Of a DNA stretch of 64,000 nucleotides, positions 1-64,000 are shown one piece after another. Within the stretch, counting starts at the first letter, position 1. Each line of letters starts with the position of its first letter. The translations under genes were made by a program, and so were the position numbers. Below the pieces are notes generated by a model. That model was given only the letters and a program-made list of their open reading frames with translations, was not told where the DNA came from and searched no databases. Source of the stretch: an uncultured Gemmatimonadaceae bacterium (lineage in GTDB: Bacteria; Gemmatimonadota; Gemmatimonadetes; Longimicrobiales; Gaopeijiaceae); contig CAZOYA010000002.1 of NCBI GenBank assembly GCA_964583815.1, positions 596 through 64,595 of the forward strand. Reading direction: 5' to 3'.

Positions 1-773
1 GGGTCGACGCGGAGCTCGAGCGCGACATGGCCGCGGCACGCGCGCTGGTCTCCCTCGGGCGGGCGGCGCGGGAGGAGGTGCGGATCCGCGTGCGCCAGCC
101 GCTGCGCACGCTGCACGCGGTGATCCCGGGCGGGCGCTCCCTGTCCGGGGAGGTCCTGGACGTGGTGCGGGACGAGCTGAACGTGAAGGAGGTGCGTTTC
201 CTCACGTCGGCGGACGCGATCGTGCGGCTCGTGGCGAAGCCGGGCTTCCGTCAGCTCGGAGCCCGGTTCGGGAAGCGCACGAACGACGCGGCGAACGCGA
301 TCCGGGCGCTCGACCAGGAGCGCATCCGCGCCTACGTCGCGGGCGAGGAGGTCCGGATCGAGGTGGACGGCGAGGAGCACCTCCTCGAGCCGGGCGACGT
401 GGACGTGCTGCAGGAGGCGGCGGGTGACCTCGTGGTGAAGGGGGAGGGGGGCTACACCGTGGCGCTCGACCCCGCGATCGACGACGAGCTCCGGGCGGAA
501 GGGGTGGCGCGCGAGCTCGTGAACCGCATCCAGCGGCTTCGAAAGGATGCCGGGCTCGAGATCACCGACCGGATCGAGCTGGCGGTCTCGGGACCCGCGC
601 CGATCCGCGAGGCGGCGGGCGCGCACCGCGACTTCATCGGTGGCGAGACGCTGGCGCTGGACGTGGCGCTCCTCGAGGAGGCCCCGCCCGAGGGGAACGG
701 CTTCCAGCACGCCTCGACCATCGACATCGACGGCACGCCGGCCTGGATCGCGCTGCGGCCCGTCGCGCGATGA
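1..773 (+). CDS. ileS: isoleucyl-tRNA synthetase, C-terminal fragment (5' end outside window, reading frame 3)
   Basis: The ORF is open to the window edge. The translation (...VRQPLRTLHAV...ARELVNRIQRLRKDAGLEITDRIEL...) looks like the C-terminal tail of type-2 IleRS. GC3 is very high. Confidence 0.8.
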   Translation, partial: VDAELERDMAAARALVSLGRAAREEVRIRVRQPLRTLHAVIPGGRSLSGEVLDVVRDELNVKEVRFLTSADAIVRLVAKPGFRQLGARFGKRTNDAANAIRALDQERIRAYVAGEEVRIEVDGEEHLLEPGDVDVLQEAAGDLVVKGEGGYTVALDPAIDDELRAEGVARELVNRIQRLRKDAGLEITDRIELAVSGPAPIREAAGAHRDFIGGETLALDVALLEEAPPEGNGFQHASTIDIDGTPAWIALRPVAR

Positions 774-1819
774 GCCGGCCGCCCGGGCCGGGGCCCGGCG
801 CGGGGTCGGGGGACGGCGATGCGCCCGTCGTGGAGGCGTCCGGGCCGGCGTCCGGGGCGTGGGAGGAGCACGCGCTCCTGGTGGACGCGCCGGACGAGGG
901 GGAGCGGCTCGACCGTTTCGTGGCCGCGCGGCTCGAGCTGTCGCGCACCCGTGTCCAGAAGCTCCTCGAGCGGGGGCACGTGCTCGTGGACGGGCGTGCG
1001 GCCCGCAAGTCCGAGCCGCTCGCCGCCGGGGCCCGCGTCTCGGTTCGGGTCCCGCCGCCCGAGACGGTCCTCATGGAGCCGGAGGACATCCCCCTCCGGA
1101 TCGTCCACGAGGACGCCGACCTCGTGGTGGTGGACAAGCCGGCCGGGCTGGTCGTCCACCCGGCGCCCGGGCACCGCTCCGGGACGCTCGTGAACGCGCT
1201 CCTCTGGCACGTGCGCGATCTCTCGGGCGTGGGCGGGCGGCTCCGCCCGGGCATCGTGCACCGGCTCGACCGCGACACCTCCGGGCTCATGGTCGTGGCG
1301 AAGACCGACCGGGCGCACCACGGGCTCCAGGACGCGCTGCGGCGCCGGAGGGTGCGCCGCCGGTATCTCGCGGCCGTGTGGGGCCATCTGCGGGAGGCGG
1401 AAGCGACGATCGATGCGCCCATCGCGCGGGACCCGCGCGAGCGGAAGCGGATGGCGGTCGTCGAGGGAGGGCGCCCGGCGCGCACCCGGATCCGCGTGGA
1501 GGAGCGCTGGGCCCGCGCCGACCTGATCCGCGCGGCGCTCGAGACCGGCCGGACCCACCAGATCCGCGTGCACCTCCGTCACCTCGGCCATCCCGTGGTC
1601 GGGGACGCGGTCTACGGGGCCGGATGGGAGCGGGGGCTCGGGGGCGAGAGCCGCGCCTGGGTGGAGGAGCTCGCACGGAGGACGCCCCGGCAGTTCCTGC
1701 ACGCCGCCGAGCTCGCGTTCGATCACCCGGCGAGCGGCGAGCGCATGCGCTTCACCGCGCCGCTGCCTCCCGATCTCGCGGCCGCCGCGGCGTGGGCGCG
1801 GGGCGCCCGCGCCGGGTAG
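770..1819 (+). CDS. rluD: RluA-family 23S rRNA pseudouridine synthase (RluD-like)
   Basis: S4-like N-terminus followed by the motifs HRLDRDTSGLMVVAKT and GRTHQIRVHL. The ATG at 770 overlaps the ileS stop (ATGA). Confidence 0.9.
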   Translation: MSRPPGPGPGAGSGDGDAPVVEASGPASGAWEEHALLVDAPDEGERLDRFVAARLELSRTRVQKLLERGHVLVDGRAARKSEPLAAGARVSVRVPPPETVLMEPEDIPLRIVHEDADLVVVDKPAGLVVHPAPGHRSGTLVNALLWHVRDLSGVGGRLRPGIVHRLDRDTSGLMVVAKTDRAHHGLQDALRRRRVRRRYLAAVWGHLREAEATIDAPIARDPRERKRMAVVEGGRPARTRIRVEERWARADLIRAALETGRTHQIRVHLRHLGHPVVGDAVYGAGWERGLGGESRAWVEELARRTPRQFLHAAELAFDHPASGERMRFTAPLPPDLAAAAAWARGARAG

Positions 1820-1859
1820 GCGGGGCGGCGCCCGGGGCCGGCGAAACGCGCACATCTCT

Positions 1860-1888
1860 TTGATATCCGGCGTTTCGGGCCGATACTT
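1860..1888 (+). promoter_or_regulatory. candidate sigma-70-type promoter, TTGATA-N17-ATACTT (or N16-GATACT)
   Basis: One of the few AT-rich islands in the window, about 75 nt upstream of the DnaA-like gene. Confidence 0.3.
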
Positions 1889-1963
1889 TAACGCTCCCGT
1901 TCCACGGCGGCTCGTCGCCGTCGCGACACGTCTCCCGAGCGGAAAACCCGCGCCACGCGCCCC

Positions 1964-3964
1964 ATGTCGGATCTCGATCCCAAGCTGACGTTCGAGTCCT
2001 TCGTGGTCGGTCCGGCCAATCGGCTGGCCTCGGCCGCGGCGCGTCGCGCCGCCGATTCGCCCGGGTCGAGCTACAATCCGCTCTTCCTGTATTCCGCCTC
2101 GGGGCTCGGCAAGACCCACATCCTGACCGCGATCGCCCACCAGGCGCAGCGCGCGGTGCCGGGCGGCAAGCTCGAGTACATGGCGCTCGAGAAGTACCTG
2201 GAGCGGCTCGAGCAGGCGCTCGAGGGCGGGGAGCGTGACGGCGTGTCGATCTTCGACAACATCGACATCCTGCTCCTCGACGACGTCCAGTTCCTCACGG
2301 GGCAGCAGGAGGCGCAGGAGATGCTCCTGCGCACGCTCGACCAGCTGTCGGCCGCCGGGAGCCAGATCGTGCTGGCGAGCGACCGTCCGCCGGCGGACAT
2401 CGACGGCCTCGACGCGCGGCTCCTGTCCCGGTTCAGCGGGGGCCTCATCGTCGACATCGGCCCGCCGGAGTACGAGACGCGGGTCGCGATCATCCGCCGG
2501 AAGGCCGAGGAGCGCGGCGACACCCTGGAGCCGGGCGTCGCGGAGGCGCTCGGCCGGCATCCGTTCCGCAACGTCCGCGAGCTCGGCGGCGCGCTCAACC
2601 GGATCCTCGCCACGCAGGAGCTCGAGGGGCGGCGGGTCCTCGCCGAGGAGGTCCCGCTGCTGCTGGGCAGCGTCGCGCCGAGCCGCGATACGATCGGCGA
2701 GGCCGAGCGCGGGGAGTTCGACAGCTTCCTCGACGACCTCCTGCACACCGTCGCGGAGGTCGTGGAGGAGAAGGAGGAGCCCTGGCGGCGGGCCTTCCGC
2801 GACGCGATCGACCAGGCCGAGCGGGAGGGCTTCTCGGCGCTCCGCCTCGAACCGTACGTCGACGGCACGGAGCCGGACGGCTGGGAGGAGATCGTCCGGC
2901 GCTTCCGCTCCGACGTGGAGCGGCTCCGGGAGATCGAGAACGAGCTGGACGAGCTGGGAAACCCCTGGCCCGAGGCGGCCGCCGGCGTGCTGCGCGACCC
3001 CGACCGCGTGCAGGAAGCGGAGAGCCTGCTCACGTCCGTGCGCGAGCGGCAGCGGCCCTTCCCGCGGCTCGCCCGTGGCCAGATGCTCGACGACCTCGAC
3101 GACCATCCGAAGATCGCGCTGAAGGCGGCGGCGCAGCTCGTCGCCACGGAGCGGCCGCAGTACAACCCGCTCTTCGTGTGGTCGAAGGACGAGGACCTCG
3201 CGAAGACGCTGCTCGGGGCCGCCGGACGCAGCTACCAGTCGATCCACTCGGGCACGCGCATGGCGGTGACGTCGGTGCGCGAGTTCGCGGACGACTTCAT
3301 CCGCGCGCTCGGGGCGGGGGTGGCCGGCGCCTGGCGGGAGCGCTGGTGGACCCTCGACCTCCTCCTCGTGCACGGGGTGCAGGCGCTCTCGGAGACGGAG
3401 CGCGCCCAGGACGAGTTCTTCCACCTGTTCGAGGCGCTGAAGCGCCGCGGGGCGCGGGTGATGCTAGTGGCGGACCGTCCTCCGGCCGCCCTCGAGGGGA
3501 TCGACGATCGCCTCCGCTCCCGCTTCGAGGGCGGGCTCGTGCTGGAGCTCGACGGGGGCACGCCGGGCGGCGACCTGATCCTCGAGGACGAGCGGGTGTC
3601 CCTCGACGCGAGCCTCATGGTGCCGGGCTTCTCCCTCGATCCCCGGTCGCGCTCGGCCGAGGCCGACGCGTTCGCCACGGCCACGGACGCGACCCCGGGC
3701 TCCGGCGAGCCCGCGGGCGTCGGCGCCAGGGGCACGTCGGCGGATCGGGCGCCTTCGCCTGCCGACGGATCGGGAAGCGGGGCCGCGGCCGTGGGGGCAC
3801 GCGCGGACACGGGGGCCGGGCGGGCCACGGGTCCGGAGATCGCGCCCGTCCAGCCGCAGGCGTCCCGTTCGCAGGGCGGGGGCGTGTGGTACCCGAGCCC
3901 CGAGAACGTGGTCATCCACTGGCCGCGCATGGACGAGTTCCTGATCGAGGAGCTGGACGCGTGA
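1964..3964 (+). CDS. DnaA/Hda-like protein with two tandem DnaA domain-III (AAA+) modules and no DNA-binding domain IV
   Basis: Module 1 is intact: Walker A SASGLGKTH, Walker B LLLDDVQF, RLLSRFSGGL box. Module 2 (about aa 383-530) repeats the same layout (YNPLFVW..., DRLRSRFEGGL), but Walker A is replaced by SKDEDLAKT and Walker B by LLLVHGVQ. The tail is acidic and low-complexity. Confidence 0.8.
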   Translation: MSDLDPKLTFESFVVGPANRLASAAARRAADSPGSSYNPLFLYSASGLGKTHILTAIAHQAQRAVPGGKLEYMALEKYLERLEQALEGGERDGVSIFDNIDILLLDDVQFLTGQQEAQEMLLRTLDQLSAAGSQIVLASDRPPADIDGLDARLLSRFSGGLIVDIGPPEYETRVAIIRRKAEERGDTLEPGVAEALGRHPFRNVRELGGALNRILATQELEGRRVLAEEVPLLLGSVAPSRDTIGEAERGEFDSFLDDLLHTVAEVVEEKEEPWRRAFRDAIDQAEREGFSALRLEPYVDGTEPDGWEEIVRRFRSDVERLREIENELDELGNPWPEAAAGVLRDPDRVQEAESLLTSVRERQRPFPRLARGQMLDDLDDHPKIALKAAAQLVATERPQYNPLFVWSKDEDLAKTLLGAAGRSYQSIHSGTRMAVTSVREFADDFIRALGAGVAGAWRERWWTLDLLLVHGVQALSETERAQDEFFHLFEALKRRGARVMLVADRPPAALEGIDDRLRSRFEGGLVLELDGGTPGGDLILEDERVSLDASLMVPGFSLDPRSRSAEADAFATATDATPGSGEPAGVGARGTSADRAPSPADGSGSGAAAVGARADTGAGRATGPEIAPVQPQASRSQGGGVWYPSPENVVIHWPRMDEFLIEELDA

Positions 3965-3980
3965 GCGCGGAGGCTGCCTG

Positions 3981-5600
3981 ATGGCCATCGAGGGCGCGCT
4001 CCAGGACGTCAGCCTGGCCGACATCTGCCAGCTCCTCGGCATGGGCCGCAAGACCGGGTGCCTGAGCATCACGGACCGCTCGAACTTCGGCTACATCTAC
4101 TTCCAGAAGGGCCGGGTGATCTACGCGTCCGTGCTCAACCGGCGCGACCGCCTGGGCGAGCTCCTGGTGCGCAACCACGTGATCACGCGCAAGGATCTCT
4201 CGGCCGCCATGGAGACCCAGTCGAAGCAGCGGAACCGGCGGCTCGGCGAGATCCTGATCGCGCAGGGGGCGCTCAGCCGCGAGGACCTGCGCCGCTACAT
4301 CCAGCTCCAGGTGGAGGAGGCGGTGTACCACCTCTTCACCTGGCCGCAGGGCTCCTTCCACTTCGACAGCGACCAGATGCCCGAGGAGGACGGGCTCCTC
4401 CTCGTGGACATCCCGCCCGAGGCGCTCCTCATGGAGGGGGCGCGGCGCGTCGACGAGTGGAGCCTGGTCGAGAAGAAGATCCCCTCCTTCGACCTCGTCT
4501 TCCAGCTCGACAAGAACCCCGAGGACGTCGACGGCGACTTCGAGCTCACGCGCGAGCAGAAGAAGCTCCTCCCGTTCATCGACGGCCAGCGCACGGTCCA
4601 CGAGATCATGAACGAGGCGGGCCTCGTCGAGTTCGACACCGGCAAGGCGCTCTACGGGCTCATCCAGGCCGGCTTCGTGTCCCGCTCCGGCGAGCGCAGC
4701 ACCCAGGAGGAGACGGGGGGCGACGAGGCGCTCCAGCAGCACCTGAACGTCGGGGTGGCGTTCTACCGCTCGGGGATGCTCGAGGATGCCGCGCGGGAGT
4801 TCGAGGAAGCGCTCGCCATCGATCCCCGCCAGGCGCGCGCGAACTTCATGATGGGGCTGATCGCGTTCCGGCGGGCGCGGCTCGAGGAGGCGCTCGAGCA
4901 CTTCGGCTCGATGCCCCCGGGGTACGCGGAGAGCTACGCGGTCCATCGCAACACCGCCCTCACCCTCGAGGCGCTCGGCCGCTACGACGAGGCGCTCGAG
5001 GCGCTCGAGGCCGCCAGGGCGGTGCGTCCCAAGGATCACGAGATCTACCTCGCCCGCGGGATCATCCACTTCAAGGCGCGGCGGATCTCCGACGCGCTGG
5101 AGTCGTTCCGTCGCTACCGCACCTATCCCGGGCTGAAGGTCCCGGCCCAGGAGTACTACGCCTACACGGTGCTCGCGGCCGCCGTGGGGGGCGACCTCGA
5201 CTTCGCCGTCGCGGTCGGACAGGAGGGGATGGGGCATTATCCCGACTCCGGTCCGATCATGGTGAACACGGGCGCCGTGCTCGAGCGCAGGGGCGACGTG
5301 GACGCCGCCGCGGCGCTCTACAAGCGGGCGGTCGCGGTGACGCCGCCGCCCCCGCAGGCGCACAAGAACCTGGGCGACCAGGCCTACGCGCACGGCGACA
5401 TGGACGCGGCGCGGGTGCAGTACGAAAAGACGGTGAAGCTCGCGCCGCGCCTCGGCGACGACGTGTACCTGAGGCTCGGGACGATGGCGTACAAGGACAA
5501 CGACCGGGACGTGGCGCTGCTCCTGTGGCGGCGCGCCCTGGACATCAACCCGCACAACGAGGCGGTACGCGCCAACCTGGAGATGCTCGGAAGCGAGTGA
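3981..5600 (+). CDS. DUF4388-domain protein with tandem MshEN-like 24-residue motifs and C-terminal TPR repeats
   Basis: N-terminus GALQDVSLADICQLLGMGRKTGCLSI...IYFQKGRVIYA (DUF4388 pattern). Then RLGELLVRNHVITRKDLSAAMETQ, a 6-aa spacer, and RLGEILIAQGALSREDLRRYIQLQ. TPR-like repeats follow from about aa 250. A GGAGG lies 7 nt upstream of the ATG. Confidence 0.85.
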   Translation: MAIEGALQDVSLADICQLLGMGRKTGCLSITDRSNFGYIYFQKGRVIYASVLNRRDRLGELLVRNHVITRKDLSAAMETQSKQRNRRLGEILIAQGALSREDLRRYIQLQVEEAVYHLFTWPQGSFHFDSDQMPEEDGLLLVDIPPEALLMEGARRVDEWSLVEKKIPSFDLVFQLDKNPEDVDGDFELTREQKKLLPFIDGQRTVHEIMNEAGLVEFDTGKALYGLIQAGFVSRSGERSTQEETGGDEALQQHLNVGVAFYRSGMLEDAAREFEEALAIDPRQARANFMMGLIAFRRARLEEALEHFGSMPPGYAESYAVHRNTALTLEALGRYDEALEALEAARAVRPKDHEIYLARGIIHFKARRISDALESFRRYRTYPGLKVPAQEYYAYTVLAAAVGGDLDFAVAVGQEGMGHYPDSGPIMVNTGAVLERRGDVDAAAALYKRAVAVTPPPPQAHKNLGDQAYAHGDMDAARVQYEKTVKLAPRLGDDVYLRLGTMAYKDNDRDVALLLWRRALDINPHNEAVRANLEMLGSE

Positions 5601-6652
5601 GACGCGCCGGAAGGGCCTCGTGCTCGGCGGCGCGTGTCGCGGCCCTCGTGCTCGCGCTGCTGCTCGGCGCGGGGACCGCGGGGTCGGAGGCGCAGGTTCC
5701 GCCCACCCTCGACGGCGCTCCCTACCAGAGCATCCGCGGCCACCGGGCCACCGTGTACTTCGTCGCGGGGCAGGCCGCGCTCGCCGAGCGGGTGCGCACC
5801 CTCCTCGACGCGCAGCCGCCGTTGCCGGCCCTCCCGCCCGAGCTGCCGAGCGGGGTCCATGCCGTCCTCGCGCACACGCCGGCCGCCCTCGACGCCGTCA
5901 CGGGCGGCGTGGTCCCGGAGTGGCGGGCCGGGGTCGCGGTCCCGGCCCGGATGCTCCTGGTGATCCCGACCGGGGAGGGCACGGGCGTGCTCGATGCGGA
6001 GGGCCTCCGCACGATCCGCCACGAGTGGGCGCACCTCGGGCTGCACGCCTACCTCGAGGGGCGCCGGGTGCCGCGCTGGTTCAGCGAGGGCTACGCGGAG
6101 TGGGCGGCGGGCGGTTTCGATGCGATGGACGCGTGGCGCCTGCGGGTCGGGCTCGCGCTCGGCAGCACCCCCTCGCTCGACTCGGTCGCGCTGGCCTGGC
6201 CGGCCGGGCGCGAGCAGGCGCGCACGGCATACCTGCTCGCCGCCAGCGCCGTCTCCTACCTCGTGGAGGCGGGGGGCGAGCGCGGGCTCGCGCTCTTCCT
6301 CGAGCGCTGGCGGGCCGGCGGCTCGTTCGAGGAGGCGCTGCGCGCCACCTATGGCGTCACCAGCGGCCAGCTCGAGGAGGACTGGCGCGCGTACGTGAAG
6401 GACCGCTTCGGCTGGCTGTTCGTCCTCGCCCGCTCGAGCGTCTTCTGGCTCGTGCTCGCCGTGGTCCTCCTCTTCATGGTGCGCGTGCGACGGCGGCGGA
6501 ACCGGGAGGCGCTCGCCCGGCTCCGGGCCGACGAGCCGCCGGACGTGCCGGCGTACTGGGAGGACCCGGAGGGACGTCCCCCGGAGCCGCCCGCGCCGCC
6601 CCCGGCTCCCGGCGAACACCCGGTGGACCCACGGGACGGGTTGGGGGGGTAG
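5597..6652 (+). CDS. membrane-anchored MA-clan (HExxH) metallopeptidase-like protein
   Basis: The GTG at 5597 overlaps the upstream stop (GTGA). Signal peptide [19 protein letters not shown]; HEWAH followed by FSEGYAEW; C-terminal TM helix [13 protein letters not shown] and a Pro-rich tail. Confidence 0.75.
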
Positions 6653-6660
6653 CATCGAGC

Positions 6661-8067
6661 ATGACCGATCCGACCATGCACCGCATCCTGGTCGTCGACG
6701 ACGACGTCGACGGCCTCGAAGTCCTGCGCATGCGCCTCACGCACGCAGGGTACGCCGTCGAGACCGCCGAGAGCGCCGAGCGCGCCCTGTCGCGCGTCAG
6801 CAAGTTCGAGCCCGAGCTCATCGTGACCGACGTCCGCATGTCGGGGATGAACGGTCTCGAGCTGCTCGAGAAGGTCCGCAGCACCATGGAGAACGTCGAG
6901 GTCGTCGTCATGACGGCCCACGACGACATGGAGACGGCCGTGACCGCCATGAAGGCCGGCGCGTTCGACTTCCTCGTGAAGCCGGTCGACCCCAAGGCGG
7001 TCCAGGGGCTCGCCGAGCGCTGCTTCCGCGAGCAGGCGCTCGCGATCGCGGCCCGGGTGGAGAGCGACCGGAAGACGGACGTGCAGGGTGCCCTGCCGCG
7101 TGGCCAGCTCGTCGGGCGCAGCCCCGCCATGATCGAGATCTACAAGACGATCGGCGTGCTGGCCCGCAACCGCGCGACGGTGCTCGTCCGCGGCGAGACC
7201 GGCACCGGCAAGGAGGTGATCGCGCGGGCGATCCACCAGCACTCCGTGCACGCGGACGAGCCCTTCATCGCGGTGAACTGCACCGCGCTCACGGACACGC
7301 TGCTCGAGTCCGAGCTCTTCGGTCACGTGAAGGGCGCGTTCACCGGGGCCGCCGGGGCCCGCAAGGGCTACTTCGAGCTCGCCAAGAAGGGCACGATCTT
7401 TCTCGACGAGATCGGCGACACGAGCCTCGAGCTCCAGGCGAAGCTGCTGCGCGTGCTCCAGGAGCGGCGCTTCTACCCGGTCGGCGGCGAGGAGGCGCGA
7501 CGCACCGAGGCGCGGGTGATCGCGGCCACGCACCAGCCGATCGAGAGGCTCATCGAGGAAGGGCGCTTCCGCGAGGACCTGTACTTCCGGCTCCAGGTCG
7601 TGGAGATCGAGGTCCCGCCGCTCCGCGCGCGCCCGGAGGACATCGAGCTGATCGCGCATGCGCTCCTCGGCCGCATCCGCGACGAGACGCACCGCGACGT
7701 GCGGCGGATCTCCGACGCGGCGATGGCGAAGCTGCGTGGCCACGACTGGCCCGGGAACGTGCGCGAGCTGGAGAACGCGCTCATGCGCGCCGCGATCATG
7801 GCGCGCGGGACGATCATCGGCCCCGACCACCTGATCCTCGGCGACGAGGAGGGGCCGAGCATCCACGGGGTCGATCTCTCGCTGCAGAGCGCCATCGGCC
7901 GGCACATCCGCATGGTGCTGGAGGGCGCGGACGGGGACGAGCTCCTGGCGGCCGAGCAGCTCCGGATCAGCGTCGACGAGCTGCGCGGGCACCTGGCGAG
8001 CGACGGCGGCTGGATCCGGCGGAGGTCCCGGTCGGCCGACGCGCCGGCCTGGCTCGAGCTGGACTGA
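6661..8067 (+). CDS. sigma-54-dependent response regulator (NtrC family), no adjacent kinase
   Basis: Receiver domain (ILVVDDD...[13 protein letters not shown]), AAA+ domain with GETGTGKE and GAFTGA, and a C-terminal HTH ([16 protein letters not shown]). Confidence 0.9.
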
Positions 8068-8104
8068 CCGGGCTGCGCGGTCCGCTCCGCCCGTTCCGAT
8101 ATGA

Positions 8105-8133
8105 TTGACCGGGCCGGATCCGGCGGATAGCAT
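8105..8133 (+). promoter_or_regulatory. candidate promoter TTGACC-N17-TAGCAT
   Basis: AT-richer island. The -10 ends about 9 nt before the ATG at 8143, which implies a very short or absent leader. Confidence 0.3.
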
Positions 8134-8142
8134 AGGGGCGCC

Positions 8143-8403
8143 ATGACGTCCCGAGCCTCCCAGAGCACCCGACCCCGCCGGTCCGAGAAGCGGGAAGCGC
8201 GCGTGCGCCGCACCGCCTCCGGTGCTGCGGGCGAGGACCGTCGCGCCCTTCGCTTCACGAAAGTGAACGCGATCTTCGCCGGGTCGGGGCTGCTGACCCT
8301 CGCGCTCGGGTACTGGCTCCTCGGCGAGGGCTCGATCACGGCCGCGCCGCTCCTGCTCGTGCTCGCCTACGTGGTCCTGCTCCCGCTGGCGATCATCCGC
8401 TAG
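8143..8403 (+). CDS. small membrane protein (basic N-terminus, two predicted TM helices)
   Basis: High GC3. Hydrophobic segments IFAGSGLLTLALGYWLL and AAPLLLVLAYVVLLPLAII. No family recognised. Confidence 0.55.
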   Translation: MTSRASQSTRPRRSEKREARVRRTASGAAGEDRRALRFTKVNAIFAGSGLLTLALGYWLLGEGSITAAPLLLVLAYVVLLPLAIIR

Positions 8404-8488
8404 CGAGCCCCCGTCGGCGACTCCTCGCCGGCGACCCTCCCGACGTACCGCCCCGGGGCGGACGCCCGCTCTTGCGTCCGGCCGTGCG

Positions 8489-8518
8489 CATCCATACGAT
8501 ATCGTATATATACGGATG
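8489..8518. promoter_or_regulatory. composite operator-like dyad: two overlapping perfect palindromes (ATACGATATCGTAT, CGTATATATACG) flanked by CATCC/GGATG
   Basis: Read directly from the sequence. It overlaps a TTGCGT-N17-TACGAT promoter-like element (8472-8500), about 60 nt upstream of the PadR gene. Confidence 0.45.
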
Positions 8519-8573
8519 CGTAGAGATGGGCGGCCTTCCGACCGCCCTTCCGGACCTGCCCCGGAGCCGACCG

Positions 8574-8903
8574 ATGAAGACGCCCTGGTTCCACATCCTG
8601 CTCGCGCTCGCCGACGCCACGCTGCACGGCACCGCGATCATGGAGGACGTGCTCGACCGCTCCGGGGGTCGGGTGCGGCTCTGGCCCGGCATGCTCTACG
8701 GATCGCTGAGGGACCTGGAGGAGGCCGGCTGGATCCGCGAGGTGGATGCGCCGCCGGACGCGCCCACGGAGGGCGGCCGGCGACGGTTCTACCGGATCAC
8801 GCGCGAGGGGCGGCGGGTGCTGCACGACGAGGTCGAGCGTCTGAGCGCGCTCGTGCGGGCGGCCCGGGCGAAGCGGATCGGCGCGGGGGGCGAGCACGCA
8901 TGA
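8574..8903 (+). CDS. PadR-family transcriptional regulator
   Basis: wHTH pattern: HILLALADATLHGTAIMEDV...LYGSLRDLEEAGWI...RRRFYRITREGRRVL. Confidence 0.9.
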   Translation: MKTPWFHILLALADATLHGTAIMEDVLDRSGGRVRLWPGMLYGSLRDLEEAGWIREVDAPPDAPTEGGRRRFYRITREGRRVLHDEVERLSALVRAARAKRIGAGGEHA

Positions 8904-11587
8904 GCCCGCGCTCGGCGCCTCGCGACCCGGGCGACGGGGACGCGGCACGCGCGCGTCGCGTCTACCGTGTGCTGCTGAGGGCCTTCCCGCAGGCCCATCG
9001 CGAGCGGTACGGACCGGACATGGAGGAGGCGTTCCTCGCGCTGCTCGAGCGGGAGGCGGCGCGGGCGGGGCCGTGGGGCCGCGTGCGATGCTGGCTCGGC
9101 GCCGGCCTCGATGCGTGGGGTCGGGGGCTGGCGGCGCGCGCGCGGGGCGTGCGCCGCGGACGCGGGGGAAGACGGACGAGAGGAGGGGAGGGGATGTCCA
9201 CGTTCCTGTCGGACGTACGATTCGCGCTCCGGACCCTGGCGAGGCGGCCGGCCTTCACGGCGGCGGCGGTCTCGACGATCGCGCTCGGAATCGGCGCGAA
9301 CACGGCGGTGTTCACCGTCGTGAACGGGTTCCTGCTGGAGCCGCTCCCGTACGAGGAGCCGGAGCGGCTCGTCTCGCTCGTCGACGTGAACCCCGAGCTC
9401 GGGCGTCCGGCGAGCAGCGTCAGCCCGGCCAACGCGTGGGACTGGCGATCACGCAGCCGGACGCTCGAGGATCTCGCGCTCTTCTACGAGGACGGCTTCA
9501 ACCTCACCGGGGACGGCCTGCCCGAGCTCGTTCCGGCGGTGCGGGTCACCCCGAACATCCTGCGGGTGCTCGGGCGCACGCCCGCCCTCGGCCGCGACTT
9601 CTCGTCCGACGAGGTGGGCGAGGGCCGCCACCAGGTCGCGATCCTCACCGACGGCTTCTGGGCTCGCCGGTTCGGCCGCGATCCCTCCGTGGTCGGAGCG
9701 ACCCTCGACCTCGACGGCTACGCGTACACGGTCGTCGGGATCATGCCGCCGGACTTCCGGTTCCTCGACGAGATGCCGGACGTGCTCGTGCCGCAGGACG
9801 TGCACCCGGACGGCGCCGAACGGGCGGGCCGCTACGCCGAAGCGCTCGGGCGCCTCGCGCCCGGTGCCACCCTGGACGGCGCGCGCGAGGAGCTTCGCGG
9901 TCTCGCCCGCGCGCTGGAGGCCGAGCACCCGGACGCGAACCGAGGCTGGACGGTGGAGGTGGTCCCGCTCCGCGACCAGCTCCTGGGACGGATGGCGCGG
10001 CAGGCGTCCCACATGCTCATGGCGGCCGTGGGCCTGGTGCTCCTGATGGCGTGCGTCAACGTGGCCAACCTGCTGCTGGCACGCGCAGGATCGCGCGGCC
10101 GCGAGCTCGCGGTCCGGGCGGCGCTCGGGGCCGGCCGGGGGCGGGTCGTGCGCCAGCTCCTGACGGAGAGCCTCGTGCTCGGCGTGCTCGGCGGCGGGCT
10201 CGGGCTCGTCCTCGGCGTCGTCGGCTCCCGCGGGATCGTCCGGGCACTCCCCTCCACCCTCCCTCCCGTCTTCCGCTTCGAGGTGGACGGCACCGTGCTC
10301 GCGTTCGTGGGCCTCGTCACGGTGGGCTCGGTGCTGGTGTTCGGAATCGTCCCGGCGCTCGGCTCCGCCCGGTCCGTCGCCGAAGCGCTTCCGGGAGGCG
10401 GACGCGCCACGCCCGACCGGAGGGCCGGACGCCTCGGCGCGTCGCTCGTCGTGCTCCAGATCTCGCTCGCCGTGGTGCTCCTCGTCGGCGCCGGTCTCCT
10501 GATGAAGAGCATCGCCGGGATGCGGAGCCGGGATGTCGGGTTCGATCCCGGGAACGTCCTCGCCGTGCGGCTCGCGCCGCCGAGCAGCGCGTATCCGGGC
10601 ACGGACGAGCTGCGCACCTTCTGGAGCGAGGTGGAGGAGCGCGTCGCCGCGCTTCCCGGGGTCGTCGCGGTCGGCCAGACCCAGAGCCATCCGCTCATGG
10701 GCGAGAACTGGGGCCATACCGTCCGGATCGCAGGGGGGGAGGAGACGGACCTCCCCGTGCGCACCACCTGGGCCTCCCCCGGGCTCTTCGAGGCGCTTCG
10801 CCTCCGCGTCGTGCGCGGCCGGGCGATCGAGACGTCGGACCGCGCGGACGCTCCGCCCGTGGCGGTCGTGAACGAGACGTTCGTGGCGCGCTACCTCGAC
10901 GCCGCGTCCGACCCCCTGGCCGAGCAGCTCGTGCTCGAGCCGGGCGTCGTGATCCCGATCGTCGGCGTCGTCGAGGACGTCGTCGAGCGCGGCGTGGACG
11001 CGCCGCCCGAGCCGGCCTGGTACGTGCCCGCCAGCCACGCGGGCGCACGGACCCGCTCGCTCGTCCTGAGGACGTCCGGTCCACCCGAGGAGGCCCTGCC
11101 CGAGGTCCGGGCGGCGATCTGGTCGGTGGATCCGGATCTCCCCGTGCAGGACGTCGAGACGATGGAGGGGCTGATCCGGCGGCGCCTCCGCTCCTACGAC
11201 GTGATCGCCGAGCTGATGGCGACCTTCGCGCTCCTCTCGCTCGCGCTGGGCGTGGTCGGGATCTACGGGGTGACCGCGCAGGGGACCGAGCGCCGGAGGA
11301 GGGAGATCGGGCTCCGCGTGGCCGTCGGAGCGGGGAAGGGGGAGGTGGTCCGCATGGTCCTGCTCGACGGGGCCCGCCGGGCGGCGCTCGGCATGGCGCT
11401 GGGGCTCGTGGCGGCGACGGGTTTCTCGAGGCTCCTCGACAGCATGCTCGTGGGCGTGTCGCCGGACGACCCGGCGGTCTTCGCTTCGGTGGCGGGGCTC
11501 CTCGCCGCGGCCTCCCTCGCCGGCGTGTACCTCCCCGCCCGGAGAGCGGCGCGCGTGGATCCCGTGCAGGCGCTGGCGGGCGAGTAG
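8900..11587 (+). CDS. duplicated orphan FtsX/MacB-type permease with N-terminal prefix domain (ADOP-like), paralogue 1
   Basis: The ATG overlaps the PadR stop (ATGA). A 98-aa prefix precedes the core start MSTFLSDVRFALRTLARRPAF. There are two FtsX halves, each TM-large loop-3TM. No ATPase gene is nearby. Confidence 0.9.
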   Translation: MSPRSAPRDPGDGDAARARRVYRVLLRAFPQAHRERYGPDMEEAFLALLEREAARAGPWGRVRCWLGAGLDAWGRGLAARARGVRRGRGGRRTRGGEGMSTFLSDVRFALRTLARRPAFTAAAVSTIALGIGANTAVFTVVNGFLLEPLPYEEPERLVSLVDVNPELGRPASSVSPANAWDWRSRSRTLEDLALFYEDGFNLTGDGLPELVPAVRVTPNILRVLGRTPALGRDFSSDEVGEGRHQVAILTDGFWARRFGRDPSVVGATLDLDGYAYTVVGIMPPDFRFLDEMPDVLVPQDVHPDGAERAGRYAEALGRLAPGATLDGAREELRGLARALEAEHPDANRGWTVEVVPLRDQLLGRMARQASHMLMAAVGLVLLMACVNVANLLLARAGSRGRELAVRAALGAGRGRVVRQLLTESLVLGVLGGGLGLVLGVVGSRGIVRALPSTLPPVFRFEVDGTVLAFVGLVTVGSVLVFGIVPALGSARSVAEALPGGGRATPDRRAGRLGASLVVLQISLAVVLLVGAGLLMKSIAGMRSRDVGFDPGNVLAVRLAPPSSAYPGTDELRTFWSEVEERVAALPGVVAVGQTQSHPLMGENWGHTVRIAGGEETDLPVRTTWASPGLFEALRLRVVRGRAIETSDRADAPPVAVVNETFVARYLDAASDPLAEQLVLEPGVVIPIVGVVEDVVERGVDAPPEPAWYVPASHAGARTRSLVLRTSGPPEEALPEVRAAIWSVDPDLPVQDVETMEGLIRRRLRSYDVIAELMATFALLSLALGVVGIYGVTAQGTERRRREIGLRVAVGAGKGEVVRMVLLDGARRAALGMALGLVAATGFSRLLDSMLVGVSPDDPAVFASVAGLLAAASLAGVYLPARRAARVDPVQALAGE

Positions 11588-11744
11588 CCGGCCGGAGCGC
11601 CGCCGGCGAGCGCGGCGCGCGCTCGCACGGGGGCGTGTGGCCTCCGCCCCGACGCGGTATCTTCGGACCGCGAGTCGACGTTCCGCGCGCTCCACCGTCC
11701 ACCCGCCCCACCGCCTCCACCCCACCGCTTCGCCCGCCGACTCC

Positions 11745-13874
11745 ATGACCTCCCCCACCGGCTCCCACTGGCTCCGGGACGTCGCGGGCCACGCCGGGCT
11801 CGCGCTGGACCTGCCCGTGCGCCCCAACGTCGTGGAGCTCCGTCGTGCGTGGACGCGGGTGGTCGAGGCCTGCCGCACGAGCGACGAGGAGTTCACGCGG
11901 CGCGTGGCGGGACATTTCCGCATCGGCGTCGCCGACGTCGCGCAGCGCGATCCCCAGGCGGTGGCGCTCATCCCCGAGGGCGTGTCGAGGCGCCACGGCG
12001 TGCTCGGCCTCAGCCTCACCGAGCGCAACATCGTCGTCGCCACCTCCGATCCGTCCAACCGGTCGGCGTGGCGCGAGGTGGTGGAGCACACGGGCCGGCA
12101 GCCGGTCTACCTGATGGCGAGCCCGGTCGCGATCGCGGAGGCGCTCGAGGAGGCCTACGCCCCGAAGCGCGCGCCCCGAAACAGCCTCGAGGAGCTCGTG
12201 CGTGAGGTCGCGCGCAGCGACTTCCAGGTGGTGACCTCGGACGGCCGCGGGCGCTTCACGAGCTTCGAGCTCGAGGATCCGGCCGTGGTGCGCCTGGCCG
12301 ACGTGCTGCTCCAGCAGGCGGTCCGCCACCGCGCCACCGAGGTCCACGTCGAGCCGGGACGGGAGCGCGGCCGGGTCCGCTACCGCATCGACGGCGTGCT
12401 CCAGCACGTGGTGGCGCTCCCGCCCGAGGCGCACGACCGCCTCGTGGCGCGCCTCGCCTACCTGGCGCGCGGCGGGGCGACCGGCGAGGAGGGCGACAGC
12501 TTCACCGTGCACGTCTCCGAGACGCTGCAGCGGCGGGCGCTCCTCCTCTCGACCCCGACGCCCGACGGGGAGCTCGTCACGATCCGGCTCGTGGCGCCCG
12601 CGGAGGTCCCCACGCTCGAGCGTCTCGGCTTCGAGGCCGACGACCTCGAGCGGATCCGCGACGTGCTCCGGCGCAACGACGGGCTCGTGCTCGTGGCCGG
12701 CCCCGCGCGGGCCGGGACCTCCACGTTCGTGTACGCCTGCATGCGGGCGCTCGCGTCCCGCAACGTGCTCTCGCTCGAGAGCCGCATCGAGTGCCACGTG
12801 CCGGGCGTCACGCAGGTGCGCTACGACTCCGCCACGGGGCTCTCGTTCGCCGAGACGCTCCAGCAGCTTCTCGATCGGAACCCCGACGTGGTGCACGCCG
12901 GCGAGGTGCGGGACCTCGCCACCGCCCGGATCGCGCTCCGCACGGCGGTGACCGGACGGAAGGTGCTCGCGACCGTACACGCCCCCGACGCCCCTTCCGG
13001 GCTCCGGCGGCTGCTCGATCTCGGGCTCGCGCCGGGGCGGCTCGCGGAGTCGCTCCACGCGGTGATCTCGCTCCGGCTGGTACGACGGCTCTGTCCGCAC
13101 TGCGCCGAGACGGTCGCCGGCCCGAACGACCTCCCCCCGCGCGAGCGCAAGCTCGCGGAGCTGCTGTCGGTGCTCCCGCCCCGACGCGCGGTCGGGTGCC
13201 GCGCCTGCGCGGGCACCGGATATCTCGGGCAGCTTCCGGTGGCCGAGATCCTCGTGCTCGACCGCACGATGCGCCAGCTCGTGGAGGAGGGCTACGACGA
13301 CGCGGCGCTCCACCTGGCCGCGCGCATGGAGGGGATGCGCCCGCTGGGCGAGTCCGCGATCGACCGGGCCCGGAAGGGGCACACGACCGTCGAGGAGGTC
13401 GAGCGGGTGCTCGGCGTCGTGCCCACCCGGGCCGAGACGCCGCGCTCGGCGGGCCCCGTGCTGCTCGTCGAGGACGAGCCGCAGGACCGTCTCCTCGTCG
13501 GGTCCATCATCAGGGACCTCGGATTCGAGGTGATCGAGGCCGAGGACGGTGAGGCCGCGCTGGAGCTCCTCCGGGAGCGCGGCGGTCGCTTCTCGCTCGT
13601 GGTGCTCGACCTGGTCCTGCCCGGGATCGACGGCATCGAGGTGCTGCGGCGCCTCCGGCAATCGCTGGACACGCAGTACCTCCCGGTGCTCGTGCTCACG
13701 AGCACCACGGACCCGCGCCGCGAGATCGAGCTGCTCGACGAGGGCGCGGACGACTACGTGCTGAAGCCCGTCGCCGTGGATCGCTTCCAGGCACGCATCC
13801 GGGCCGTGCTGCGCCGGAGCGGCGTACGGATCGAGACCGGCGGGAGCGCCGAGGCGGTCGGTGCCGGCGGCTAG
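11745..13874 (+). CDS. GspE/PilB-like secretion-ATPase homologue with degenerate catalytic motifs, fused to a C-terminal response-regulator receiver domain
   Basis: T2SSE_N-like N-domain (ALIPEGVSRRHGVLGL...VVATSDP). Walker A reads GPARAGTST, with Lys replaced by Thr. Asp box is degenerate (LESRIE). NPDVVHAGEVRD and the tetra-Cys motif CPHC...CRAC are retained. REC domain: LLVEDE...VVLDLVLPGIDG...DYVLKP. Confidence 0.85.
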   Translation: MTSPTGSHWLRDVAGHAGLALDLPVRPNVVELRRAWTRVVEACRTSDEEFTRRVAGHFRIGVADVAQRDPQAVALIPEGVSRRHGVLGLSLTERNIVVATSDPSNRSAWREVVEHTGRQPVYLMASPVAIAEALEEAYAPKRAPRNSLEELVREVARSDFQVVTSDGRGRFTSFELEDPAVVRLADVLLQQAVRHRATEVHVEPGRERGRVRYRIDGVLQHVVALPPEAHDRLVARLAYLARGGATGEEGDSFTVHVSETLQRRALLLSTPTPDGELVTIRLVAPAEVPTLERLGFEADDLERIRDVLRRNDGLVLVAGPARAGTSTFVYACMRALASRNVLSLESRIECHVPGVTQVRYDSATGLSFAETLQQLLDRNPDVVHAGEVRDLATARIALRTAVTGRKVLATVHAPDAPSGLRRLLDLGLAPGRLAESLHAVISLRLVRRLCPHCAETVAGPNDLPPRERKLAELLSVLPPRRAVGCRACAGTGYLGQLPVAEILVLDRTMRQLVEEGYDDAALHLAARMEGMRPLGESAIDRARKGHTTVEEVERVLGVVPTRAETPRSAGPVLLVEDEPQDRLLVGSIIRDLGFEVIEAEDGEAALELLRERGGRFSLVVLDLVLPGIDGIEVLRRLRQSLDTQYLPVLVLTSTTDPRREIELLDEGADDYVLKPVAVDRFQARIRAVLRRSGVRIETGGSAEAVGAGG

Positions 13875-13937
13875 GCTGCGGACCAGCGGCCCGCAGGCCC
13901 GGCTCCGCGTCGGCCCGCGAGCCCCGCGGAGCGCAGG

Positions 13938-14210
13938 ATGACCGACGCGGACGACCGCGCGGACGCGACGCCCGGCGGGGGCGAGCCCTACCGCCCGATC
14001 GACTGCTCCGTCCACGACCGACTCGAGGCGCTCGCCACCCTCGGCGTGCCGTGCCGGATCCGCTACCGCGGGCCGGACGACGAGGAGCACGAGCTCGTGG
14101 ACCGGATCGTGGACGTCTTCGCCCGGGGCGGGGAGGAGTTCCTCGACACGGCGGGCGGGGTGCGGATCCGACTCGATCGGCTGACGCAGGTGGAGCGGGT
14201 GGAGGCCTGA
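13938..14210 (+). CDS. rof: Rof-like protein (modulator of Rho-dependent termination family)
   Basis: YRPIDCSVHDRLE...RIRLDRLTQV parallels E. coli Rof (YQPINCDDYDNLE...LRLDKITSF). Size is similar at 90 aa. Confidence 0.65.
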   Translation: MTDADDRADATPGGGEPYRPIDCSVHDRLEALATLGVPCRIRYRGPDDEEHELVDRIVDVFARGGEEFLDTAGGVRIRLDRLTQVERVEA

Positions 14211-14282
14211 GCGGTCGAATCCGGGCCCGTCCGTTCGACTCCGGGGTGGAGGGACCCCACCCACACCCCGCCGGAGGGCACC

Positions 14283-14660
14283 GTGCGCTACACCCTGTTC
14301 CTGCACTATCCCGAGACCAGCGCGGAGGATCTCGGCGAGGACCGGCTCGCGGAGGCGCGCGCGGCGTTCCGGTCCTTCGCCGAGGAGATGGAGGACGCCG
14401 GCGTGCTCGTCTCGGCCGAGGTGCTCCAGCCGTCCACCAGCACCACGACCCTCCGCGTGGACGAGGGGGTCACCCGCGTGCTGGACGGGCCGCACACCGA
14501 CGGCCGCGAGCAGATCGGCGCCACGATCGTCGTGGACGTGCCGGATCTCGACGCCGCGCTCCGGTGGGCCGGCCGCTGCCCGGCCGCGGCGTGGGGGAGC
14601 GTGGAGGTGCGCCCCTGGGCCGCGCGATACGCGGAAGGAGCGTGGGCGGACGTGCGGTGA
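14283..14660 (+). CDS. YCII-related (YciI/DGPF) domain protein
   Basis: GTG start. DGPHTDGREQIGATIVVDVPDLDAALRWAGRCP matches the DGPFxExKEQ...A.EWA..CP signature. Confidence 0.75.
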   Translation: MRYTLFLHYPETSAEDLGEDRLAEARAAFRSFAEEMEDAGVLVSAEVLQPSTSTTTLRVDEGVTRVLDGPHTDGREQIGATIVVDVPDLDAALRWAGRCPAAAWGSVEVRPWAARYAEGAWADVR

Positions 14661-14762
14661 GACAGGAAACGAGTGCGGAGGCCCCCTTTTCGCGATCCGG
14701 GGTTCTTCGTTAATGTCCCGGCTGGTCGGTTGAAACTGATTCTCAATCCCAAGCCGGGTTCC

Positions 14763-17153
14763 ATGAAGCTCCACCGCGTGCTCGCAGGGCTGTTCCTTCT
14801 CGTGCTGACCGCCTTCCCGGGTCTCGCCGACGACCTCGCCGCGCAGGCGCCGTCGGGGGTCGTGACCGGTAACGTCGTGGACGACGGCGGCGCCCCGCTG
14901 CCGGGCCTCGCGGTCCGGCTCCGGGGACCCGTCGAGCGCGAGACCGTCGCCGACGCGTCGGGCCGCTACCGGTTCGTCGGGCTCCCCGCGGGCGCGTACA
15001 CGCTCCAGGTCGAGTCCTTCGGCTATACGAGCGCCCCGGAGCAGGTCCGGGTCGGGCAGGGGACGCTCGTCGTGGACCTCGTCGCGGAGTCCGACGCGCT
15101 CACCCTCGCCCCCCTGCAGGTCGTGACGACCACGCGAGCCGGCAAGCTGCCGACCACCCTCCCGATCAAGGTGGACGTGATCGAGACGGAGCAGGTGCGA
15201 CGCCAGCAGTCGCTCGTGACGAATCCCACCGAGCTGCTCGCGAACCTCGTCCCCAGCTACTCCCCGGGGCGCCAGAAGCTCACCAGCTCCGGCGAGAGCT
15301 TCCGCGGACGTCGTCCGCTCTTCCTCGTCGACGGCGTGCCGCAGTCGAACCCGCTGCGGGACGGGCGGCGCGACGGCTTCACGATCGGCCTCGAGGAGAT
15401 CGAGCGGGTGGAGGTGGTGTTCGGCGCGAACGCGATCCAGGGGCTGGGAGCCACGGGCGGCATCGTGAACTACATCACCGTGAGCCCCCCGGAGTCCGGG
15501 GCGCTCGAGCAGCGCCTGAGCCTCACGGGCACCGGCAGCGACGGCCTCGAGGGAGACGGCTTCGGCTGGCGCGCGCACTACATGGCCGGGCGGCGCATCG
15601 GCGAGGTCGACGTGCTGGGCTCCTTCGGCTACGAGCGGCGCGGCCTGCAGTTCGACGGCGCCGGTCGCCCCGTCGGGATCGACAACGTCCAGGGGGACGT
15701 GGCGGACTCCGGGAGCCGGAGCTTCTTCGCCAAGGTGGGATGGGAGCCCGACGACGCGCAGCGGCTGCAGATCACCGCGAGCGACTTCCTGCTGGAGCAG
15801 CGCGGGTCCTTCGAGAGCGTGCCGGGCGACCGGGCGGCCGGCGTTCCGGCCACCTCGGTCGAGGGAGAGCCCGAAGGGGTCGAGCCCATGAACGACGTGA
15901 CCATGGTCGCGCTCGACTACGAGCACGCGGCGGCGCTCGGCGGCACGCTCTCCGCCAAGGTCTACGCCCAGGATTTCCGGGCGCTCTTCGGCGGCGGTCG
16001 CTTCGACACCTTCCAGGACCCGGCCATCGCCCCGGTCGGGGAGGTCTTCGACCAGTCCGAGAACAACTCGCGGAAGGTCGGCACCCGGCTCACCTACGCG
16101 GGCCTGCGCGTCGCCGGCTCGCCCTTCGACGTCGTGGCGGGATTCGATTTCCTGCGTGACGAGACCTTCCAGAGGCTCGTCCACACGGACCGGAACTGGG
16201 TGCCGGTCACGCGCTTCAAGAACTACGCGCCGTTCGTGCAGCTCGATCTCGATGCGGGCTCGCTGCTCACCCTCTCCGGCGGGCTCCGCTGGGAGCTGGC
16301 CGAGCTCGACGTGCCCGGCTTCACCACGCTGGCGGGCAACCGGGCCGACTTCCAGCCGGTCGAGGTGGCGGGGGGGAGCCCGAGCTTCGACGAGCCCCTC
16401 CTGAACGTGGGCGCGGTGGTCACGCCCGTTCCGGGGCTCCGCTTCTACGGCACCCTCTCGCAGGCGTTCACGATGCCCGATGTCGGCCGCGTGCTGCGGG
16501 GCATCACCGAGGAGGGCACGGCGGTCGAGGACTTCCTGGACCTGCAGCCCGTGACCACCGACAACGCCGAGGTGGGCGGCGCCTTCGGCACCGAGCGATC
16601 GCACGTCGGGGTGACGTACTTCCGCTCGAGCTCCGACTTCGGCTCCCGGCTCGTGCCGAACGCCGACGGGATCTTCCGGGTCTTCCGCCAGCCCACCCTC
16701 ACGTACGGCTGGGAGCTGACGGGACGGTTCGATCCCACGGACCGGCTCTCCCTGGTGGGCGGCTATTCCGACCTCGAGGGCCGCTTCGACGGGGACGCCG
16801 ACGGCGAGTACGAGGCCGATCTCGGCGCCACCGACGTCGGGCCGGACCGGCTCACGCTCAGCCTCGACGCGGAGCTGACGGAGGCGCTCAGCGGCCGCGT
16901 GCAGACGTTCCACTTCTTCGACCGGGACTTCGAGGACGCCGCCGGAGCGCCGGCCGCCCGCTTCGACGGGTACACGACGACCGACGTCTCGCTGGCGTTC
17001 GCGCACGGCCGCTCGACCCTCACGCTCGCCGTGTCGAACCTGCTGGACGCGCAGTACATCACGTACTACAGCCAGGCCGGCACGGATCTCGACGACCGCT
17101 ACTTCGCCGGCCTCGGCCGCACGTTCACCGTGCGGATCGAAAGCCGGTTCTAG
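14763..17153 (+). CDS. TonB-dependent outer-membrane receptor with N-terminal carboxypeptidase-regulatory-like domain
   Basis: Signal peptide, then GVVTGNVVDDGGAPLPGLAV, plug region, beta-barrel repeats, and a C-terminal ...FTVRIESRF ending in Phe. Confidence 0.9.
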   Translation: MKLHRVLAGLFLLVLTAFPGLADDLAAQAPSGVVTGNVVDDGGAPLPGLAVRLRGPVERETVADASGRYRFVGLPAGAYTLQVESFGYTSAPEQVRVGQGTLVVDLVAESDALTLAPLQVVTTTRAGKLPTTLPIKVDVIETEQVRRQQSLVTNPTELLANLVPSYSPGRQKLTSSGESFRGRRPLFLVDGVPQSNPLRDGRRDGFTIGLEEIERVEVVFGANAIQGLGATGGIVNYITVSPPESGALEQRLSLTGTGSDGLEGDGFGWRAHYMAGRRIGEVDVLGSFGYERRGLQFDGAGRPVGIDNVQGDVADSGSRSFFAKVGWEPDDAQRLQITASDFLLEQRGSFESVPGDRAAGVPATSVEGEPEGVEPMNDVTMVALDYEHAAALGGTLSAKVYAQDFRALFGGGRFDTFQDPAIAPVGEVFDQSENNSRKVGTRLTYAGLRVAGSPFDVVAGFDFLRDETFQRLVHTDRNWVPVTRFKNYAPFVQLDLDAGSLLTLSGGLRWELAELDVPGFTTLAGNRADFQPVEVAGGSPSFDEPLLNVGAVVTPVPGLRFYGTLSQAFTMPDVGRVLRGITEEGTAVEDFLDLQPVTTDNAEVGGAFGTERSHVGVTYFRSSSDFGSRLVPNADGIFRVFRQPTLTYGWELTGRFDPTDRLSLVGGYSDLEGRFDGDADGEYEADLGATDVGPDRLTLSLDAELTEALSGRVQTFHFFDRDFEDAAGAPAARFDGYTTTDVSLAFAHGRSTLTLAVSNLLDAQYITYYSQAGTDLDDRYFAGLGRTFTVRIESRF

Positions 17154-17156
17154 CGC

Positions 17157-18314
17157 ATGCGGGCCTGGAACGTCGTGAGGCTCGCCCACCTGTGGGCGGG
17201 CCTGGCGCTCTCCATCGCGCTGTTCGTGCTGGCGATCACCGGCTCGGCGCTGGTCTACAAGGAGGCGTACTGGCGGCTCGCCTATCCGGAGCTCCGCCCC
17301 CCGGACGCCGTGGTCCCGGCGGCGGACCGGGCGGACGCCGCCCGCGCGGCGCACGAGCTCTTCGGCGACGCGCTGCGCTCGGTGAAGATGCCCGAGCCCG
17401 GCGTGCCGGCCTACCACCTCTACCTGGAGGGGGGCGAGGCCTTCCTCTCCGTCGACGACCACGGGCTCGTCGATCGCTGGACGCCCCGCGACCGCCCGAT
17501 GGCGCTGCTCTTCGACCTGCACGCCCACCTGATGGGCGGCGAGGCCGGGGAGCGCGTGGGCGGCGCCATCGGGCTCGCGGGCGTGTTCATGATCCTGAGC
17601 GGCCTCGTGCTGTGGTGGCCCGCGCGCCGGAGCTTCCGGCTCGCGAACCTCGTGCCGCGCGGCTGGACCCGCGGCCGCCTCGTCGCGTGGCACCGCGACC
17701 TGGGCACGCTCAGCGCGCCCCTCGTGCTGATCCTGCTCCTCACCGCGGGCGGGATCGTGTTCTACGAGCAGACGGGCACGCTGCTCAACGCCCTCTTCGG
17801 GGACCCCTACAGGGCCGAGCTCGAGCCCGTGGGCGGGGAGCGCGTCCCGTTCGCGCTGGTCGACGCCGCGACGATCGAGCGCGTCGAGGGGATGTTCCCG
17901 GGCGCCCGGCTCGTGTTCTACTACCCGCCGGCGGGCGGGAGCGGCATCCAGGGCTTCCGGCTCAAGCAGCCCTGCGAGCTTCACCCCAACGGGCGGAGTT
18001 ACGTGTACCTGGACCACCGGGGCCGCGTCCTGCAGCAGACCGACGCGTGCGCGCTCGCGCCGGGCCAGAAGGCGCTGCACGCGGTCTATCCGCTGCATGC
18101 GGGGAAGGCCGACAGCGCGGTCTACAAGCTGCTCACGTTCCTCGGAGGCCTCGCGCTCGCCGCGCTCTCGTTGAGCGGCGTGTGGGCCTACCTCCGGAAG
18201 CTCCGCTCAGGTGCCGGGAAGCGGGCGGGCGGCACCCGGACGCGGCGCCGGGGTGCCGCCCGCCCCCGACCGGACGGGATCGTTCCTCAGGGCTCGTCCG
18301 CGCTCGGCCCGTAG
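17157..18314 (+). CDS. PepSY-associated TM-helix protein (PiuB-like)
   Basis: LAHLWAGLALSIALFVLAITGSALVY plus three further TM helices. It sits immediately after the TonB receptor, the usual siderophore-uptake pairing. Confidence 0.85.
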   Translation: MRAWNVVRLAHLWAGLALSIALFVLAITGSALVYKEAYWRLAYPELRPPDAVVPAADRADAARAAHELFGDALRSVKMPEPGVPAYHLYLEGGEAFLSVDDHGLVDRWTPRDRPMALLFDLHAHLMGGEAGERVGGAIGLAGVFMILSGLVLWWPARRSFRLANLVPRGWTRGRLVAWHRDLGTLSAPLVLILLLTAGGIVFYEQTGTLLNALFGDPYRAELEPVGGERVPFALVDAATIERVEGMFPGARLVFYYPPAGGSGIQGFRLKQPCELHPNGRSYVYLDHRGRVLQQTDACALAPGQKALHAVYPLHAGKADSAVYKLLTFLGGLALAALSLSGVWAYLRKLRSGAGKRAGGTRTRRRGAARPRPDGIVPQGSSALGP

Positions 18315-18748
18315 ATCTGCGGGACCGTGGAGCCCATCGGCCGGAGGTAGGTGCTGATCTGGCCGCGGTGGTGCACGATGTCGAAGAGGAAGCTCCACGC
18401 CATCTCCGAGGCGGGGCGCGACCCTCCGAAGAACTCCACCGTCCCCTCCCACCGCTCCCCGGGCAGCGCCTTCCAGCGCTCGGCGATCGAGGCGGCCTGC
18501 CGCTCGTACTCGGCCACGATGTCCTTCATCGATGCGGGCATCGCGGGCGGGTCCCACTTCGCCGCGCCCGTCTCGAGGGCGTCGATGATCAGCCGTTCCT
18601 CGCAGACGATCTGCCAGGCGATCTCCTGCGCGGTGCGGGATTTCGGGTCGGGCCGGTAGTCCGATCCCTCCGGGATCTTCTCGAAGACCTTGCGGGTCGT
18701 CGCGGATTCCTTCGTCCAGAACTTCGTGAAGAGGGCCTTCTCGTCCAC
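18287..18748 (-). CDS. DinB-family protein
   Basis: GTG start preceded by GAGGAG. Contains the ...FLFDIVHHRGQISTYLR motif. Confidence 0.8.
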   Translation of the reverse strand: MDEKALFTKFWTKESATTRKVFEKIPEGSDYRPDPKSRTAQEIAWQIVCEERLIIDALETGAAKWDPPAMPASMKDIVAEYERQAASIAERWKALPGERWEGTVEFFGGSRPASEMAWSFLFDIVHHRGQISTYLRPMGSTVPQIYGPSADEP

Positions 18749-18864
18749 GGGGACTCCTCGGCGTCGTGGTGATGCGGAGTGGGCGCCCTTCCGGACGCGC
18801 GCTCCGAGGAGGATAGGCGCGCCTCGGGAGGACGCCAAGGGAGAGGCGGCCCGCAGCTGCGGTC

Positions 18865-19665
18865 TCAGCCGGCGCCGGCCGCCCGGCGCAGGAGCACGAT
18901 CTGCCCGGCGTGATAGATCCCGTGCTCGACGACGCCGCGGACCTGGACCGCCAGGCCGGCTTTCCCATCGGGACCCGGGCGCCCCAGCGTCCGGGGGTCC
19001 GCGGCCGCCACGAGGTCGGCGAGCGCACGATACCGGCGCTTCATCGCCGCGACCGCCTCGGACCACGCGTCCTCGCCGGTGTCCGTGACCGGGGGGAAGT
19101 TCCGCTCCTCGCCGACCTCGGGCGACCGGCCCTCCAGCCGCTCGCCCACGATCTCGGCCCACTGTCCCACGTGCAACACGAGCTCCCAGATCGAGTGCGC
19201 GCCGGGAATGGGACGGGAGGCCGCCGTGCGCGCGTCGACGCCCTCGAGGGCCTCCTCCAGCGTGGGGCCGTGCCACATCGGCCCGCCGACCACCGCGCGC
19301 AGCGCCTCCGCCAGGGCGCCGGGCGCCTCGCCGCTCTCGTCGTCCGATCGCCGCTCGAGGATCGTCCGGTAGTGCGCCGCGTGCTCGTCGTAGCCCGCGA
19401 GCAGGGCACGCGCGGCGGGGGGCACGTAGGAGCGCTCGTCGTCCTCGCCCGTCAGGCCGCGGACCGCGTCGAGGGAGCGGAAGCCGAGGATCGTGATGAA
19501 CTCCGCGCCGTCGGGCGTGTCGCGACGTCCGGCGACCGCGCCCAGGTATCCCGGGAGCTCCTTTTCGGCGATGCCGGGCAGCACCTCGTCGAGGAGGAGC
19601 CGCTCGTACTCGTCGGCGCGCTCAGGGGTGGTCCGGCCGCGCCAGACCCGTTGGATGTGGCTCAT
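18865..19665 (-). CDS. ABM (antibiotic-biosynthesis-monooxygenase-like) domain fused to a DinB_2 domain
   Basis: N-terminal ~100 aa have a ferredoxin-like ABM pattern (VWRGRTTPERADEYE...FITILGFRSLDAV). The C-terminal half carries HSIWELVLHV...HGIYHAGQIVLLRR. Confidence 0.7.
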   Translation of the reverse strand: MSHIQRVWRGRTTPERADEYERLLLDEVLPGIAEKELPGYLGAVAGRRDTPDGAEFITILGFRSLDAVRGLTGEDDERSYVPPAARALLAGYDEHAAHYRTILERRSDDESGEAPGALAEALRAVVGGPMWHGPTLEEALEGVDARTAASRPIPGAHSIWELVLHVGQWAEIVGERLEGRSPEVGEERNFPPVTDTGEDAWSEAVAAMKRRYRALADLVAAADPRTLGRPGPDGKAGLAVQVRGVVEHGIYHAGQIVLLRRAAGAG

Positions 19666-19813
19666 GGATGCGCTCCTGTGTCCGGGGCGTCGAGAACGTG
19701 GGGGCCGTCGGAAGTCGGGGCCGCATGGGCCGGGCCATGCGACCGGAGGGCGGGTCGTCGTAGATTCGCGCGTGGCCACGCCCACGACCAGCACCCGAGC
19801 CCGCCTCCCATCC

Positions 19814-20407
19814 ATGCGCACCCTCGTCGCCACGGCCGCCCTCCTGGTCCTGATCGCGTGTGCCCCGGAGCCGCCGGAGGGAGCTTCGGCGTCGGACCGG
19901 CCGTCCGCGGAGTCCGCCCCTCCGGCCGCTCCGGGCCCCGCTCCGGCCCGACAGGAGCCGGATTCGGCCTTCGTGGCCCTCGAGGGGGGTGGCCTGCGCG
20001 TGTTCCTGGCCTCGACCGGCTCCGCCCGACCGCTCCCGTTCGGCACGGCCTCCGCCGACGCGACGAGGGTGCTGAGCGCCGCGCTCGGAGGCGCGCCGGT
20101 CGAGCAGGGCGTGGTCGTGGACTGCGCCGCGGAATACGCGCGCTGGGACGACGGTCTCACGGTCTGGTTCGCCGACGGGCGCTTCGCCGGATGGAGCCTG
20201 GACCGCGGAAGCGCCCTCACCACCGCAGACGGGCTGGGCCTCGGCACCACGCGATCGGCGCTGGAGGCCGCGCGCGAGATCACCGTCACGCGCTCGAGCC
20301 TGGGCGCGGAGTTCACGGTGGGCGAGCTGGCGGGCCTGCTGGAATCGGACGCGGCGGACGCGCGGATCCAGCACCTGTGGTCCGGTCACACGTGCATCGC
20401 GCGGTGA
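19814..20407 (+). CDS. lipoprotein, unknown function
   Basis: Lipobox LLVLIAC followed by a Pro/Ala-rich linker. High GC3. Confidence 0.6.
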   Translation: MRTLVATAALLVLIACAPEPPEGASASDRPSAESAPPAAPGPAPARQEPDSAFVALEGGGLRVFLASTGSARPLPFGTASADATRVLSAALGGAPVEQGVVVDCAAEYARWDDGLTVWFADGRFAGWSLDRGSALTTADGLGLGTTRSALEAAREITVTRSSLGAEFTVGELAGLLESDAADARIQHLWSGHTCIAR

Positions 20408-20482
20408 CGCGGACGCTCGCCGCGCGGGGGGTGCTCGGCTCGGCCGCGCCGACGGTGCGGTGCGTGCCTCGCAGACGGGCTG

Positions 20483-20860
20483 CTAGTCCTCCCTGAGGCG
20501 CACCCCCGGCACGTCGCGAAAGTCCGCCGGGTTCAGCGTCCACAAGGACGCGTTCCACGATACGGCGCAGGCCGCGATGGCCAGGTCGATCTCGCGGCCT
20601 CGGGGCTCGCCTGCGCTCCGGTACAGCTCCGCGGCCTTCGCCGCTTCCAGGGGACCGAAAGGGACCGCCTGGGCGCTCGGAAAGAGCGCCTCCTGCGCCT
20701 CGAGCTCCGCGGGATCGCGCGGACCACGCAGCCACTCGTACAGCACGAGCGTCGGTACGGCGATCCGGTGTCCGTCCTCGATGGCCGAGCGGAGACGCTC
20801 GCGGACCTCGCCGTCGGAGGCGAACGCCTCGATCAGAACCGAGGTGTCCAGCAGGATCAC
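20483..20860 (-). CDS. vapC: PIN-domain toxin VapC
   Basis: VILLDTSVLIE... start, with acidic PIN residues. The GTG overlaps the antitoxin stop by 4 nt. Confidence 0.85.
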   Translation of the reverse strand: MILLDTSVLIEAFASDGEVRERLRSAIEDGHRIAVPTLVLYEWLRGPRDPAELEAQEALFPSAQAVPFGPLEAAKAAELYRSAGEPRGREIDLAIAACAVSWNASLWTLNPADFRDVPGVRLRED

Positions 20861-21147
20861 GCGCCCGACGGCTCCGCCGAAGCGCGTCCGGGGCTCCTGC
20901 GGGCGCGCCGTACGGCGGCGAGCTCCCGGTCGACCTCCGCCCGGGGGCGTTCGGGCAGGGAAGGCAGCATGCGATCGAAGGTCGCGAGCATACGCGCGCG
21001 TTCCTCGTCGCCGAGACGGCCGAGCTGCTCGTCGTAGAGCTCCAGGGCCTCCCGAACGACCTGGCTCTTCGGGATTTCCAGCCGCTCGGAGGCCCGTTCC
21101 AGGACGCGGATCGCCTGGTCGTCGAGCGTGAACGTGACCTTCTTCAT
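20857..21147 (-). CDS. vapB: ribbon-helix-helix (CopG-like) antitoxin VapB
   Basis: MKKVTFTLDDQAIRVLERASERLEIPKSQVVREALE is an RHH pattern. Confidence 0.8.
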   Translation of the reverse strand: MKKVTFTLDDQAIRVLERASERLEIPKSQVVREALELYDEQLGRLGDEERARMLATFDRMLPSLPERPRAEVDRELAAVRRARRSPGRASAEPSGA

Positions 21148-21154
21148 GGTACCG

Positions 21155-21183
21155 TATATATGGCCACAATACTTATGGTGCAA
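21155..21183 (-). promoter_or_regulatory. promoter TTGCAC-N17-TATATA, 7 nt upstream of the vapB ATG (probable leaderless transcript)
   Basis: Read on the minus strand: TTGCAC CATAAGTATTGTGGCCA TATATA CGGTACC ATG. Confidence 0.5.
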
Positions 21184-21282
21184 GCGGGCGTGCCCGCGAC
21201 CCACGCGCGCCCGTAGATTGGTGGCTTCCGGCCTCACGGTGGCCCGCGACAACCCTCCGAACGAATCCGACCGGCACTTCCC

Positions 21283-21609
21283 ATGGGATCCCGTCACGAG
21301 CGGACCGAGCCGGTCCACGAGCCCGTCCGCGCGACTCCACCCCGCGTGCCGCGCATCGGGCGCGTCCTGGACCTCGTCGGGCTCGCCCTGTTCGCCGGTG
21401 GCGTCGCGGTCTGCGTGCGGGCCTGGAGCGGCTTCCGCAGCGTCGAGGCATTCCAGCCGGGCCCCGACGACCCCCTCTGGTCCGCGCTCCGCATGGCGGA
21501 CGGCTACTGGCGGCTCCAGCGCGTGGGGGTGGGGCTGATGGTCGGCGGAGTCGCGGTCTTCGCGCTGGCGTGGTGGGTGGCGCGACGCCGTAGCGCCGTC
21601 CCGTCGTAG
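21283..21609 (+). CDS. small membrane protein (two TM helices)
   Basis: GC3 is near saturation. Hydrophobic segments VLDLVGLALFAGGVAVCV and VGVGLMVGGVAVFALAWWV. Confidence 0.55.
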   Translation: MGSRHERTEPVHEPVRATPPRVPRIGRVLDLVGLALFAGGVAVCVRAWSGFRSVEAFQPGPDDPLWSALRMADGYWRLQRVGVGLMVGGVAVFALAWWVARRRSAVPS

Positions 21610-21613
21610 GACC

Positions 21614-24600
21614 CTACCGGGTCTCGCCCGGCCGCGGCGCGCCGGTCGCGCCCGGATCGTCGGCGTCCCCGTCCGACACGGGGCCCGTCACGAGCGGGGC
21701 GAGCATCGGCGCCAGCTGCCGGAACACCTGCACCGGGAGCGCCGAGGTGAAGCGGTACTCGCCCGCCTCGGGGCCGAGGACGAACGCCGTCAGCACGCCG
21801 AAGTAGCGGTCCCCGATGTGGAAGGTGAAGGCGGCGGTCCGGTTCACCACGGTGTAGCCGGTCACGGCGCCGGTGCGGGTGTAGGTGTAGCGCCGGTTGT
21901 CTCCGGTGCCGGTCTTGCCGCCGATCGCGACCGGAACCCCGTCCGGACCCGTGATGGAAGCCAGGGCCCGCCGCCCGGTGCCGTTCTCGACGACGTCCCC
22001 GAGCGCCGCGAGCGCCGTCCGCGCCACCTCCGGCGGCAGCACCGCTTCGCCCTCGACCGGGGCCGCGACGAGGCCCGTCTCGTAGGGCGTGTCCGGACCG
22101 AAGCGGAGACCCTCCACCATGACCGTGGGTCGCCGGACACCGTCGTTGACGAGGATCCCCATCAGCTCGGCGAGCGACGAAGGCCGATCCCCCGAGCTGC
22201 CGATCGACGTGGCCAGCGACGGCACCAGGTTCACGAACGGATATCCGAGCCGCCGCCAGGAGCGCCCGATCTCGAGGAACGCCTCGACCTCGAGCATGGT
22301 GCGGATGCGCTGATCCTGGGCCGATACGCTGGACCGGAACAGCCAGCGGTAGACCTCCTGGCGCGCGTCGGCGCTCGCCGCGACGATCTCGGCCAGCGAC
22401 GCGCCCGGGTGCTGGAGCAGGTGGCGCACGACCTGGATCTCCAGCGGATGGACGCCCGACAGATAGCCGAGGTCGGGGAGGTCGTGGACGGCCGCGTCGG
22501 CGCGCCGCACCGCGTCCTCGAGCGCGCGCAGGGTCACCGTGCCCGCGGGGTCGAGCGCCCCGAGCAGGTTGCCGAGCTCCTCGGCGCCTCCCTCCGGACG
22601 CACGGCGCGGAACGCCCAGGCCGCACGCTGCAGGTTCCCCGTGCGCCCCTCGAGGAACCGCTGGAGGACCCGGTCCGCGGCCACGCCGTCGTACTTGCGA
22701 TGGAACCGCGAGATGAAGATGCGCCCCTCCCGGTCCGCGAAGCGCTGCAGGTACTCCGTCCGTCGGGGATCGGCGGGGTCCTGGAGGACGAGCGCGCTCG
22801 AGCCGGGGATCCGCAGGGTGTGGTAGCGCACGATGTCGCGCATCATGCGGACGAAGACGAGGTTCACCGACTGCCGGAATCCTTCGGAGACCGTCACCCG
22901 GCGGGCGTCGTACACGTCGTCGAAGTTCGAGAACCGGTGGAGTCCGCCGCCGGTGAAGAACGCTTCCGCCGGGCTCGCCGAGTACGTCCGGGACATCGCC
23001 GCGGCGAGCGTCTCCGAGAGCGTCGCCTCGGGGCTCGCGCGCAGATGCTCGTGCGTCCAGCGCGTGAGCGGGTCGTCGTGGACCGCGACGAGCGAGTCGC
23101 GCTGCGCGGCGTCGAGACCGGAGAGCTCCCCGTGGACGGAGGCGACGATCTCCAGGTACGTCACGAGCGTCCGCAGCTTGGCGGTGGAGCCGAGCTCGAG
23201 CTTGGAGTCCCGGTTGATGTCGAAGGGGCCCGGGAAGTTGTCGGCCTGCACGCGCAGCAGGTTGCCCTGCGGCGTCCGCTCGAGCAGGAGCAGGCTGTAG
23301 TGCACGCGCGACGGGTCGGCGGCCTCGAGCAGGCGGGGGCCCGTGAGCCCCGAGGCGCGCACATAGTCCGCGTCCCGCAGGCGCGCGAGCTCCTCGGATA
23401 CGGCCTGCTGCGTCGGCACGGAGATCGTCGACCGCACCTCGAGATCGAGCCGGTCCAGCTCGTAGAGGCGGCCGACCCCGAGGAGCCCGAGCAGGTTCGA
23501 CCGCACGGCACTGGCGGCCTTGCGGTGGACGAAGTCGATGGGTGGCTGCTCCGGAGCGTGCGCGCGGAGCTCCATCCGCTCGCGTGCGGCGAGCGTGGAC
23601 TCCGCGAGATCGGGCGAGATCACGCCGTCCCGCGCCAGGAGCCGGACGTGGCTGTCCACGAGGTCGGCGAGGTCGACGCGGCCCTGCGGCCGGGTCAGGT
23701 ACCAGGTCGGCCGCCGCTGGGCCACGAACAGGCTGAGCACCGCGCGGAAGGCCTCCGCCTTGGCCTGGAGCTCCGCCTCGCTCGCCTCCTCGTCGTCCAC
23801 GCGCAGGGCGGGGACCACCTCCTCGAAGTCGAGACCGTACCAGGCCCAGAGGCCGTTCCCGAGGCCGTTGACCTCGCCGTACCCCTCGATGGCGGACAGC
23901 GGCACGGCATTGACGTAGTCCCGCACGATGCGGCGCCGCGCCTCCGACGTGGCGGGCCCGTCGACGTAGGCACGCGCCGAGGCCGAGGCGATCTGCCGGA
24001 GCTTGTCGCGCGGATCGGTGGTGACGCCGCCCGGAGAGTGGCGGAACTTCTCGAGCTGGATCGCGAGCGTGCTTCCTCCCCCGGACGCGGACGCGGGGCC
24101 GCCGAACGAGCGCAGCCCGCGACCCAGGACCGCCCCGGTGAGGCGCCGCCACTCGATCGCCGGGTTCGTGGTCGGCGCGGCCGGGTCGAGCAGCTCCCGG
24201 TTCTCGATCCACAGGAGCGCGTCCCGCACCACCGGCGGGATGTCCTCGAAGGACGCGAACAGGTTGTCCGGATAGCGCGCGCGGAAGACCGGCTCCCCCT
24301 CCTCGCCCAGGACGTACAGGCCGGCGCTGCCCTTCTCCCGATAGATCGGGAAGAGCCCCCAGCCCGTCAGGCGCGTGAGGCCGGGGGAGGGCACCGCCTG
24401 GGACCGGACCACGAACCCGCGGGACTCCAGGCGCTCCCGGAACGCGGGGATCCGGGCATAGCCGTGGCGGGCGTCGTAGGGCCCGTCGGGTGCCCGGAGC
24501 GCCAGGGAGGGCGCGATCGAGTCGCTCGAGATCGTCCAGCTGCTCGCGGCGGCGAGCCGGCTGAAGGCCAGCGACTGGATCCACGACCGGCTCGTCTCGA

Positions 24601-24784
24601 CCCAGGCGAGGGAGACGAGCGCGGCGGCGCCCGCGAGCCCGAGGAGCGCCCGGCGGCGGGGGAGCCGGGGCCGGAACCGGCGGGCCGGCTCCGCCTCTTC
24701 GTCACCGAACGGAAGCGGGACCAGCGGACCGTCCGCGAGGTCTTCGAGCGTGACAGCTGGTCCGGAGGACCGGGGGGCGTCCAT
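21614..24784 (-). CDS. large GT51 peptidoglycan glycosyltransferase / penicillin-binding-protein-like protein (1056 aa)
   Basis: N-terminal TM helix; GT51 motifs ALLWIENREL and GGSTLAIQLEK; candidate SxxK (LGSTAKL, about aa 533) and KTG (GGKTGTG, about aa 956). Confidence 0.8.
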   Translation of the reverse strand: MDAPRSSGPAVTLEDLADGPLVPLPFGDEEAEPARRFRPRLPRRRALLGLAGAAALVSLAWVETSRSWIQSLAFSRLAAASSWTISSDSIAPSLALRAPDGPYDARHGYARIPAFRERLESRGFVVRSQAVPSPGLTRLTGWGLFPIYREKGSAGLYVLGEEGEPVFRARYPDNLFASFEDIPPVVRDALLWIENRELLDPAAPTTNPAIEWRRLTGAVLGRGLRSFGGPASASGGGSTLAIQLEKFRHSPGGVTTDPRDKLRQIASASARAYVDGPATSEARRRIVRDYVNAVPLSAIEGYGEVNGLGNGLWAWYGLDFEEVVPALRVDDEEASEAELQAKAEAFRAVLSLFVAQRRPTWYLTRPQGRVDLADLVDSHVRLLARDGVISPDLAESTLAARERMELRAHAPEQPPIDFVHRKAASAVRSNLLGLLGVGRLYELDRLDLEVRSTISVPTQQAVSEELARLRDADYVRASGLTGPRLLEAADPSRVHYSLLLLERTPQGNLLRVQADNFPGPFDINRDSKLELGSTAKLRTLVTYLEIVASVHGELSGLDAAQRDSLVAVHDDPLTRWTHEHLRASPEATLSETLAAAMSRTYSASPAEAFFTGGGLHRFSNFDDVYDARRVTVSEGFRQSVNLVFVRMMRDIVRYHTLRIPGSSALVLQDPADPRRTEYLQRFADREGRIFISRFHRKYDGVAADRVLQRFLEGRTGNLQRAAWAFRAVRPEGGAEELGNLLGALDPAGTVTLRALEDAVRRADAAVHDLPDLGYLSGVHPLEIQVVRHLLQHPGASLAEIVAASADARQEVYRWLFRSSVSAQDQRIRTMLEVEAFLEIGRSWRRLGYPFVNLVPSLATSIGSSGDRPSSLAELMGILVNDGVRRPTVMVEGLRFGPDTPYETGLVAAPVEGEAVLPPEVARTALAALGDVVENGTGRRALASITGPDGVPVAIGGKTGTGDNRRYTYTRTGAVTGYTVVNRTAAFTFHIGDRYFGVLTAFVLGPEAGEYRFTSALPVQVFRQLAPMLAPLVTGPVSDGDADDPGATGAPRPGETR

Positions 24785-24918
24785 CGTGACCGCAAAGCTC
24801 GATGCAAAGGCCTTTCACGACAAGGCCTTCGGACGCGGACCGGCGGGGGGGCATGGTCAGCGGGCCGCGCTGCGGTGTAGACTGCCGACGCAGCGCGTCC
24901 CACCCCTCCGAGCCCCCC

Positions 24919-26445
24919 ATGCCGCGGACCCCACCGAGACCCCCGCAGGGCCGCCGTCCGAGCTCGCTCTCCGTGCGGCTCCTCGTGCCGCTCGTGCTCG
25001 CGGTCGGGGGCGTGATGGCGGCGTTCGCGGCGTGGGCGCTGCTGCAGCGCGAGCGGACCCTGGTCGCCGACGCCAGGCGCGAGACGCAGGCGTTCGGCAC
25101 GGCCCTGGGTCTCGCCTTCGAGGCGGCCTTCGCCGACCCCGATCGCGCCGCGGTTCCGGAGATCGTCGAGCGGATCTCCCGGCAGCCGAGCGTGCACGGC
25201 GTCGTGGTCTACGACCTCACGGGACGACCCCTGGCGGGTCCCGGCGCGCTCGCCGACGAGGCGGAGTTCTCCACCCCGGAAGAGGTGCGTCGGGTCCTCG
25301 CGGCCGGCGGGGCCGCCGACTTCGAGCGGATGCAGGACGGCGTGGACGTCTACTCGGTGCTGCGCCCGATCCTCGGCGCGGAGGGGGCGGTCGTGGGCGC
25401 GTTCGAGGTGCTCCAGCCGCTCTCGTTCGTGGCGGAGGAGAAGGCCCGAACCCGCCTCCGCTTCGCCCTCAACACCGCCGCGCTCCTGGCCGCGGTGACG
25501 CTGCTGCTCCTCTGGCTCGTCCGACGGCTCGTGTCGGAGCCGCTCCGGGGCTTCGCGGCCGACGTGCGCGAGCTGGGCACGGGCCGCCTGGACCATCGCG
25601 TGAGCGCGGGCGTGGCGATCGCCGAGTTCGCGACCATCGCCGGGGAGCTCAACCGCATGGCGGCGGGGCTGCAGGCGGCCCAGGCGGAGCTGGTGCGGAG
25701 CGGGGAGGAGCGGCTCGAGCTCGAGCGCCAGGTCCGGAAAGCCGAGAAGCTGGCCATGGTCGGCCGCCTCGCCGCCGGGCTCGCCCACGAGATCGGGGCG
25801 CCGCTGCACGTCATCCGGGGGCGCGCGGACCTGCTGCTCGCGGCTTCGGAGCGCCGCCCGGCGGATGCGCGCCAGCTCGGCATCATCGTGCAGCAGATCG
25901 ACCGCATCACGCGGATCGTGCGCAAGCTGCTCGACTTCGCCCGCACCGGCGAGCCGTCCCGGGAGGTCGTGGATCTCGTCCCGATCGTGGACGGGGTGCT
26001 CGAGCTCGTCTCGCTCGAGCTCTCGCGCACGGGCATCCGGAGTTGCCGCTCGGGCGTGCCGCGGGCGCTCGTGGTGGGGGACCCGGATCAGCTCCAGCAG
26101 GTCCTGCTGAACCTCGTGCTGAACGCGTCGCAGGCGCTGGCGGAGGCTCCCGGCGAGCGCGCCATCGAGGTGCGCGTATCGCGCGCCGCGGGGAACGGCG
26201 CCGGGGAGATCGTCGTCGAGGTCGTCGACTCCGGCCCCGGGATCCCGGCCGAGTTCCGGGACCGCGTCTTCGAGCCCTTCTTCACGACCCGGGGGGGACG
26301 CGAGGGCACCGGGCTGGGGCTCGCCGTGGCGCGGTGGATCGTCGAGGAGCACCAGGGACGGCTCGACGTGGCCTCCGGGAACGGATCGGGGACGGTGCTC
26401 TCGGTCGCGCTTCCCGCCGGCGAGGGAGCGGACGATGGCCGGTGA
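24919..26445 (+). CDS. sensor histidine kinase (periplasmic sensor, HAMP, HisKA, HATPase_c)
   Basis: Two TM helices, H-box LAHEIGAPLHVI, N box LLNLVLNASQA, G boxes DSGPGI and GTGLGLA. Start chosen at the ATG at 24919; alternatives lie upstream. Confidence 0.85.
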   Translation: MPRTPPRPPQGRRPSSLSVRLLVPLVLAVGGVMAAFAAWALLQRERTLVADARRETQAFGTALGLAFEAAFADPDRAAVPEIVERISRQPSVHGVVVYDLTGRPLAGPGALADEAEFSTPEEVRRVLAAGGAADFERMQDGVDVYSVLRPILGAEGAVVGAFEVLQPLSFVAEEKARTRLRFALNTAALLAAVTLLLLWLVRRLVSEPLRGFAADVRELGTGRLDHRVSAGVAIAEFATIAGELNRMAAGLQAAQAELVRSGEERLELERQVRKAEKLAMVGRLAAGLAHEIGAPLHVIRGRADLLLAASERRPADARQLGIIVQQIDRITRIVRKLLDFARTGEPSREVVDLVPIVDGVLELVSLELSRTGIRSCRSGVPRALVVGDPDQLQQVLLNLVLNASQALAEAPGERAIEVRVSRAAGNGAGEIVVEVVDSGPGIPAEFRDRVFEPFFTTRGGREGTGLGLAVARWIVEEHQGRLDVASGNGSGTVLSVALPAGEGADDGR

Positions 26446-27811
26446 GCGCATCCTCCTCGCCGAGGACGACCGGGACCTGCGCCTCCTCCTCGCCGAGGTG
26501 CTCGACGGGGCCGGCTACCGCGTGCGCGCGGTAGCCTCGGGCGCGGAAGCGCTGCACGAGCTCCGCGATCCGGAGCTCGATCTCGTCGTCACGGACCTGA
26601 TCATGCCGGGCGCGAGCGGGAAGGACGTCCTGCAGGTGGCGCGTGAGCTGCGGACCGATCTGAACGTGCTCGTGATCACGGCGTTCGGCACGATCGAGTC
26701 CGCGATCGAGCTCGTGAAGCAGGGCGCTTTCGACTATCTGACGAAGCCGTTCTCGAACGAGGAGCTGCTGCTGTCGGTGCAGCGCGCGCTGGAGGAGAGC
26801 CGGCTGCGCCGAGAGAGCGCCTCGGCCGCCCGCGACCCGGCCGTGCCGAGGGGGTTCGTGGGCGCGAGCGGGCCCATGCGCGCGCTCTTCGAGATGATCC
26901 GGAAGGTCGGCCCCTCCCCGCTGCCGGTACTGGTGACCGGGGAGACCGGCACCGGGAAGGAGCTGGTCGCGCGCGCCCTGCACGACGCGAGCGGGCGCGG
27001 GCCCTTCGTCGCGCTCAACTGCGCGGCGCTCCCGGAGAACCTGCTCGAGTCGGAGCTCTTCGGACACGAGCGCGGCGCGTTCACGGGGGCGGACCGGGCG
27101 AAGCCGGGCCTCTTCGAGGCCGCCGACGGGGGGACGCTCCTGCTCGACGAGATCGGCGAGCTTCCGCTCCCCCTCCAGCCCAAGCTGCTCCGCGCGCTCG
27201 AAGGCGGCGAGATCCGGCGGGTCGGCGCGACGCGGCCGCTCACCGTCGAGGTGCGCGTGATCGCGGCCACCAACCGCGATCTCGAGGAGGAGGTCGCGGC
27301 CGGCCGGTTCCGCGAGGACCTGTACTGGCGACTGAACGGGCTGTCGCTGCACGTGCTGCCGCTCCGGGAGCGCCCCGCGGACATCCCGGCGCTCGTCTCC
27401 CACTTCGTCGAGCGGCACCGGGCCCAGCTCGGAGCCCGGGATGGCGGCGGGCGGGAGGACGGCGGCCCCCGGTTCACGGCCGAAGCCATGGGTCTGCTCA
27501 CGAGCTACGCGTGGCCCGGGAACGTCCGGGAGCTCCGCACGCTCGTCGAGCGGTGCGTGACGCTGGCCGACGGCGGCGTCGTCGACGCGAGCCTCCTTCC
27601 CGATCGCGTGCGGCGCGGCGGGCTCGCGCGTGCGACCGTCCGGGACGCCGCCGCCCGGCAGGTGCGCCTCGCCGAGCTCGAGCGGGCCTACATCCTCGAG
27701 ATCCTGCGCAGCACCGGGGGCAACAAGTCCCGGACGGCCGAGATCCTCGGGCTCGACCGCAAGACGCTCTACCGGAAGCTCCAGGAGTACGCGACCGAGA
27801 GCGAGGCGTAG
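26435..27811 (+). CDS. sigma-54-dependent response regulator (NtrC/AtoC family)
   Basis: Overlaps the kinase gene by 11 nt. REC domain (ILLAEDD...VVTDLIMPG), [14 protein letters not shown], and Fis-type HTH TAEILGLDRKTLYRKL. Confidence 0.9.
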   Translation: MAGERILLAEDDRDLRLLLAEVLDGAGYRVRAVASGAEALHELRDPELDLVVTDLIMPGASGKDVLQVARELRTDLNVLVITAFGTIESAIELVKQGAFDYLTKPFSNEELLLSVQRALEESRLRRESASAARDPAVPRGFVGASGPMRALFEMIRKVGPSPLPVLVTGETGTGKELVARALHDASGRGPFVALNCAALPENLLESELFGHERGAFTGADRAKPGLFEAADGGTLLLDEIGELPLPLQPKLLRALEGGEIRRVGATRPLTVEVRVIAATNRDLEEEVAAGRFREDLYWRLNGLSLHVLPLRERPADIPALVSHFVERHRAQLGARDGGGREDGGPRFTAEAMGLLTSYAWPGNVRELRTLVERCVTLADGGVVDASLLPDRVRRGGLARATVRDAAARQVRLAELERAYILEILRSTGGNKSRTAEILGLDRKTLYRKLQEYATESEA

Positions 27812-27975
27812 CATCCCGCCCCGCCGGTGGGGCATTTCGCCCCGGTGCGGGTGGCGCGGAGGGCCGGCGGGGCCCCGGGGGAGTGGGCCTGGCCGGTGTG
27901 CAACTCGTTGACCTCCCACGGGATGCGGCGTCCGTGAGCCCTCTTGCCGCGCCGGTCCCGGAAACGGCACGCTTC

Positions 27976-27990
27976 GCGCATGGGCACCCC
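27976..27990 (+). promoter_or_regulatory. candidate sigma-54 (-24/-12) promoter GGCACG-N4-GCGCA
   Basis: GG and GC elements with canonical spacing, about 95 nt upstream of pal and immediately downstream of the NtrC-type gene. The -12 TT is replaced by GC. Confidence 0.35.
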
Positions 27991-28084
27991 GCGCGACAGC
28001 GTCGCGGACACGCGACGCGCGCAGGGACGCGCCGTCCCCGTCGCGGACCAGCACACGGGCGGGGCCAGGACCCCGGAGGAACGG

Positions 28085-28657
28085 ATGACCAGGAAGCATC
28101 GCAGACTCGCGCACGCCGGCATGTTCGCCGCCATCGGCTTCGGTGTGGCCGCATGCGGCGGGGGGCAGCCCCCGGAGGAAGCCGCGCCTCCGCCCGCGCA
28201 GCCGGCGGCGACGCAGCCCGCCGCCCGTCCGGCCGCGGACGATGCCGCCGCGCGCGCCCGCGCGGCCGAGGAGGCGGCCCGCGAGCTCGCCCGCAAGCGC
28301 GCGGTCCTCGAGGAGATGGTGTTCTTCGACTACGACCAGTCGTCCATCCGGGACGACGCCAAGCGCCTGCTCGACGCGAAGGTGGCGATCCTGCGGGCCG
28401 AGCCCGGCATCCGGCTGCAGATCGCCGGCCACGCCGACGAGCGCGGCTCGACCGAGTACAACCTCGCGCTCGGCTCGCGCCGGGCGAACGAGATCCGGGA
28501 CTACCTGGTCGGCTTCGGCCTGTCGGCGAACCGCTTCGAGGTGACGACCTACGGCGAGGGCCGGCCGCTCGTCCAGGGGAGCGGCGAGAACGCCTGGAGC
28601 CGGAACCGGCGGGGCGAGTTCGTCATCAGCGCGGGGCTGGCGGCGAGCAGGGACTAG
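28085..28657 (+). CDS. pal: peptidoglycan-associated lipoprotein (OmpA-like C-terminal domain)
   Basis: Lipobox GVAAC, Pro/Ala linker, and FDYDQSSI...GHADERGSTEYNLALGSRRA. A GGAGGA lies upstream of the ATG. Confidence 0.9.
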   Translation: MTRKHRRLAHAGMFAAIGFGVAACGGGQPPEEAAPPPAQPAATQPAARPAADDAAARARAAEEAARELARKRAVLEEMVFFDYDQSSIRDDAKRLLDAKVAILRAEPGIRLQIAGHADERGSTEYNLALGSRRANEIRDYLVGFGLSANRFEVTTYGEGRPLVQGSGENAWSRNRRGEFVISAGLAASRD

Positions 28658-28708
28658 GCAGCGCGGGGCAGGCGGGCCGAGCCCGCCCGCCGCGGCATGC
28701 CGGGTGGA

Positions 28709-28742
28709 GGGCCCCATGGAGGCCTCGACCTCCGTGGGGCCC
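28709..28742. terminator. 14-bp GC-rich hairpin between convergent pal and pheA (possible bidirectional terminator)
   Basis: GGGCCCCATGGAGG-CCTCGA-CCTCCGTGGGGCCC, followed by TTCGTCGT on the plus strand. Confidence 0.35.
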
Positions 28743-28767
28743 TTCGTCGTGTCGTGGGGCGTGGGCG

Positions 28768-29613
28768 TCACCCCACCGGCCGGCCGTCCCCGGTGGATTC
28801 GGCAGCGGCGACGGCCACGGGGTACCGGCCGATCACCTGGACCTCCAGGGCGAAGGCCCCGAGCGCCTCGAGCAACGCACGCTCGAGATCGGCATCCACC
28901 GGGACCACGTCGGCGTAGAACCGGTACTCCCACGGCCGACCGACCTGCGGACGGCAGTCGAGGCGGGTGAGATCGAGGCTCCGCTCGGCGAAGATCCCCA
29001 GCGCGCCGTGGAGCGCCCCGGGCCGGTTCCGCAGCGTGAAGGCGAGGGAGAGCTTGCCGAGCTCGGGGCCGGGCAGGGGACGGGTCCGCAGGGCGAGGAA
29101 GCGCGTGTAGTTGCCGGCATCGTCCTCGATGTCTCTCGCGACGACCGTCGCACCGTGGATGCTGCACGCGAGCTCGGAGCCGACGGCCGCGTCCCACGGC
29201 GCGCCCCGCATCAGGTCGCGGATGCTCCCCGCGGTGTCCCAGGTCTCGGTGACCTCCAGCCATGGATGATCCGCGAGGAAGCGTCGACACTGCAGGAGCG
29301 CGACCGGGTGGGACGCGATCGTCCGGGCGTCGGCCAGGGTCGTGCCCGGCCGCGTCGCGACGCACAGGCGCACCCGCACGAGGGTCTCCGCGACCGCGTG
29401 CACGCCGTGGCTCGCGATCAGGTCCATCGGACGGGTGACCGTGCCCGCGAGCGTGTTCTCGACGGGGATCACCGCCAGGTCCGCGGAGCCGTCCGCCAGC
29501 GCCGCGAACGCGTCCTCGAAGGTCCGGCACGGCACGATGTCGGGCCGGTCGACGATCTGCAGCGCCGCCTGCTGGCTGAACGCCCCGATGTCACCCTGGA
29601 TGGCGACCTTCAT
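28768..29613 (-). CDS. pheA: prephenate dehydratase (PDT plus ACT domains)
   Basis: MKVAIQGDIGAFSQQAA...VIPVENTLAGTV...ASHPVALLQC...TRFLAL; ACT domain with RPGALHGALGIFAERSLDLTRL. Confidence 0.9.
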   Translation of the reverse strand: MKVAIQGDIGAFSQQAALQIVDRPDIVPCRTFEDAFAALADGSADLAVIPVENTLAGTVTRPMDLIASHGVHAVAETLVRVRLCVATRPGTTLADARTIASHPVALLQCRRFLADHPWLEVTETWDTAGSIRDLMRGAPWDAAVGSELACSIHGATVVARDIEDDAGNYTRFLALRTRPLPGPELGKLSLAFTLRNRPGALHGALGIFAERSLDLTRLDCRPQVGRPWEYRFYADVVPVDADLERALLEALGAFALEVQVIGRYPVAVAAAESTGDGRPVG

Positions 29614-29930
29614 GGGGCCGCCTTCCTGGAGAGCTCGAGGATGCGCCAGTAGATATCTCGCACGAGCTCGGGATCCAATCCGAGCTCCCGGGCGCCACGC
29701 GCCGCGCCCGCCACCACCGCCGATTCGCGACGGAGATCGAGCGTCGGGAGGTCAATGCGGTGCTTCAGCCGCTTCGCCTCGAGGGAGAGGCGTCCGCGTC
29801 GTGCGAGCAGCCGGAGGATGCGCGCGTCCACCCGGTCCAGCCGGGCCCGGAGCTCGACCAGCTCCGTCGGCGCCTCGCCCGTGCCGGGGGTCCAGGTCTC
29901 TGTCTTGGTCATGGGTCTTTTCCGGAGCAC
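29610..29930 (-). CDS. chorismate mutase (AroQ class)
   Basis: LRARLDRVDARILRLLARRGRLSLEAKRLK... Overlaps the pheA start by 4 nt. The GTG at 29930 or the ATG at 29912 could be the start. Confidence 0.85.
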   Translation of the reverse strand: MLRKRPMTKTETWTPGTGEAPTELVELRARLDRVDARILRLLARRGRLSLEAKRLKHRIDLPTLDLRRESAVVAGAARGARELGLDPELVRDIYWRILELSRKAAP

Positions 29931-29965
29931 ATGCCCGGCGACCCCCGCACGGAGACCTGCACCAC

Positions 29966-29995
29966 AAAGAAAAAGGCCCCCGTGTCACGGGAGCC
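29966..29995 (-). terminator. intrinsic terminator (8-bp GC stem, 5-nt loop, TTTTTCTTT) 35 nt upstream of the chorismate mutase start
   Basis: Minus strand reads GGCTCCCG-TGACA-CGGGGGCC TTTTTCTTT. It is the only canonical U-tract terminator I found in the window. Confidence 0.65.
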
Positions 29996-30183
29996 TGCCG
30001 TCACCGCTCAGATGATGGAGAAACGATCTCTCCACGCACTCGTCAGCGCCGGCGCCTCCCCGTAGGAACGCGCCGGATAAATCGAGCCGTGGGAGCGATG
30101 TGGTGGTGCATGGGAGGAGGGTGGCCCCGGGAGGGGCTCGGGTCAAGTCTTCGTCTCGTCACCGTAGCTGAACCCCGGTCCGG

Positions 30184-30408
30184 TCACTGCGCGGCGAGCA
30201 GCTCGTCGACGAGCACCACGCCGTCGTGCCGGGTGGTCCTTCGGCTCACGGCTCCGTCGTGGTACTCGTGACGGAGCGTCCGGCAGCCGCAGCCGTAGAG
30301 GCTCATGTGGCTGAGCAGCACCTCGCTTTCGTAGTCCTCGAACTCCTCGACATCCGTGCGGCGGCCACAGGGTGCCGTGCGGCCTCCAGACCTTCCAGTC
30401 GTGTTCAT
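30184..30408 (-). CDS. small hypothetical protein (74 aa) with a CGC motif and His-rich C-terminal half
   Basis: GC3 is very high from codon 18 on. A GAGGAG lies 10 nt upstream of the ATG. No family recognised (…SLYGCGCRTLRHEYHDGAV…HDGVVLVDELLAAQ). Confidence 0.55.
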   Translation of the reverse strand: MNTTGRSGGRTAPCGRRTDVEEFEDYESEVLLSHMSLYGCGCRTLRHEYHDGAVSRRTTRHDGVVLVDELLAAQ

Positions 30409-30490
30409 GCCTCGGCTCCTCGAGAACGACGTGCGCTCCGCGTCGGGAGCGCGACCGGTCCTCCCTCCATTGTCTTCTGGAACCTGCGGA

Positions 30491-30522
30491 CCGGCGCACG
30501 CCGATGCCTGGACGTGCGCCGG
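30491..30522 (-). terminator. 10-bp perfect GC hairpin after the NmrA-like gene (no U-tract)
   Basis: CCGGCGCACG-N12-CGTGCGCCGG. Confidence 0.3.
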
Positions 30523-30533
30523 CCGTTCGCAGA

Positions 30534-31388
30534 CTACGGCATCGGTGCCGACGGCCGATCCGTCGTCTCGCCATCCCGGGCGGTCGCCGGTCGTGTAGCC
30601 CTTCCCCGTGGTCCCGCGGTGGACGGCGCCCGGGCCGGCGGAGCTGCCGAGCTGCGCGCCCAGTCGATGAACCGCACGGAGCCCAGCTGCGCGTCGGAGC
30701 CGGGCAGCAGCGTGTCGTTCATGAGTGGCACGCCGAAGTAGCCGGCGTTCGGGTCGGTGACCACCTCGCGCCGGTCTCCGAGCTCGGCCAGGTGCTGCCG
30801 AACGAGGTCGTCCATCCGGAACTGCTCCGGGCCCGCGACCTCCACGATGCCATGGGCCGGAGGACCGACGGCCACCCTGGCGAGCGCGTGCGCCACATCG
30901 TCGGCGGCGATGGGCTGGATCAGGACGGGTGGAACGCGGACCGTGCTCCCGTCGCTGGAGGAATCGGCGATCGGACGCACGAACTCGAAGAACTGGGTCG
31001 CGTGGACGATCGAGTACGGAATGGAAGCCTTCGCGATCAGGTTCTCCTGGGCGAGCTTCGCGCGGAAGTAGCCGCCGTCGGACAGGCGGTCCGTGCCGAC
31101 CACCGAGAGCGCCACGTGGTGGCGCACGCCGACCGCAGCTTCGGCCTCGAGGAGATTCGTGGTGGACGCCGTGAAGAATGCGAGGGCGGCCTCGCCATCG
31201 AGCGACGGCGAGTTCGAGACGTCGACGACGGCATCGGCACCCTGAAGCGCGTCCATCACGCCCTCCCCCGTCACGGTGTTCACACCCGTGTCGGGCGACG
31301 CGGCGATCACGTCGTGACCTCGCCCGCGAAGCTCGCCCACGACCCTGGATCCGATGCGCCCGCTCGCGCCGATCACCACGATCTTCAT
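30534..31388 (-). CDS. NmrA/SDR-like NAD(P)H-binding protein
   Basis: [17 protein letters not shown] Rossmann motif. AGGAGG upstream. The ATG overlaps the stop of the upstream gene. Confidence 0.85.
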
Positions 31389-32290
31389 CGTGCCTCCTGG
31401 AGCGTCGCTCCGGGCGATGATTCCGCGCTCGTCCGGCCGGTCGCGTGCTCGTGGGTCGAGGGTGAGCGTTCCGCGCGGAGGAACGCGAGCAGGTCCGTGT
31501 TCACCTGATCCTGGTGCGTGGTCGTGATGCCGTGCGGCGCCCCCGGATAGTAGGTCTCCCTCACATCGGGGATGAGGCGCGCCGACTTCATGGCCGTAAT
31601 GCCGATCGGGACCACCTGGTCGTCGTCGCCATGGAGCAGGAGCGTCGGGACATCGATGCGCTTCAGGTCCTCCGTGAAGTCGGTCGCCGAGAAGGCCTCG
31701 ATGCACTCGTAGGCGTTCTTGAGCCCCACCTGCATGCAGAGTCCCCAGAAGTGATCGAGGACCGCCTGCGAGACCTGCGCTCCGTCCCGGTTGGTGCCGT
31801 AGAAGGGCACGGCGAAGTCCCGGTAGAACTGTGCCCGGTCGTTGAAGAGGCTGCTCCTGAGCCCATCGAATACCTCGAGCGGGATGCCTGCGGGGTTGGA
31901 TTGCGATTGCAGCAGCACGGGCGGCACGGCGGAGATGAGGACCACCTTCGCCACCCGCTTCGTTCCATGCCGCCCGACGTAGCGGGTCACTTCGCCCCCG
32001 CCCGTCGAATGCCCGACCAGGGTGACGTCCGTGAGATCCAGAGCCTCGATGACGGCTGCGAGATCATCGGCGTAGGTGTTCATGTCGTTGCCGGACGAGG
32101 TCTGGCTCGACCGCCCGTGGCCGCGCCGGTCGTGCGCCACGACGCGGTAGCCGTTCTGGGCCAGGAAGAGCATCTGAGCGTCCCAGGCGTCCGAATTGAG
32201 CGGCCAGCCGTGCGAGAATTTGACCACCGGCCCCTCTCCCCAGTCCTTGTAATACAGTTCCGTGCCGTCCCTCGTGGTGATGGTGCCCAT
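31385..32290 (-). CDS. alpha/beta hydrolase (non-haem haloperoxidase/arylesterase-like)
   Basis: [20 protein letters not shown], nucleophile elbow [18 protein letters not shown], and a C-terminal His region. GGAGG upstream. Confidence 0.9.
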
Positions 32291-32436
32291 GGTGCCTCCG
32301 TTCGAAGAGGTTGATCGGATGACGCAACCTCGGGAGGACCGCGGCGCGGGCGCGTCCGTCGAAACGACCGGTCCTGTCCCTGGTCGTGATCGGACGCCGG
32401 CCGGGTGACCGGCCGGGCACCTGGCCGGCCCGGAGG

Positions 32437-35223
32437 CTACGCGCGTGGCGCCGTGCCGCGCCGGGCCTGGAGGGTCGAGCGAAGCTGCTTCCGCGAGCGG
32501 ATCCCGAGCTTCGCGTAGACCTTCCGCAGGTGGTACTCGGCCGTTCGAGGGCTGATGAAGAGGTGACTGCCGATCTCGACGTTCGTGTGTCCCTCGGCAG
32601 CCAGGCTCGCCACCCGGCTCTCCTGGGCGGTCAGCGCTTCGTGGGGCCGTGCGGCTCGCCGCGGGACGATCTCGCCCGTTGCTTCCAGCTCGATCCGGGC
32701 TCGCTCGGCGAACGCGTGCGCTCCGAAATGCTCGAGCATGTCGTGCGCGCTTCGCAGGTGCTCCCGCGCCTCTGCGCGGCGACCCTCCCGGCGAAGCCAC
32801 TCACCATAGACCAGGTGGGCACGTGCTTGCTGGCACGCGACCCTGCTCCTGCGAAGCCGCTCGATCCCTTCGCGGTAGAGCGCCTCCGCTCGTGGGCCGG
32901 CCTCGAGCAACGCGCTCGATCGCGCCAACAGGCCGAGCCCCCAGTCGCTGCCGGTGCTACGTGTACGCTCCTCGAGCTGGCCGAGCGCGTCGGCCGCCTG
33001 GGCCCGGGCATCGACCCGCGCGGCCGCCTCCACCAGCTCCACGAGGGACCATCCGACGAAGCTGAAGGCGTCGCCTTCGCACCCTTCCCGGGCCGCTTCG
33101 AGCGCCGCTCCGTACCGGCCCAGCCCGTTGTAGAGCACGGCTGTCGCGTAGCCGGCGACGGTGAGCACGGTGCCCTCGCCTCGAGCCCGGGCGCCTTCGA
33201 CGGTGCTCGCCATCCGGTCCAGGGCGCGCGGCTCGTCGCCCTGCCACGCCGCCAGCACCATGGAGGCGTACGACACCGGCGCGTACCGGGTCGTCGCCGT
33301 GATGGCGTCCGCTTCTTCGATGAGCCCGCACGCCCCCATGAGGTCGCCGCCGTGGAGACGAGCCCCCGCGAGATAGACGAGCGCCACGGGGAGCGCGGCC
33401 AGCGCGCCCGTCCGACGGGCCATGTCCACGGCTCGAGCCGCCACTTCCTCCCACGTCTCGTAGTCCCACAACTGATGGACGGCCGCCTCCTGCACGACCG
33501 GAGCCATCCACAACCAGCGCATGATCTCGGCCTGGCTCCCCGCCTCCTCGCGGCGGAAGGAGAGCAGGGCATCCTGCAGCGCGGGCACGCCCGCGCCGTA
33601 CCCTTCGGTGAGCAGGGTCACCGTGGCATCGAGGAGGACGTCGACGGTCCGTGTGGGGCGGGACGCCGGTGGGGCCGCCCGGGCGGATTGGGCCACCGCG
33701 CGCAGCCCGAGCCCATCACCCAGCCGACCGACGATGATCGCCGCTTCCAACGCCTCCATGTAGGTCTCGCGCGCCAGCGCGGCGTCGACCGCAGCGAACC
33801 GGGCGGCGGCGTCCACGAGGAGCGGGGGAGCGTCGCGCCCCCGATGCTCGGCGAAGGATATTCTCGCCCGGAGCCGTACCAACTCCGCGCGCTGCCGCGG
33901 ATTCAGGGGGCAGAGCTCGGCGGCCGCGATCAGCTCGTGCGCCGCATCCGGCGCGCCGGCCTCCATCATGGCCTGCGCCGCCGCCACGGCACGTGCACCC
34001 CTCCGGGTAGCCTCCGGCGTGAGTGCGGTGGCACGTCGCAGCAAGGCCGCCGCCGCCGCGACACCGCCCCGACGTTGAGCGCGCTCCGCCGAGCGATCGA
34101 GCTCGTCGGCCACGGTCTCGTCGGGCGCGATCAGGGACTGGGCGCGGTGCCAGGCCCGTCGATCGGGATCCTTTTCAGGATCCGTGACATCGGCGAGCGC
34201 ACGATGAACGGCCTGGCGATCTTCGATGGCCGCGGTCCGATAGATGGCGGACCGGACCAGGGGGTGTCGAAACCTCACGCGCGTTCCGAGCTCGATCAGA
34301 CCCGCAGCCACGGCTGGCGATGCGTCATCCGCGTCGATGCCGAGCTTCTCGCCGGCCCGCTTCAGGAGTGTCACGTCTCCGACCGGATCGGCAGCCGCGG
34401 TCAGGAGGAGCAACCGGGACGCGGTCGGGAGCGTCCGCACGCGGCGAAGGAAGCTCCGTTCGATGCGATCCGTGAGCTGCTCCGCTACCGGTTCCGCGAA
34501 CCCGCCGGCGAGCTCCGCGGCCGTCAACGCCTTGGGCAGCTCGAGCAGCGCGAGCGGATTCCCGCGCGTCTCCGCGACGATGCGGTCGCGAATCCGAGCA
34601 TCGAGCCGGCCGGGGACGGCCGCTTCGAGGAGCGCTCCAGCGTCTTCGTCTCCCAACCCGTCGATCGCGAGGACCGGCAGACCGGTGAAGTCCCCGTCCT
34701 CGCACGGCACGCGCAGGCTGAAAACGAGCGCGGCGGGCTCCGCCAGGAGGCGGCGAGCGACGAAGCCGAGCACGCGGGCCGAGGCCCTGTCGAGCCACTG
34801 CGCGTCGTCCACCAGGCACACCAGCGGTCGCTCGCCGGCCGTCGCAGAGATCAGGCCAAGAACGGCCAGGCCCACGAGAAAGAGGTCCGGTGCGCCGGTC
34901 GTGCCTAGCCCGATCGCCGTGCTCAGGGCCTGCCGTTGAGGCTCCGGAAGGCATTCCAGACCGCCGAGCATCGGGGCGCAGAGCTGATGCAGCCCGGCGA
35001 ACGCCAACTCTGCCTCCGCCTCCACACCGAGCGCGCGCTCGATGCGGCATCCGGACGCTCTCTCGGCGAGATAGTCCAGAAGGGCAGACTTGCCCACGCC
35101 TGCCTCTCCTCTCAGGACGATCGCCTGGCCACGCCCCGCTCGCATCGCGAACAGGAGTCGATCCAGGGCCTCGCACTCGCTGCCCCGGCCGAGCAGACGC
35201 GACCCCCCGCGCTGGTTTGCCAT
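32437..35223 (-). CDS. LuxR-family large ATP-binding regulator (LAL/MalT-like)
   Basis: Walker [12 protein letters not shown], a long TPR-like middle, and the C-terminal Lux[52 protein letters not shown] start at 35235 is also possible. Confidence 0.85.
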
Positions 35224-35312
35224 TCCTCCCGTCAAAGCCTCAGGGTACGAACCCGATCCCGGATCTTAGCGGAGCGGTGCTGGCACCGCATCGAGCCCTT
35301 CCATGCGAGGAG

Positions 35313-36509
35313 TCATCGTGACGGACCCAGCGGAGGGCGGTCCAGGCGATACTCCACGATCGTGGCCACGTCCAGCGAATCTCGCCGGACAGCCAGCAGG
35401 CGCTCCCCGTCCGTCCAGTAGGGCGACCGCACGTTCGGCGGCAGGACCAGGGACCCGAGGTAGCGACCTCCGATCGACAGGATCCGCCAGACACGCGTGT
35501 CCAGCGGAATCCGGGGCTCACCCGCCGGAGTCGTGAGCGCCGTCTGGTCGAGCGCGAAGAGCGAATCGCCGAGCGGCACCACCCAGCTCCACAGGACGTT
35601 GTGATCTCCGAGGTTGTCGGCCAGGCTCGGCGCGAAGGTGGCGACCTGCTCCCGTGCGATGCGCTCGTCCTCCAGGGTGAGGGCACGCCGCTCGAAGGGG
35701 AGGCGGATCACCGCTCTCAGCTCGCCGGAATCGTCGAAGTGCCGAAACTCGGCGACGTCGGTGCGGCCGACCACGACCCCACCCGAGCCGATGGGAACGT
35801 ACGTCCCCGATCCCGAGAACAACGGCGGGGGACGGCCGGGGAAGCGCTCGTCACGGCTCCGGGAGAGGGGCGCCACCGAGACGGCTGGTCCGGATGAGAC
35901 GTCGAGACGAAGCACGCTGTCGGTGAGCTGCCCGGTGTCGGGATCGCGGAAGTACCTCCAGACGAACACCTCGTGCGTCCCCGGGCGCTGGACCATCGTG
36001 CCGCCCCCTCCCGGGATGTCGACCGCATTCGACCGAAGGAGCTCCCCTCGAAGCGAGTAGTAGCTGACCCGACGATTTCCGGCGTCGAGCACGCCCAGGG
36101 TCTCCTCGTCCTCCGGCCAGATCTGGGCGTTCGAGCTCCAGATCTCGCCCGGACCCTGCCCGGCGGGGCCGAACCTGGCCGTCACCGAGTCGCGGACGGC
36201 ATCGATCACGACCAACCGAAGCCCCGAGCCGTCCAGCACGACGAGCGTCCCGTCCGGAAAGCGGGTGAGTCCCTGCGGCTCGAAGATCATCGGCATCGTC
36301 GAAAGGCCTTCGGCCGCCGTGGCGATCTCCCGCTGCAGGGTCAGGTGCCACTGTAGCGACACCTCGTCCCAGGCAGGCATCTCGGTCGTGGTGAAGATCG
36401 CGACGCCGGCGCTGTCGGTGACGGTCATCTCGACGAGGGGTGTGGCGGCGCGTGGCTCGCATGCGCATAAGGAGCCCGTGACGATCAGGACTGCCGAGGC
36501 TCGACGCAT
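35313..36509 (-). CDS. 6-bladed beta-propeller lipoprotein
   Basis: Lipobox TGSLCAC, GPAGQGPGEIW motif, and repeated beta-strand blades. A GAGGAG lies 6 nt upstream of the ATG at 36509. Confidence 0.7.
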   Translation of the reverse strand: MRRASAVLIVTGSLCACEPRAATPLVEMTVTDSAGVAIFTTTEMPAWDEVSLQWHLTLQREIATAAEGLSTMPMIFEPQGLTRFPDGTLVVLDGSGLRLVVIDAVRDSVTARFGPAGQGPGEIWSSNAQIWPEDEETLGVLDAGNRRVSYYSLRGELLRSNAVDIPGGGGTMVQRPGTHEVFVWRYFRDPDTGQLTDSVLRLDVSSGPAVSVAPLSRSRDERFPGRPPPLFSGSGTYVPIGSGGVVVGRTDVAEFRHFDDSGELRAVIRLPFERRALTLEDERIAREQVATFAPSLADNLGDHNVLWSWVVPLGDSLFALDQTALTTPAGEPRIPLDTRVWRILSIGGRYLGSLVLPPNVRSPYWTDGERLLAVRRDSLDVATIVEYRLDRPPLGPSR

Positions 36510-36653
36510 ACGCAGCTCCTCGTCATGCATTCATGATCGATATAGACCGTGGATTCTCAAGACGCCATTGAGCGGCCTCCGCGCATGATCGCGGTCGCCG
36601 ACATCGAGGCGCTCCTCTCCGGCCGTAATTCGCCAGGCGCCCGTGATCGGCCC

Positions 36654-36738
36654 GCTTCGATTCGAAGCCCTCGCGTCCAGCGAACCGGGTTCGCTCCAGA
36701 CCTCCGCGCCCCGGCGGTCCCACCGTGCCCGCGGGCAC
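36654..36738. other. cluster of three perfect palindromes/hairpins in a 323-bp divergent intergenic region
   Basis: GCTTCGA-T-TCGAAGC (36654-36668), AGCGAAC-CGG-GTTCGCT (36679-36695) and GTGCCCGCGGGCAC (36725-36738), all read directly. Confidence 0.6.
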
Positions 36739-36832
36739 GATTGCCGATCGCCCGAGACCGGAATATAGTTATCAACTTACCCTAGTGCCGAATAGCTTCG
36801 ACGCGCCATCTGGGCGGTCGCCGGGAGGGCTG

Positions 36833-37204
36833 ATGGATCCGCAGGATGAAACCGTTGCTTCTTTCCTTCCGCTCAAGCCCGCCGATTTCGAGATCCTGTT
36901 CGCCCTCGCCGATGGATGCCTGCACGGCTACGCGATCGCGAAGAGCATCGCCGCGCATACCCAGGGAATGGTTCGGATCGAGGCGGGCAATCTGCACCGG
37001 ACGCTGCGCAAGCTGGTGAGCCAGGGGCTGATCGCCGAGACGGAGGAACGGCCCCGCGGAGAACCCGAGGACGCACGTCGCCGCTACTGGGTGCAAACGC
37101 CGCTCGGACGTGCGGTGCTCTCTGCGGAGGCGGCGCGCATGCGGGAACGTGTGGCGAGGGCTGAAGCCAAGCGGCTGATCCCCCGGAGCGCGGAGGGTTC
37201 TTGA
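36833..37204 (+). CDS. PadR-family transcriptional regulator
   Basis: FEILFALADGCLHGYAIAKSI...NLHRTLRKLVSQGLI...RRRYWVQTPLGRAVL. GGGAGGG upstream. Confidence 0.9.
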   Translation: MDPQDETVASFLPLKPADFEILFALADGCLHGYAIAKSIAAHTQGMVRIEAGNLHRTLRKLVSQGLIAETEERPRGEPEDARRRYWVQTPLGRAVLSAEAARMRERVARAEAKRLIPRSAEGS

Positions 37205-39948
37205 GGAGACCTCTCCGGGATGGTCCGCCAGCGCACCGCCTCGTCGTCGGTCTGTACCGGACCATTCTTCGGCTCTACCCGCCGTCCTGGACGGAAGCAG
37301 ATCGGCGGGACATGGCGGCGTTCTTCACCGAGCGCTACCGCGAAGCATGGGCACGAGGGGGCGCGCGTGCCGCCGTGACGGCCGCCGCCCGCGCCTTCCT
37401 GGATGCGGCCGCGACCGGCGTGATGGAGTGGCTGCGAGCGAGTCAATCCACACGACGGATCGAACGGAGCCACGGAGGAGGTATGGGAGAGGTGGTGGGA
37501 GGGATGGTGCGCGACGTGCGTGTGGCAGGACGAAGCCTTCTTCGCAGTCCGGGATTCACCCTCGCGTGCGTGCTCACGCTGGCGCTGGGGGTGGGGCCGA
37601 ACACGGCGTTGTTCTCGGTGCTTCACAGCCTCGTCCTGGCGCCTCTCCCGTATCCGGAAGCGGAGCGCCTGGTCGTGATCCGGCGCGACCTGGTGACGCG
37701 CGGCATCTCCAACTATCCGGCGGCCCCCGCCGACCTCGTGGACTACCGCGAGAACAGCGACGCCTTCTCGGCCATCGCAGGCTACGTGAGCGCGGCCCCG
37801 ATCGTGACCGACGGGAGCGACACGGAGCGCCTCAGGGGCATCTCGGCTACCCCCGAGCTGTTCGAGGTTCTCGGCGTACGGCCGGCGCTCGGACGGGCCT
37901 TTTCGCCCGAAGAAGGAATCGCGGTCGCCCCTGGCGAGGGACAGCCCCAACGCCCGTTCCCGGTGATCATCTCCCACGGATACTGGATGCGCGCGTTCGG
38001 GGGCGATCCCGACGCGGTCGGAACCGTTTTGCCGTTCGCAAACGCCAACGGCACGATCGTAGGCGTGATGCCCGAAGGGTTCCGGCTCCTGCTGTCCCCC
38101 GACGACGGCGTGCCGGCCGAGCCCGACGTCATTCTCCCGTTCACCATCGACCCGCTCGATCCTTTTCGCGGCTCGTTCTTCCTGGGCACTCTGGGCCGCC
38201 TGGCACCCGGCGTCTCCCTGGATGTCGCCGAGGAGGAGATGAAGGCGGTCGGCGCGGTGCAGCAGGCCAAGTATCCCAGTGCGCGTGCCGCAGGCACGAC
38301 CATCCGGCTCGCACGGCTCGAGGATGACGTCAGCGCCGAGGTGCGTCCGCTTCTTCTGAGCCTTGCCGGCGCCGTGGCGTTCGTGCTCCTCATCGCCTGT
38401 GTGAACGTGGCCAACCTCCTCCTGGTGCGCTCCGCCGGCCGCGCCCGGGAGATCGCCGTCCGCACCGCTCTGGGCGGAGGACGCGCACGGATCGTTCGCC
38501 AGATCCTCTCCGAGGCCGTCGTGCTGGCGACGTTGGGTGGCGTCGCCGGCGTCGCGCTCGCCTGGATGGCCCTGCCGTTCCTGGAGAGGGCCCTTCCCCC
38601 GGAGCTCCCTCGCCTGGGTGTGCTCTCGTTGAACCTCCCGGTCCTGGCTTTCTCCGTCGCAACCATATCGCTCGCGGCCCTGCTCTTCGGAGCGCTCCCC
38701 GCCGTGCGCGGTGCACGGACCCACGTCATGGGAGCTCTGCGCGGGCGCACAGGATCCGGCGGTGCGAGCGTGAGCCTGCGATCAGGTCTCGTGGTCGTGG
38801 AAGTCGCGCTCTCGTTCCTGCTGGTACTCGGTGCCGGCCTCACGATCCGGAGCTTCCTGGCTCTGACGCATGTCGATCCCGGCTTCCAGGTCGAGGGTGT
38901 GCTTACGTTCCGGGCGACGTTGCCGGCTGCCAGCTATCCAGGTGCGGACGCCCTCGGGGCGGTGAACGAGCGGTTGCGCCAGGAGTTGCTCGCCACGCCG
39001 GGAATCGAGCGTGTCGGCGCCGCGAGCGAGCTCCCCTTCGACGGCGGCGCACGCGCCGCGCCCTACGGTGGAGAGGCCGAGCTCGCGGACGGTGATGAAA
39101 GCGATCTGCGGCAGGCCTACGTGCGGACCGCGGGGAACGGCTACTTCGAAGCGCTCGAGACACCGCTGGTCGCAGGACGCTTTCTCACGTCTGATGACGC
39201 GGGCACCGACAGGGTGCTGGTGGACGAAGTGCTGGCTCAGCGGACCTGGCCGGGAGAGATGGCCGTCGGAAAGCGCATCTTCGTGAAGGTGCAGGTGCCC
39301 GGCGAATGGTTCGAGGTCGTGGGTGTGGTCGGACACCAACGGCAGACGACGCTATCGGGACCTTCCCAGGAAACGATCTACTTCGCGCCTCTGGGCGGAA
39401 TCGGCGGAGTGCCCGGTCGTTGGGTTCTCCGGACCGCCGGCGATCCCCGGGCCCTGGTGGCTGGCGTGCGCGCTGCGGTCGCGCGCGTGGACGACCGGAT
39501 CCTCGTCGAGAATCTGGAGCCGCTTTCCGCCCTCGTGAGCGAAGCTCGGGCACCGACGCGCGTGGTCGCCGCGTTCGTCGCGACCTTCGGCGCGCTCGCG
39601 CTGGCGCTCGCCCTCGTGGGGCTTTACGGGGTGATCGCCTACCTGGTCCGCGAACGCCGCGGCGAGTTCGGTCTGCGCCTGGCGCTCGGTGCGAACAGAT
39701 CGAGCATCCTGCGCGTGGTCCTGGCCCGTGGGCTTCTGCTCTCGGGCACGGGAATCGGGCTCGGGCTGCTGGGGTCCCTGAGCCTCGGCACCTTGTTGGG
39801 GACCGTGCTCGTCGAGGTTCCTTCGCCCGACGGGAGTACGATTGGCGGGGTGATCGTTCTTTTCGTGCTCATGGCAGGCTGTGCTTCGTTGATCCCGGCT
39901 CGGCGTGCACTGCAAGTCGACCCGATGGTCACGCTGCGCCAGGAGTGA
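37201..39948 (+). CDS. duplicated orphan FtsX/MacB-type permease with N-terminal prefix domain (ADOP-like), paralogue 2
   Basis: The TTG start overlaps the PadR stop (TTGA). The prefix contains LYRTILRLYPPSW...DMAAFF. The core starts near MVRDVRVAGRSLLRSPGF. Two FtsX halves. Confidence 0.9.
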   Translation: MRRPLRDGPPAHRLVVGLYRTILRLYPPSWTEADRRDMAAFFTERYREAWARGGARAAVTAAARAFLDAAATGVMEWLRASQSTRRIERSHGGGMGEVVGGMVRDVRVAGRSLLRSPGFTLACVLTLALGVGPNTALFSVLHSLVLAPLPYPEAERLVVIRRDLVTRGISNYPAAPADLVDYRENSDAFSAIAGYVSAAPIVTDGSDTERLRGISATPELFEVLGVRPALGRAFSPEEGIAVAPGEGQPQRPFPVIISHGYWMRAFGGDPDAVGTVLPFANANGTIVGVMPEGFRLLLSPDDGVPAEPDVILPFTIDPLDPFRGSFFLGTLGRLAPGVSLDVAEEEMKAVGAVQQAKYPSARAAGTTIRLARLEDDVSAEVRPLLLSLAGAVAFVLLIACVNVANLLLVRSAGRAREIAVRTALGGGRARIVRQILSEAVVLATLGGVAGVALAWMALPFLERALPPELPRLGVLSLNLPVLAFSVATISLAALLFGALPAVRGARTHVMGALRGRTGSGGASVSLRSGLVVVEVALSFLLVLGAGLTIRSFLALTHVDPGFQVEGVLTFRATLPAASYPGADALGAVNERLRQELLATPGIERVGAASELPFDGGARAAPYGGEAELADGDESDLRQAYVRTAGNGYFEALETPLVAGRFLTSDDAGTDRVLVDEVLAQRTWPGEMAVGKRIFVKVQVPGEWFEVVGVVGHQRQTTLSGPSQETIYFAPLGGIGGVPGRWVLRTAGDPRALVAGVRAAVARVDDRILVENLEPLSALVSEARAPTRVVAAFVATFGALALALALVGLYGVIAYLVRERRGEFGLRLALGANRSSILRVVLARGLLLSGTGIGLGLLGSLSLGTLLGTVLVEVPSPDGSTIGGVIVLFVLMAGCASLIPARRALQVDPMVTLRQE

Positions 39949-40081
39949 CGCACGCGGGGTGCCGTACGGGAGACGTCCTCACCCGATCCGGCCGCACCTG
40001 GCCGATCGATGGCGTGAGGCCGAGGAGCCCGAGACCGCATACCAGCACGCGGATGCCGAGACTATGTTTCGCGTCACCCAC

Positions 40082-40156
40082 GGGCGCTTAGCTCAGCCTG
40101 GTTAGAGCACCTGCCTTACAAGCAGGGGGTCGGGGGTTCGAGTCCCTCAGCGCCCA
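40082..40156 (+). tRNA. tRNA-Val (anticodon TAC)
   Basis: Full cloverleaf folded by hand: acceptor GGGCGCT/AGCGCCC, D arm GCTC/GAGC, anticodon stem CCTGC/GCAGG with loop CTTACAA, T arm GGGGG-TTCGAGT-CCCTC, discriminator A. CCA is not encoded. Confidence 0.96.
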
Positions 40157-40220
40157 TTGCGGGAGGTCGGTCCGGACAACGCCGTCGCGGAGTCCGGCGC
40201 CTCGAAACGGGCGGGCGGCC

Positions 40221-41354
40221 ATGGACACGATCCAGCAACGGCTCGAAGCGTTCGTTCCCCCGGCTCTCGCGCGCCACGACGTCCCCGGCTGCTCGATCGC
40301 CGTCGTCGACACGACGGGACCGGTGTGGTCCGGCGGCTTCGGCTACGCGGACCTGCGGTCCGGGCGCCCCGCGGGCCCCGACACCGTCTACCGGCTCTTC
40401 TCGGGCACCAAGCTCTTCACCGCGACGGCGATCCTGCAGCTGGAGGAGCGGGGCCTGCTCGCGCTGTCGGACCCCGTGGAGAGATTTCTCCCTGAGCTGC
40501 CGGCGCTCCAGGGCATCACGCTCCTCCATCTCCTCACCCACACCTCCGGGCTGAAGGACACGCTCCGCGGGTTCCTGGCGGTCTCCTTCCCGCCGGAAGC
40601 TCCGCCCTCCGCGGAGGAGGCCCTGTCCCGATACCGGCTCGCGTCCCGTCGCCCGCCCGCCGGGCGCGTCGAGTACCGGAACGTCAACTATGCGTTGCTT
40701 GGTGCGGTGGTGCGCCGCGTATCCGGGCTCGAGTACCGCGAATACGTGCAGCGCCACGTGCTGACACCGCTCGGCATGGAGGCCTCCTTCGGCCTGACCG
40801 ACGCGACCCGGCCCCGCGCGGCCACGGGATACATCGGCCGCAGGGATCCTGCTCGTATCCTGCTGGCGCTCCTCTTCCCGGGGATCGGCGGGCGGCTCTA
40901 CGGACCGGCGGCGGGCAAGCTGCGAGAGCTCCGCACCTACGACCTCGCGACCTCGGCCATCGGCGGACTCGTGGGCTCGATGCCCGACTTCGCACGCTTC
41001 CTCCACGTCCAGCTCGTGGGCGGGGACGGGGTCCTGGGTCCGGAGGCGATCCGCCGCATGCAGACGCAGGTCGCGCGCGGCGCCGCGGGCATCGAGTCCC
41101 GCGTGGGCATGGGTCTGGGATGGAAGATCGGAGAGGTCCGGGGCCGGACGTTCCTGAACCACGAGGGAGGAGGCGCGGGCTTCACGTCGGAGCTGCGGCT
41201 GTATCCCGAGGCGGGGCTCGGCGTCGCGATCGGGATGAACGCGATGAGGATGCCGACGACGATGCGCCTGGCCCACCGGATCTGCGAGGCGGTCGCGGAG
41301 CCCTCGCCTACGACGGGATCAGGAACGAGCCGGGGATACCTTCGTCGAGCGTGA
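40221..41354 (+). CDS. serine hydrolase, beta-lactamase/PBP4* family (class-C fold)
   Basis: SxxK motif in YRLFSGTKLFTATA, plus HLLTHTSGL and the NHEGGGAGF region. Confidence 0.85.
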   Translation: MDTIQQRLEAFVPPALARHDVPGCSIAVVDTTGPVWSGGFGYADLRSGRPAGPDTVYRLFSGTKLFTATAILQLEERGLLALSDPVERFLPELPALQGITLLHLLTHTSGLKDTLRGFLAVSFPPEAPPSAEEALSRYRLASRRPPAGRVEYRNVNYALLGAVVRRVSGLEYREYVQRHVLTPLGMEASFGLTDATRPRAATGYIGRRDPARILLALLFPGIGGRLYGPAAGKLRELRTYDLATSAIGGLVGSMPDFARFLHVQLVGGDGVLGPEAIRRMQTQVARGAAGIESRVGMGLGWKIGEVRGRTFLNHEGGGAGFTSELRLYPEAGLGVAIGMNAMRMPTTMRLAHRICEAVAEPSPTTGSGTSRGYLRRA

Positions 41355-41703
41355 CCAGGAGGGCGTCTCGTCGAGCGGCCAGCGCCGAAAGGTGCCCGTC
41401 CGTGGTGGTCGGGGGCGAATCGGCCCACGATGGGAGCGTGTCGGCGCCGAGGTCGTCCGTCAATCGGACGAACGGTGGACGTGTACTGCTCCGTATCTGC
41501 GCGAGGAGATCCCGGGCCGCCGCCACGCTCGGGGACAGACGCGCCTGAGGCGCGATCCTCACGAAGCCCAGCTCGGTAATCGAGCAGGTGGCGAGCACGT
41601 GGTCGGCGGGGAGCTTCGCCACCCACCGGGCGACCCTGTCGTGATGGACGTGCGCGGCATGGCCGAGCGCCAGAAGCACGTTCACGTCGAGCAGCGAGGT
41701 CAC
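41308..41703 (-). CDS. vapC: PIN-domain toxin VapC
   Basis: MTSLLDVNVLLAL...ATCSITELGFVRI...DGHLSALAARRDALLVTLD. Its start overlaps the antitoxin stop by 4 nt. Confidence 0.85.
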   Translation of the reverse strand: MTSLLDVNVLLALGHAAHVHHDRVARWVAKLPADHVLATCSITELGFVRIAPQARLSPSVAAARDLLAQIRSSTRPPFVRLTDDLGADTLPSWADSPPTTTDGHLSALAARRDALLVTLDEGIPGSFLIPS

Positions 41704-41948
41704 GGAAAATCCGCCAGCAGCGCCCGGATCTGCTCCGAGGAGACGGGCGGAACGGTCGATGGAGCTTCCATGACGGGCAGCCCGGTCACCGGATCCTCGC
41801 GGATCCGGTATCCGTGGTCCGGGACGATGGCCGAACTCGTCACGGCGCGTCGACGCAGGAACTCGGAGACCGTCAGACCGTCACGTCGCGCCAACTCGCG
41901 GATCCGCGCGGCCTCGCGTTCCGTGACCTTGAAGGTGATCGTGGGCAT
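41700..41948 (-). CDS. vapB: ribbon-helix-helix antitoxin VapB
   Basis: MPTITFKVTEREAARIRELARRDGLTVSEFLRRRA is an RHH pattern. Confidence 0.75.
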   Translation of the reverse strand: MPTITFKVTEREAARIRELARRDGLTVSEFLRRRAVTSSAIVPDHGYRIREDPVTGLPVMEAPSTVPPVSSEQIRALLADFP

Positions 41949-41965
41949 GGTATTACGGTAATACC
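41949..41965. promoter_or_regulatory. 17-bp palindrome GGTATTAC-G-GTAATACC directly abutting the vapB ATG (candidate operator / -10 region)
   Basis: Read directly. AT-rich island containing TATTAC and TAATAC hexamers. Confidence 0.45.
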
Positions 41966-42001
41966 ACCTTCCGGTGGAAGCCAGCGCGTTCCAGCCCCCG
42001 C

Positions 42002-44722
42002 CTACGATTCCCTGAGCGCCTCCGTCGGCTGGATCCGCAGGCCGCGCAGCGTGGGACGCGCCAGGGCGACCGCGCAGACGCATCCCGCGAGGATCGCGAC
42101 GAGAGTCAGCGTCAGCGGGATGTTGCCCATCTCGACACCGCGGTCGTTGCGCTCCATGTCAAGCAGCACCCACCCCCACGCCGCGCCCAGGACGAGCCCG
42201 ACTCCCACCTGGATCGCGGCGCGACGCCCCATCGCCGCGAAGATCGCGCGCGCGTCGGCCCCCAGGGCCGCGCGGATGCCGATCTCCCGCGTCCGTTGTG
42301 CGACGGTGAAGGACATCATCGCGTAGAGTCCCGTCGCGGAGAGGAGAACGACGGCGCACGCGAGCGCCAGCACGAGCAGGAAGATAGAGCGTAACAGGAG
42401 CGACTCGCTCCGGATCGTGTCCGCGACCAGACCCCCGTCGCTCACGATCGCCTCGGGGTCGAGCGAGGCGGCGATCCGTCGGAACCGTGGAACGAACGTC
42501 TCGGGGTCGCCCGCCACCTGCACGGTGTAGCGGACCGGGTCGACCTCCCCGGGTGCGAGCGGATGGTAGACCGCCGCGTCCCGCGCCGAGTTCTCGGGAT
42601 TCGTCCCGAACGAGCCGACCACGCCCACGATCTCGTACCACTCGTCCGCGTCGAGGGAGGCCGGGGATCCCCCCTGCGGCTCGTAACGGAGCCGCTGTCC
42701 GACCGCGTTCCGCCCGCCGAGGAAGTCGCGGACGAAGGACTCGTTCACGATCACCGCCGTGTGGCGGGTCCCGGGCGGTCCCTCGACATCGCCCGCGTTG
42801 AAGTCGCGCCCTGCGAGGATCGGGCGGCCGAGCCCCGCGAAGAACGACACGTCGACCTTGGGCACGGCCACGTCCCATTCGGGCATCTCGAATCCCGGAG
42901 GAGGCGTCTCGAGGAGAACGCTGCCGTTCGGAGGTGTGAGGCCCGGCACGTGGACGCCCATGCCGATGCCGCGAACGGCCGGGTCCTCGGAGAGCCGCGC
43001 GAGGAGGGTGCGCTGGATCTCCTCGAGGTGCCGCCGCCGGGCGAGCGAGTCGGATGCACCGGGCGCGCCCGCAGGACCGGGCTCCGGCATCGCGAGCGTG
43101 GCGTAGACGTACCCTTCCGGATCGAAGCCGAGGTCGCCCTGGTGGGCGAACGCGCTCCGCACCCACGTGACGCCCATCGCGAGAAACCCCACGGACAGGG
43201 CGATCTGGCTCACGATCAGCAGCGAAGCTCCCAAGCCGAAGCGCGCCGAGGCTGTCCGCGAGGCCGCGCGCTGGAGGTTCGCCTGGAGCGCGCGCCGGGT
43301 CAGCGGGAGCGCGGGCAGGACGCCGGCCACGATGGCGCACAGGGCGGCGAGGCCGAGCGCGATCGCCACGAGGCGGGGCGTGAGCCGGAGGTCCGCCCAC
43401 CAGGGGAGCAACCCGTACGGAGCCTGGAGGCGCATCACCCAGGAAGCGAACGCGTTGGCGCCGAGCAGACCCACGCCCGTGGCGGCCATCATGAGGACGA
43501 AGGCTTCGACGAACAACTGGGTGAGGATGCGCCCGCGACTGGCGCCGAGCGCGGTGCGGATCGTGATCTCGCCGGAGCGCGCGGCGGTGCGCGCGAGGAT
43601 CAGCATGCCGACATTGCCGCACACCACCATGAGGAGCCCGAAGATCAGCGTCTGGAGGATCACGATCTCCGTCTGGCCCCAGAATGCGCCGTCCTCGGCG
43701 TCCTCGTTGAGCAGCAGGACCGCCATCCCGACCACCTCGCCCAGGAGGTGCTCGAAGCGCTCCGGTTCGTCGGCCGCCCGCCGCTCGGTGAGCCGGGTCA
43801 TCTCGACGCGGGCGTCCTCGAGCGACACCCCGCCCGCGAGCCTTCCGAAGACGAAGACGAGGGGGCCGGTGCCGATCGGGAGATCCAACGCACGGGCCCG
43901 GAAGGGGAGCCAGACCTGCGTGTACGAGGGAAAGGCGAAGCCCGCCGGCATGACGCCGACGACCGTGTGATCGGTGCTCCCGATGCGGATGGACCGCCCG
44001 AGGATCGCCGGATCGCGGGCGAAGCGCGCGCTCCAGAGCTCTTCCCCGATGAGCGCCACGTCGGGCGCTCCCTCGCGCTCGTCCGCCGGGCCCAGCAGAC
44101 GTCCGACCAACGGCCGGGCGCCGAGGATGTCGAACGAGGAGGCGGTGAGACGCGCCGCCGGAACGGGCGATCCGCCGGTCTCGGCGACGTCGACGTTCAC
44201 CGAGTACGCCTGCGCGGCGCCGATCGACGCGAGCGAGGCCAGATCCTTCCAGCGCTCGAAGTCGTGCACGGTGGACAACCGGGCGTGCTGGAGGTCCACG
44301 TCGTAGTGGCGGACCCCGACCACGCGATCGGCTTCCGGGACGGGAAGATCGCTGAAGAGGACGTCGAGGACGTGCAGGAGGGTGAGCGACGCCGGAATGC
44401 CCAGGCCCAGCGTCAGCACCGCCACCACGGTGACCATGGGCTGCCTGGCGAGCATGCGGAGGCCCAGCTTCGCATCGAGCCCGATGCCGTTCGTGACGAG
44501 CCGGCGCAGGGCGGCGGTCCAGACCGCCCAGGCCGATGCCAGCGCGTTCCAGGCGTAGCGCCGGACGGCCGGGCCGCGTCCCCGCCCACGCTCGAGGTCG
44601 CGTGCGAAGGAGGCGTCCAGGTCCGACGCGATCCAGGATGCGTCGCGCCCGCGGATCAGCAGCCGGGCGAGCGCGCGCAGGAGACGGGGCGGGCGCGTGG
44701 GGTCCCGCGGGTCGTGGCCCAT
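42002..44722 (-). CDS. duplicated orphan FtsX/MacB-type permease with N-terminal prefix domain (ADOP-like), paralogue 3
   Basis: The ATG overlaps the PadR stop (TGATG); a TTG one codon upstream is also possible. Prefix RLLRALARLLIRGRDASW...DASF; core LGLRMLARQPMV...; two FtsX halves. Confidence 0.9.
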   Translation of the reverse strand: MGHDPRDPTRPPRLLRALARLLIRGRDASWIASDLDASFARDLERGRGRGPAVRRYAWNALASAWAVWTAALRRLVTNGIGLDAKLGLRMLARQPMVTVVAVLTLGLGIPASLTLLHVLDVLFSDLPVPEADRVVGVRHYDVDLQHARLSTVHDFERWKDLASLASIGAAQAYSVNVDVAETGGSPVPAARLTASSFDILGARPLVGRLLGPADEREGAPDVALIGEELWSARFARDPAILGRSIRIGSTDHTVVGVMPAGFAFPSYTQVWLPFRARALDLPIGTGPLVFVFGRLAGGVSLEDARVEMTRLTERRAADEPERFEHLLGEVVGMAVLLLNEDAEDGAFWGQTEIVILQTLIFGLLMVVCGNVGMLILARTAARSGEITIRTALGASRGRILTQLFVEAFVLMMAATGVGLLGANAFASWVMRLQAPYGLLPWWADLRLTPRLVAIALGLAALCAIVAGVLPALPLTRRALQANLQRAASRTASARFGLGASLLIVSQIALSVGFLAMGVTWVRSAFAHQGDLGFDPEGYVYATLAMPEPGPAGAPGASDSLARRRHLEEIQRTLLARLSEDPAVRGIGMGVHVPGLTPPNGSVLLETPPPGFEMPEWDVAVPKVDVSFFAGLGRPILAGRDFNAGDVEGPPGTRHTAVIVNESFVRDFLGGRNAVGQRLRYEPQGGSPASLDADEWYEIVGVVGSFGTNPENSARDAAVYHPLAPGEVDPVRYTVQVAGDPETFVPRFRRIAASLDPEAIVSDGGLVADTIRSESLLLRSIFLLVLALACAVVLLSATGLYAMMSFTVAQRTREIGIRAALGADARAIFAAMGRRAAIQVGVGLVLGAAWGWVLLDMERNDRGVEMGNIPLTLTLVAILAGCVCAVALARPTLRGLRIQPTEALRES

Positions 44723-45051
44723 CAACCCTCCGCGAGCCGGTCGAGCGCGGAGATCTGTCCGGTCGCCATCGACTGGAACGCGTCGTGCGCCTCGCGGAGC
44801 TCGCGCGCGCCTTCCGGGGAGAGTGCGTAGTACTTACGCGGCCTGCCCATGCGCCCCTGCGGCTTCTCGGTCCGTGAGCGCACGAGCCCCCGCTCCTCCA
44901 GCCGGGCGAGCGTCGTGTAGATCGCGCCGACGGAGACCGTGCGCCCGGTCCGCTCTTCGAGGTTCTCGCGGATCGAGACGCCGTAGGCGTCATCCCCGAG
45001 CTGGAGGACCGAGAAGAGGATGAGCTGCTCGAAGGCGCCGAGGTAGGGCAT
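44722..45051 (-). CDS. PadR-family transcriptional regulator
   Basis: FEQLILFSVLQLGDDAYGVSIRENLEE...IYTTLARLEERGLV...PRKYYALSPEGAREL. Confidence 0.9.
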   Translation of the reverse strand: MPYLGAFEQLILFSVLQLGDDAYGVSIRENLEERTGRTVSVGAIYTTLARLEERGLVRSRTEKPQGRMGRPRKYYALSPEGARELREAHDAFQSMATGQISALDRLAEG

Positions 45052-45154
45052 CGGGGGGCTCTGGTCGTCGGGCGGGGTGGGCCGTAATACTACACTGTGG
45101 TAAAAGTGGCTGCGAGCAGGGGACGTCCGCAAGAGCGACGCGCGCGGCCGGCGC

Positions 45155-45544
45155 CTAGCCGAGCCGCTCCAGCCGACCCCGCCGCTTCACGATGTTCTTG
45201 TAGTCCCACTGGATCGACCTCGACTTCTCGAGCCAGCGCCGGAGCGCCCCGACCTCGATCTGATCGGAAGAGGTGTAGCGCGCCTCGGCGGCCTTGAACT
45301 TCCCCTCGGGAGCGAGATCCGGCTCGTCGAACGACTGCCCGCTCCAGAAGAGCAGGCGGACGCAGCCCTTGAGCTTGCTGTAGCCGACGACCGGATTGCC
45401 GTCGAGGAACCAGACCGGGTGGCGGTGCCAGATCCGGCTCTCCGCCTCGGGGAGCGCACGGTCGATCTCGGCGGCGAGGCGCTCGCAGATCGTTCGGTCT
45501 CCGGGGGCCTGGGCCGCGTTGAAGGCGTGGATGTCCGGGTGCAT
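45155..45544 (-). CDS. DUF1801 (YdhG-like) domain protein
   Basis: ...IWHRHPVWFLDGNPVVGYSKLKGCVRLLFWSG... matches the family pattern. Confidence 0.75.
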   Translation of the reverse strand: MHPDIHAFNAAQAPGDRTICERLAAEIDRALPEAESRIWHRHPVWFLDGNPVVGYSKLKGCVRLLFWSGQSFDEPDLAPEGKFKAAEARYTSSDQIEVGALRRWLEKSRSIQWDYKNIVKRRGRLERLG

Positions 45545-45605
45545 GAGCTCCTCCCCTGTCGTACGCTTGTGCCCTCATCGACCCCACCACGGAGGAAGGG
45601 ACGAC

Positions 45606-45839
45606 ATGACCATCGATCTCTCCGAAGCGCGCCGCGACCAGCTCATCCAGCGCCTCGAAGGCTTCTGGCTGGAGGAGTTCGACGAGACCCTGAGCTCGTT
45701 CCGCGCCGCCCAGATCCTGGACTTCTGCCTCGAGGCCGTGGGGCCCCACATCTACAATCAAGCGGTCCAGGACGCCCGCGCCTACATGCAGCGGAAGCTC
45801 GACGAGCTCGACGGAGAAGTCGCCGCACCCTGGTCGTGA
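45606..45839 (+). CDS. DUF2164 domain protein
   Basis: IDLSEARRDQLIQRLEGFWLEEFDETLSSFRAAQILDFCLEAVGPHIYNQAVQDARAY. GGAGGAAGGG upstream. Confidence 0.75.
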   Translation: MTIDLSEARRDQLIQRLEGFWLEEFDETLSSFRAAQILDFCLEAVGPHIYNQAVQDARAYMQRKLDELDGEVAAPWS

Positions 45840-45912
45840 CCTCGCCGCTTGTGCGCCCCGCCGAGCCGGTGGTAAGCTGCGCTCGTGACCTGCGGGTGCG
45901 CGAGATCCGGGG

Positions 45913-46737
45913 ATGGGAGGGGGGATGAGGACGACGGAGCGTGGGGCCGCGGCGGGCCGGCGCGGGGCGGTGTGGGCGATGCTGGCGACGCTGGTGATCG
46001 GCGCGTGGACGCAGGGGATCGCGGCCCAGGGCCCGCGCCCCGCCGGGGCGGACACCCTCCGCCTCGAGGTCGGCTCCCCCGAGGTCGACGCGCGCTTCAT
46101 GCCGGAGCATCGGGCGCGGAACCGCGTCTACCTCGGCGACGCCCGGACGCCCAGCAACACCTGGACGAACGAGCTCGTGCTCGAGGACTCCGCCGGGATC
46201 CGGCTCATGAAGTGGATCACGCTCGGCGAGCAGCCGAACGGTACCACCTGGGAGCTCCGGCAGACCTACGACGCCCGCAGCCTCGCGCCGCTCGCCTACG
46301 AGCGCACGAGCAGCACGGGCCAGCTCCTCCGCTACACGGTCGACGGCACGCGGGTGCGCGGAACGCAGCGCGCGGCCGCCGGAGCGCCGGAGGAGCCCTT
46401 CGAGCGCGATCTCGACCGGATGGGCTTCTTCTCGGGCGCCTCGGACCTCGTCCCCATGGGGGTGGGCTACGAGCCCGGTCTCGTCATGATCGCGCCCGTG
46501 TGGGGGCCGGGCATGAGCGAGGCCCAGGACCGCGTCTTCACGGTCGTGGGGCAGGAGGAGGTGGAGGTGGAGGGCGAGCGCGTGCGAGCCTGGCGCGTGG
46601 AGGAGCACGCGGCCGCCACGGGCGCGCTCCAGGCCACCTGGTGGCTGAGCGAGGAGTCCCCCTACATGGTGCTCGGCGAGATCCCGCTCGCGAACGGGCA
46701 GGTGCAGCGGATCACCGGGGTGGCGCTCGGCGGCTGA
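45913..46737 (+). CDS. secreted hypothetical protein
   Basis: Signal peptide AMLATLVIGAWTQGIAAQ. High GC3. No family recognised. The ATG at 45925 is an alternative start. Confidence 0.6.
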   Translation: MGGGMRTTERGAAAGRRGAVWAMLATLVIGAWTQGIAAQGPRPAGADTLRLEVGSPEVDARFMPEHRARNRVYLGDARTPSNTWTNELVLEDSAGIRLMKWITLGEQPNGTTWELRQTYDARSLAPLAYERTSSTGQLLRYTVDGTRVRGTQRAAAGAPEEPFERDLDRMGFFSGASDLVPMGVGYEPGLVMIAPVWGPGMSEAQDRVFTVVGQEEVEVEGERVRAWRVEEHAAATGALQATWWLSEESPYMVLGEIPLANGQVQRITGVALGG

Positions 46738-46744
46738 GGCGCGC

Positions 46745-48664
46745 TCAGCAGTACGCGCACTCGTAGTTCCCCTTCACGCCGAGGCTCTCCAGGAGCGCGA
46801 TCGTCTTCGGATAGGGCGCGGCACCGAGGGACACGGGTCCGTTGGCCATGTCCACCGGCGTCTGCCCCGAGCGCGCCACCGCCGAGGGATCCGCCCCCCT
46901 CGAGACGAGGAACTCGATCGCCGCGTTGTCGCCTCGACCGGCGGCGTGGTGGACGGCGTTGTAGCCCAGGTAGTCGCGCGCGTTCACGTCGGCGCCGAGC
47001 TCGTCCACGAGATACCGGAGCGCCGGTACCCAGCCGTCCGGGACGTGCCGCCACGGGTTCAGGGCCACGGCCACGAAGCGTCCGCCGAAGCCCGCCGCCG
47101 CGTGGATCGGGTAGACCCCGGGCCCGCCTACCGGGACGGGCGCCAGCCCCGACCGATCCTCCACGTTGTCCGGCACCTGCTCGCCCCAGGTGAGCGCGCC
47201 CGGCGGCCTGCGCGTAGGGATGTTCGGGTCGGCGCCGTACTGCACGAGCAGCTTCATCGCGGGGACGTCGAGCGCGTGCGCGGCCCGGAAGAAGGGGGTC
47301 GCGCCGCGGGTGTCGATGCCGATGCGCCGGAAGGTGTACTCCATGTACCACAGGTGCGTCTCGAGCCGGGCGTTCGGGTCGGCGCCTGCCTCGAGCAGCG
47401 CCTGCATCATCTCGAGGTAGGTGGTCCGCTGGTGCAGGTGCTCGATGGGCTGCGCGTAGGACGCGTTGGGCGCCCACTGGCGATCGATGACCCCGTAGAG
47501 CGGCGTCGTGCCCGCGTGGCTCGCGATGTTCGGGTCGGCGCCCGCCTCCACGAGGATCATCGCGACGTCGAACTGTCCGTTGATGGTCGCCATGAGCAGG
47601 GGCGTGCTGCCGTCCCCTCCGCTCGGGAGGTCGATGTCGGCGCCGCCCTCGAGGAGGGCGCGCACGGCTTCGGCCTGGCCCTGCCGCACCGCGTGATGGA
47701 GCGGGGCGAGCCCGCCCCAGCCGTGCACGAGCTCGGCGTACGACGGCGGGCTCCCCTCGTCGGGCTCGGCCTTCTCCGGTTCCACCGGCCCGCCTTCGGG
47801 CTTCCCGCCCAGGGCCTTCCCGCCTTCGGCCTCCTCAGGCTTCTCGGCCTGCTCGTCCGCTTCCGCCTCCCGGTCCGCGGCGTCCGCGCTCGCCGCCCCG
47901 GCAGCCGGCACGTTCGGCCAGTTCCGCTGCACGTCGCGGGACATCTGGACGGCCGCCTGGACCTGCGCGGAGGAGGGCACCCAGTCCGGTCCTCCGCCCT
48001 CGGCCGCCCGGAACTCCTCGAGCGCGGCGGTGAGGCGCGCGCCGGCGGCCCGGTCCGCCTCGTCCTGCTCCACAACGTCGACCCACCGGGACCGTCGGTT
48101 CGGGTCCGCCCCGGCCGCGATCAGCACGCGGATCGCCTCGGCGCGGTCCTCCGCCGCGGCGAAGACGAGCGGCGTCTGGTCCCACGCGCCCTCGGTGACT
48201 TCGGGGTCGGCCCCCCGCTCGAGGAGCGCCGAGACGATCACCGGATCGCCGGCGGCCGCCGCGAGGTGCAGGGGCGTGACGCCGCTGTTCGTCGTGCGCG
48301 CGACGGGATCCGCGACCGCCTGGAGCAGCGCGAGCGCGACCTCGCGATGCCCCTGGCGCACCGCGAGGTGGAGTGGCTGGTACCGGCCGATGCGCGTGCC
48401 CGCGTCGACGCGCGCGCCGGCCTGGAGCAGGAGGCTCGCGAGCGCGACGTCGCCCCGCTCCGCCGCCCAGTGCAGGGCGGTCATCCCGTCCCCGTGGGAC
48501 GAGTTCACGTCGGCCCCGGCGCGCACGAGCGCCCGCACCGCCTCGAGATCGCCCCGCATCGCCGCATCGGCGACCGGCGTGTCGGGCGGGCCGGCGGCCG
48601 CGATGAAGGCCGTGAACAGCACCGTCGCGAACGCCCTGGACCGTCCTCTGCGTGGCGTCTTCAT
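46745..48664 (-). CDS. secreted ankyrin-repeat protein (639 aa)
   Basis: Signal peptide, then multiple ANK repeats (GMTALHWAAERGDVALASLLLQAGARVD, GVTPLHLAAAAGDPVIVSALLERGADP, and others). They are interrupted by an acidic Ala/Glu/Pro-rich insert. The protein ends ...NYECAYC. Confidence 0.85.
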   Translation of the reverse strand: MKTPRRGRSRAFATVLFTAFIAAAGPPDTPVADAAMRGDLEAVRALVRAGADVNSSHGDGMTALHWAAERGDVALASLLLQAGARVDAGTRIGRYQPLHLAVRQGHREVALALLQAVADPVARTTNSGVTPLHLAAAAGDPVIVSALLERGADPEVTEGAWDQTPLVFAAAEDRAEAIRVLIAAGADPNRRSRWVDVVEQDEADRAAGARLTAALEEFRAAEGGGPDWVPSSAQVQAAVQMSRDVQRNWPNVPAAGAASADAADREAEADEQAEKPEEAEGGKALGGKPEGGPVEPEKAEPDEGSPPSYAELVHGWGGLAPLHHAVRQGQAEAVRALLEGGADIDLPSGGDGSTPLLMATINGQFDVAMILVEAGADPNIASHAGTTPLYGVIDRQWAPNASYAQPIEHLHQRTTYLEMMQALLEAGADPNARLETHLWYMEYTFRRIGIDTRGATPFFRAAHALDVPAMKLLVQYGADPNIPTRRPPGALTWGEQVPDNVEDRSGLAPVPVGGPGVYPIHAAAGFGGRFVAVALNPWRHVPDGWVPALRYLVDELGADVNARDYLGYNAVHHAAGRGDNAAIEFLVSRGADPSAVARSGQTPVDMANGPVSLGAAPYPKTIALLESLGVKGNYECAYC

Positions 48665-48901
48665 GCTGGGGCAGAAGCTTCCTGGATGAGGATGACGTGC
48701 GCTGGCCGACGGCCTTCGACATCATGCGCCGCGGAAGAAGGGGGCGGCAAGGCGAAGGGACGCTCCTCGGCTCCGTGCCGCGGGAGGGCGCAGGCGCGCG
48801 GGCCGGGGATCCGGTCGCGCGTGGCGCTCCTCCGCGACCCCTCTGGCGTCCCCCCCGATCGCCCCGGCAACATGCACGCACGACCTTTCCCCGAGACGAG
48901 G

Positions 48902-50662
48902 ATGCGAGCGATGCACGTGCGCCGAGTCCTTCGCCGATCGCCCCGGGCCGTGCGCCCCGGATGCGCGCTCGTCCTGGCCGCGCTCGTCCTGACCGGCTGC
49001 GACGGGGGCGTGGAGGCCGAGTCCTCCGGTCCGGCCGTCACCACCTACGCGCCGCAGAACCGGCCGGACGTGCGAGGCACCCGGGCCGCGGTCTCGTCGG
49101 ACCATCCGCTCGCGACCGAGGTCGGGATGGCCGTGCTGCGCGAGGGGGGCACGGCGACGGACGCGATCGTGGCGATGGCCGGCGTGCTCGCGGTCACGCG
49201 CCCGCACATGAACGGGATCGGCGGCGACGCCTTCGGGATCTTCTACGACGGCCGGACCGGCGAGGTGACCGCGCTGAACGCCTCCGGGCGCTCCGGCGCG
49301 CTGGCGACGCCGGATTTCTTCCGTAGGGCGGGGCTCGACGAGATCCCCGAGACCGGCGCGCTCTCGGTGAGCGTGCCGGGCGCGGTGGCGGGCTGGGTGG
49401 ACGCGCACGAGCGCTTCGGCTCGCTCCCCTTCGCGGAGCTCCTCGAGCCGGCGATCCGGCTCGCGCGCGAGGGCTTCCCCATCTCCACCCGGCTCGCGCT
49501 CGACATCGAGGAGCAGGGGGACGTGCTGAACGAGCCCGGTCAGGCGCTGTACCGGCCGGGCGGCCAGGCGCCGCCCGTCGGGTCGCTCCTCCGCAATCCC
49601 GAGCTCGCCGCCTCGCTCGAGATCGTGGCGACCCGCGGCAAGGAGGGCTTCTACCGGGGCCCGATCGCCCGGGCGCTGGCGGATTTCCTGGAGGCGGAGG
49701 GCGGGCACCTCCGCGCCGAGGACTTCGCGGTGCACACCTCGACCTGGGTCGAGCCGCTGCGCACGGACTACCTCGGGCACACGTTCCTCGCGATGCCGCC
49801 CAACACACAGGGACCCGCGCAACTCGCGCTCTTCGCCATGGCGGCGGAGCATCCGCTCCGCGAGATGGGACACAACACCGCCGCGTACCTCCACACGCTG
49901 ATCGAGCTCAAGAAGCTCGCCTTCGCGGATCGCGATCGCTGGATCGCGGACCCGGAGAAGGCGGACGTGCCGGTGGAGCGCCTGCTCGACGCGGATTATC
50001 TGCGCGAGCGGGCCGGGCTCGTCGATCCCGAGCGGGCGGCGTCGAACGTGACGGCCGGGTTCGGAGATCCCCTCACCGCCTTGGGCGAGAGCGACGATTC
50101 CGGCGACACGGTCTATCTCACGGCCGTGGACGCGCAGGGGAACGCGGTGAGCTGGATCCAGAGCAACTACGCCGGGTTCGGCTCGGGCCTCCTCGAGCCG
50201 TCGACCGGGATCCTGCTCCACAACCGCGGCGCGCTCTACACGCTCCAGGACGGCCATCCGAACCAGGTGGCGCCGGGCAAGCGGCCCTACCACACCCTCT
50301 CGCCGGTCCTGGCGCTCGACGGGGAGGGCCGGTTCGCCTTCACGCTCGGCACGCCCGGCGGAGACAGCCAGCCGCAGTCGATCCTCCAGATCGTGAACAA
50401 CTTCCTGCTCTTCGGCATGACGCCGCAGGAAGCGGTGGAGGCGGCACGCTTCCGGTCGGCGGGGGGCGTGCGGGTCTCGCTCGAGAACCGCGTGACGATG
50501 GAGACCGTGGACGGCCTGACCGCCCTCGGGCACGATCTCCAGCTCGTGGACGGGTGGACCGCGACCTTCGGGGGCGCGCAGATGATCGTGTACGACCGCG
50601 CGACCGGCGTGCTCACGGCGGCGGCCGATCCGCGGCGCGAGGCGTACGCGCTCGCGAATTGA
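48902..50662 (+). CDS. ggt: gamma-glutamyltranspeptidase (lipoprotein)
   Basis: Lipobox LVLTGC. HPLATEVGMAVLREGGTATDA, GIGGDAF, autoprocessing Thr region SGDTVYLTAVDAQGNAVS, and TLGTPGG. ATGs at 48872 and 48911 are alternative starts. Confidence 0.9.
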   Translation: MRAMHVRRVLRRSPRAVRPGCALVLAALVLTGCDGGVEAESSGPAVTTYAPQNRPDVRGTRAAVSSDHPLATEVGMAVLREGGTATDAIVAMAGVLAVTRPHMNGIGGDAFGIFYDGRTGEVTALNASGRSGALATPDFFRRAGLDEIPETGALSVSVPGAVAGWVDAHERFGSLPFAELLEPAIRLAREGFPISTRLALDIEEQGDVLNEPGQALYRPGGQAPPVGSLLRNPELAASLEIVATRGKEGFYRGPIARALADFLEAEGGHLRAEDFAVHTSTWVEPLRTDYLGHTFLAMPPNTQGPAQLALFAMAAEHPLREMGHNTAAYLHTLIELKKLAFADRDRWIADPEKADVPVERLLDADYLRERAGLVDPERAASNVTAGFGDPLTALGESDDSGDTVYLTAVDAQGNAVSWIQSNYAGFGSGLLEPSTGILLHNRGALYTLQDGHPNQVAPGKRPYHTLSPVLALDGEGRFAFTLGTPGGDSQPQSILQIVNNFLLFGMTPQEAVEAARFRSAGGVRVSLENRVTMETVDGLTALGHDLQLVDGWTATFGGAQMIVYDRATGVLTAAADPRREAYALAN

Positions 50663-50728
50663 GTCGCGGGCCGGGGGCCGGCCGTGCGGCGCCCCGCCCG
50701 GCTCACCCGCTGCCGAGGAGCGCGGGCA

Positions 50729-52387
50729 CTATCCCCCGGTGCGCGCGAAGCGCATGTCGTAGACGCGCCCCAGGCTGAGCGAGAGCGCGTCCACGGCGCC
50801 CGAAGGCCCACGCCGGAAGCGCACGATGCTTCCGCCCATGCGGAACGCGTCCCGGTAGATCGGCTCGAGCGTGCGGGTGACGCCCGGGCGCTGCCAGACG
50901 ACGAGCGCCCCGTCCTCCACGGAGATCCGGTAGGTCGTTTCGGCGTCGGCGCTGTGGTAGGTGCCGGCGAACGCGGCCAGGTCTCCGGCCGCCGGCGTCC
51001 ACGGCTCGACCGGCTCCCAGCGCTGGTTCGTGTACTCCCACGATTCCTCGCGGAAGCCGACGCGTCCCTCGCCCTCGTCGAAGACGTAGCGGGCCGGCCC
51101 GATCCCCACCTGGAACTCGCGCCCGGAGAGGCGGAGCAGGGGGGTGGAGCCGTCCCGCAGCGTCCCGTCGAAGGTTAGCGTGCGCGTGGACCCCGTCACC
51201 GGATCGTGATAGAGACCCGCGAAGCGCGCATCCTGCGGGCGGGCCGCCTCCCCGTAGGCGGGCTCGGGCGGGACCGGCGCGGCGTCCCCGACGAACGCCT
51301 CCGCGATCCGGTACCCGGTGGGCCCGGTCGGCACGTCCGACGCGTTGCAGAGCATGGCGACCGAGAGCCCGTGGTCGGGATACCGGCCCAGGAAGGCGCG
51401 ATACCCGGCGGTCGAGCCGGTGTGCGTGATGGACGCCAGGAAGCCCACCGGCTCCTCGAGCCGGAGGCCTCCGGCATACACCGTCAGCGAGCCGTCGCTC
51501 AGCCGGCCGGTCTCGTGCATGAGCCGCACGAACTGCGGTCCGCCGAGCCGCCCGTCGTCGAGCGCCGCGTTCCAGATCCCCAGGTCACCCACCGTGGTGA
51601 GGATGCCGCCGTTCCCGTGCACGTCCTCGATCGGGCGGTCGATCTCCCACCCGTCGTCGTCCGTCGTGCGGTAGGCCGAGCTGCGCCCCGGGACGATGCG
51701 GCGGTAGTCGTCGCGCCACTGCGTGTTCCGGAGCCCCAGCGGCTCGAAGATCCGCTCGCGCGAGAACTCGGCGAAGGGTATCCCGCTCGCGCGGGTCACG
51801 ACGATCGCGAGCAGGTTGTATCCCGTGTTGCTGTAGGAGTACTCGTGCCCCGGCTCGAAGTTGAGCGCGCTCTGCCGCGAGACGATGTCGAGCACGTGCC
51901 GGTGGTCGTGCGTGCGCTCGCCCCGGCCCCAGCCGGAGATCCCCGCCACGCTGCCCCAGTCGCGCAACCCGCTCGTGTGCGTCATGAGGTGCTTCAGGGT
52001 GATCGTGTGCCCGTAGTCGGGCACCTCCGGGATCCAGCGCCGCACGTCGTCGTCGAGCGAGAGCACGCCGTCGAGCACGAGGAGCACGACGGCGGCGGCC
52101 GTGAACTGCTTCGAGAGCGAGCCTCCCTCGAAGGTCGTGGCGGGCGTGTTGGGGATGCCGTGCTCGAGGTCGGCCATCCCGTACGCGCGCTCGAGCACGG
52201 TGAGCCCGTTCCGGCGCACGCCGACGGCGCAGCCGGGCGAGGTGGTGGAGGTCCAGGGCGCGAAGATCTCGTCCACTCGGTGGGCGGCGTCCGGGGCGGC
52301 CACCTGCGCCGCGGCCCGACCCGGCGCCGCAAGGGTCGCGACGGCCACGGCGGCCGCGAGCGCGAGGCCCCTCGCCCGTCCCCTCAA
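50729..52387 (-). CDS. secreted serine hydrolase, class-C beta-lactamase fold with C-terminal extra domain
   Basis: The TTG start overlaps the upstream stop (TTGA), with GGAGGA 6 nt upstream. Signal peptide present. SxxK in GGSLSKQFTAAA, plus HLMTHTSGLRDW. Confidence 0.85.
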   Translation of the reverse strand: MRGRARGLALAAAVAVATLAAPGRAAAQVAAPDAAHRVDEIFAPWTSTTSPGCAVGVRRNGLTVLERAYGMADLEHGIPNTPATTFEGGSLSKQFTAAAVVLLVLDGVLSLDDDVRRWIPEVPDYGHTITLKHLMTHTSGLRDWGSVAGISGWGRGERTHDHRHVLDIVSRQSALNFEPGHEYSYSNTGYNLLAIVVTRASGIPFAEFSRERIFEPLGLRNTQWRDDYRRIVPGRSSAYRTTDDDGWEIDRPIEDVHGNGGILTTVGDLGIWNAALDDGRLGGPQFVRLMHETGRLSDGSLTVYAGGLRLEEPVGFLASITHTGSTAGYRAFLGRYPDHGLSVAMLCNASDVPTGPTGYRIAEAFVGDAAPVPPEPAYGEAARPQDARFAGLYHDPVTGSTRTLTFDGTLRDGSTPLLRLSGREFQVGIGPARYVFDEGEGRVGFREESWEYTNQRWEPVEPWTPAAGDLAAFAGTYHSADAETTYRISVEDGALVVWQRPGVTRTLEPIYRDAFRMGGSIVRFRRGPSGAVDALSLSLGRVYDMRFARTGG

Positions 52388-54162
52388 GGTGCGTCCTCCG
52401 ACACGCCCGGCCGTCCCCCGCGCCGGGACGGGATCACCCGTCCAGGCGTCGTGAGCAGGATCCGGCCGTTCTCGACCACGGCCTCGCCGTTCACGAGCAC
52501 GTGCTCGATCCCCTCCGCGTGCTGGTGCGGCTCGAAGAACGTGGCGCGGTCCGCGATCGTCTCGAGGTCGAAGACGACGAGGTCCGCCCAGTAGCCCTCG
52601 TGGATCTGGCCGCGGTCCTCGAGGCCCATGATCCGGGCCGGCAGGGAGGTCTGCGAGCGCACGGCGTCCTCGAGCGAGAGCGCTCCGACGGTGAGCGCGT
52701 AGTGCCGGATCTTGCGCGGGAAGGTCCCGTAGAAGCGCGGGTGCACGGAGCCGTCCTCGGGGAGCGCGATTCCCCCGTCGCTCGCCGTGGCCACCCACGG
52801 CTGGGCGGCGTAGCGCTCGACGTCCTCCTCCGACATGGAGAAGCCCCGCAGCCGGCCGCCGCCCCGCCGGTCCGGGTCGCCCTCGAGCTGCAGGTCGAGC
52901 GCCATCTGCACGGGATCCACACCCCGCTCGTCGGCGAGCTCCTGGAGGTTGCGGCCCACCCACTCCTCGCGGGGATACTCGAAGACGACCACCCGGTCGG
53001 CGCCGCCCCGGCGCCGGATCTCGTGGGCCACGTCCTGGCGGATACGCCGCGCGAGCTCGGGGTCGGCCAGATTCCGCCGCAGCATCTCCGCCGGCCCGGG
53101 CGCCGCTCCGCCGTCGCGCGCCCCCTCGGGCGGGGAGGTCGCCCACGACGGGATCAGGACGGTGCTCCCGTCGGATCCGCTCGTCGGATACGGATATTGA
53201 TCGGCCCAGACGCGCACGCCCTCGTCCCGCGCGCGCTGGATGAGCTGGATCGGCGCGCCGCTCGCGCCCCAGTAGTGCGCGCCCTTCGACTTGATGTGCG
53301 ACGCCACGACGCGCACGCCCGTGCGGCGGCCGATCTCGATCGTCTCCATGATCGCGTCGAAGAGCGTGGGCGGGCCGGCCGGGTCCTGGCTCGGCCAGTA
53401 CCACATCGGATCGCCGCCCTCGGAGCGCTGGTGCGAGATGTAGACGCCGTCCCAGGGGGCGAGCTCCTCGACCAGGCGGGCCACCTCGTCCGTCGTGCTG
53501 TAGCGGCCCGGGACGTACTCGAGCCCCGCGGACAGTCCCACCGCCCCCTCCTCGAGCCCCTGCCGCACGAGGGCCCGCATGCGCTCGACCTCCGCGTCCG
53601 TCGCCTCGCGCGCGAAGTCGTCCCCCATGACCTGCCGGCGCACCGTCCCGTGCCCGACCATGAGCATGACGTTCGGCCCCACGCCCTGCCGCTCGAGGAG
53701 CGCGCGCTGGTCGCGGATCGGCCACGGGGAGCGCCCGTCGTGGTTCACCACGACCGTCGTCACGCCCTGCGACACCACGTTCGGAGCGGCCTTCCGACGG
53801 GGGTCGTCGGTGCGGATCGTCTCCTCGCCGACCTCCGCGTTCCCGTCGTCCGCGTGCGAGTGGATGTCGATGAATCCGGGCGCGACGTAGCGTCCGGTGG
53901 CGTCGATCTCGCGCTCCGCCGTCGCCCCCTCGAGCAGGCCGACCTCCACGATGCGGCCGTCCCGCACCCCGATGTCCGCTCGGAACCACGGGTTGCCGGT
54001 GCCGTCGAGGACGCGCCCGCCACGCACGATCAGGTCGAAGGGGCCGGGATCGACGCCGGTGGCCTGGGCCGAGGCGGAGCCCGCGATGGAGGAGAGCGCG
54101 AGCGCCGCGCCGAGCGCGACGCCGAGGTGCCGGAGCCCCGTACGGGACGAGCTTCGAGCCAT
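52384..54162 (-). CDS. N-acyl-D-amino-acid deacylase (D-aminoacylase family amidohydrolase), secreted
   Basis: Signal peptide LALSSIAGSASAQ. FDLIVRGGRVLDGTGNPWFRADIGVRDGRI and GFIDIHSHAD metal motif. A GTG at 54174 is an alternative start. Confidence 0.9.
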   Translation of the reverse strand: MARSSSRTGLRHLGVALGAALALSSIAGSASAQATGVDPGPFDLIVRGGRVLDGTGNPWFRADIGVRDGRIVEVGLLEGATAEREIDATGRYVAPGFIDIHSHADDGNAEVGEETIRTDDPRRKAAPNVVSQGVTTVVVNHDGRSPWPIRDQRALLERQGVGPNVMLMVGHGTVRRQVMGDDFAREATDAEVERMRALVRQGLEEGAVGLSAGLEYVPGRYSTTDEVARLVEELAPWDGVYISHQRSEGGDPMWYWPSQDPAGPPTLFDAIMETIEIGRRTGVRVVASHIKSKGAHYWGASGAPIQLIQRARDEGVRVWADQYPYPTSGSDGSTVLIPSWATSPPEGARDGGAAPGPAEMLRRNLADPELARRIRQDVAHEIRRRGGADRVVVFEYPREEWVGRNLQELADERGVDPVQMALDLQLEGDPDRRGGGRLRGFSMSEEDVERYAAQPWVATASDGGIALPEDGSVHPRFYGTFPRKIRHYALTVGALSLEDAVRSQTSLPARIMGLEDRGQIHEGYWADLVVFDLETIADRATFFEPHQHAEGIEHVLVNGEAVVENGRILLTTPGRVIPSRRGGRPGVSEDAP

Positions 54163-54335
54163 GGATCGCTCCACGGATGGAGGGACGCGGTCGGCTTCGG
54201 GGCGGCCGGAGCGGCCGACCCCCGAACGTGGCGACGCCGGAGGCGATCGTACGGGGCGAAAGGGAAGCGCGGCAAGGCCGCGCCCCCCGCCCGATCACCC
54301 GCCGCTCCGCGCGCCGACCGCGGGGCCGACAGCGC

Positions 54336-56759
54336 TCAGTCGTGCCGGAGCGCCTCCGAAGGATCGACCAGGGAAGCCCGCGCCGCCGGAATCCAGCAGG
54401 CGGCCGCCGCGACCAGCGCGAACAGGACAGGCGCGCCGGCGAGCGTGGCCGGATCCTGCGGCTCGACCCCGTAGAGCATCCCCTCGAGCAGACGTGTGAG
54501 CATCCAGGCCGCCCCCGCGCCGGCCATCACGCCGGCCAGCACGGTGACCATCCCCTGTCGCACGACCATGCCGACCACGGTGCGCGCCTCGGCCCCGAGC
54601 GCCATCCGGATGCCGATCTCGGCGCGGCGCCGGCTCACGGCGTAGGACACGACCCCGTAGGTGCCCACCACGGCCAGGATCAGCGCGATGGACGCGAAGG
54701 CGCCGAGAAGGACCGTGGCGAACCGGTGGCGCGCCCGCGAGCCGGCCATGACCTCGTCCATCGTCCGGATCTCGGCGATCGGCATCGTGGGATCCACCTC
54801 GCGGACCACCGCGCGCACGGCGCCCAGGACCTGATAGGGATCGCCCCGCGTGGCGACGGTGAAGGTCATGCTGCGCGAGGTCTGCTGGGCGTGGGGGCGG
54901 TAGAACGCCTCCCGCACGGTCCCGGTCAGCTCGTTGTGCGCGACGTCGCCCACCACGCCCACGACCACCGTCGTGGCGCCGAGCACGCCGACCCGCGCGC
55001 CGAGGGGGCTGCGCTCCCCCCAGTAGTGACGAGCGAGCGATTCGCTGACGACGATGACCTCCTGCGCGCCCGCCACGTCGCCCTCCTCGATCGTGCGACC
55101 CGCGAGGAGCGGGATCCCCATCACCTCGAGATAGCCGGGCGTGACGAACTGCCACTCGGCGGCGTTGGACTCGTTGGGCGCGGGCTGGTAGCCCTCGACC
55201 CTCACGCCCGCGTCGCCCATCGTGCTGCCGAGCGGGAGGAGGCGCGCGGCGCCCGCGTCCACGACGCCCGGGAGCTCCTCGATTCGGCGCTCCACCTCGC
55301 GGTAGAACGCCACCACGTCCTCGTTCTCCGGATAGGTACCGGTCGGGGCCGTCGCCCGGAACGTCAGGACGTCCTCGGCGTGGAACCCGGGATCGACCCG
55401 GAGCAGGCCGACGAAGGTCCGGATCATGAGCACCGACGCGGTGAGGAGGACGACCGCCATGGCCATCTGGCCCGCCACGAGCAGGCCCTGGACGCGGCTC
55501 GAGGCCCCGCCGCCGACCGAGCGGCTCTCCCGCAGCGAAGCCGACGTCCCGTCGCGGAGCACGCGCAGCGCCGGCATCATGCCGAACAGGACGGCGGTGA
55601 GCAGTGAAGCCGCCATCGCGAAGATCAGCGCCGACGGATCCATCGAGACCGAGGAGGCACGGGGCACCGCGTCCGGATCGATCGCGAGGAGCGTGGGAAC
55701 CCCGACGGCCGCGATCGCGACCCCGAGCCCGCCCCCCAGTAGCGCGAGGACGACGCTCTCCGTGAGGAGTTGACGGAAGATCCGCCGCCGCCCCGCCCCG
55801 AGCGCCGTGCGCAGCGACATCTCGCGGACGCGCGCCTCGGCCCTGGAGAGCAGGAGGTTCGCCACGTTCCCGCAGGCGATGAGCAGCACGAGGAGCACGG
55901 CCCCCAGCAGGATCCAGATGGTGCCCTGCGCCGAGCCGACGATGTCCTCCTTCGCCCCGAAGACCCGGAACGCGAAGCCCTCCTCCGGGGCGTAGAGCCC
56001 CACGTGCTCGACGCTCTGGGCGAAGACGCGCGCCACGTCGGCGCGCGCGTCCTCGACGCTCCGTCCGTCCCGCAGGCGCCCGACCCCGTAGGAGCCGTGG
56101 TTGCCGCCCCCCGCCAGGTCCGGGGCGGCCGCTTCGAGATCCACGTATCCGGGTTGGAAGACCTCGGCCACGGACGACGAGCCGTAGTCGGCGGGCAGGA
56201 TGAACCCGGGGGGCATCACGCCGATCAGGGTCACGCTGCCGCCGTCGATCTCGACGGGGCGGCCGACCACGGTGGGATCTCCGTTCCAGCGCCGCTGCCA
56301 CGTCTCGTGGGCGACGAGCGCGACGGGTGCCTGCGTGCGCGCCTCGTCCCAGGTGAACGCGCGCCCCACGGCCGGCTCGACCCCGAGCACCTCGAAGACG
56401 TTGGGCGTCACGGTGGCGGCCCCGACCCGCTCCGGGCTCTCGACGGTCGTGAAGGTGGCCGAGCCGAGCTGGTAGAGCGCCATGTCCTCGAACGCCCGGC
56501 TCTCCTGGTGGAGGAGCTGGAACTCGGGCACCGAGAGCCACGTGCGGTCCGGAAAATCCGACCAGCGCGCCCAGATCGTGACGACCTCGTCCGACTCGCC
56601 GTAGGGCAGGGGCTCGAAGATCACGCCGTCGGCCACGCTGTAGATCGCCGTGGCGGCGCCCATCCCGAGCCCGAGCGTGAGCACCGCCACCACCGCGAAC
56701 GCCGGGCTCTTGCGGAGCGAGCGCAGCGCGAACCTGAGATCCTGGATCAACGTTCCCAT
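54336..56759 (-). CDS. duplicated orphan FtsX/MacB-type permease core (ADOP-like), paralogue 4; the ORF stays open upstream to 57092
   Basis: Core start MGTLIQDLRFALRSLRKSPAF is preceded by (GGA)7 acting as a very strong SD. Two FtsX halves. There is no stop codon between this ATG and the upstream toxin-like ORF. Confidence 0.85.
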   Translation of the reverse strand: MGTLIQDLRFALRSLRKSPAFAVVAVLTLGLGMGAATAIYSVADGVIFEPLPYGESDEVVTIWARWSDFPDRTWLSVPEFQLLHQESRAFEDMALYQLGSATFTTVESPERVGAATVTPNVFEVLGVEPAVGRAFTWDEARTQAPVALVAHETWQRRWNGDPTVVGRPVEIDGGSVTLIGVMPPGFILPADYGSSSVAEVFQPGYVDLEAAAPDLAGGGNHGSYGVGRLRDGRSVEDARADVARVFAQSVEHVGLYAPEEGFAFRVFGAKEDIVGSAQGTIWILLGAVLLVLLIACGNVANLLLSRAEARVREMSLRTALGAGRRRIFRQLLTESVVLALLGGGLGVAIAAVGVPTLLAIDPDAVPRASSVSMDPSALIFAMAASLLTAVLFGMMPALRVLRDGTSASLRESRSVGGGASSRVQGLLVAGQMAMAVVLLTASVLMIRTFVGLLRVDPGFHAEDVLTFRATAPTGTYPENEDVVAFYREVERRIEELPGVVDAGAARLLPLGSTMGDAGVRVEGYQPAPNESNAAEWQFVTPGYLEVMGIPLLAGRTIEEGDVAGAQEVIVVSESLARHYWGERSPLGARVGVLGATTVVVGVVGDVAHNELTGTVREAFYRPHAQQTSRSMTFTVATRGDPYQVLGAVRAVVREVDPTMPIAEIRTMDEVMAGSRARHRFATVLLGAFASIALILAVVGTYGVVSYAVSRRRAEIGIRMALGAEARTVVGMVVRQGMVTVLAGVMAGAGAAWMLTRLLEGMLYGVEPQDPATLAGAPVLFALVAAAACWIPAARASLVDPSEALRHD

Positions 56760-56780
56760 TCCTCCTCCTCCTCCTCCTCC
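56760..56780 (-). repeat. (GGA)7 trinucleotide repeat, i.e. (TCC)7 on the plus strand
   Basis: Read directly. It encodes Gly7 in the long ORF and abuts the permease ATG at 56759. Confidence 0.95.
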
Positions 56781-57092
56781 CGTCCATGAACGAGCCCGCC
56801 GGCGCGCGCCCCGCGCGAGCAGGGCCGGCATCGTCGTCTCCGCACCCCGCAGCGTGACCACGACGATGCGCTGGCTCCGGCGGTCCACGAGGCCGTCCAG
56901 CACGTGATCGCCCGCCTTCACCCGGAACGCGTGCTCCTCCGGGGGCGAAGGGCCACCGGGCGGCTCGCCGCCGGGCGGCCCCGCTTCCTCCAGCCGCCCG
57001 ATGCGCGCGGCCACGATCCGCTGCTCCTCCCGCGGGAGCGCTCGGAGGGCGGCCACGGCCGTGGGCGACAGCTCGATCCGCCAGCGCGTCAT
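56760..57092 (-). CDS. RelE/ParE-fold toxin-like ORF with no stop codon of its own (in frame with the downstream permease)
   Basis: MTRWRIELSPTAVAALRALPREEQRIVAARIGRLEE...HAFRVKAGDHVLDGLVDRRSQRIVVVTLRG follows the RelE/ParE secondary-structure pattern. It lies 16 nt downstream of a Phd/YefM gene. Confidence 0.6.
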
Positions 57093-57108
57093 GGGGCCGG
57101 CCGGCCTG

Positions 57109-57363
57109 CTACAGGTCCAGGTCCCGGCGGACCTCGTCCCACGGGACCGTGCCCGCCTCGGCGATCTCCCTCAGCGCGCCCTCGAAGTCCCGCTCCGCCA
57201 GGCGGGTGCGCATGCGCTCGAGCAGGGCCGCGTCCTCGAGCGGGACGAGGGCGGCCACGCCCTTGCCGTGGCGCGTCACCACGAACCGCTCGCCGCCGTA
57301 CGCGGCCCGGTTCACGAGCTCGGCCATGTTCCTGCGAATCTCGGCGGTCGTCACGCGCTTCAT
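57109..57363 (-). CDS. Phd/YefM-family antitoxin
   Basis: MKRVTTAEIRRNMAELVNRAAYGGERFVVTRHGKGVAALVPLEDAALLE. Confidence 0.85.
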   Translation of the reverse strand: MKRVTTAEIRRNMAELVNRAAYGGERFVVTRHGKGVAALVPLEDAALLERMRTRLAERDFEGALREIAEAGTVPWDEVRRDLDL

Positions 57364-57542
57364 GATGGGCCTCACGATCTCGATGTCCGGTCGGGCGCCG
57401 TCGGGGTGTTGGACGGCCGCCCGCGCCCGGTGGTTGGAACAGGATGTACAAAACGTGCAATCAGGTGGTCGGGAGGCGCTGCTTGCGGCCGGGACGCGCG
57501 CCGCCGACGATCAGGGGAGTACACCGCCTGCCAGGAGGCTCC

Positions 57543-58202
57543 ATGTCAGCCACGTCCCCGGCGCCCACGTCCGCGCCCACGGCCGAGCGCACCACCTACC
57601 GCATCGAGATGGATCACGTGGAGGCGTGCAACTGCCGGCACGGGTGCAATTGCCAGTTCGGCGGCTTCCCGAACGAGGGGAAGTGCGAGTTCATCATCGG
57701 CTATCACATCCGCAGGGGTGGGTACGGCAACGTGGACCTCGCGGGCACGAAGGTGGTCGTCGCGATGAAGTACCCGGGCGCCATCCACGAGGGGAACGGC
57801 CGGTGCGTGCTCTTCGTGGGCGAGGGAGCGAGCCCCGGGCAGGTGGAGGCGATCGACGAGATCTGGTCGGGGCGCGCGGGCGGGATGCCCTGGGAGGCGC
57901 TCGCCGGCACCCTCGCCTCCCGCGAGGGACCGCTCGTGCGGCCGATCGAGATGAAGATCGAGGGCACGCGGTCCTCGTTCGAGATCCCGGGGGTGCTCGA
58001 GCTCGAGCTCACGCCGCTGATCAACCCGGTCTCGGGCGAGGAGAAGGAGGTCCAGATCCGGTATCCGAAGGGAGGCTTCTTCTGGAACGAGGCCGACTGC
58101 TCGACGACCGCCCGCATGCGCGTGCAGCACGGGGAGCTGGACTTCAGCTACCCGGGAAACTACGCGTCCGCCGCCGTGGCGGAGTGGTCCAACGAGGCGT
58201 GA
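57543..58202 (+). CDS. DUF1326 domain protein
   Basis: Cys-rich N-terminus VEACNCRHGCNCQFGGFPNEGKCEF. AGGAGG upstream. Confidence 0.85.
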   Translation: MSATSPAPTSAPTAERTTYRIEMDHVEACNCRHGCNCQFGGFPNEGKCEFIIGYHIRRGGYGNVDLAGTKVVVAMKYPGAIHEGNGRCVLFVGEGASPGQVEAIDEIWSGRAGGMPWEALAGTLASREGPLVRPIEMKIEGTRSSFEIPGVLELELTPLINPVSGEEKEVQIRYPKGGFFWNEADCSTTARMRVQHGELDFSYPGNYASAAVAEWSNEA

Positions 58203-58203
58203 G

Positions 58204-59043
58204 ATGGGCGTGATCGCGGCGAGCGGCGCGCGGCGCGAGCAGCTCGTCGCGCTCGCGGGCACGATCGTCCTCGCGGCGCTCGCCTGGAGACACCTGATCG
58301 GGGTGGCCGCCGCCATGGGCGACATGGCCGCGCCCGCGGGGGCGGCCGGCGACATGCCCGACCTGAGCGGCATGGCCGGGATGGTGATGCCCGGGATGGG
58401 CGAGGCCCGCCCGGCGCCGGCCGGGTGGGGCCTGGCCGGCTCCCTCTTCGTCATGTGGGCGATCATGATGGTCGCGATGATGCTGCCCTCCGCGCTGCCG
58501 ACCATCCTGCTCTTCGCGCGGCTGCAGGAGGAGCGTGCGAAGCGCCCCGGTGCCCGGGTACCGGGGGTGCCGACGTCGCTCTTCGTGCTCGGCTACCTGA
58601 TCGTCTGGACGGCCTACAGCGCGCTCGCGGCGGCGGCCCAGTGGGGTCTGCAGCGCGCCCTCCTGGTCTCGCCGGCCATGACGAGCGCGAGCGTGGGCCT
58701 GAGCGGCGGTCTCCTGCTCGTGGCCGGAGCCTATCAGCTCACGCCGCTGAAGGAGCGCTGCGTGCGGCACTGCCGCTCGCCCCTCTCCTTCCTGACCCTG
58801 CACTGGCGGGAGGGAGCCCCGGGTGCGGTGCGGATGGGCCTCCACCACGGCGCGTACTGCGTCGGGTGCTGCTGGGCGCTCATGACCCTCCTGTTCGTGC
58901 TCGGGGTGATGAACCTCTTCTGGGTGCTCGCGCTCGCGGCGATCGTGCTCGCGGAGAAGGTGCTCCCCCGTCGGATCCGGGCGACGCCGGCGGTGGGGCT
59001 CGTGCTCATGGGCGCGGGGATCTGGATGATCGCCCGTTGGTGA
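58204..59043 (+). CDS. DUF2182 predicted metal-binding membrane protein
   Basis: Met-rich segment, WAIMMVAMMLPSALP, CVRHCRSP and HHGAYCVGCCWALM motifs. This is the usual partner of DUF1326. Confidence 0.85.
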   Translation: MGVIAASGARREQLVALAGTIVLAALAWRHLIGVAAAMGDMAAPAGAAGDMPDLSGMAGMVMPGMGEARPAPAGWGLAGSLFVMWAIMMVAMMLPSALPTILLFARLQEERAKRPGARVPGVPTSLFVLGYLIVWTAYSALAAAAQWGLQRALLVSPAMTSASVGLSGGLLLVAGAYQLTPLKERCVRHCRSPLSFLTLHWREGAPGAVRMGLHHGAYCVGCCWALMTLLFVLGVMNLFWVLALAAIVLAEKVLPRRIRATPAVGLVLMGAGIWMIARW

Positions 59044-59903
59044 GGGGATCGGAGGAGGCTCCGTCCCGCCCGCTCGCGGGCCGGAGGATCGTCTCGCTCG
59101 CGCTGAACCTCCCGGGCCCGCTGGCCGTGCGGCGCCTCCGCGGGCTCGGGGCGGCGATCGACAAGGCCGAGCCGCCCGGCGGGGATCCGCTGGAGACGTA
59201 TGCCCCCGCGTGGTACGCCGAGCTGCACGAGGACATCCGGGTGGAGCGCCTCGACCTGAAGAGCGCGGACGGGCGCGCCCGGCTCGACGCGCTCCTCGCG
59301 CGGGCGGACCTGGTCCTCACCTCCATGCGGCCCTCCGCGCGCGGGCGGCTGGGGATCGACTTCGCCAGGCTCCACGACCGGTTCCCCCGGCTCCAGGCGG
59401 TGGCGATCGTCGGGGACGCCCGGGACCCGGAGCGCCCGGGGCACGATCTCACCTACCAGGCGGCGGCCGGCCTCGTGGACCCGCCGCGGCCGCCTGGGAC
59501 GCTGCTGGCCGACCTGATGGCGGGCGAGCGGGTGGTCTCGGCGGTGCTCGCGGCGTTCCTCGGCGGGGAGCCCCGGGAGGTCGAGGTATCGATCCAGGAG
59601 GCCGCCGACGACTGCGCGGCGCCGCGGCGGCACGGTCTGACCCGCGAGGGCGGGATGCTCGCCGGCGGGCACGAGGACTACGGCGTGTATCGCGCGCAGG
59701 ACGGCTGGGTGGCGGTCGCGGCCCTGGAGGAGCGCTTCCGGAAGCGCCTGCACGCGGTGGCGCGGGAGATCGGCTCCGGTGACGACGCCGCGGGATCGGC
59801 CGGCCTGTCGGCGCTCTTCTCCACGCGCACGGCCGGGTGGTGGGAGGCGTGGGCGCGCGAGCAGGATCTCCCGCTGGTGGCGGTACGCCGGTGTGGCGAG
59901 TAG
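59040..59903 (+). CDS. short CoA-transferase family III (CaiB/BaiF)-like protein
   Basis: The GTG overlaps the upstream stop (GTGA). PLAGRRIVSLALNLPGPLAVRRLRGLGAAIDKAEPPGGDP matches the family N-terminal motif. At 287 aa it is shorter than typical members. Confidence 0.7.
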   Translation: MRGSEEAPSRPLAGRRIVSLALNLPGPLAVRRLRGLGAAIDKAEPPGGDPLETYAPAWYAELHEDIRVERLDLKSADGRARLDALLARADLVLTSMRPSARGRLGIDFARLHDRFPRLQAVAIVGDARDPERPGHDLTYQAAAGLVDPPRPPGTLLADLMAGERVVSAVLAAFLGGEPREVEVSIQEAADDCAAPRRHGLTREGGMLAGGHEDYGVYRAQDGWVAVAALEERFRKRLHAVAREIGSGDDAAGSAGLSALFSTRTAGWWEAWAREQDLPLVAVRRCGE

Positions 59904-60001
59904 GTCGCGAACGATGTGGGCGGCCGTGCTCGCGGGAGGCGCGGCGCTACGCTAAGGTGGGCCCGGAGCCGAACGATCCCACCCAACCCCGGCCGGTCAC
60001 C

Positions 60002-61627
60002 ATGATCCGTCGCTCGAGGAGACACGCCGCCAACGTCCGCCTGCGCGCCGCGACCGTCCGCACCCTCACGGCCACCCTCCTTCTCGCGCTCGCGGCCGCC
60101 CCCGCGCTCGAGGCGCAGGAGGCCTTCGACGTGCTGATCCGCGGGGCGCGCGTGCTCGACGGAACGGGGAATCCCTGGTACCGGGCGGACGTGGGCATCA
60201 CGGGCGAGCGGATCGCGGCGGTGGGCGACCTCTCGGACGGCACCGCCGGCACGGTCGTCGAGGCCGAAGGGCTGTACCTGGCGCCGGGCTTCATCGATGC
60301 GCACTCGCACGCGGGCGGGGCGCTCGCCACGCCGGAGCTGAGCGCCGCCGTGCCGCTCCTGCGCCAGGGGCTCACCACCGTCCTCGTGAACCCGGACGGA
60401 GGCGGCCCCACGGACCTCGTCCGGCAACGGGCCGCGCTCGAGAAGGACGGGCTCGGCGTGAACGTCGGGCTGCTCGTCCCGCACGGGAGCGTCCGGGAAG
60501 CGGTGCTCGGATACGAGGACCGCGCGCCGACCCCCGCGGAGCTGGAGCGGATGCGCGCGCTCGTCCGCGCCGGCATGGAGGCCGGAGCGTTCGGCCTCTC
60601 GAGCGGACCGTTCTACGCGCCCGGCAGCTACTCCGACACGGAGGAGCTCGTGGCGCTCGCGCGCGTGGCGGCCGAGTTCGGGGGCGCCTACACGAGCCAC
60701 ATCCGGGACGAGTCGGACTACTCGATCGGCCTCATCGCGGCCGTGGACGAGGTGATCACAGTCGCGCGGGAAGCGGACCTCCCCGGTGTGGTCACCCACG
60801 TGAAGGCGCTCGGGCCGCGGGTGTGGGGCTTCGGCGCGGCGATCGTCCACCGCATCGACCGGGCGCGCGAGCAGGGCGTGCAGGTCTACGCGGACCAGTA
60901 CCCGTACGAGGCCTCCTCGACGGGCCTCGATGCCGCGCTCGTTCCGCGCTGGGCCCAGGCGGGAGGTCGGGACTCGCTCGACGCGCGCCTCGCGGATCCG
61001 GAGATCCGCGCGCGGATCCGCGCCGAGATGGCGGAGAACCTCGACCGGCGCGGGGGCGCGGACCGCATCATGTTCCGGCGCTTCGCGGACGATCCCTCGA
61101 TCGAGGGCCGCACCCTCGCCGAGCTCGCGCGCGAGCAGGGACGCGACCCGCTCGACACGGCGATCGACCTGGTGAAGGGCGGCGGGCCCGGCATCATCTC
61201 CTTCAACATGCACGAGGACGACATCCGGACGCTCATGGTCCAGTCCTGGACGATGACCGCATCGGACGGCTCGCTCGTGCCGATGGGCGAGGGCGTGCCG
61301 CATCCGCGCTCCTACGGGACCTTCCCCCGCAAGCTCCGGCGCTACGCGCTGGACGAGGGCGTGGTGGACCTGGCGGCCGCGGTCCGCAGCATGACCTCGC
61401 TCCCCGCGACCGTGTTCGGGCTCGAGGGCCGGGGGCTCGTGCGCGAGGGGGCCGTCGCCGATCTCGTGCTCTTCGATCCCGAGCGTCTGATGGATCGCGC
61501 CGAGTACACCGACCCGCACCAGCTCTCGGAGGGCGTCGTGCACGTGCTCATCGGGGGGCGGTTCGCGCTCCGGGACGGCGAGGCCCTGCCGGAGCGGCTC
61601 GGGCGCGTGTTGGAGCGGGGGCCGTGA
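60002..61627 (+). CDS. N-acyl-D-amino-acid deacylase (D-aminoacylase family), second copy, secreted
   Basis: Signal peptide ALAAAPALEAQ. FDVLIRGARVLDGTGNPWYRADVGITGERI and GFIDAHSHAG. Confidence 0.9.
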   Translation: MIRRSRRHAANVRLRAATVRTLTATLLLALAAAPALEAQEAFDVLIRGARVLDGTGNPWYRADVGITGERIAAVGDLSDGTAGTVVEAEGLYLAPGFIDAHSHAGGALATPELSAAVPLLRQGLTTVLVNPDGGGPTDLVRQRAALEKDGLGVNVGLLVPHGSVREAVLGYEDRAPTPAELERMRALVRAGMEAGAFGLSSGPFYAPGSYSDTEELVALARVAAEFGGAYTSHIRDESDYSIGLIAAVDEVITVAREADLPGVVTHVKALGPRVWGFGAAIVHRIDRAREQGVQVYADQYPYEASSTGLDAALVPRWAQAGGRDSLDARLADPEIRARIRAEMAENLDRRGGADRIMFRRFADDPSIEGRTLAELAREQGRDPLDTAIDLVKGGGPGIISFNMHEDDIRTLMVQSWTMTASDGSLVPMGEGVPHPRSYGTFPRKLRRYALDEGVVDLAAAVRSMTSLPATVFGLEGRGLVREGAVADLVLFDPERLMDRAEYTDPHQLSEGVVHVLIGGRFALRDGEALPERLGRVLERGP

Positions 61628-62646
61628 GGCGCGCACGCGGGGCCGGGCGGCTCGCGACGCCCGACGGCCGGAGCGGGGCCCCACGCCGGCCGACGTACGG
61701 TCGCGGGCGCCGGGCCGCGCCCGCCGTCCTGCTCTCGGCCGCGGCTTTCGCCGCGCTCGCACCGACCTCCGCCGCGGCCCAGGAGGAGCACCTCGCGATC
61801 CTCCGGGCGAAGCTCCAGGCGGACCTCGAGGAAGTGGTCGAGGCTTACGAGGGCGTGGCCGGCCTCCACGTGGTCGACCTGGTGACCGGCGACCGCTTCG
61901 CGGTTCGCGACGAGCTGGTCTTCCCGCAGGCGAGCGCCATCAAGGTGCCGATCCTCCTCGAGCTCTTCCGCCGGGCCGAGGAGGATCCGGGGCTGCTCCG
62001 CCGCCGCGTGGAGCTGACGGACGAGGTGCGCACCGGAGGGAGCGGCGTGCTCCAGGTGCTGACGGACGGCGGCTCCGCGCTGTCGCTGGAGGATTACGCG
62101 ATCTACATGATCCTCCACAGCGACAACACGGCGACGAACGTGCTCATCGACGCGCTGGGCATGGACGCGATCAACCGGCTGTCCGCCTCCCTCGGGGCGC
62201 CGAGCACGCTGCTGCAGCGCAAGATGATCCGCCCGGAGGAGTCCGCGCGCGGCCACGAGAACCTGTCCACCCCGCGGGACGCCGCCCGCATCATGGAGCG
62301 CATCGCGTCCTGCGACCTGCCCATGAGCCAGGCCTCCTGCCGGCGCGTGCGCGAGATCCTCACCCTCGACAAGGGCGGGCCGATCCGCCGGCCGGTGCCC
62401 GCCTCCGTGCCGATCGCGTTCAAGCCGGGCGGCATCACCGGGGTGGCGACGGTCTGGGCGATCGTGGGCGTGCCGGACCGGCCCTACGTCGTGGTCGTGA
62501 TGTCCAACTACGGCGGGGACGGGGGCGCCGTGATCGAGGCCGTGTCCGCGCTCACGTACGACTACTTCAGCCGGCTGTCGGGAGTGACGGACCACGGCAC
62601 GCGGGTGCCGCTCGACGTGCTGCGGCGCGTGCGGGGCGGCGGCTGA
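61624..62646 (+). CDS. secreted class-A beta-lactamase-fold serine hydrolase
   Basis: The GTG overlaps the upstream stop (GTGA). Signal peptide present. SxxK (ASAIKV), SDN (LHSDNTATN) and KPG in place of KTG. Confidence 0.85.
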   Translation: MRRARGAGRLATPDGRSGAPRRPTYGRGRRAAPAVLLSAAAFAALAPTSAAAQEEHLAILRAKLQADLEEVVEAYEGVAGLHVVDLVTGDRFAVRDELVFPQASAIKVPILLELFRRAEEDPGLLRRRVELTDEVRTGGSGVLQVLTDGGSALSLEDYAIYMILHSDNTATNVLIDALGMDAINRLSASLGAPSTLLQRKMIRPEESARGHENLSTPRDAARIMERIASCDLPMSQASCRRVREILTLDKGGPIRRPVPASVPIAFKPGGITGVATVWAIVGVPDRPYVVVVMSNYGGDGGAVIEAVSALTYDYFSRLSGVTDHGTRVPLDVLRRVRGGG

Positions 62647-62671
62647 GGGCGGGCCGCGCGCCCCGCGCGGC

Positions 62672-64000
62672 TCAGCCCTCCCACCCGTGCAAGATACGCG
62701 CCGCGCGCCACACGCCATCCGCCGCCTGCAGAACCTTCGCGCGGAGCCTCGGCGGCAGGTCCGGCCGCTCCTCGAGGAAGGCGCGCACGGTCTCGGCCGC
62801 CTCGACCTCGCCGTGCCCGCCGAGCGTCGCGCCCAGCCAGGTGGCGGGGAAGAAGATGTCGCCGGTGCGCTGGATCTCCTCGACCATGTCGAGCGCGGGT
62901 CGGATGAAGGGGAGCGAGGAAGCTGCGCGGAGCGGGTGGTGGAGGTTCGACAGCCCCGAGAGCACCCAGGGCTCCCGCGCGCGATTCGCCGGATCGGCGA
63001 GCGAGCGGAAGAACGCGGCGCGCACCTCGGGATCCGCGTCGAGGGAGGGCCGCACGAAGCGGAAGCGCGTCTTGCGGTCCGGGTTGGTGATGCGCGCTTC
63101 CTGCGCATCCAGGATCCCGGACCACCCCTCCACCTCGTGGAGCGCGAGCGTGGAGGCGAGCGCGGTGTAGTCGTTCTCCGAGAGCGGCAGCCCGGGGACC
63201 CGCTCCTCCTGCGCCCACAGCCGGCGCATGCGCGCGAGCGCCTCCGGCGTCGAGGCGACGTCGCGCCAGGCGGAGAGGAACGCCGCGCGGGCCGTGGCCG
63301 GCCGGTCGCCCACGACCCCATCCCACAGCACGTCCTCGATCGCCGCGGCGCGGGCGGCGCGCTCCTCCGGCGGCACCAGCTCCAGGAACGCGCCGGCCAG
63401 GTACCCGAGCACCCGGCCCAGGATGAGCTCGTCGCGCTCGCGCGGGAGCGCCTCAACGGCGAGGTCCAGGAGCCGCTCGGGCGGGAGGCGACGCTCGAGC
63501 ACCTGGTCCCACAGCGTCACCCAGGCGGCGCCTCGTGCGAGCGCGGGCTCGAGCTCCGGCAGGTGATCGCTCAGGTGCGCGAGGCTCGCATCGTCGAGCA
63601 GGAACAGGCCGTACTCGACGCCGGAGCCGTTGGGGAGGCCCCATCGAAGGTCGTCCGTGGCGGCGCCGGCGATGCGGACGGGTGATGCCCCGAGCTCGAC
63701 GGTGACGATCGTGTCGCGTGGGGCCCCCGCGCCGGCCGCCCCTCCGTATCCCAGCCGCACCCGGAGCGTCTGGGGCCACACCCGGCCCGTGCCGGCGGGG
63801 TCCTCCTGCTCCAGCACCACGTCCCCGTTCTCCCGACGCACGCGCACGGTCGGGCGGCCGGGCTCCTCGACCCACACCCGGCTCCATTCCGCGAGGTCCT
63901 CCCCGGTGCGCTCGTCCAGGATCGCGATCAGCTCCGGCCATCCCGCGTTGCCGTACGCGTGCTCCGCGAGATAGGCGCGCAGGCCGTCGCGGAACGCTTC
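62672..64000 (-). CDS. M1-family aminopeptidase, C-terminal part (5' end beyond window)
   Basis: The frame stays open to the window edge (EAFRDGLRAYLAEHAYGNAGWPELIAILDE...). The remainder is a helical ERAP1-like C-terminal domain. Confidence 0.8.
   Translation of the reverse strand, partial: EAFRDGLRAYLAEHAYGNAGWPELIAILDERTGEDLAEWSRVWVEEPGRPTVRVRRENGDVVLEQEDPAGTGRVWPQTLRVRLGYGGAAGAGAPRDTIVTVELGASPVRIAGAATDDLRWGLPNGSGVEYGLFLLDDASLAHLSDHLPELEPALARGAAWVTLWDQVLERRLPPERLLDLAVEALPRERDELILGRVLGYLAGAFLELVPPEERAARAAAIEDVLWDGVVGDRPATARAAFLSAWRDVASTPEALARMRRLWAQEERVPGLPLSENDYTALASTLALHEVEGWSGILDAQEARITNPDRKTRFRFVRPSLDADPEVRAAFFRSLADPANRAREPWVLSGLSNLHHPLRAASSLPFIRPALDMVEEIQRTGDIFFPATWLGATLGGHGEVEAAETVRAFLEERPDLPPRLRAKVLQAADGVWRAARILHGWEG

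Follow-up and report, generated by a model that had tools for sequence, protein, structure and literature searches.

The locus analysed here lies within a 64-kb stretch of DNA (the window) and can be read, with a probability of about one half, as two evolutionarily separable units: unit A, consisting of G1 and G2, a pair linked elsewhere to chemosensory (Che) and polarity genes, and unit B, consisting of G3, G4 and G5. The division is drawn because G4 is limited to the lineage of the window, G1–G2 and G3 stand apart in the Gemmatimonadales, and G1 and G2 have been jointly lost from related loci. A functional link inside each unit is well supported, while a link between the two is doubtful.

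The open reading frames of G1 (1964–3964, 666 aa, stop TGA at 3962–3964), G2 (3981–5600, 539 aa, start ATG at 3981), G3 (5597–6652, 351 aa, start GTG at 5597–5599 within the end of G2) and G4 (6661–8067, 468 aa, start ATG at 6661) were confirmed on the + strand, which also carries G5 (8143–8403, 86 aa), encoding a small protein with two transmembrane (TM) helices. Codon-position GC content (GC3 0.95–0.97, GC2 0.40–0.48) indicated that the frames of G1 and G2 are coding. The operon-like packing described for the first four genes in the initial annotation was borne out at every junction, with a 16-nt gap containing GGAGG (3965–3980) between G1 and G2, the GTG of G3 overlapping the TGA of G2 (5598–5600), and an 8-nt gap (6653–6660) ahead of G4. 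The promoter-like island placed before the first gene was located as a sigma-70-like candidate on the + strand of the rluD–G1 spacer (TTGATA-16 nt-GATACT, 1860–1887). This −35/−10 pair is conserved across six loci (the window, L001, L003, L091, L093 and L100) in the form ‘CTTTT...~17 nt...CCGATACTTA’ and is still present in L089 and L095, two variants with G1–G2 deleted. A second sigma-70-like site in the G4–G5 spacer (TTGACC-17-TAGCAT, 8105–8133, + strand) is probably not conserved across relatives, and the spacer measures just 11–32 nt in L003 and L001, so that G5 would be co-transcribed there. These were the two promoter-like sites found in the 6.9 kb from 1700 to 8600, both intergenic, compared to 0.2 expected from shuffled sequence, and no terminator-like site was seen inside the cluster. 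The five-gene cluster G1–G5 is real and probably co-transcribed. No histidine kinase adjoins it, as had been noted, the nearest (24802–26445) being paired with its own sigma-54 regulator. A reading as a defence system was dropped, as PADLOC models of anti-phage defence gave nothing but generic AAA+/REC matches.

G1 is predicted to be a DnaA-fold AAA+ pseudo-dimer comprising one ATP-competent site and one dead site in which the arginine fingers are retained. Two stretches of the protein match Bac_DnaA (PF00308, 258 bits), and no Pfam match was obtained to DnaA domain IV (DnaA_C, PF08299) or domain I (PF11638), both of which are present in true DnaAs, consistent with the earlier description of an initiator-type ATPase without a DNA-binding domain. 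In domain 1 (aa 1–233) the full AAA+ domain III set of DnaA is intact, with Walker A and B, sensors 1 and 2, the Arg finger and the box VII arginines, along with a lid. It is followed by a helical middle region (aa 252–363) and by domain 2 (aa 383–528), from which the P-loop and Walker B are gone while sensor 1 and the box VII arginines are retained. A disordered linker (aa 545–644) then forms a tether of ~100 residues to a conserved C-terminal peptide, kept in ~118 of 120 homologues and also in distant members. The top Foldseek match of G1 was domain III of Bacillus subtilis DnaA (TM 0.92, rmsd 1.9 Å, 40% identity). The HMM check suggested for this protein in the initial annotation placed it below the cut-offs for both DnaA (TIGR00362, 341.1 against 343.9), which it approaches only because two copies of domain III add up, and Hda (TIGR03420, 113 against 194.8). 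Hda consists of a single domain of ~230 aa and carries a clamp-binding motif at its N-terminus, whereas G1 is built in tandem and the start of its sequence (MSDLDPKLTF), read directly, shows no QL[SP]LPL-like motif of the Hda type. The position corresponding to Escherichia coli R245, the basic ssDNA-contact residue of DnaA, is a Q in the live domain of G1.

Many members of the G1 family, which comprises more than 4000 matches at 90% clustering, carry the IMG label ‘chromosomal replication initiator protein DnaA’; initiation of replication is almost certainly not the function of this family. Relative to DnaA domain III and Hda, with which it shares the AAA+ fold and initiator-type motifs, G1 has a duplicated module with a catalytically dead second copy, lacks domains I, II and IV and the clamp-binding motif, adds the helical middle and the tethered C-terminal peptide, and is found in a genomic context of signalling, not replication. 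The possibility that the terminal ...EELD of G1 acts as an EEVD-like tail docking in a carboxylate-clamp TPR of G2 was weakened by the tails of distant members, which terminate in EEWR, EELG, EDAR or EEY and retain the upstream WP...L.EE motif. The searched literature contained no account of the G1 family or its gene cluster, in keeping with the initial view that the combination does not correspond to a described pathway.

G2 is predicted to be a PATAN–TPR scaffold bearing a tandem MshEN insert that would bind c-di-GMP, in agreement with the second-messenger-binding scaffold proposed previously. The PATAN domain (PF14332, DUF4388) matched residues 4–161 with 138.1 bits against a threshold of 25, and within it residues 57–109 matched the MshE-related c-di-GMP motif (NF053729, 51 bits against a cut-off of 38), while residues 54–110 matched the MshEN N-domain of PilB (5tsg/6olj, E = 2.6e-7). 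Two tandem 24-residue motifs of the form RLGxxLhxxGhh...Q are present, RLGELLVRNHVITRKDLSAAMETQ and RLGEILIAQGALSREDLRRYIQLQ. The MshEN-type insert inside PATAN (~57–109) is followed by a helical, winged-helix-like segment (~186–240) and then by ~9 TPRs. Orthologues are 44–86% identical and 537–541 aa long. The AF2 model has a mean pLDDT of 83.6 and gave Foldseek matches dominated by TPRs, and a sequence search of the PDB found no PATAN structure. MshEN was reportedly identified by Wang et al. in 2016 as the c-di-GMP receptor domain of MshE/PilB ATPases. The tandem 24-residue motif is common to these proteins and G2, although in MshE/PilB the domain sits at the N-terminus of a secretion ATPase and in G2 it is inserted in the PATAN domain.

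The third gene encodes an HExxH (gluzincin) peptidase family protein (Peptidase_MA_2, PF13485, 67.5 bits against a threshold of 32.4), and its signal peptide, C-terminal TM segment and basic, Pro-rich cytoplasmic tail support the earlier assignment as an exported, membrane-anchored protease. The HEWAH...WFSEGYAEW stretch is conserved among orthologues, and the HExAH...WFxEGYA motif, the TM segment and an RRRR/‘ARLRAxE..PxW’ tail are shared between the lineage of the window and the Gemmatimonadales-type loci L004 and L005. G5, which was overlooked in the initial annotation, belongs to the cluster as a fifth, conserved gene. It has a basic N-terminus ahead of its two TM helices, its C-terminal 50 aa are nearly identical in L001 and L003, and it follows G4 in all informative loci. 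G5 is also 38% identical to the product of a 61-aa gene located after Peptidase_MA_2 in the Gemmatimonadales. G3 and G5 are found together phylum-wide; the two genes are ancestral neighbours, between which G4 was inserted in the Longimicrobiales-like lineage of the window.

G4 had been described as an orphan sigma-54 enhancer-binding regulator. The REC (PF00072, 101 bits), Sigma54_activat (PF00158, 228 bits) and AAA_lid_14 domains, the GAFTGA motif and the phospho-acceptor D57 uphold this description, with the exception of the DNA-binding domain: the last 89 residues gave no Pfam match to HTH_8 (PF02954) even at E ≤ 10. By eye, a degenerate Fis-like HTH remnant with an acidic ‘recognition’ helix (VDELRGHL) is visible. 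As a control, the other sigma-54 regulator in the window, a paralogue at 26435–27811, scored 57 bits for HTH_8. G4 falls below the cut-offs of the curated NtrC, AtoC, PrsR, ZraR and GlrR equivalogs (best NtrC, 423.6 against 558.6), and membership of a PEP-CTERM system was rejected given scores for PrsR, PrsT and the PEP-CTERM ATPase far below their cut-offs. A search for the sigma-54 promoter TGGCAC-N5-TTGC identified no target promoter of G4, with 19 matches at ≤2 mismatches against 36 expected and none at ≤1 mismatch. Sigma-54 activators without a DNA-binding domain include FlgR of Helicobacter pylori and CtcC of Chlamydia, which G4 resembles in its degenerate HTH and from which it differs in still possessing an HTH remnant. 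In Myxococcus xanthus, the output of the Che3–CrdA chemosensory pathway is an NtrC-like sigma-54 activator; G4 is likewise an orphan REC–AAA+ sigma-54 activator adjoining genes that are Che-associated in relatives, but no Che kinase is present in the window.

Within the lineage of the window, the gene-neighbourhood check suggested at the outset gave a positive result. The order rluD-G1-G2-G3-G4-G5 is kept in L001/L002, L003, L091, L092, L093 and L100, all cluster genes occur together in 8 of 11 informative loci, and G4 orthologues (≥67% identity) are always located between G3 and G5. In three related metagenome loci (L089, L095 and L096), G1 and G2 are jointly missing and G3-G4-G5 are kept. 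L095 corresponds to L093 minus 3167 nt, with flanks 99.5% and 97% identical, and L089 resembles L001 minus ~3.2 kb, all as assembled from metagenomes. Both L089 and L095 are left with clean in-frame stubs that still have the promoter and still overlap G3 by their stop/start codons; in L096 the G1–G2 pair is wholly absent. Neither the 64-kb window nor the related loci contain Che, GTPase or Roadblock genes, and tblastn with Gemmatimonadales Che proteins found no CheA, CheW or MCP gene in the window.

Outside this lineage the neighbourhood differs. A genome scan with the G2 alignment gave at least 566 loci, of which the best 80, all Gemmatimonadota, represent 80 GTDB species loci of the Gemmatimonadales. 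In these best 80, a near-invariant order of CheA-CheC-TPR(~886)-PATAN(~380)-TPR-Roadblock-157 aa-small GTPase-G1-G2 continues with CheR-CheD-CheB-CheW-TPR-G3-small protein-TPR-rsmH, so that CheR-CheD-CheB-CheW-TPR separates G1–G2 from G3. The domains behind these gene names were verified. Among the same best 80 of at least 566, G1 immediately precedes G2 in 65 of 67 loci, the small GTPase is present in 60 of 61, CheR immediately follows G2 in 67 of 72, and G3 is present in 44 of 47. G4 was found within ±10 kb of the module in none of the 80, and by this comparison occurs with the module only in the lineage of the window. The Che-type loci showed no gene for an MCP. Distant relatives of G1 (31–33% identity; L087 and L088) also lie beside Che, PATAN and TPR genes with different flanks, and have neither G3 nor G4 nearby. 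In a further locus (L006), MshEN is fused to tandem DnaA-like modules and adjoins a prepilin peptidase and a PilB-like ATPase. The labels outside Gemmatimonadota among the listed relatives, ‘Cloacimonetes 4572_55’, ‘Acidimicrobiia’ (one MAG contig) and ‘Vicinamibacteria’ (one partial sequence), may be binning errors.

The Che and small-GTPase/Roadblock context of G1–G2 suggests that the pair acts in chemosensory or polarity signalling and not in the cell-cycle control initially considered or in replication. PATAN proteins neighbour MglA/MglB genes (PMC4316618), are among the candidate interaction partners in a study of MglA and SgmX in M. xanthus (PMC11580455), and in Synechocystis the PATAN domain binds PilB1 and PilC (bioRxiv 10.1101/2021.06.11.447907). 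The M. xanthus Frz, MglA/MglB(Roadblock)/RomR and SgmX system resembles the Gemmatimonadales cluster, which likewise joins CheA/W/Y/R/B, a small Ras-superfamily GTPase, Roadblock, PATAN and large TPR proteins, and differs from it in having no DnaA-type ATPase. This likeness belongs to the Gemmatimonadales cluster and not to the window, which has no Che, GTPase or Roadblock genes. In the cyanobacterial PatA-type (PATAN–REC) proteins PixG and PixE, as proposed for G2, a chemosensory-type pathway uses PATAN for output or interaction, but G2 has no receiver domain and its PATAN is fused to TPRs and contains an MshEN-type insert scoring above the family cut-off.

In the two-unit reading, unit A would be a cytoplasmic, translationally coupled pair in which G1, rather than initiating replication, acts as a nucleotide-dependent switch or oligomer, and G2 as a c-di-GMP-gated adaptor. 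Together they may form an accessory module of a chemosensory and cell-polarity apparatus (Che, small Arf/MglA-like GTPase, Roadblock, PATAN and TPR proteins), which in the sister order Gemmatimonadales surrounds them in intact form. Since Che, GTPase and Roadblock genes are absent from the window and related loci, a polarity or motility role here is an extrapolation from the sister order, and with the rest of the apparatus missing from the locus, G1–G2 looks like a retained, sometimes discarded remnant. Unit B would comprise a zinc peptidase that faces the periplasm and has a cytoplasmic tail, the REC–sigma-54 activator with its degenerate HTH, and the small 2-TM protein. G4, phosphorylated by a non-adjacent kinase, would activate sigma-54 promoters, and the membrane proteins G3 and G5 may modulate it. 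A broader and more tentative proposal, less likely than not to be true, is that the DnaA/Hda AAA+ fold took on a role outside replication in Gemmatimonadota and a few relatives. As a tandem ATPase with one live and one dead site, acting as a switch or filament and ending in a tethered docking peptide, it would work with a c-di-GMP-binding PATAN–TPR scaffold in a chemosensory/small-GTPase polarity machine; in some lineages MshEN is joined to the ATPase itself.

The initial annotation proposed a single signalling complex, through which c-di-GMP (G2), ATP (G1), a membrane protease (G3) and phosphorylation (G4) would act together on sigma-54 transcription. The tight packing with the G2/G3 overlap and 8 nt between G3 and G4, the one upstream promoter-like site, the lack of an internal terminator and the order conserved in 8 of 11 loci are consistent with this. 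Such a complex is nevertheless rather unlikely given that G4 is lineage-specific, that four to five Che genes stand between G1–G2 and G3 in the Gemmatimonadales, that G3-G4-G5 persist in the three loci from which G1–G2 were lost, and that the distant G1 relatives have no G3 or G4 nearby. The translational coupling of G2 and G3 and the 8 of 11 intact loci would still allow some cross-talk between units A and B. The opposite extreme, that adjacency is merely inherited gene order and independent genes share a transcript with no functional link among units, appears unlikely: G1–G2 adjacency survives with different flanks, MshEN–DnaA-like fusions exist, G1 and G2 are lost jointly, and G3, G4 and G5 always occur together. 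It would nonetheless fit the separability of the units and the upstream housekeeping order (ftsH...ileS-rluD), which is strongly conserved too.

That G1 regulates the true DnaA in the manner of Hda, or is another replication or cell-cycle factor, with the cluster coupling c-di-GMP to replication or division, is very unlikely. The protein lacks domains I and IV and an Hda-type clamp-binding motif at its N-terminus, is under the DnaA and Hda cut-offs and has Q at the ssDNA-contact position in its live domain, although DnaA domain III and Hda are its nearest relatives by sequence and fold and box VII arginines are present in both of its domains. The flanks yggS-divIVA-ileS-rluD, and rsmH-ftsL-ftsI (the dcw cluster in the Gemmatimonadales), would also suit this role, but G1 invariably lies among Che, GTPase, Roadblock, PATAN and TPR genes, the Che setting persists in distant members whose flanks are unrelated, and the natural deletions indicate that the G1–G2 pair is dispensable.

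For annotation, the operon model of this locus is corrected by the addition of G5 and by the division into two units, and the G1–G2 deletion variants, as metagenome assemblies, constitute a natural knockout series. G1 defines a large, uncharacterised and routinely mis-annotated family of possibly non-replicative DnaA paralogues. If the chemosensory or polarity role is true, the DnaA fold would take its place beside MglA-type GTPases and ParA/MinD ATPases among the nucleotide switches for spatial organisation in bacteria, with c-di-GMP input arriving via the MshEN motif, and polarity or chemosensory signalling in bacteria would gain a new class of component. The gene set, conserved across the phylum, is offered for work on motility and polarity in Gemmatimonadota, a poorly studied phylum.

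The cluster follows the 3' end of ileS (27–773, + strand; isoleucyl-tRNA synthetase C-terminus) and rluD (770–1819, +; pseudouridine synthase), and all of its genes lie on the + strand: G1 (1964–3964), encoding a tandem DnaA-type AAA+ protein, G2 (3981–5600), a PATAN/MshEN/TPR protein, G3 (5597–6652), a membrane HExxH peptidase, G4 (6661–8067), a REC-sigma-54 activator, and G5 (8143–8403), a small ORF absent from the initial annotation. The G+C content of the window is ~74%, and codon-position G+C singled out a single coding frame for G1, G2 and most other genes. The junctions are arranged as had been described, with a 16-nt spacer carrying GGAGG ahead of G2, the GTG at 5597 overlapping the G2 stop (5598–5600) and an 8-nt spacer ahead of G4. 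A consensus scan of 1700–8600 returned just two sigma-70-like sites, where 0.2 would be expected, one at 1860–1887 ahead of G1 and the other at 8105–8133 ahead of G5, and no terminator-like sites within the cluster. The former bears out the promoter-like island proposed before G1, and the motif 'CTTTT...~17 nt...CCGATACTTA', kept in the rluD–G1 spacer across six loci, supports a real promoter at this site. By its named homologues, the host belongs to the Gemmatimonadota, with Longimicrobiales the most likely order.

The gene order of the window recurs on contigs whose G1 homologues are 61% and 72% identical, as ftsH-cdaA-exbBDD-tonB-yggS-divIVA-ileS-rluD and then G1-G2-G3-G4-G5, so the neighbourhood first seen as four genes is conserved in relatives, with G5 added; the genes downstream of G5 are unrelated. 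The conserved yggS-divIVA-ileS-rluD block ahead of the cluster (770–1819 in the window, and upstream in the related loci L001 and L003) is similar to the final part of the Firmicute dcw/ylm region. Scanning metagenomes with G4 yielded ~15 orthologous loci at 67–76% identity, the weaker matches (≤55%) being other NtrC-family genes without the module. G3, G4 and G5 occur together in every informative G4-orthologous locus, and in three of the eight (L089, L095 and L096) they follow rluD without G1-G2. Loci L095 and L093 share 99.5% identity across 5085 nt of upstream sequence and 97% identity in the downstream sequence, with 3167 nt missing in L095. What is left in L095 is a 92-aa stub joining, in frame, residues 1–86 of G1 to the final six residues of G2, with the stop/start overlap with G3 retained. 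L089 is related to L001 in the same way, its 65-aa stub joining residues 1–48 of G1 in frame to the final 17 residues of G2, again with the overlap. The promoter is retained in both L089 and L095, and in L096 the pair is gone without trace. These apparent natural strain-level deletions (L095 versus L093, L089 versus L001, and L096) are all seen in metagenome assemblies; the source metagenomes behind the L095 and L089 junctions are Ga0315339, Ga0209558 and Ga0114999. The absence of G1-G2 as a pair where G3-G4-G5 are kept indicates that, across these assemblies, G1 and G2 behave like a single unit that can be dispensed with, and G3-G4-G5 like a separate one that is retained.

G1 is a 666-aa protein made up of two DnaA domain III modules and no further Pfam-known domain. 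It scored 341.1 against the DnaA equivalog, just below the cut-off of 343.9 (a shortfall of <3 bits for TIGR00362), and missed the Hda cut-off by far. Domain 1 retains Walker A (GLGKTH), Walker B (LLLDDVQF), SDRPP, the box VII arginines and sensor 2. In domain 2 neither the P-loop nor Walker B survives, and YNPLF, ERAQDEFFHLF, DRPP and DDRLRSRFEGGL are retained. These motifs are conserved throughout the family alignment of 41 sequences. The AlphaFold model (mean pLDDT 81.9) comprises an AAA+ domain plus lid (1–233), a confident all-helical region (252–363), a second AAA+ core (383–528) and a disordered segment (545–644) that leads into a short terminal helix. The top structural match was domain III of Bacillus subtilis DnaA (TM 0.92, rmsd 1.9 Å, 40% identity), with Hda a weaker match. 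The tail KGGAWFPSxENVVxxWPxxxxLLxEELD forms the C-terminal end in ~118 of the 120 closest homologues, where it is preceded by a variable low-complexity linker, and a version of it (..EKxVWxWPxxxxRLIEE..) is still recognisable at ~31% identity.

G2 (539 aa) consists of a PATAN/DUF4388 domain (138 bits) and ~9 TPRs, with a helical insert that forms a tandem MshEN motif, RLGELLVRNHVITRKDLSAAMETQ-SKQRNR-RLGEILIAQGALSREDLRRYIQLQ. The insert scored 51 bits against NF053729 (cut-off 38) and also matches the N-domain of PilB structures. G3 combines a signal peptide and a Peptidase_MA_2 domain (HEWAH...WFSEGYAEW) with, on its C-terminal side, a TM helix followed by a basic proline-rich cytoplasmic tail. 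The receiver of G4 is complete and its sigma-54 AAA+ domain carries GAFTGA. HTH_8 gave no match at the G4 C-terminus even at E≤10; judged by eye, this region is what remains of a Fis-type HTH in which the recognition helix is acidic, and it is kept in orthologues. The other sigma-54 regulator of the window scored 57 bits for HTH_8, which indicates that the HTH loss in G4 is real. This control belongs to a canonical histidine kinase and sigma-54 response regulator pair (24802–27811, +; HTH_8 intact) that is followed by an OmpA-family gene (27944–28657). G5 (86 aa) has a basic N-terminus and two TM helices.

Downstream of the cluster, an AT-rich imperfect palindrome at 8487–8520, CGCATCC-ATACGATATCGTATATATAC-GGATGCG, lies in surroundings of 74% G+C directly upstream of a MacB-like permease gene and may be an operator. 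In the ORF at 8516–11587 (1023 aa) the MacB_PCD domain begins only at residue 248, so translation probably starts at a later codon. After this MacB/FtsX-type permease, 3.5 kb downstream of the cluster, lies a PilB/MshE-type secretion ATPase (T2SSE; 11637–13874, +) with an N-terminal MshEN and an unusual C-terminal receiver domain, whose adjacency to the module is not kept in L001 or L003. Elsewhere, a 639-aa protein (46745–48664, –) consists nearly entirely of ankyrin repeats, an uncommon make-up for a bacterial protein.

Searched exhaustively, 1.84 billion representatives contained a family of proteins with a tandem DnaA-like architecture, ~550–700 aa long and reaching down to ~31% identity. 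In a locus with a G1 relative at 37% identity (L004), the order is rluD-CheW-CheY-CheA-CheC-TPR(896)-PATAN(380)-TPR/Roadblock-Roadblock-158 aa-Arf-like GTPase-[G1]-[G2, 538 aa]-CheR-CheD-CheB-AAA_22-CheW-CheW-TPR-Peptidase_MA_2-TPR-rsmH. L005 (32% identity) is arranged likewise without CheA/R/D/B, and there the Gemmatimonadales cluster continues directly into rsmH-ftsL-ftsI-murE. A genome scan with the G2 alignment gave at least 566 loci, the best 80 of which were mapped by tblastn; all but two of these 80 are labelled Gemmatimonadota/Gemmatimonadales, the exceptions being an Acidimicrobiia-labelled contig and an unclassified 'Bacterium HR33' record. Gene order over these best 80 is near-invariant: G1 stands immediately ahead of G2 in 65/67 loci, the GTPase is present in 60/61, CheR comes immediately after G2 in 67/72, G3 is present in 44/47 and a small protein follows G3 in 41/47, while G4 is present in 0/80. 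The small protein of the Gemmatimonadales-type loci is a G5 homologue (38% identity). Domain identities were checked for the GTPase (Pfam Arf), Roadblock, PATAN, AAA_22 and CheA proteins; the AAA_22 ATPase among the Che genes resembles a PEP-CTERM-associated ATPase at 179 bits, below the cut-off. Still more distant relatives again have Che, PATAN and TPR neighbours with different flanks, as CheW-CheY-CheA-AAA-CheW-CheC-TPR-PATAN-G1 (L087) and as G1-G2-like-CheR-CheD-CheB-TPR with a PilT-like ATPase close by (L088). CheR, CheB and CheD are present in the Che-type clusters holding G1-G2, and the Pfam annotations of L004, L087 and L088 contain no MCP gene. In a further locus (L006), an MshEN domain is directly fused to tandem DnaA-like modules in proteins of 921 and 1876 aa. 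MshEN is N-terminal in these fusions, which lie at 2681–13179 of that locus with a 421-aa MshEN protein and a 246-aa single DnaA-like protein, flanked by a prepilin peptidase (A24) and an MshEN-T2SSE (PilB-like) ATPase. A search from the L087 protein exhausted the tandem proteins after ~30 matches, with ordinary DnaAs thereafter, which indicates a narrow family of Gemmatimonadota and a few possibly related MAGs.

The evidence fits a model of two units, G1-G2 and G3-G4-G5. The initial annotation had instead put forward, as a plausible reading, a single signalling complex of the first four proteins coupling c-di-GMP and phosphorylation to sigma-54 transcription. The tight packing on which this drew holds, with a promoter common to the genes and translational coupling of G2 to G3, but the integrated four-protein unit is weakened by the loss of G1-G2 as a pair while G3-G4-G5 stay, by the Che/GTPase context of the wider family and by the absence of G4 from the best 80 of at least 566 loci. 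A role for G1 as an Hda-like replication or cell-cycle factor would suit its fold and the divIVA/dcw neighbourhood; against it stand missing domains and motifs, family scores under threshold, the invariant Che/GTPase surroundings and a pair that is dispensable. A defence system was excluded by PADLOC.

Under the two-unit model, G1-G2 fits with a chemosensory and small-GTPase/Roadblock/PATAN/TPR apparatus; among described systems, the Myxococcus Frz-MglA/MglB polarity system comes closest to it. Every domain is already known, as is the PATAN-MglB neighbourhood. PATAN proteins are known neighbours of mglA/mglB genes (PMC4316618), the candidate interaction partners examined in a study of M. xanthus MglA/SgmX include PATAN proteins (PMC11580455), and a PATAN domain binds PilB1 and PilC in Synechocystis (bioRxiv 10.1101/2021.06.11.447907). 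The literature search found no description of a DnaA-type ATPase in such clusters, of the G1 family or of the Gemmatimonadota cluster, which does not prove them undescribed. Most economically, G2 would read c-di-GMP through its MshEN insert and scaffold partners on its TPRs, and G1 would serve as an ATP-dependent switch or oligomer, its live site completed or regulated by arginines of the dead domain and its tethered tail docking on a partner. In the lineage of the window, the locus lacks the Che, GTPase and Roadblock component, and G1-G2 is conserved yet repeatedly deleted. The second unit fits an ancestral G3 and G5 membrane pair joined by a lineage-specific sigma-54 response regulator with a degenerate HTH; regulation of G4 by G3 and G5 is speculation from strict co-occurrence and cytoplasmic tails only.

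A tentative reading, to which we give about one chance in three, is that G1 stands for a functionally new class of DnaA-fold proteins. Many of the family carry the label 'chromosomal replication initiator protein DnaA' (IMG) or 'DnaA/Hda family protein' (NCBI), and with this naming, together with the near-cut-off score, there is a risk that DnaA and oriC are called falsely in Gemmatimonadota MAGs.

What the first reader, a model, noticed from the sequence alone, without database searches (positions are those of the whole stretch)
1964..3964. DnaA-like protein with an intact and a degenerate AAA+ module in tandem and no domain IV
Residues about 8-235 form a complete DnaA domain III (FVVGPANRLA...YNPLFLYSASGLGKTH, LLLDDVQF, DARLLSRFSGGL). 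Residues about 383-530 repeat the same order of elements (PKIALKAAA...YNPLFVWSKDEDLAKT, LLLVHGVQ, DDRLRSRFEGGL), but the Walker A lysine loop and the Walker B acidic pair are lost. An acidic, coiled-coil-like spacer separates the two modules. There is no DnaA-box-binding HTH. That is an ATPase/pseudo-ATPase pair within one polypeptide, reminiscent of Hda-type regulators but duplicated.
Basis: partly seen in the sequence, partly recalled or inferred. Interest (0 to 1): 0.62.

Follow-up and report, generated by a model that had tools for sequence, protein, structure and literature searches.

The report
Half-dead tandem DnaA-like ATPase, signalling-linked
This soil-bacterium gene encodes two copies of the ATP-binding core of the replication initiator DnaA, the second unable to bind ATP, joined by a previously undescribed helical domain; it lacks a DNA-binding domain, is not the initiator, and belongs to an unstudied family wired to cell-polarity and signalling genes rather than replication genes.

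Summary
ORF 1964-3964 (666 aa) has two Bac_DnaA (PF00308) modules, scoring 163 and 101 bits, and no domain I or IV. Module 1 keeps every ATPase motif. Module 2 has lost Walker A, Walker B and the lid, but keeps the box VII arginines. A canonical dnaA lies elsewhere in the genome.

Two corrections. The 'acidic spacer' is a conserved five-helix domain with no Pfam family and no PDB fold match. A conserved 25-residue acidic motif sits at the extreme C-terminus.

The Hda-like reading is not supported. The gene belongs to a family found in 199 of 301 sampled Gemmatimonadota genomes. It is always followed by a PATAN(DUF4388)/TPR gene, and the two co-occur or are co-absent in 295 of 301 genomes. In four other families of the class it sits in a fixed CheA...MglB-MglA-[this gene]-PATAN/TPR-CheR-CheD-CheW cluster, where module 2 has intact ATPase motifs and a lid. 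The window's family keeps only a trimmed core of that cluster, and its dead module 2 is a derived state under strong purifying selection.

The helical domain also occurs as 7-21 tandem repeats in other proteins, some of them Thermoplasmatota archaeal proteins that end in a DnaA domain III.

Most likely function: an ATP-dependent switch or scaffold working with the PATAN/TPR partner. I found no description of it in the literature.

The parts
1860..1887 (+). Sigma-70-like promoter candidate (TTGATA-16-GATACT) in the AT-richer gap between rluD and the gene.
   Evidence: 2 sites found in 1700-8400 against 0.1 expected. The next site is only at 8105, after the sigma-54 regulator. This is a consensus match only.
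1964..3964 (+). Whole ORF, 666 aa: tandem DnaA-domain-III protein ('DnaA2x').
1973..2668 (+). Module 1 (aa 4-235): a complete DnaA domain III with lid. It has Walker A K50, Walker B D106/D107, box VII R152/R156 and sensor II R205.
   Evidence: PF00308, 163 bits. TIGR00362 aa 2-228. B. subtilis DnaA 8bv3, 181 bits. Foldseek TM 0.82, rmsd 3.2 A. These motifs are conserved in nearly all 32 orthologues examined; a few single-module or divergent sister forms have altered Walker B, box VII or sensor II.
2708..3052 (+). It is family-specific, with motifs EFxxFLxD, PWR, EGxxxxRLE and LxDPDRxxEAExLL.
   Evidence: pLDDT 94-98; alignment A1; profile found in 199/301 phylum genomes; 426 representatives, some with 7-21 tandem copies; no Pfam family; no PDB fold match (best E 2.3).
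3110..3547 (+). Module 2 (aa 383-528): a lidless pseudo-ATPase. The P-loop is degenerate (SKDEDLAKT) and Walker B DD is replaced by H470-G471. Box VII R516/R520 is kept, and so are DnaA ssDNA-contact-type residues I446 and R480.
   Evidence: PF00308, 100.7 bits. Aquifex DnaA 2hcb, 83 bits, with alignment; pLDDT ~95; many invariant residues..
3596..3886 (+). Disordered Gly/Ala/Ser/Pro/Thr-rich tail (aa 545-641). Its length and sequence vary between orthologues.
   Evidence: pLDDT below 50.; 62% G+A+S+P+T.
3887..3961 (+). Conserved C-terminal motif (aa 642-666): WYPSPENVVIHWPRMDEFLIEELDA. The acidic pair always lies 2-3 residues from the stop codon.
   Evidence: a motif pattern found it only at the C-terminus of this protein, in 22 of 33 loci scanned, and in no other cluster protein; alignments show it in nearly every other intact orthologue.
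3981..5600 (+). Partner gene: a 539-aa protein with a PATAN (DUF4388) domain and TPR repeats, starting 16 nt downstream.
   Evidence: PF14332, 138 bits, plus TPR. Adjacent in 17/17 genomes and 15/15 genomes. against 75: both present in 198, neither in 97, discordant in 6 of 301.
5597..6652 (+). Membrane-anchored Peptidase_MA_2-like protein. Its GTG start overlaps the stop of the previous gene.
   Evidence: Present in the cluster in most genomes.
6661..8067 (+). Sigma-54-dependent response regulator (REC-AAA+). It follows the peptidase gene in seven of the eight f1 loci examined and in none of those from other families.

Best explanation
The gene encodes a non-initiator paralogue of DnaA. It belongs to a Gemmatimonadota-wide family with the layout [DnaA domain III]-[novel five-helix domain]-[DnaA domain III]-[disordered tail]-[acidic C-terminal motif]. 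Shown: it is not the initiator. Both modules are DnaA-type and not Hda-type. The family is co-inherited and co-transcribed in orientation with a PATAN/TPR protein. Ancestrally it sits between mglA and that gene, inside a Che/MglA/MglB cluster. Module 2 was ancestrally a full ATPase. In this order it lost its lid, in this family it lost Walker A and B, and in some sister genera it was lost altogether. Module 1, the helical domain and the C-terminal motif are always kept. Inferred: module 1 is an ATP-driven switch or oligomerisation engine. In this lineage module 2 is a non-catalytic partner that still offers its arginine finger and a DnaA-like surface, giving an asymmetric pseudo-dimer with a single catalytic site. 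This resembles the inactive delta-prime subunit of clamp loaders or the inactive ORC subunits. The helical domain and the C-terminal acidic peptide are protein-docking elements, and the peptide may bind the partner's TPR. Together with the PATAN/TPR protein and the membrane peptidase-like protein, the protein forms the retained core of a polarity or surface-behaviour signalling module. In this family that module has been rewired from Che/MglAB control to a sigma-54 response regulator.
For: Architecture and motifs. Canonical dnaA elsewhere. Partner adjacency: 17/17 genomes of the order. In four other families of the class, 15/15 genomes share CheA-CheC/X-TPR-PATAN/TPR-TPR/Roadblock-MglB-MglA-[gene]-PATAN/TPR, followed in most by CheR-CheD-CheW-peptidase (12 of 15 show every listed member, Pfam identities). 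Phylogenetic profile with the partner: both present in 198, neither in 97, discordant in 6 of 301. Evolutionary series of module 2: Walker A intact, with Walker B intact or nearly so, wherever module 2 could be read (10 of 15 loci) in f4/f5/f8, and a lid with a sensor-II arginine in the five of those printed; lid lost in this order; motifs dead in 7/7 members of this family; module absent in five single-module loci (four of family f2, one of f6). Dead module 2 is under purifying selection: many invariant residues among 46 homologues, and a long stem followed by short tips in the tree. The C-terminal motif is unique to this protein and sits at a fixed distance from the carboxyl end. Tight gene spacing, with no internal promoter-like or terminator-like sites. 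Independent recurrence of 'helical domain + DnaA-III without domain IV' in Thermoplasmatota archaea, which as a group initiate replication with Orc1/Cdc6 and not DnaA (general knowledge). Metatranscriptome contigs at 98-100% identity cover parts of the gene and the PATAN/TPR-peptidase junction.
Against: There is no biochemical or genetic evidence. The functional link rests on gene order and co-occurrence, and the losses are few and phylogenetically clustered events. The AlphaFold2 inter-domain arrangement is unreliable (pTM 0.51), and no coordinates were available to test a cis arginine-finger contact. The TPR-docking idea is untested. Module 2 keeps DnaA's ssDNA-contact-type residues: hydrophobic I/V/L in 20/23 and Arg in 18/23. 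That would fit a nucleic-acid or DnaA-filament contact rather than pure protein signalling. The window's family lacks the Che genes and the cluster's own MglA/MglB, and most members have no CheW anywhere. Its present role may therefore differ from the ancestral one. The RNA contigs may contain contaminating DNA and some come from a related strain.
Confidence: 0.6

Rival explanations
1. It is a replication-initiation regulator. It is Hda-like, or it caps or poisons DnaA filaments. It would co-assemble with canonical DnaA through its DnaA-type AAA+ faces and arginine fingers, perhaps coupling polarity signalling to initiation.
For: Both modules keep box VII arginines. Module 2 keeps the DnaA-specific ERAQDEFFHLF segment and the ISM hydrophobic residue. 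Both modules are closer to DnaA than to any other AAA+ family.
Against: It has no clamp-binding-like motif. Hda models score far below their cut-off: 113 against 194.8. The gene is never next to replication genes in the 32 loci examined. It lies far from dnaA in closed genomes: in G015 it is at 4.54 Mb and dnaA at 2.88 Mb. It is absent from about a third of phylum genomes; the four of these checked for DnaA (G011, G016, G017, G024) each keep one canonical dnaA. It co-occurs almost perfectly with PATAN/TPR. The same domain pairing occurs in archaea, which are not known to use DnaA.
Confidence: 0.12
2. It is a nucleic-acid-handling ATPase. Module 2's retained DnaA ssDNA-contact surface would bind single-stranded DNA or RNA. 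One example would be a link with type IV pilus or DNA-uptake functions that PATAN regulators control in other bacteria.
For: Module 2 keeps the V211-type and R245-type positions whereas module 1 has lost them. PATAN regulators act on the type IV pilus motor PilB in Synechocystis (preprint 10.1101/2021.06.11.447907, listed). A PilB-like ATPase lies 3.5 kb downstream in the window.
Against: The whole protein is acidic (pI 4.7; module 2 pI 5.4). In DnaA, ssDNA binding requires ATP-dependent oligomers, and module 2 cannot bind ATP here. Single-module orthologues lack module 2 entirely yet keep the partner and the C-terminal motif. The PilB-like gene is not syntenic in relatives.
Confidence: 0.08
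3. It is a decaying duplicate: a non-functional relic of a dnaA duplication on its way to becoming a pseudogene.
For: Module 2 has lost its catalytic motifs and its lid. Some relatives show frameshifted copies (G009; L059, L060 and L069), which may be assembly errors.
Against: The 666-aa frame is intact with GC3 0.95. Hundreds of full-length homologues share 60-97% identity, with long runs of invariant residues, including within module 2. The family is class-wide with fixed synteny. RNA contigs cover the gene.
Confidence: 0.02

Closest known systems
DnaA, bacterial chromosomal replication initiator (TIGR00362; domain III = Pfam PF00308; structures 8bv3/8btg, 2z4r, 1l8q/2hcb/3r8f)
   Same: Both modules are DnaA-type AAA+ domains of the initiator clade. 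Module 1 has all ATPase motifs and a lid, with 40% identity, TM 0.82 and rmsd 3.2 A to B. subtilis DnaA domain III.
   Different: It has no domain I, no domain IV and no DnaA-box binding. It has two domain III units in tandem with a novel helical domain between them. In the tree it falls outside the canonical DnaA clade. A separate canonical dnaA exists. Its genomic context is signalling, not dnaN/oriC.
Hda (TIGR03420; structures 5x06, 3bos, 3sc3), the DnaA-inactivating AAA+ protein of RIDA
   Same: It is a DnaA-related AAA+ protein that lacks the DNA-binding domain and keeps an arginine finger.
   Different: Hda is a single ~230-250-aa module with an N-terminal clamp-binding motif. Here there is no such motif, the Hda model scores well below its cut-off, and the protein has two modules plus extra domains.
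AAA+ assemblies with built-in inactive subunits: clamp-loader delta-prime, and inactive ORC subunits (a comparison from general knowledge, not tested here)
   Same: A P-loop-dead AAA+ module that keeps an arginine finger is paired with an active module. This could give one composite catalytic site.
   Different: In those assemblies the inactive subunits are separate polypeptides in ring-shaped complexes that act on DNA. Here the two modules are fused, and neither the geometry nor the partner site is known.
MglA/MglB polarity GTPase module and PATAN-domain regulators (Makarova et al. 2006; Wuichet & Sogaard-Andersen 2014, PMC4316618; PATAN-PilB preprint 10.1101/2021.06.11.447907)
   Same: The family's gene cluster contains an MglA-like GTPase, Roadblock/MglB-like proteins and PATAN proteins. 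The MglA/MglB-PATAN association is already documented.
   Different: Neither paper's searched text mentions a DnaA-like or AAA+ component. The window's family has dropped the cluster's MglA/MglB and Che genes from this locus.
C-terminal EEVD peptide binding to TPR 'carboxylate clamp' domains in Hsp70/Hsp90 co-chaperones (an analogy from general knowledge)
   Same: An acidic motif (…IEELD) sits at a fixed distance from the free C-terminus, at the end of a flexible tail, and a TPR protein is encoded next door.
   Different: There is no sequence identity to EEVD. The conserved motif here is longer (about 25 residues with two Trp). Binding is untested.

Membership tests
DnaA (chromosomal replication initiator, TIGR00362) | AAA+ domain III with Walker A/B, sensor I/II and box VII arginine finger | tested here: met
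   Module 1: PF00308 at 163 bits, with all motifs present. Module 2 has the fold only.
DnaA (chromosomal replication initiator, TIGR00362) | C-terminal domain IV (PF08299), the DnaA-box-binding helix-turn-helix | tested here: not met
   No PF08299 hit in the protein. The only genomic hit is on contig C79, in a canonical dnaA. The C-terminal 120 aa are disordered plus a short motif.
DnaA (chromosomal replication initiator, TIGR00362) | N-terminal domain I (helicase loading and self-interaction) | tested here: not met
   The protein starts 3 residues before domain III, and no N-terminal domain hit was found.
DnaA (chromosomal replication initiator, TIGR00362) | Equivalog model score at or above the curated cut-off (343.9 bits) | tested here: not met
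   341.1 bits is reached only by summing two partial matches. Module 1 alone scores 245.8.
DnaA (chromosomal replication initiator, TIGR00362) | Orthology: groups with canonical DnaA in a domain III tree | tested here: not met
   Module 1 (support 100/97) and module 2 (82/79) form their own clades. These lie outside a 96/83-supported clade of canonical DnaA that includes Aquifex and B. subtilis. The tree is unrooted.
Hda (TIGR03420) | Equivalog model score at or above the cut-off (194.8 bits) | tested here: not met
   113 bits for the whole protein, 90.3 for module 1 and 28.7 for module 2.
Hda (TIGR03420) | N-terminal beta-clamp-binding motif (QL[SD]LF type) | tested here: not met
   No Q[LIVM]x[LIVM]x[LFIVM] match anywhere in the protein.
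Hda (TIGR03420) | Stimulates hydrolysis of DnaA-bound ATP (RIDA) | not testable with these tools
   This needs biochemistry.
Gemmatimonadota tandem DnaA-III / helical-domain family (unnamed; NCBI labels it 'DnaA/Hda family protein') | N-terminal intact DnaA domain III followed by the family-specific five-helix domain | tested here: met
   The linker profile scores E = 4e-51 on the window.
Gemmatimonadota tandem DnaA-III / helical-domain family (unnamed; NCBI labels it 'DnaA/Hda family protein') | Conserved C-terminal W...W-P...EE motif 2-3 residues from the stop codon | tested here: met
Gemmatimonadota tandem DnaA-III / helical-domain family (unnamed; NCBI labels it 'DnaA/Hda family protein') | Immediately followed on the same strand by the ~540-aa PATAN/TPR gene | tested here: met
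   Window 3981-5600. Adjacent in 32/32 loci examined and co-occurring or co-absent in 295/301 genomes.
Gemmatimonadota tandem DnaA-III / helical-domain family (unnamed; NCBI labels it 'DnaA/Hda family protein') | Second domain III competent for ATP (the ancestral state) | tested here: not met
   Walker A, Walker B and the lid are lost in the window and in all 7 members of its family examined. The window is therefore a derived variant within the family.
Type II tandem AAA+ unfoldases (p97/NSF/ClpB) | Two classical-clade AAA+ rings stacked in a hexamer | tested here: not met
   Foldseek matches to p97 are generic (rmsd 16-21 A, 12-15% identity). Both modules are initiator-clade domains. The oligomeric state is not testable here.

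The most novel reading that the evidence does not exclude
The ATPase core of the bacterial replication initiator has been taken out of replication and combined with a previously unrecognised helical repeat domain, apparently on separate occasions in Gemmatimonadota and in Thermoplasmatota archaea. The result would be an ATP-driven switch or DnaA-like polymer that organises a PATAN/TPR-MglA polarity system. In this lineage it would work as an asymmetric tandem with a single catalytic site. Its dead half would still carry DnaA's ssDNA-contact surface, so it might even link cell polarity or surface behaviour to the chromosome.
Probability: 0.3. Interest if true: 0.8.

Novelty: new variant of a known kind. 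Interest (0 to 1): 0.64.

Why it matters
DnaA domain III is regarded as a dedicated replication-initiation engine. Its only well-studied DNA-binding-free relative is Hda, which also acts in replication. Here a large, conserved family re-uses that engine in tandem, with no DNA-binding domain. The family is tied genetically to PATAN/TPR, MglA/MglB and chemosensory genes. A parallel fusion in archaea points the same way.

If this is confirmed, three things follow:
- The functional range of the initiator clade of AAA+ proteins widens.
- A new helical repeat domain is defined.
- An unknown ATP-dependent component is added to bacterial polarity and signalling modules.

The graded series (two active modules, then a lidless second module, then a dead one, then none) is also a natural experiment on how pseudo-ATPase modules arise and are retained.

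Tried and rejected
1. Hda-like regulator: rejected as a membership claim. The model score is below the cut-off, there is no clamp-binding motif, and the context is wrong.

2. The canonical dnaA on C51 and C79 as one gene split by assembly: rejected. The 263-nt overlap is only 83% identical, so these are two alleles or strains within the MAG.

3. The N-terminal domain of the archaeal repeat proteins as a PATAN domain, which would have made a fusion counterpart of the gene adjacency: not supported. The hhalign probability is 5%, with only a weak DUF2226 hint.

4. An MshEN-type c-di-GMP motif in the partner's PATAN insertion: it resembles one by eye, but Pfam does not detect MshEN even at E <= 10.

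5. A fold assignment for the helical domain: Foldseek against the PDB gave nothing significant.

7. A search for the C-terminal motif in other cluster proteins: none found.

8. A link between the dead module 2 and loss of the Che/Mgl genes: only partial. Family f3 keeps the cluster yet has both live and dead module 2 versions.

9. Literature searches for a DnaA-like partner of MglA/PATAN, for DnaA paralogues in Gemmatimonadetes, and for DnaA in Thermoplasmata: no relevant description found.
Full report
**1. The observation**

- The window is 73% G+C. ORF 1964-3964 (+) encodes 666 aa with third-position GC of 0.95, like the other real genes here.
- Pfam finds Bac_DnaA (PF00308) twice. Scanned separately, aa 4-164 scores 163.4 bits and aa ~383-527 scores 100.7 bits, against a cut-off of 23. 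There is no Bac_DnaA_C (domain IV) and no domain I.
- NCBIfam's DnaA equivalog covers aa 2-230, so module 1 includes its lid. The Hda model scores far lower: 90.3 bits for module 1 and 28.7 for module 2, against a cut-off of 194.8.
- Against solved structures, module 1 matches B. subtilis DnaA domain III at 181 bits, while E. coli Hda reaches 35 bits. Module 2 matches Aquifex DnaA at 83 bits and no Hda.
- Module 1 has every catalytic element: G47-L-G-K50-T, D106-D107, S139-D-R-P-P, box VII R152/R156 and sensor II R205.
- In module 2 the P-loop reads S407-KDEDLAKT, and the Walker lysine aligns with Ala413. Walker B DD is replaced by H470-G471. Box VII (D514-DRLRSRFEGGL) is intact.

**2. Two additions to the anatomy**

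- The 'acidic spacer' really is acidic (pI 4.5), but it is a folded and conserved domain.
  - AlphaFold2 gives pLDDT 94-98 for five helices over aa 249-363. Folded on its own, the domain reaches pLDDT 82.
  - It aligns across all orthologues, with the motifs EFxxFLxD, PWR, EGxxxxRLE and LxDPDRxxEAExLL.
  - It has no Pfam family and no PDB fold match (best Foldseek E 2.3, TM <= 0.27).
- Module 2 has no lid. It runs into a ~100-residue disordered tail (pLDDT below 50) that varies in length between orthologues.
- The protein ends in a conserved ~25-residue motif, WYPSPENVVIHWPRMDEFLIEELDA.
  - A pattern for that motif matched 22 of 33 loci scanned; in each, its acidic pair lies 2-3 residues from the stop codon.
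  - It occurs in no other protein of the cluster.

**3. It is not the initiator**

- The genome (a MAG, 89% complete, 5.75% contamination) has canonical dnaA fragments at two contig ends. C51 carries domains I and III, and C79 carries domains III and IV, the latter with PF08299 at 96.6 bits.
- Their overlap is only 83% identical, so they are two alleles or strains and not one broken gene.
- Thirteen of the 15 relatives that carry a full-length orthologue also show exactly one canonical dnaA of ~470-520 aa.
- In closed genomes the two genes lie far apart. In G015 this gene is at 4.54 Mb and dnaA at 2.88 Mb.

**4. The family and its context**

- Hundreds of 600-690-aa homologues share 60-97% identity. 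Where a name exists it is 'DnaA/Hda family protein' or 'chromosomal replication initiator protein', from Gemmatimonadota/Longimicrobiales MAGs.
- A profile of the helical domain alone, which cannot hit canonical DnaA, finds the family in 199 of 301 sampled genomes of the phylum, in 83 of 127 genera.
- In 17 genomes from three families of the window's order, the gene is always followed on the same strand by a ~540-aa PATAN(DUF4388)/TPR gene.
- In the window's family (f1) the usual block is ileS-rluD-[gene]-PATAN/TPR-Peptidase_MA-like membrane protein-sigma-54 response regulator.
- In 15 of 15 genomes from four other families of the class the conserved core is CheA-CheC/X-TPR-PATAN/TPR-TPR/Roadblock-MglB-like-MglA-like-[gene]-PATAN/TPR. 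In most it continues CheR-CheD-...-CheW-Peptidase_MA-like, and 12 of the 15 show every listed member (Pfam identities).
- Searching the same 301 genomes for the PATAN/TPR orthologue at E <= 1e-70 gives 203 hits.
  - Comparing the two lists: both genes are present in 198 genomes, this gene alone in 1, the partner alone in 5, and neither in 97.
  - The single 'this gene alone' case has a frameshifted partner. One 'partner alone' case has a linker-deleted copy of this gene.
- The window's family has lost the upstream CheA...MglA segment and the CheR/CheD/CheW genes from this locus.
  - Six of the seven f1 genomes tested, including the window's own, have no CheW domain anywhere.
  - They keep only a second MglA paralogue elsewhere. 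In the window's genome that paralogue lies next to grpE-dnaJ.

**5. Evolution of the second module**

- In families f4, f5 and f8, wherever module 2 could be read (10 of 15 loci; the rest were frame-broken or single-module), its Walker A is intact (GPAGVGKTH, GPSGTGKSH ...) and its Walker B is intact or nearly so (LLLDD, with LVLDN in one). In the five of these printed it is followed by a complete lid with a sensor-II arginine (...SVRAVLG...). The ancestor was therefore a double-active tandem.
- In the window's order the lid is gone. In family f3 the Walker motifs are intact in some genera and degenerate in others. In all seven members of the window's family both motifs are destroyed.
- Five of the loci examined (four of family f2, one of f6) encode a single-module form of 340-395 aa. 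It keeps module 1, the helical domain and the C-terminal motif.
- In a maximum-likelihood tree of 53 domain III segments, module 1 (100/97) and module 2 (82/79) each form one clade with mirrored internal branching. The dead module 2 of this family sits on a long stem (0.85) followed by short tips.
- Among 46 close homologues, module 2 contains long invariant runs: AGAWRERWWT, ERAQDEFFHLF and DRLRSRFEGGL. That is the pattern of a change of function followed by constraint, not of decay.

**6. An unexpected division of labour**

- I checked the positions that canonical DnaA uses to hold single-stranded DNA: E. coli V211 (B. subtilis I190) and E. coli R245.
- At the V211 position canonical DnaA has V/I in 18 of 18 sequences. 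At the R245 position it has Arg in 13 of 18.
- Module 1 has polar residues or Met at the first position (the five commonest, H/T/E/M/S, account for 27 of 32) and Glu in 19 of 32 at the second.
- Module 2 keeps I/V/L in 20 of 23 sequences and Arg in 18 of 23. In the window these are I446 and R480.
- So the ATP-competent module has lost the DnaA-type ssDNA surface, and the ATP-dead module has kept it. I cannot explain this. It keeps a nucleic-acid or DnaA-filament contact open as a minority reading.

**7. The helical domain elsewhere**

- Against 1.84 billion representative proteins, the linker profile finds 426 proteins at E <= 1e-3, and 287 at E <= 1e-10.
- Besides the tandem and single-module forms, it hits long proteins carrying 7-21 tandem copies of the domain.
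- Several of these are from Thermoplasmata/Thermoplasmatota archaea. They have an N-terminal domain, about 8 repeats, and then a complete DnaA domain III (PF00308, 234 bits) with no domain IV, often followed by zinc ribbons.
- Their genes stand alone, with no conserved neighbours.
- In the tree, four of the five archaeal domain III sequences nest inside the canonical DnaA clade (96/83) and do not group with module 1. The helical domain therefore seems to have been joined to a DnaA domain III more than once.
- As a group, archaea initiate replication with Orc1/Cdc6 (general knowledge). This recurrence argues that the pairing serves something other than oriC initiation.

**8. Expression**

- A sigma-70-like site lies at 1860-1887. 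There are no promoter-like or terminator-like sites between 1964 and 8067.
- Gene gaps are 16 nt, then a 4-nt overlap, then 8 nt. This fits one four-gene operon.
- Compost metatranscriptome assemblies contain contigs at 98-100% identity over parts of the gene. Examples are 1971-2230, 2127-2324, 3469-3635 and 3651-3815.
- One contig (5432-5627) crosses the junction between the PATAN/TPR gene and the peptidase gene.
- These are assembler contigs, may include DNA, and some come from a related strain. They are supportive but weak evidence.

**9. Mechanism**

- Shown:
  - It is a non-initiator DnaA paralogue with one intact ATP site.
  - It has a conserved pseudo-ATPase, a novel helical domain and a C-terminal docking-type motif.
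  - It is co-inherited with a PATAN/TPR protein and is ancestrally embedded in an MglA/MglB/Che cluster.
- Inferred:
  - Module 1 works as an ATP switch or oligomeriser.
  - Module 2 acts as a non-catalytic partner. It may donate its arginine finger to module 1, as inactive clamp-loader or ORC subunits do.
  - The helical domain and the tail peptide dock partners, and the peptide may bind the neighbouring TPR.
- I put about 0.6 on the overall reading: a signalling or polarity-associated ATP switch, not a replication regulator. The specific arginine-finger and TPR-docking steps deserve considerably less.
- Rival readings are a DnaA/Hda-like replication regulator (0.12), a nucleic-acid-handling ATPase (0.08) and a decaying relic (0.02).

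**10. Novelty**

- Public annotation files these proteins generically as DnaA/Hda family proteins.
- Full-text searches found no description of a DnaA-like component of MglA/PATAN systems, of tandem DnaA domain III proteins, or of the archaeal fusions. The PATAN-MglA/MglB association itself is known (PMC4316618).
- Earlier notes of this scan flagged sister members in other genomes. I re-derived their main claims independently. I also add several points:
  - the graded degeneration series of module 2;
  - the co-occurrence table with the partner;
  - the ssDNA-residue asymmetry between the modules;
  - the C-terminal motif;
  - the repeat and archaeal occurrences of the helical domain.
- I rate it a new variant of a known kind: an initiator-clade AAA+ protein in a new architecture and context.

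Noticed in passing
Proteins P0122-P0131, P0240, P0272-P0274 (47 hits); loci L035-L038: The window's linker domain occurs as 7-21 tandem repeats in long proteins, up to 3,090 aa. Some are Thermoplasmatota archaeal proteins that end in a full DnaA domain III without domain IV, plus zinc ribbons. No Pfam family covers the repeat. The archaeal genes have no conserved neighbours.
   Followed up: partly
Own genome contigs C51:2-463 and C79:2-751 (outside the window): Two canonical dnaA fragments sit at contig ends and are only 83% identical over a 263-nt overlap. The MAG therefore mixes two strains or alleles at dnaA. This is probably why the assembly breaks there.
   Followed up: yes
window 4120-4300 (aa ~47-107 of the PATAN/TPR protein): The alpha-helical insertion of the PATAN domain holds two RLGE[LI]L[VI]...L...Q stretches. 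By eye they resemble the MshEN c-di-GMP-binding motif. Pfam does not detect MshEN there, even at E <= 10.
   Followed up: partly
window 11637-13874 (+): A PilB/GspE-type secretion ATPase (T2SSE, 233 bits) with an N-terminal MshEN domain and an unusual C-terminal receiver domain. It lies 3.5 kb downstream of the cluster, after a PadR regulator and a MacB/FtsX-like permease. It is not syntenic with the cluster in relatives.
   Followed up: no
window 6661-8067 (+): A sigma-54-dependent response regulator follows the peptidase gene in seven of the eight f1 loci examined. It takes the place that CheR/CheD/CheW genes occupy in the other families, which suggests the retained core was rewired to a different input.
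   Followed up: partly
G000 contigs C275:1-549 and C314:1-87: The genome's only MglA-like GTPase is 53-56% identical to the cluster-type MglA. It is split across two contig ends, between dnaX-recR and grpE-dnaJ. It corresponds to the second, non-cluster MglA paralogue seen in sister-family genome G026.
   Followed up: partly
L029 (G009), L059, L060, L064, L069: Several orthologues are interrupted by a frameshift in otherwise good assemblies. I could not tell whether these are sequencing errors or real pseudogenes.
   Followed up: no
window 1648-2229: One metatranscriptome contig (run X21, 582 nt, 95.5% identical, from a related strain) spans the end of rluD, the intergenic region and the start of the gene. 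There may be read-through from rluD in addition to the candidate promoter.
   Followed up: no

Follow-up and report, generated by a model that had tools for sequence, protein, structure and literature searches.

PadR-coupled duplicated permeases of a Gemmatimonadota genome as candidate self-regulated modules served by a shared ATPase pair

Gene organization of the four permease loci

The window, that is the whole 64,000-nucleotide stretch of DNA analysed here, comes from a Gemmatimonadota MAG of 73% GC. Three PadR genes in it overlap the starts of duplicated FtsX/MacB_PCD permeases of about 900 amino acids (aa) that belong to the ADOP family (TIGR03434), and a fourth paralogue of these permeases is also present. 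The features are as follows.

8494-8514, putative operator of PadR1: two perfect AT-rich palindromes that overlap, 60-80 nt 5' of the PadR1 ATG
8574-8903, plus strand, PadR1: 109 aa, PadR-family wHTH regulator (PF03551, E 9.9e-13; ORF 8472-8903); 8526 is an alternative start
8900-11587, plus strand, ADOP1: 895 aa, class A prefix (TIGR03434, 854.2 bits)
36762-36779, AT-rich patch 5' of PadR2: candidate operator or promoter
36833-37204, plus strand, PadR2: 123 aa, PadR-family wHTH regulator (PF03551, E 1.8e-12; ORF 36725-37204)
37201-39948, plus strand, ADOP2: 915 aa, class A prefix from aa 1 to ~100 (TIGR03434, 760.6 bits)
42002-44725, minus strand, ADOP3: 906-907 aa, divergent, class C prefix related to perm_prefix_2 (TIGR03434, 513.5 bits)
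44722-45051, minus strand, PadR3: 109 aa, PadR-family wHTH regulator (PF03551, E 5e-16; ORF 44722-45132)
45086-45105, AT-rich patch 5' of PadR3: candidate operator
54336-57092, minus strand, ADOP4: 918 aa, RelE/ParE-fold N-terminal domain (TIGR03434, 874.4 bits)
57109-57375, minus strand, Phd/YefM-type antitoxin-like DNA-binding protein: 88 aa (PF02604, E 3.3e-12)

The overlap of PadR stop and permease start that had been predicted at three loci could be read directly at each junction, as ATGA, TTGA and TTGATG, in support of the translational coupling originally described. The ATG of ADOP1 overlaps the PadR1 stop (gcATGAgc at 8900), ADOP2 has a TTG start that overlaps the PadR2 stop (tcTTGAgg at 37201), and the PadR3/ADOP3 junction (ggTTGATGgg at 44725/44722) offers two ADOP3 starts, TTG 44725 or ATG 44722, both of which overlap the PadR3 stop. 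In ADOP1, a three-helix class A prefix (8900-9193, aa 1-98) and a Gly/Arg linker precede the core, which has 8 TM helices and two periplasmic MacB_PCD domains. Two stretches each of PF12704 (MacB_PCD) and PF02687 (FtsX) are found in all four permeases, in agreement with the two FtsX/MacB halves originally described. The family label (ADOP/permease prefix) is also confirmed, as ADOP1, ADOP2 and ADOP4 exceed the curated TIGR03434 cut-off of 622.3 bits; ADOP3, below it, is a divergent relative. Identity to ADOP1 is 37% over the core for ADOP2 and 29% for ADOP3. All three PadR proteins are recognized by PF03551, the generic PadR model of Pfam, and none reaches the TIGR03433 (padR_acidobact) cut-off of 101.8 bits, with scores of 48.8 (PadR1), 44.6 and 42.7 bits. 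The GC3 of PadR2 is 0.76, under the genome norm of ~0.93. The acidobacterial lineage belongs to the original definition of ADOP (TIGRFAMs description), but this tag does not apply here: the host is a Gemmatimonadota, and for the closest homologues the source names given are Gemmatimonadota, Gemmatimonadetes or Longimicrobiales.

The PadR-permease modules are real but not peculiar to the window. The genome carries ~50 ADOP loci and 39 PadR hits, which form 32-33 PadR-ADOP pairs. Among the 32 pairs that were scored, 19 have the permease start right on the PadR stop, with a 4-nt overlap (NTGA) in 18 and TGATG in one; in the others, 1-33 nt separate the two genes.

The palindromes upstream of PadR1 are ATACGATATCGTAT (8494-8507) and CGTATATATACG (8503-8514), and AT-rich palindromic loci with arms of at least 6 number only four in the 64-kb window. 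We regard 8494-8514 as a candidate PadR1 operator. The patch upstream of PadR2, AATATAGTTATCAACTTA, contains the dyad AGTT-N3-AACT, a weak operator candidate because it is short. Upstream of PadR3 the minus strand reads TTTTACCACAGTGTAGTATT, with an imperfect dyad, TACCACAGTGTAGTA, that may be an operator. Nearly every PadR gene of the genome has its own distinct dyad in an upstream AT-rich patch, and in Listeria the PadR repressors that adjoin membrane-protein genes mainly control their own operons (PMC6624303).

The predicted fourth paralogue does exist, but the start assigned to it at 56759 was wrong. ADOP4 starts at ATG 57092 with a RelE/ParE-fold N-terminal domain (57092-56808), followed by a (GGA)7-containing Arg/Gly linker and by the core from 56759, and fusions of this type are kept in proteins of 909-926 aa elsewhere. 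Since the protein starts at 57092 and includes this conserved domain, the 'adjacent toxin gene' is part of the permease: of the two 'adjacent toxin-antitoxin genes', one is the RelE-fold domain fused to ADOP4. The AF2 model of the domain (pLDDT 80.5) has the order beta-alpha-alpha-beta-beta-beta, and its top Foldseek matches are all RelE, YoeB, HigB or ParE, the best being RelE 1wmi_A (E 1.3e-5, TM 0.76). Neither the domain nor its stand-alone homologues match any Pfam or NCBIfam model, toxin HMMs included, at E up to 10. The Phd/YefM gene takes the position of PadR in this module, and it lies directly 5' of a homologous permease in three of three unrelated contigs. Partner binding is the defining property of the Phd/YefM and RelE families. 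In ADOP4, the RelE-fold domain is most likely there for partner binding only.

Permease fold and the source of ATP hydrolysis

The AF2 model of ADOP1 (pLDDT 92.4, pTM 0.84) has 8 TM helices, two beta-rich domains and coupling helices at residues 400-408 and 800-808. Its top Foldseek match is E. coli YbbP (9ge6_A, E 3.7e-19, 890 aligned columns), and the best-ranked systems are YbbAP, MacB, LolCDE and BceAB, all four at probability 1.00, together with YtrEF and HrtBA. All six are ATPase-driven. The predicted fold is thus that of type VII (MacB-type) permeases, with FtsX TM helices, a periplasmic Porter/Sabre domain and a TM2-TM3 coupling helix. Among 36 paralogues, the most conserved parts are TM2-coupling helix-TM3 (aa 376-435) and aa 781-810 (REIGLRVAVGA), while the periplasmic domains vary most. 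The coupling-helix motif is equally frequent in ADOPs with and without a prefix.

As originally predicted, there is no ABC ATPase in the window, nor any PF00005 match on the contig (C2) to which it belongs. Genome-wide, the 3.5 kb on either side of ~45 ADOP genes contain no PF00005 ATPase. In relatives of the same order, eight loci have a MacB-type NBD gene followed directly, on the same strand, by one to three high-scoring ADOP genes; as these ADOPs lie in ATPase-permease operons, being 'orphan' is not a property of the whole family. The ADOP-linked NBDs of the relatives form two classes, whose best matches in our genome are the tandem genes NBD1 and NBD2 (contig C153, 7223-8900), with identities of 69-81% and 68-73%, respectively. 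All 31 relatives that bear ADOPs have NBD1 and/or NBD2, as against none of 10 ADOP-free ones (Fisher 8.9e-10, a statistic that ignores shared ancestry); 13 of the ADOP-bearing relatives have one of the two only, some being cut by contig ends. Another orphan MacB-type ATPase, on contig C92, occurs in 39 of 41 relatives irrespective of ADOPs. The NBD pair, itself at a contig end, adjoins genes for a sigma-54 response regulator and a histidine kinase, and this NBD1-NBD2-RR-HK cluster is kept in two other genomes. The 'missing' ATPase is, judging from these sequence comparisons, most likely this conserved pair on C153, common to all ADOP copies. The energy source, which had been called undescribed, can hence be approached through the NBD-ADOP adjacency in relatives, the orthologues on C153 and the co-occurrence in 41 relatives, all of which argue against an ATPase-less machine. 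One ATPase pair for ~50 permeases is an unusual stoichiometry.

In an alternative model, the prefixed ADOPs have abandoned ATP and act as receptors, the MacB fold working in reverse, driven by ligand, with release of PadR through the prefix as sole output; the prefix may then fill the ATPase docking site. The lack of ABC ATPase genes near the ~45 ADOP genes and in the window is consistent with this model, as are the cytoplasmic N-terminal position of the prefix, which is that of the fused ATPase in MacB, and the presence of only two candidate ATPase genes for ~50 permease genes. We nevertheless consider it unlikely. Conservation is highest in the coupling helices, and equally so in prefixed and prefix-less copies. 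The two kinds of copy are interleaved in the core phylogeny (C194 groups with C25, for instance, at a support of 99), so that the core function is not split between them. In addition, NBD1/NBD2 co-occur perfectly with ADOPs, and a sensor with its own operon as sole known target would have no output.

The prefix and its PadR partner

A prefix of 73-108 aa is present on all 32 PadR-linked ADOPs. For 11 ADOPs without PadR, the reading frame leaves at most 10 extra residues before the core in seven; in the others there is the RelE domain, a contig end or a long open frame. The prefixes fall into three sequence classes, A (ADOP1 and ADOP2), B, and C (ADOP3), so that the 'loose pattern' first seen in the three window prefixes is there but merges two classes. 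Of the genome copies, all eight class B prefixes match perm_prefix_1 (NF038403, cut-off 30 bits) and seven of nine class C prefixes match perm_prefix_2 (NF038404, cut-off 35 bits). The ADOP1 and ADOP2 prefixes match neither model, and that of ADOP3 remains below the NF038404 cut-off (14.1 bits, E 0.042). Class A prefixes match no Pfam or NCBIfam model, HAAS (PF22564) included; an alignment of class A with class C by hhalign gives P 2.4e-4 and a probability of 44%, and searching PDB sequences with the class A profile gave chaperonin noise only.

On the PadR tree, PadR1 and PadR2 lie in the class A clade and PadR3 in the class C group, and the three prefix classes map to three clades with a minimum of 2 changes, whereas shuffled labels need 14.4 on average and were as low as 2 in none of 200 shufflings. 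Placed on the tree of permease cores, these labels require 20 changes, against a mean of 22.1 after shuffling. As PadR clade and prefix class correspond exactly, in spite of shuffled permease cores, PadR and prefix move as a single unit.

These properties bear on a second alternative, in which PadR is a plain repressor that senses a small molecule and never contacts the permease, the prefix being there for folding, membrane insertion or ATPase tuning, and the gene overlap for co-expression only. Characterized PadR-family repressors such as PadR and LmrR do bind ligands directly. In Listeria, an efflux pump gene is under the control of LadR (PMC6624303), which also fits a plain repressor. This alternative is nonetheless improbable in our view, as it does not account for a prefix that tracks PadR (32 of 32, versus few or none without PadR), nor for a PadR clade that predicts prefix class while the cores are shuffled. 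Moreover, the Phd/YefM and RelE-fold variant, which recurs elsewhere, swaps both partners together, and this is hard to explain unless they form a functional pair. The original prediction was to be abandoned if a dedicated ATPase encoded elsewhere drove these permeases and if PadR made no contact with them: adjacency and co-occurrence come close to the first point, while the reading in which PadR contacts the prefix is strengthened rather than refuted.

That the prefix is an annotation artefact, an untranslated leader kept open by high G+C ahead of a permease that starts at the conserved internal Met of the prefix/core junction, would agree with the public gene call for ADOP1 (P0001, 797 aa, beginning at the core Met), with a purine-rich SD-like linker ahead of that Met and with the frequency of long spurious ORFs at 73% GC, but it is very hard to reconcile with a prefix that is conserved as protein (kept in 74 of 84 homologues, 44% identity), that folds in the AF2 model of ADOP1 into helices 12-26, 31-56 and 58-89 at pLDDT 85-96, that matches curated NCBIfam models in classes B and C, that has a core-like GC3 (0.72-0.93) and whose start codon lies exactly on the PadR stop in the 19 pairs described above. 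An additional internal start may yield a prefix-less ADOP isoform.

Proposed mechanism and comparison with known systems

The best explanation overall, which we hold with moderate confidence, is that these loci are self-regulated type VII ABC modules with an ATPase pair supplied in trans and PadR docking on the prefix. Each locus would be a self-contained module of a type VII (MacB-like) ABC system, in which ADOP, YbbP-like, combines two MacB-type halves in one chain, with two Porter/Sabre domains and two coupling helices. ATP hydrolysis would be supplied by the shared MacB-type NBD1/NBD2, for prefixed copies as well; NBD1 and NBD2 would probably form a heterodimer, matching the two unequal permease halves, and ~50 permease paralogues would draw on this single pair. 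PadR would act at an AT-rich dyad specific to the module to repress the bicistronic operon of which it is part, and the cytoplasmic prefix would be a HAAS-like docking or transducer domain for the cognate PadR. Substrate load or conformational cycling of the permease would then alter the hold of PadR on DNA and induce the module, in a one-component counterpart to the flux sensing of BceAB-BceS. ADOP4 would follow the same logic with other parts, the Phd/YefM DNA-binding protein and the RelE-fold domain fused to the permease.

A wider version of this model is more doubtful. The ~50 ADOPs could form an interchangeable sensor-effector repertoire, with one shared, heterodimeric NBD1/NBD2 ATPase, each permease being silenced by a private PadR or Phd/YefM protein that docks on a swappable N-terminal cassette. 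Just as tentatively, the cassette would be either a helical prefix of class A, B or C or a RelE fold that has been disarmed, and NBD1/NBD2 would be placed under the sigma-54 two-component system, apart from the permeases. If true, this would amount to modular one-component flux sensing, with sharing of an ATPase in trans on a scale undescribed for exporter-type ABC systems.

The window modules are a known kind of system, a catalogued two-gene unit made of a PadR repressor and a double MacB-type permease. They share with the ADOP family (TIGR03434) and its PadR (TIGR03433) the domain order, the paralogous expansion and the upstream PadR, with no adjacent ATPase in the window modules. They differ from it by their Gemmatimonadota host, by ADOP3 and three PadRs below the cut-offs, and by a class A prefix that lies outside both prefix models.

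The logic of PadR coupling had been called undescribed, but a signalling role for HAAS-PadR dyads has already been proposed (PMC11237479; Ravi et al., 2024, mSystems). That study explicitly names HAAS fusions to FtsX-like TM domains with MacB/PCD and proposes, as a hypothesis only, that the membrane protein passes a signal on to PadR. In HAAS-PadR dyads as in ADOP modules, an N-terminal cytoplasmic domain is carried by a multi-TM protein beside a standalone PadR. The HAAS core of three consecutive alpha-helices is also found in the ADOP1 prefix model. The GxP kink of the third HAAS helix is less clear: in the consensus of homologues, Gly57 is near-invariant at the helix 2/3 break but has no conserved Pro after it, and the kink as a whole does not appear to be conserved. 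The ADOP1-3 prefixes match none of PF22564, DUF1700, DUF1129 and DUF1048 at E up to 10, and one of 17 class B and C prefixes matches PF22564 (E 0.005). The ADOP prefixes thus appear to share the working logic of HAAS-PadR, membership in HAAS being unproven, and the behaviour of PadR and prefix as a cassette fits the published hypothesis.

ADOP4 resembles type II toxin-antitoxin pairs of Phd/YefM and RelE/YoeB by its upstream Phd/YefM gene and its RelE fold, but differs from RelE/YoeB toxins in that the toxin-fold domain is fused to an 800-aa permease and lacks the usual C-terminal catalytic region.

The closest structural relative, E. coli YbbAP-TesA (PMC12646458; PDB 9ge6), has, like ADOP1, a fused double FtsX permease, two periplasmic domains and a mechanotransmission architecture. 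Sequence identity between YbbP and ADOP1 is only 15%. YbbP is encoded beside its ATPase, YbbA, partners with the hydrolase TesA and has neither PadR nor prefix, whereas ADOP1 has both of the latter and no adjacent ATPase. BceAB, another structural relative of ADOP1 (Foldseek 8s5g, 7tcg), suggests a functional parallel, by analogy only: in the BceAB-BceRS modules of antimicrobial-peptide resistance, an FtsX-type permease acts on its substrate and reports its own activity to the regulator that induces it, as we propose for ADOP. The Bce system does so through a histidine kinase and a response regulator, with an adjacent ATPase; ADOP would do so through a one-component PadR docked on the fused prefix.

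Duplicated permeases in the window and in the genome

The metagenome-assembled genome that carries the window comprises 3.8 Mb in 387 contigs (89% complete, 73% G+C), and the source names of the closest homologues point to Gemmatimonadota and Longimicrobiales. The window encodes three PadR winged-helix regulators (identified with Pfam) and four large duplicated orphan permeases (ADOPs), each with two MacB_PCD and two FtsX stretches:

PadR1: ends at 8903, plus strand
ADOP1: 8900–11587, plus strand
PadR2: ends at 37204, plus strand
ADOP2: 37201–39948, plus strand
PadR3: ends at 44722, minus strand
ADOP3: 42002–44725, minus strand
ADOP4: 54336–57092, minus strand

All four permeases were assigned to NCBIfam TIGR03434 (ADOP), three of them above the 622-bit cut-off and ADOP3 below it (513 bits). 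Direct reading of the sequence bore out the predicted PadR/permease junctions (ATGA at 8900, TTGA at 37201, TTGATG at 44725/44722), and the predicted absence of an ABC ATPase from the window also held, as contig C2, whose positions 596–64595 make up the window, has no match to PF00005. The frame of ADOP4, first placed with a start at 56759, actually begins at ATG 57092. The four permeases are only 29–37% identical to one another, and are thus old copies rather than recent tandem duplicates.

Several other features of the window were observed. G+C is 68–70% between 30000 and 46000 versus 73–75%, and module 2 (PadR2 and ADOP2) has a GC3 of 0.72–0.82 versus about 0.93 elsewhere, a composition that hints at a more recent acquisition of that part of the contig. 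A T2SSE/PilB-like secretion ATPase, not of the ABC type, with MshEN and a C-terminal response-regulator receiver domain, lies directly 3' of ADOP1 (11637–13874). Just downstream of ADOP3 is a VapBC-like pair (minus strand) made of an RHH/NikA-like antitoxin (41700–41948) and a PIN toxin (41308–41703); the palindrome TGGTATTACGGTAATACCA (two 9-nt arms and one central base, 41948–41966) touches the antitoxin start, and a further RHH and PIN pair is present at 20483–21147 (minus strand).

The whole genome contains about 50 ADOP loci, amounting to approximately 3.5% of its length, together with 39 PadR matches and 52 stretches above the ABC ATPase (PF00005) cut-off; no ABC ATPase was closer than 3.5 kb to an ADOP. 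Around 33 ADOPs have a same-strand PadR domain ending 279–401 nt upstream, and among the 32 pairs in which the junction was scored the genes overlap by NTGA in 18 and by TGATG in one, the others being 1–33 nt apart. All 32 PadR-linked copies carry an extension of 73–108 amino acids before the ADOP core (the prefix), whereas in 7 of 11 PadR-less copies the frame leaves at most 10 extra residues; the other four comprise ADOP4, which has a RelE domain, long open frames, and contig-end cases. Three ADOP cores lie in frames open for 200–990 amino acids upstream (C1:24024–26405, C63:783–3212 and C13:16264–18708), which could reflect either spurious ORFs at high GC or additional fusions at the N-terminus. 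With four copies in 64 kb, the genome as a whole having about one every 76 kb, the window shows only a modest excess: the four paralogues of the original prediction are there, but they are not a local speciality, the pattern being genome-wide.

Pairing of PadR regulators with permease prefixes

By sequence, three classes can be told apart among the 32 prefixes. Class A has 15 members, those of ADOP1 and ADOP2 among them, and the motif YRxLLRxxPxxFRxRxGxEME; class B has 8 members, and class C has 9, one of them from ADOP3. Classes B and C are already modelled in NCBIfam, perm_prefix_1 matching 8/8 class B and perm_prefix_2 matching 7/9 class C prefixes. In single-sequence scans class A matched no NCBIfam or Pfam model and showed no link to HAAS, a short helical cytoplasmic domain paired with PadR; its profile gave only weak chaperonin matches among PDB sequences, and hhalign found a weak relation to class C (P 2.4e-4, probability 44%) but none to class B.

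The prefix is a real part of the protein, given its conservation in 74 of 84 ADOP1 homologues from other samples (identity 44%, versus 55% for the core) and its predicted fold. The AlphaFold2 model of ADOP1 (pLDDT 92.4, pTM 0.84) places helices at residues 12–26, 31–56 and 58–89 (pLDDT 85–96), with a disordered Gly/Arg linker after the third. In the public annotation ADOP1 (P0001, 797 amino acids) begins at an internal methionine and lacks the prefix. A word-indexed search with ADOP1 residues 1–98 was empty, a result that is uninformative since full-length homologues carry the prefix, and that probably arose because the words were drawn from Arg/Gly-rich stretches. The prefix/core junctions at 56760–56780, 9170–9196 and 37470–37506 encode Gly/Arg-rich linkers and are purine-rich, with a (GGA)7 run in that of ADOP4. 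Right after the linkers is a conserved in-frame methionine, which is the start of the prefix-less paralogues and of the public ADOP1 call; internal initiation there might also yield an isoform without the prefix.

On a tree of the PadR proteins the prefix classes form three clades, with two label changes, the minimum, against a shuffled mean of 14.4 (0 of 200 shuffles as low) and SH-aLRT supports of 95 (class A) and 97 (class B). The same labels on the tree of permease cores require 20 changes (22.1 on average after shuffling), and well-supported groups are mixed: one class B copy with two class C copies (support 100), a class B copy with a prefix-less copy (99), and a class B copy with ADOP4 (94). 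PadR clade thus equals prefix class while the cores are mixed, which indicates that PadR and prefix have repeatedly been exchanged together relative to the permease body. Such exchange would be expected if PadR and prefix touch each other, and is not expected if PadR is a mere neighbouring ligand sensor.

Nearly all PadR genes have an AT-rich patch (11–16 of 20 bases A or T, the genome being 73% GC) about 70–135 nt 5' of the winged-helix domain, and many patches contain a dyad, every one different. Upstream of PadR1 two overlapping perfect palindromes (8494–8514) form one of just four AT-rich palindromic loci in the window; PadR2 and PadR3 have weak dyads only. In Listeria, PadR repressors adjoining membrane-protein genes have their own operons as main targets (PMC6624303). 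These dyads and the Listeria precedent make autorepression at private operators plausible.

Candidate ATPases encoded in trans

The best Foldseek match of ADOP1 is YbbP of Escherichia coli YbbAP (9ge6_A, E 3.7e-19, 890 columns), followed by MacB, LolCDE, BceAB, YtrEF and HrtBA, all of them ATPase-driven type VII ABC systems (PMC12646458). Conservation among 36 paralogues is highest in TM2–coupling helix–TM3 (residues 376–435), in residues 781–810 with REIGLRVAVGA, at the C-terminus, and in TM1 together with the amphipathic N-terminal helix, and lowest in the periplasmic domains. The coupling motif is not less frequent among prefixed copies, 15/32 of which are positive in both halves by a strict regular expression that under-counts and serves solely to show that these copies are not degenerate.

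The genome has nine or ten MacB/LolD-type ATPases, most beside ordinary FtsX genes. At eight loci in relatives of the same order, MacB-type ATPase genes of two classes lie directly 5' of one to three prefix-less, high-scoring ADOPs on the same strand. The best matches to these classes here are:

NBD1: C153:8145–8900, 69–81% identical to the first class
NBD2: C153:7223–7888, 68–73% identical to the second class

NBD1 and/or NBD2 occur in 31/31 relatives with ADOPs versus 0/10 without, the latter spanning three families (Fisher 8.9e-10, uncorrected for phylogeny). The adjacency in relatives and this co-occurrence indicate that the "orphan" ADOPs most likely share the trans-encoded NBD1/NBD2 pair, for which the comparative evidence is strong but is not proof. 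In the host's family, genes for a sigma-54-type response regulator and a histidine kinase come after the pair, and no ADOP is found within 10 kb of it. This cluster of four genes (C153:4505–8900 here) is conserved in two other genomes, again without a permease gene in the vicinity, which suggests that the shared ATPase supply is under its own two-component control. A machine lacking an energy source, as the original finding implied, finds no support, and the apparent lack of an ATPase can probably be explained in an ordinary way.

An orphan MacB-type ATPase, C92:10429–11136, was rejected as a dedicated partner. It adjoins an ECF sigma/anti-sigma pair and has no FtsX gene beside it, and its orthologues (67–88% identity) are found in 39 of 41 relatives, among them every ADOP-free genome of reasonable completeness, so that it is not ADOP-specific.

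The ADOP4 variant and known systems

Homologues of residues 1 to about 90 of ADOP4 are few (14 among 1.8 billion representatives), and several of them run on into an ADOP core in other organisms; the domain is present in seven other proteins, of 909–926 amino acids. Its AlphaFold2 model (pLDDT 80.5) is beta-alpha-alpha-beta-beta-beta, and Foldseek returned exclusively RelE, YoeB, HigB or ParE toxins (best 1wmi_A, E 1.3e-5, TM 0.76), while no toxin HMM matched. A Phd/YefM antitoxin gene (57109–57375) lies directly upstream, as it does for the homologous permease in 3/3 otherwise unrelated contigs. The places of PadR and the helical prefix are thus taken by a DNA-binding protein and, joined to the permease, its natural binding partner, and ADOP4 is an independent version of the same logic.

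Secreted hydrolase genes recur beside ADOPs (40221–41354 and 50729–54174 in the window; loci L012 and L014), encoding beta-lactamase-fold serine hydrolases, a D-aminoacylase-type amidohydrolase, and M14 and M24 peptidases. The arrangement is reminiscent of YbbAP-TesA, in which a type VII permease teams up with a periplasmic hydrolase, and may be coincidental.

Soil Acidobacteria, Gemmatimonadota and Bacteroidota have ADOPs in great abundance, and no member is known to have been studied experimentally; the PadR/ADOP neighbourhood belongs to the TIGRFAMs family descriptions. A full-text literature search on "duplicated orphan permease" found two incidental mentions only. The window modules are a real, well-delimited case, in a Gemmatimonadota genome, of this catalogued and very widespread architecture. 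Nor is the coupling logic undescribed, as had been thought: Ravi et al. (2024; PMC11237479) defined the HAAS–PadR dyad, cited a fusion of FtsX-like TM plus MacB/PCD, and proposed that HAAS relays a membrane signal to PadR. The prefixes here fail the HAAS HMM match, and of the GxP kink a glycine (Gly57) is nearly invariant but no conserved proline follows it in the homologue consensus, so that they count only as possible HAAS members; the working logic nevertheless appears to match the proposal. For the original finding the outcome, including the probable answer on the ATPase, is mostly deflationary. What the analysis adds is the strict agreement between PadR clades and prefix classes, in contrast to permease cores that are shuffled, the class A prefix of ADOP1 and ADOP2, which has no existing model, the Phd/RelE-fold variant, and concrete trans-ATPase candidates, a direct route to testing ADOP function. 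The matched regulator and prefix cassette likewise offers a way to test what these permeases do, and whether a transcription factor that docks on a transporter in the manner of HAAS is a real alternative to two-component signalling.
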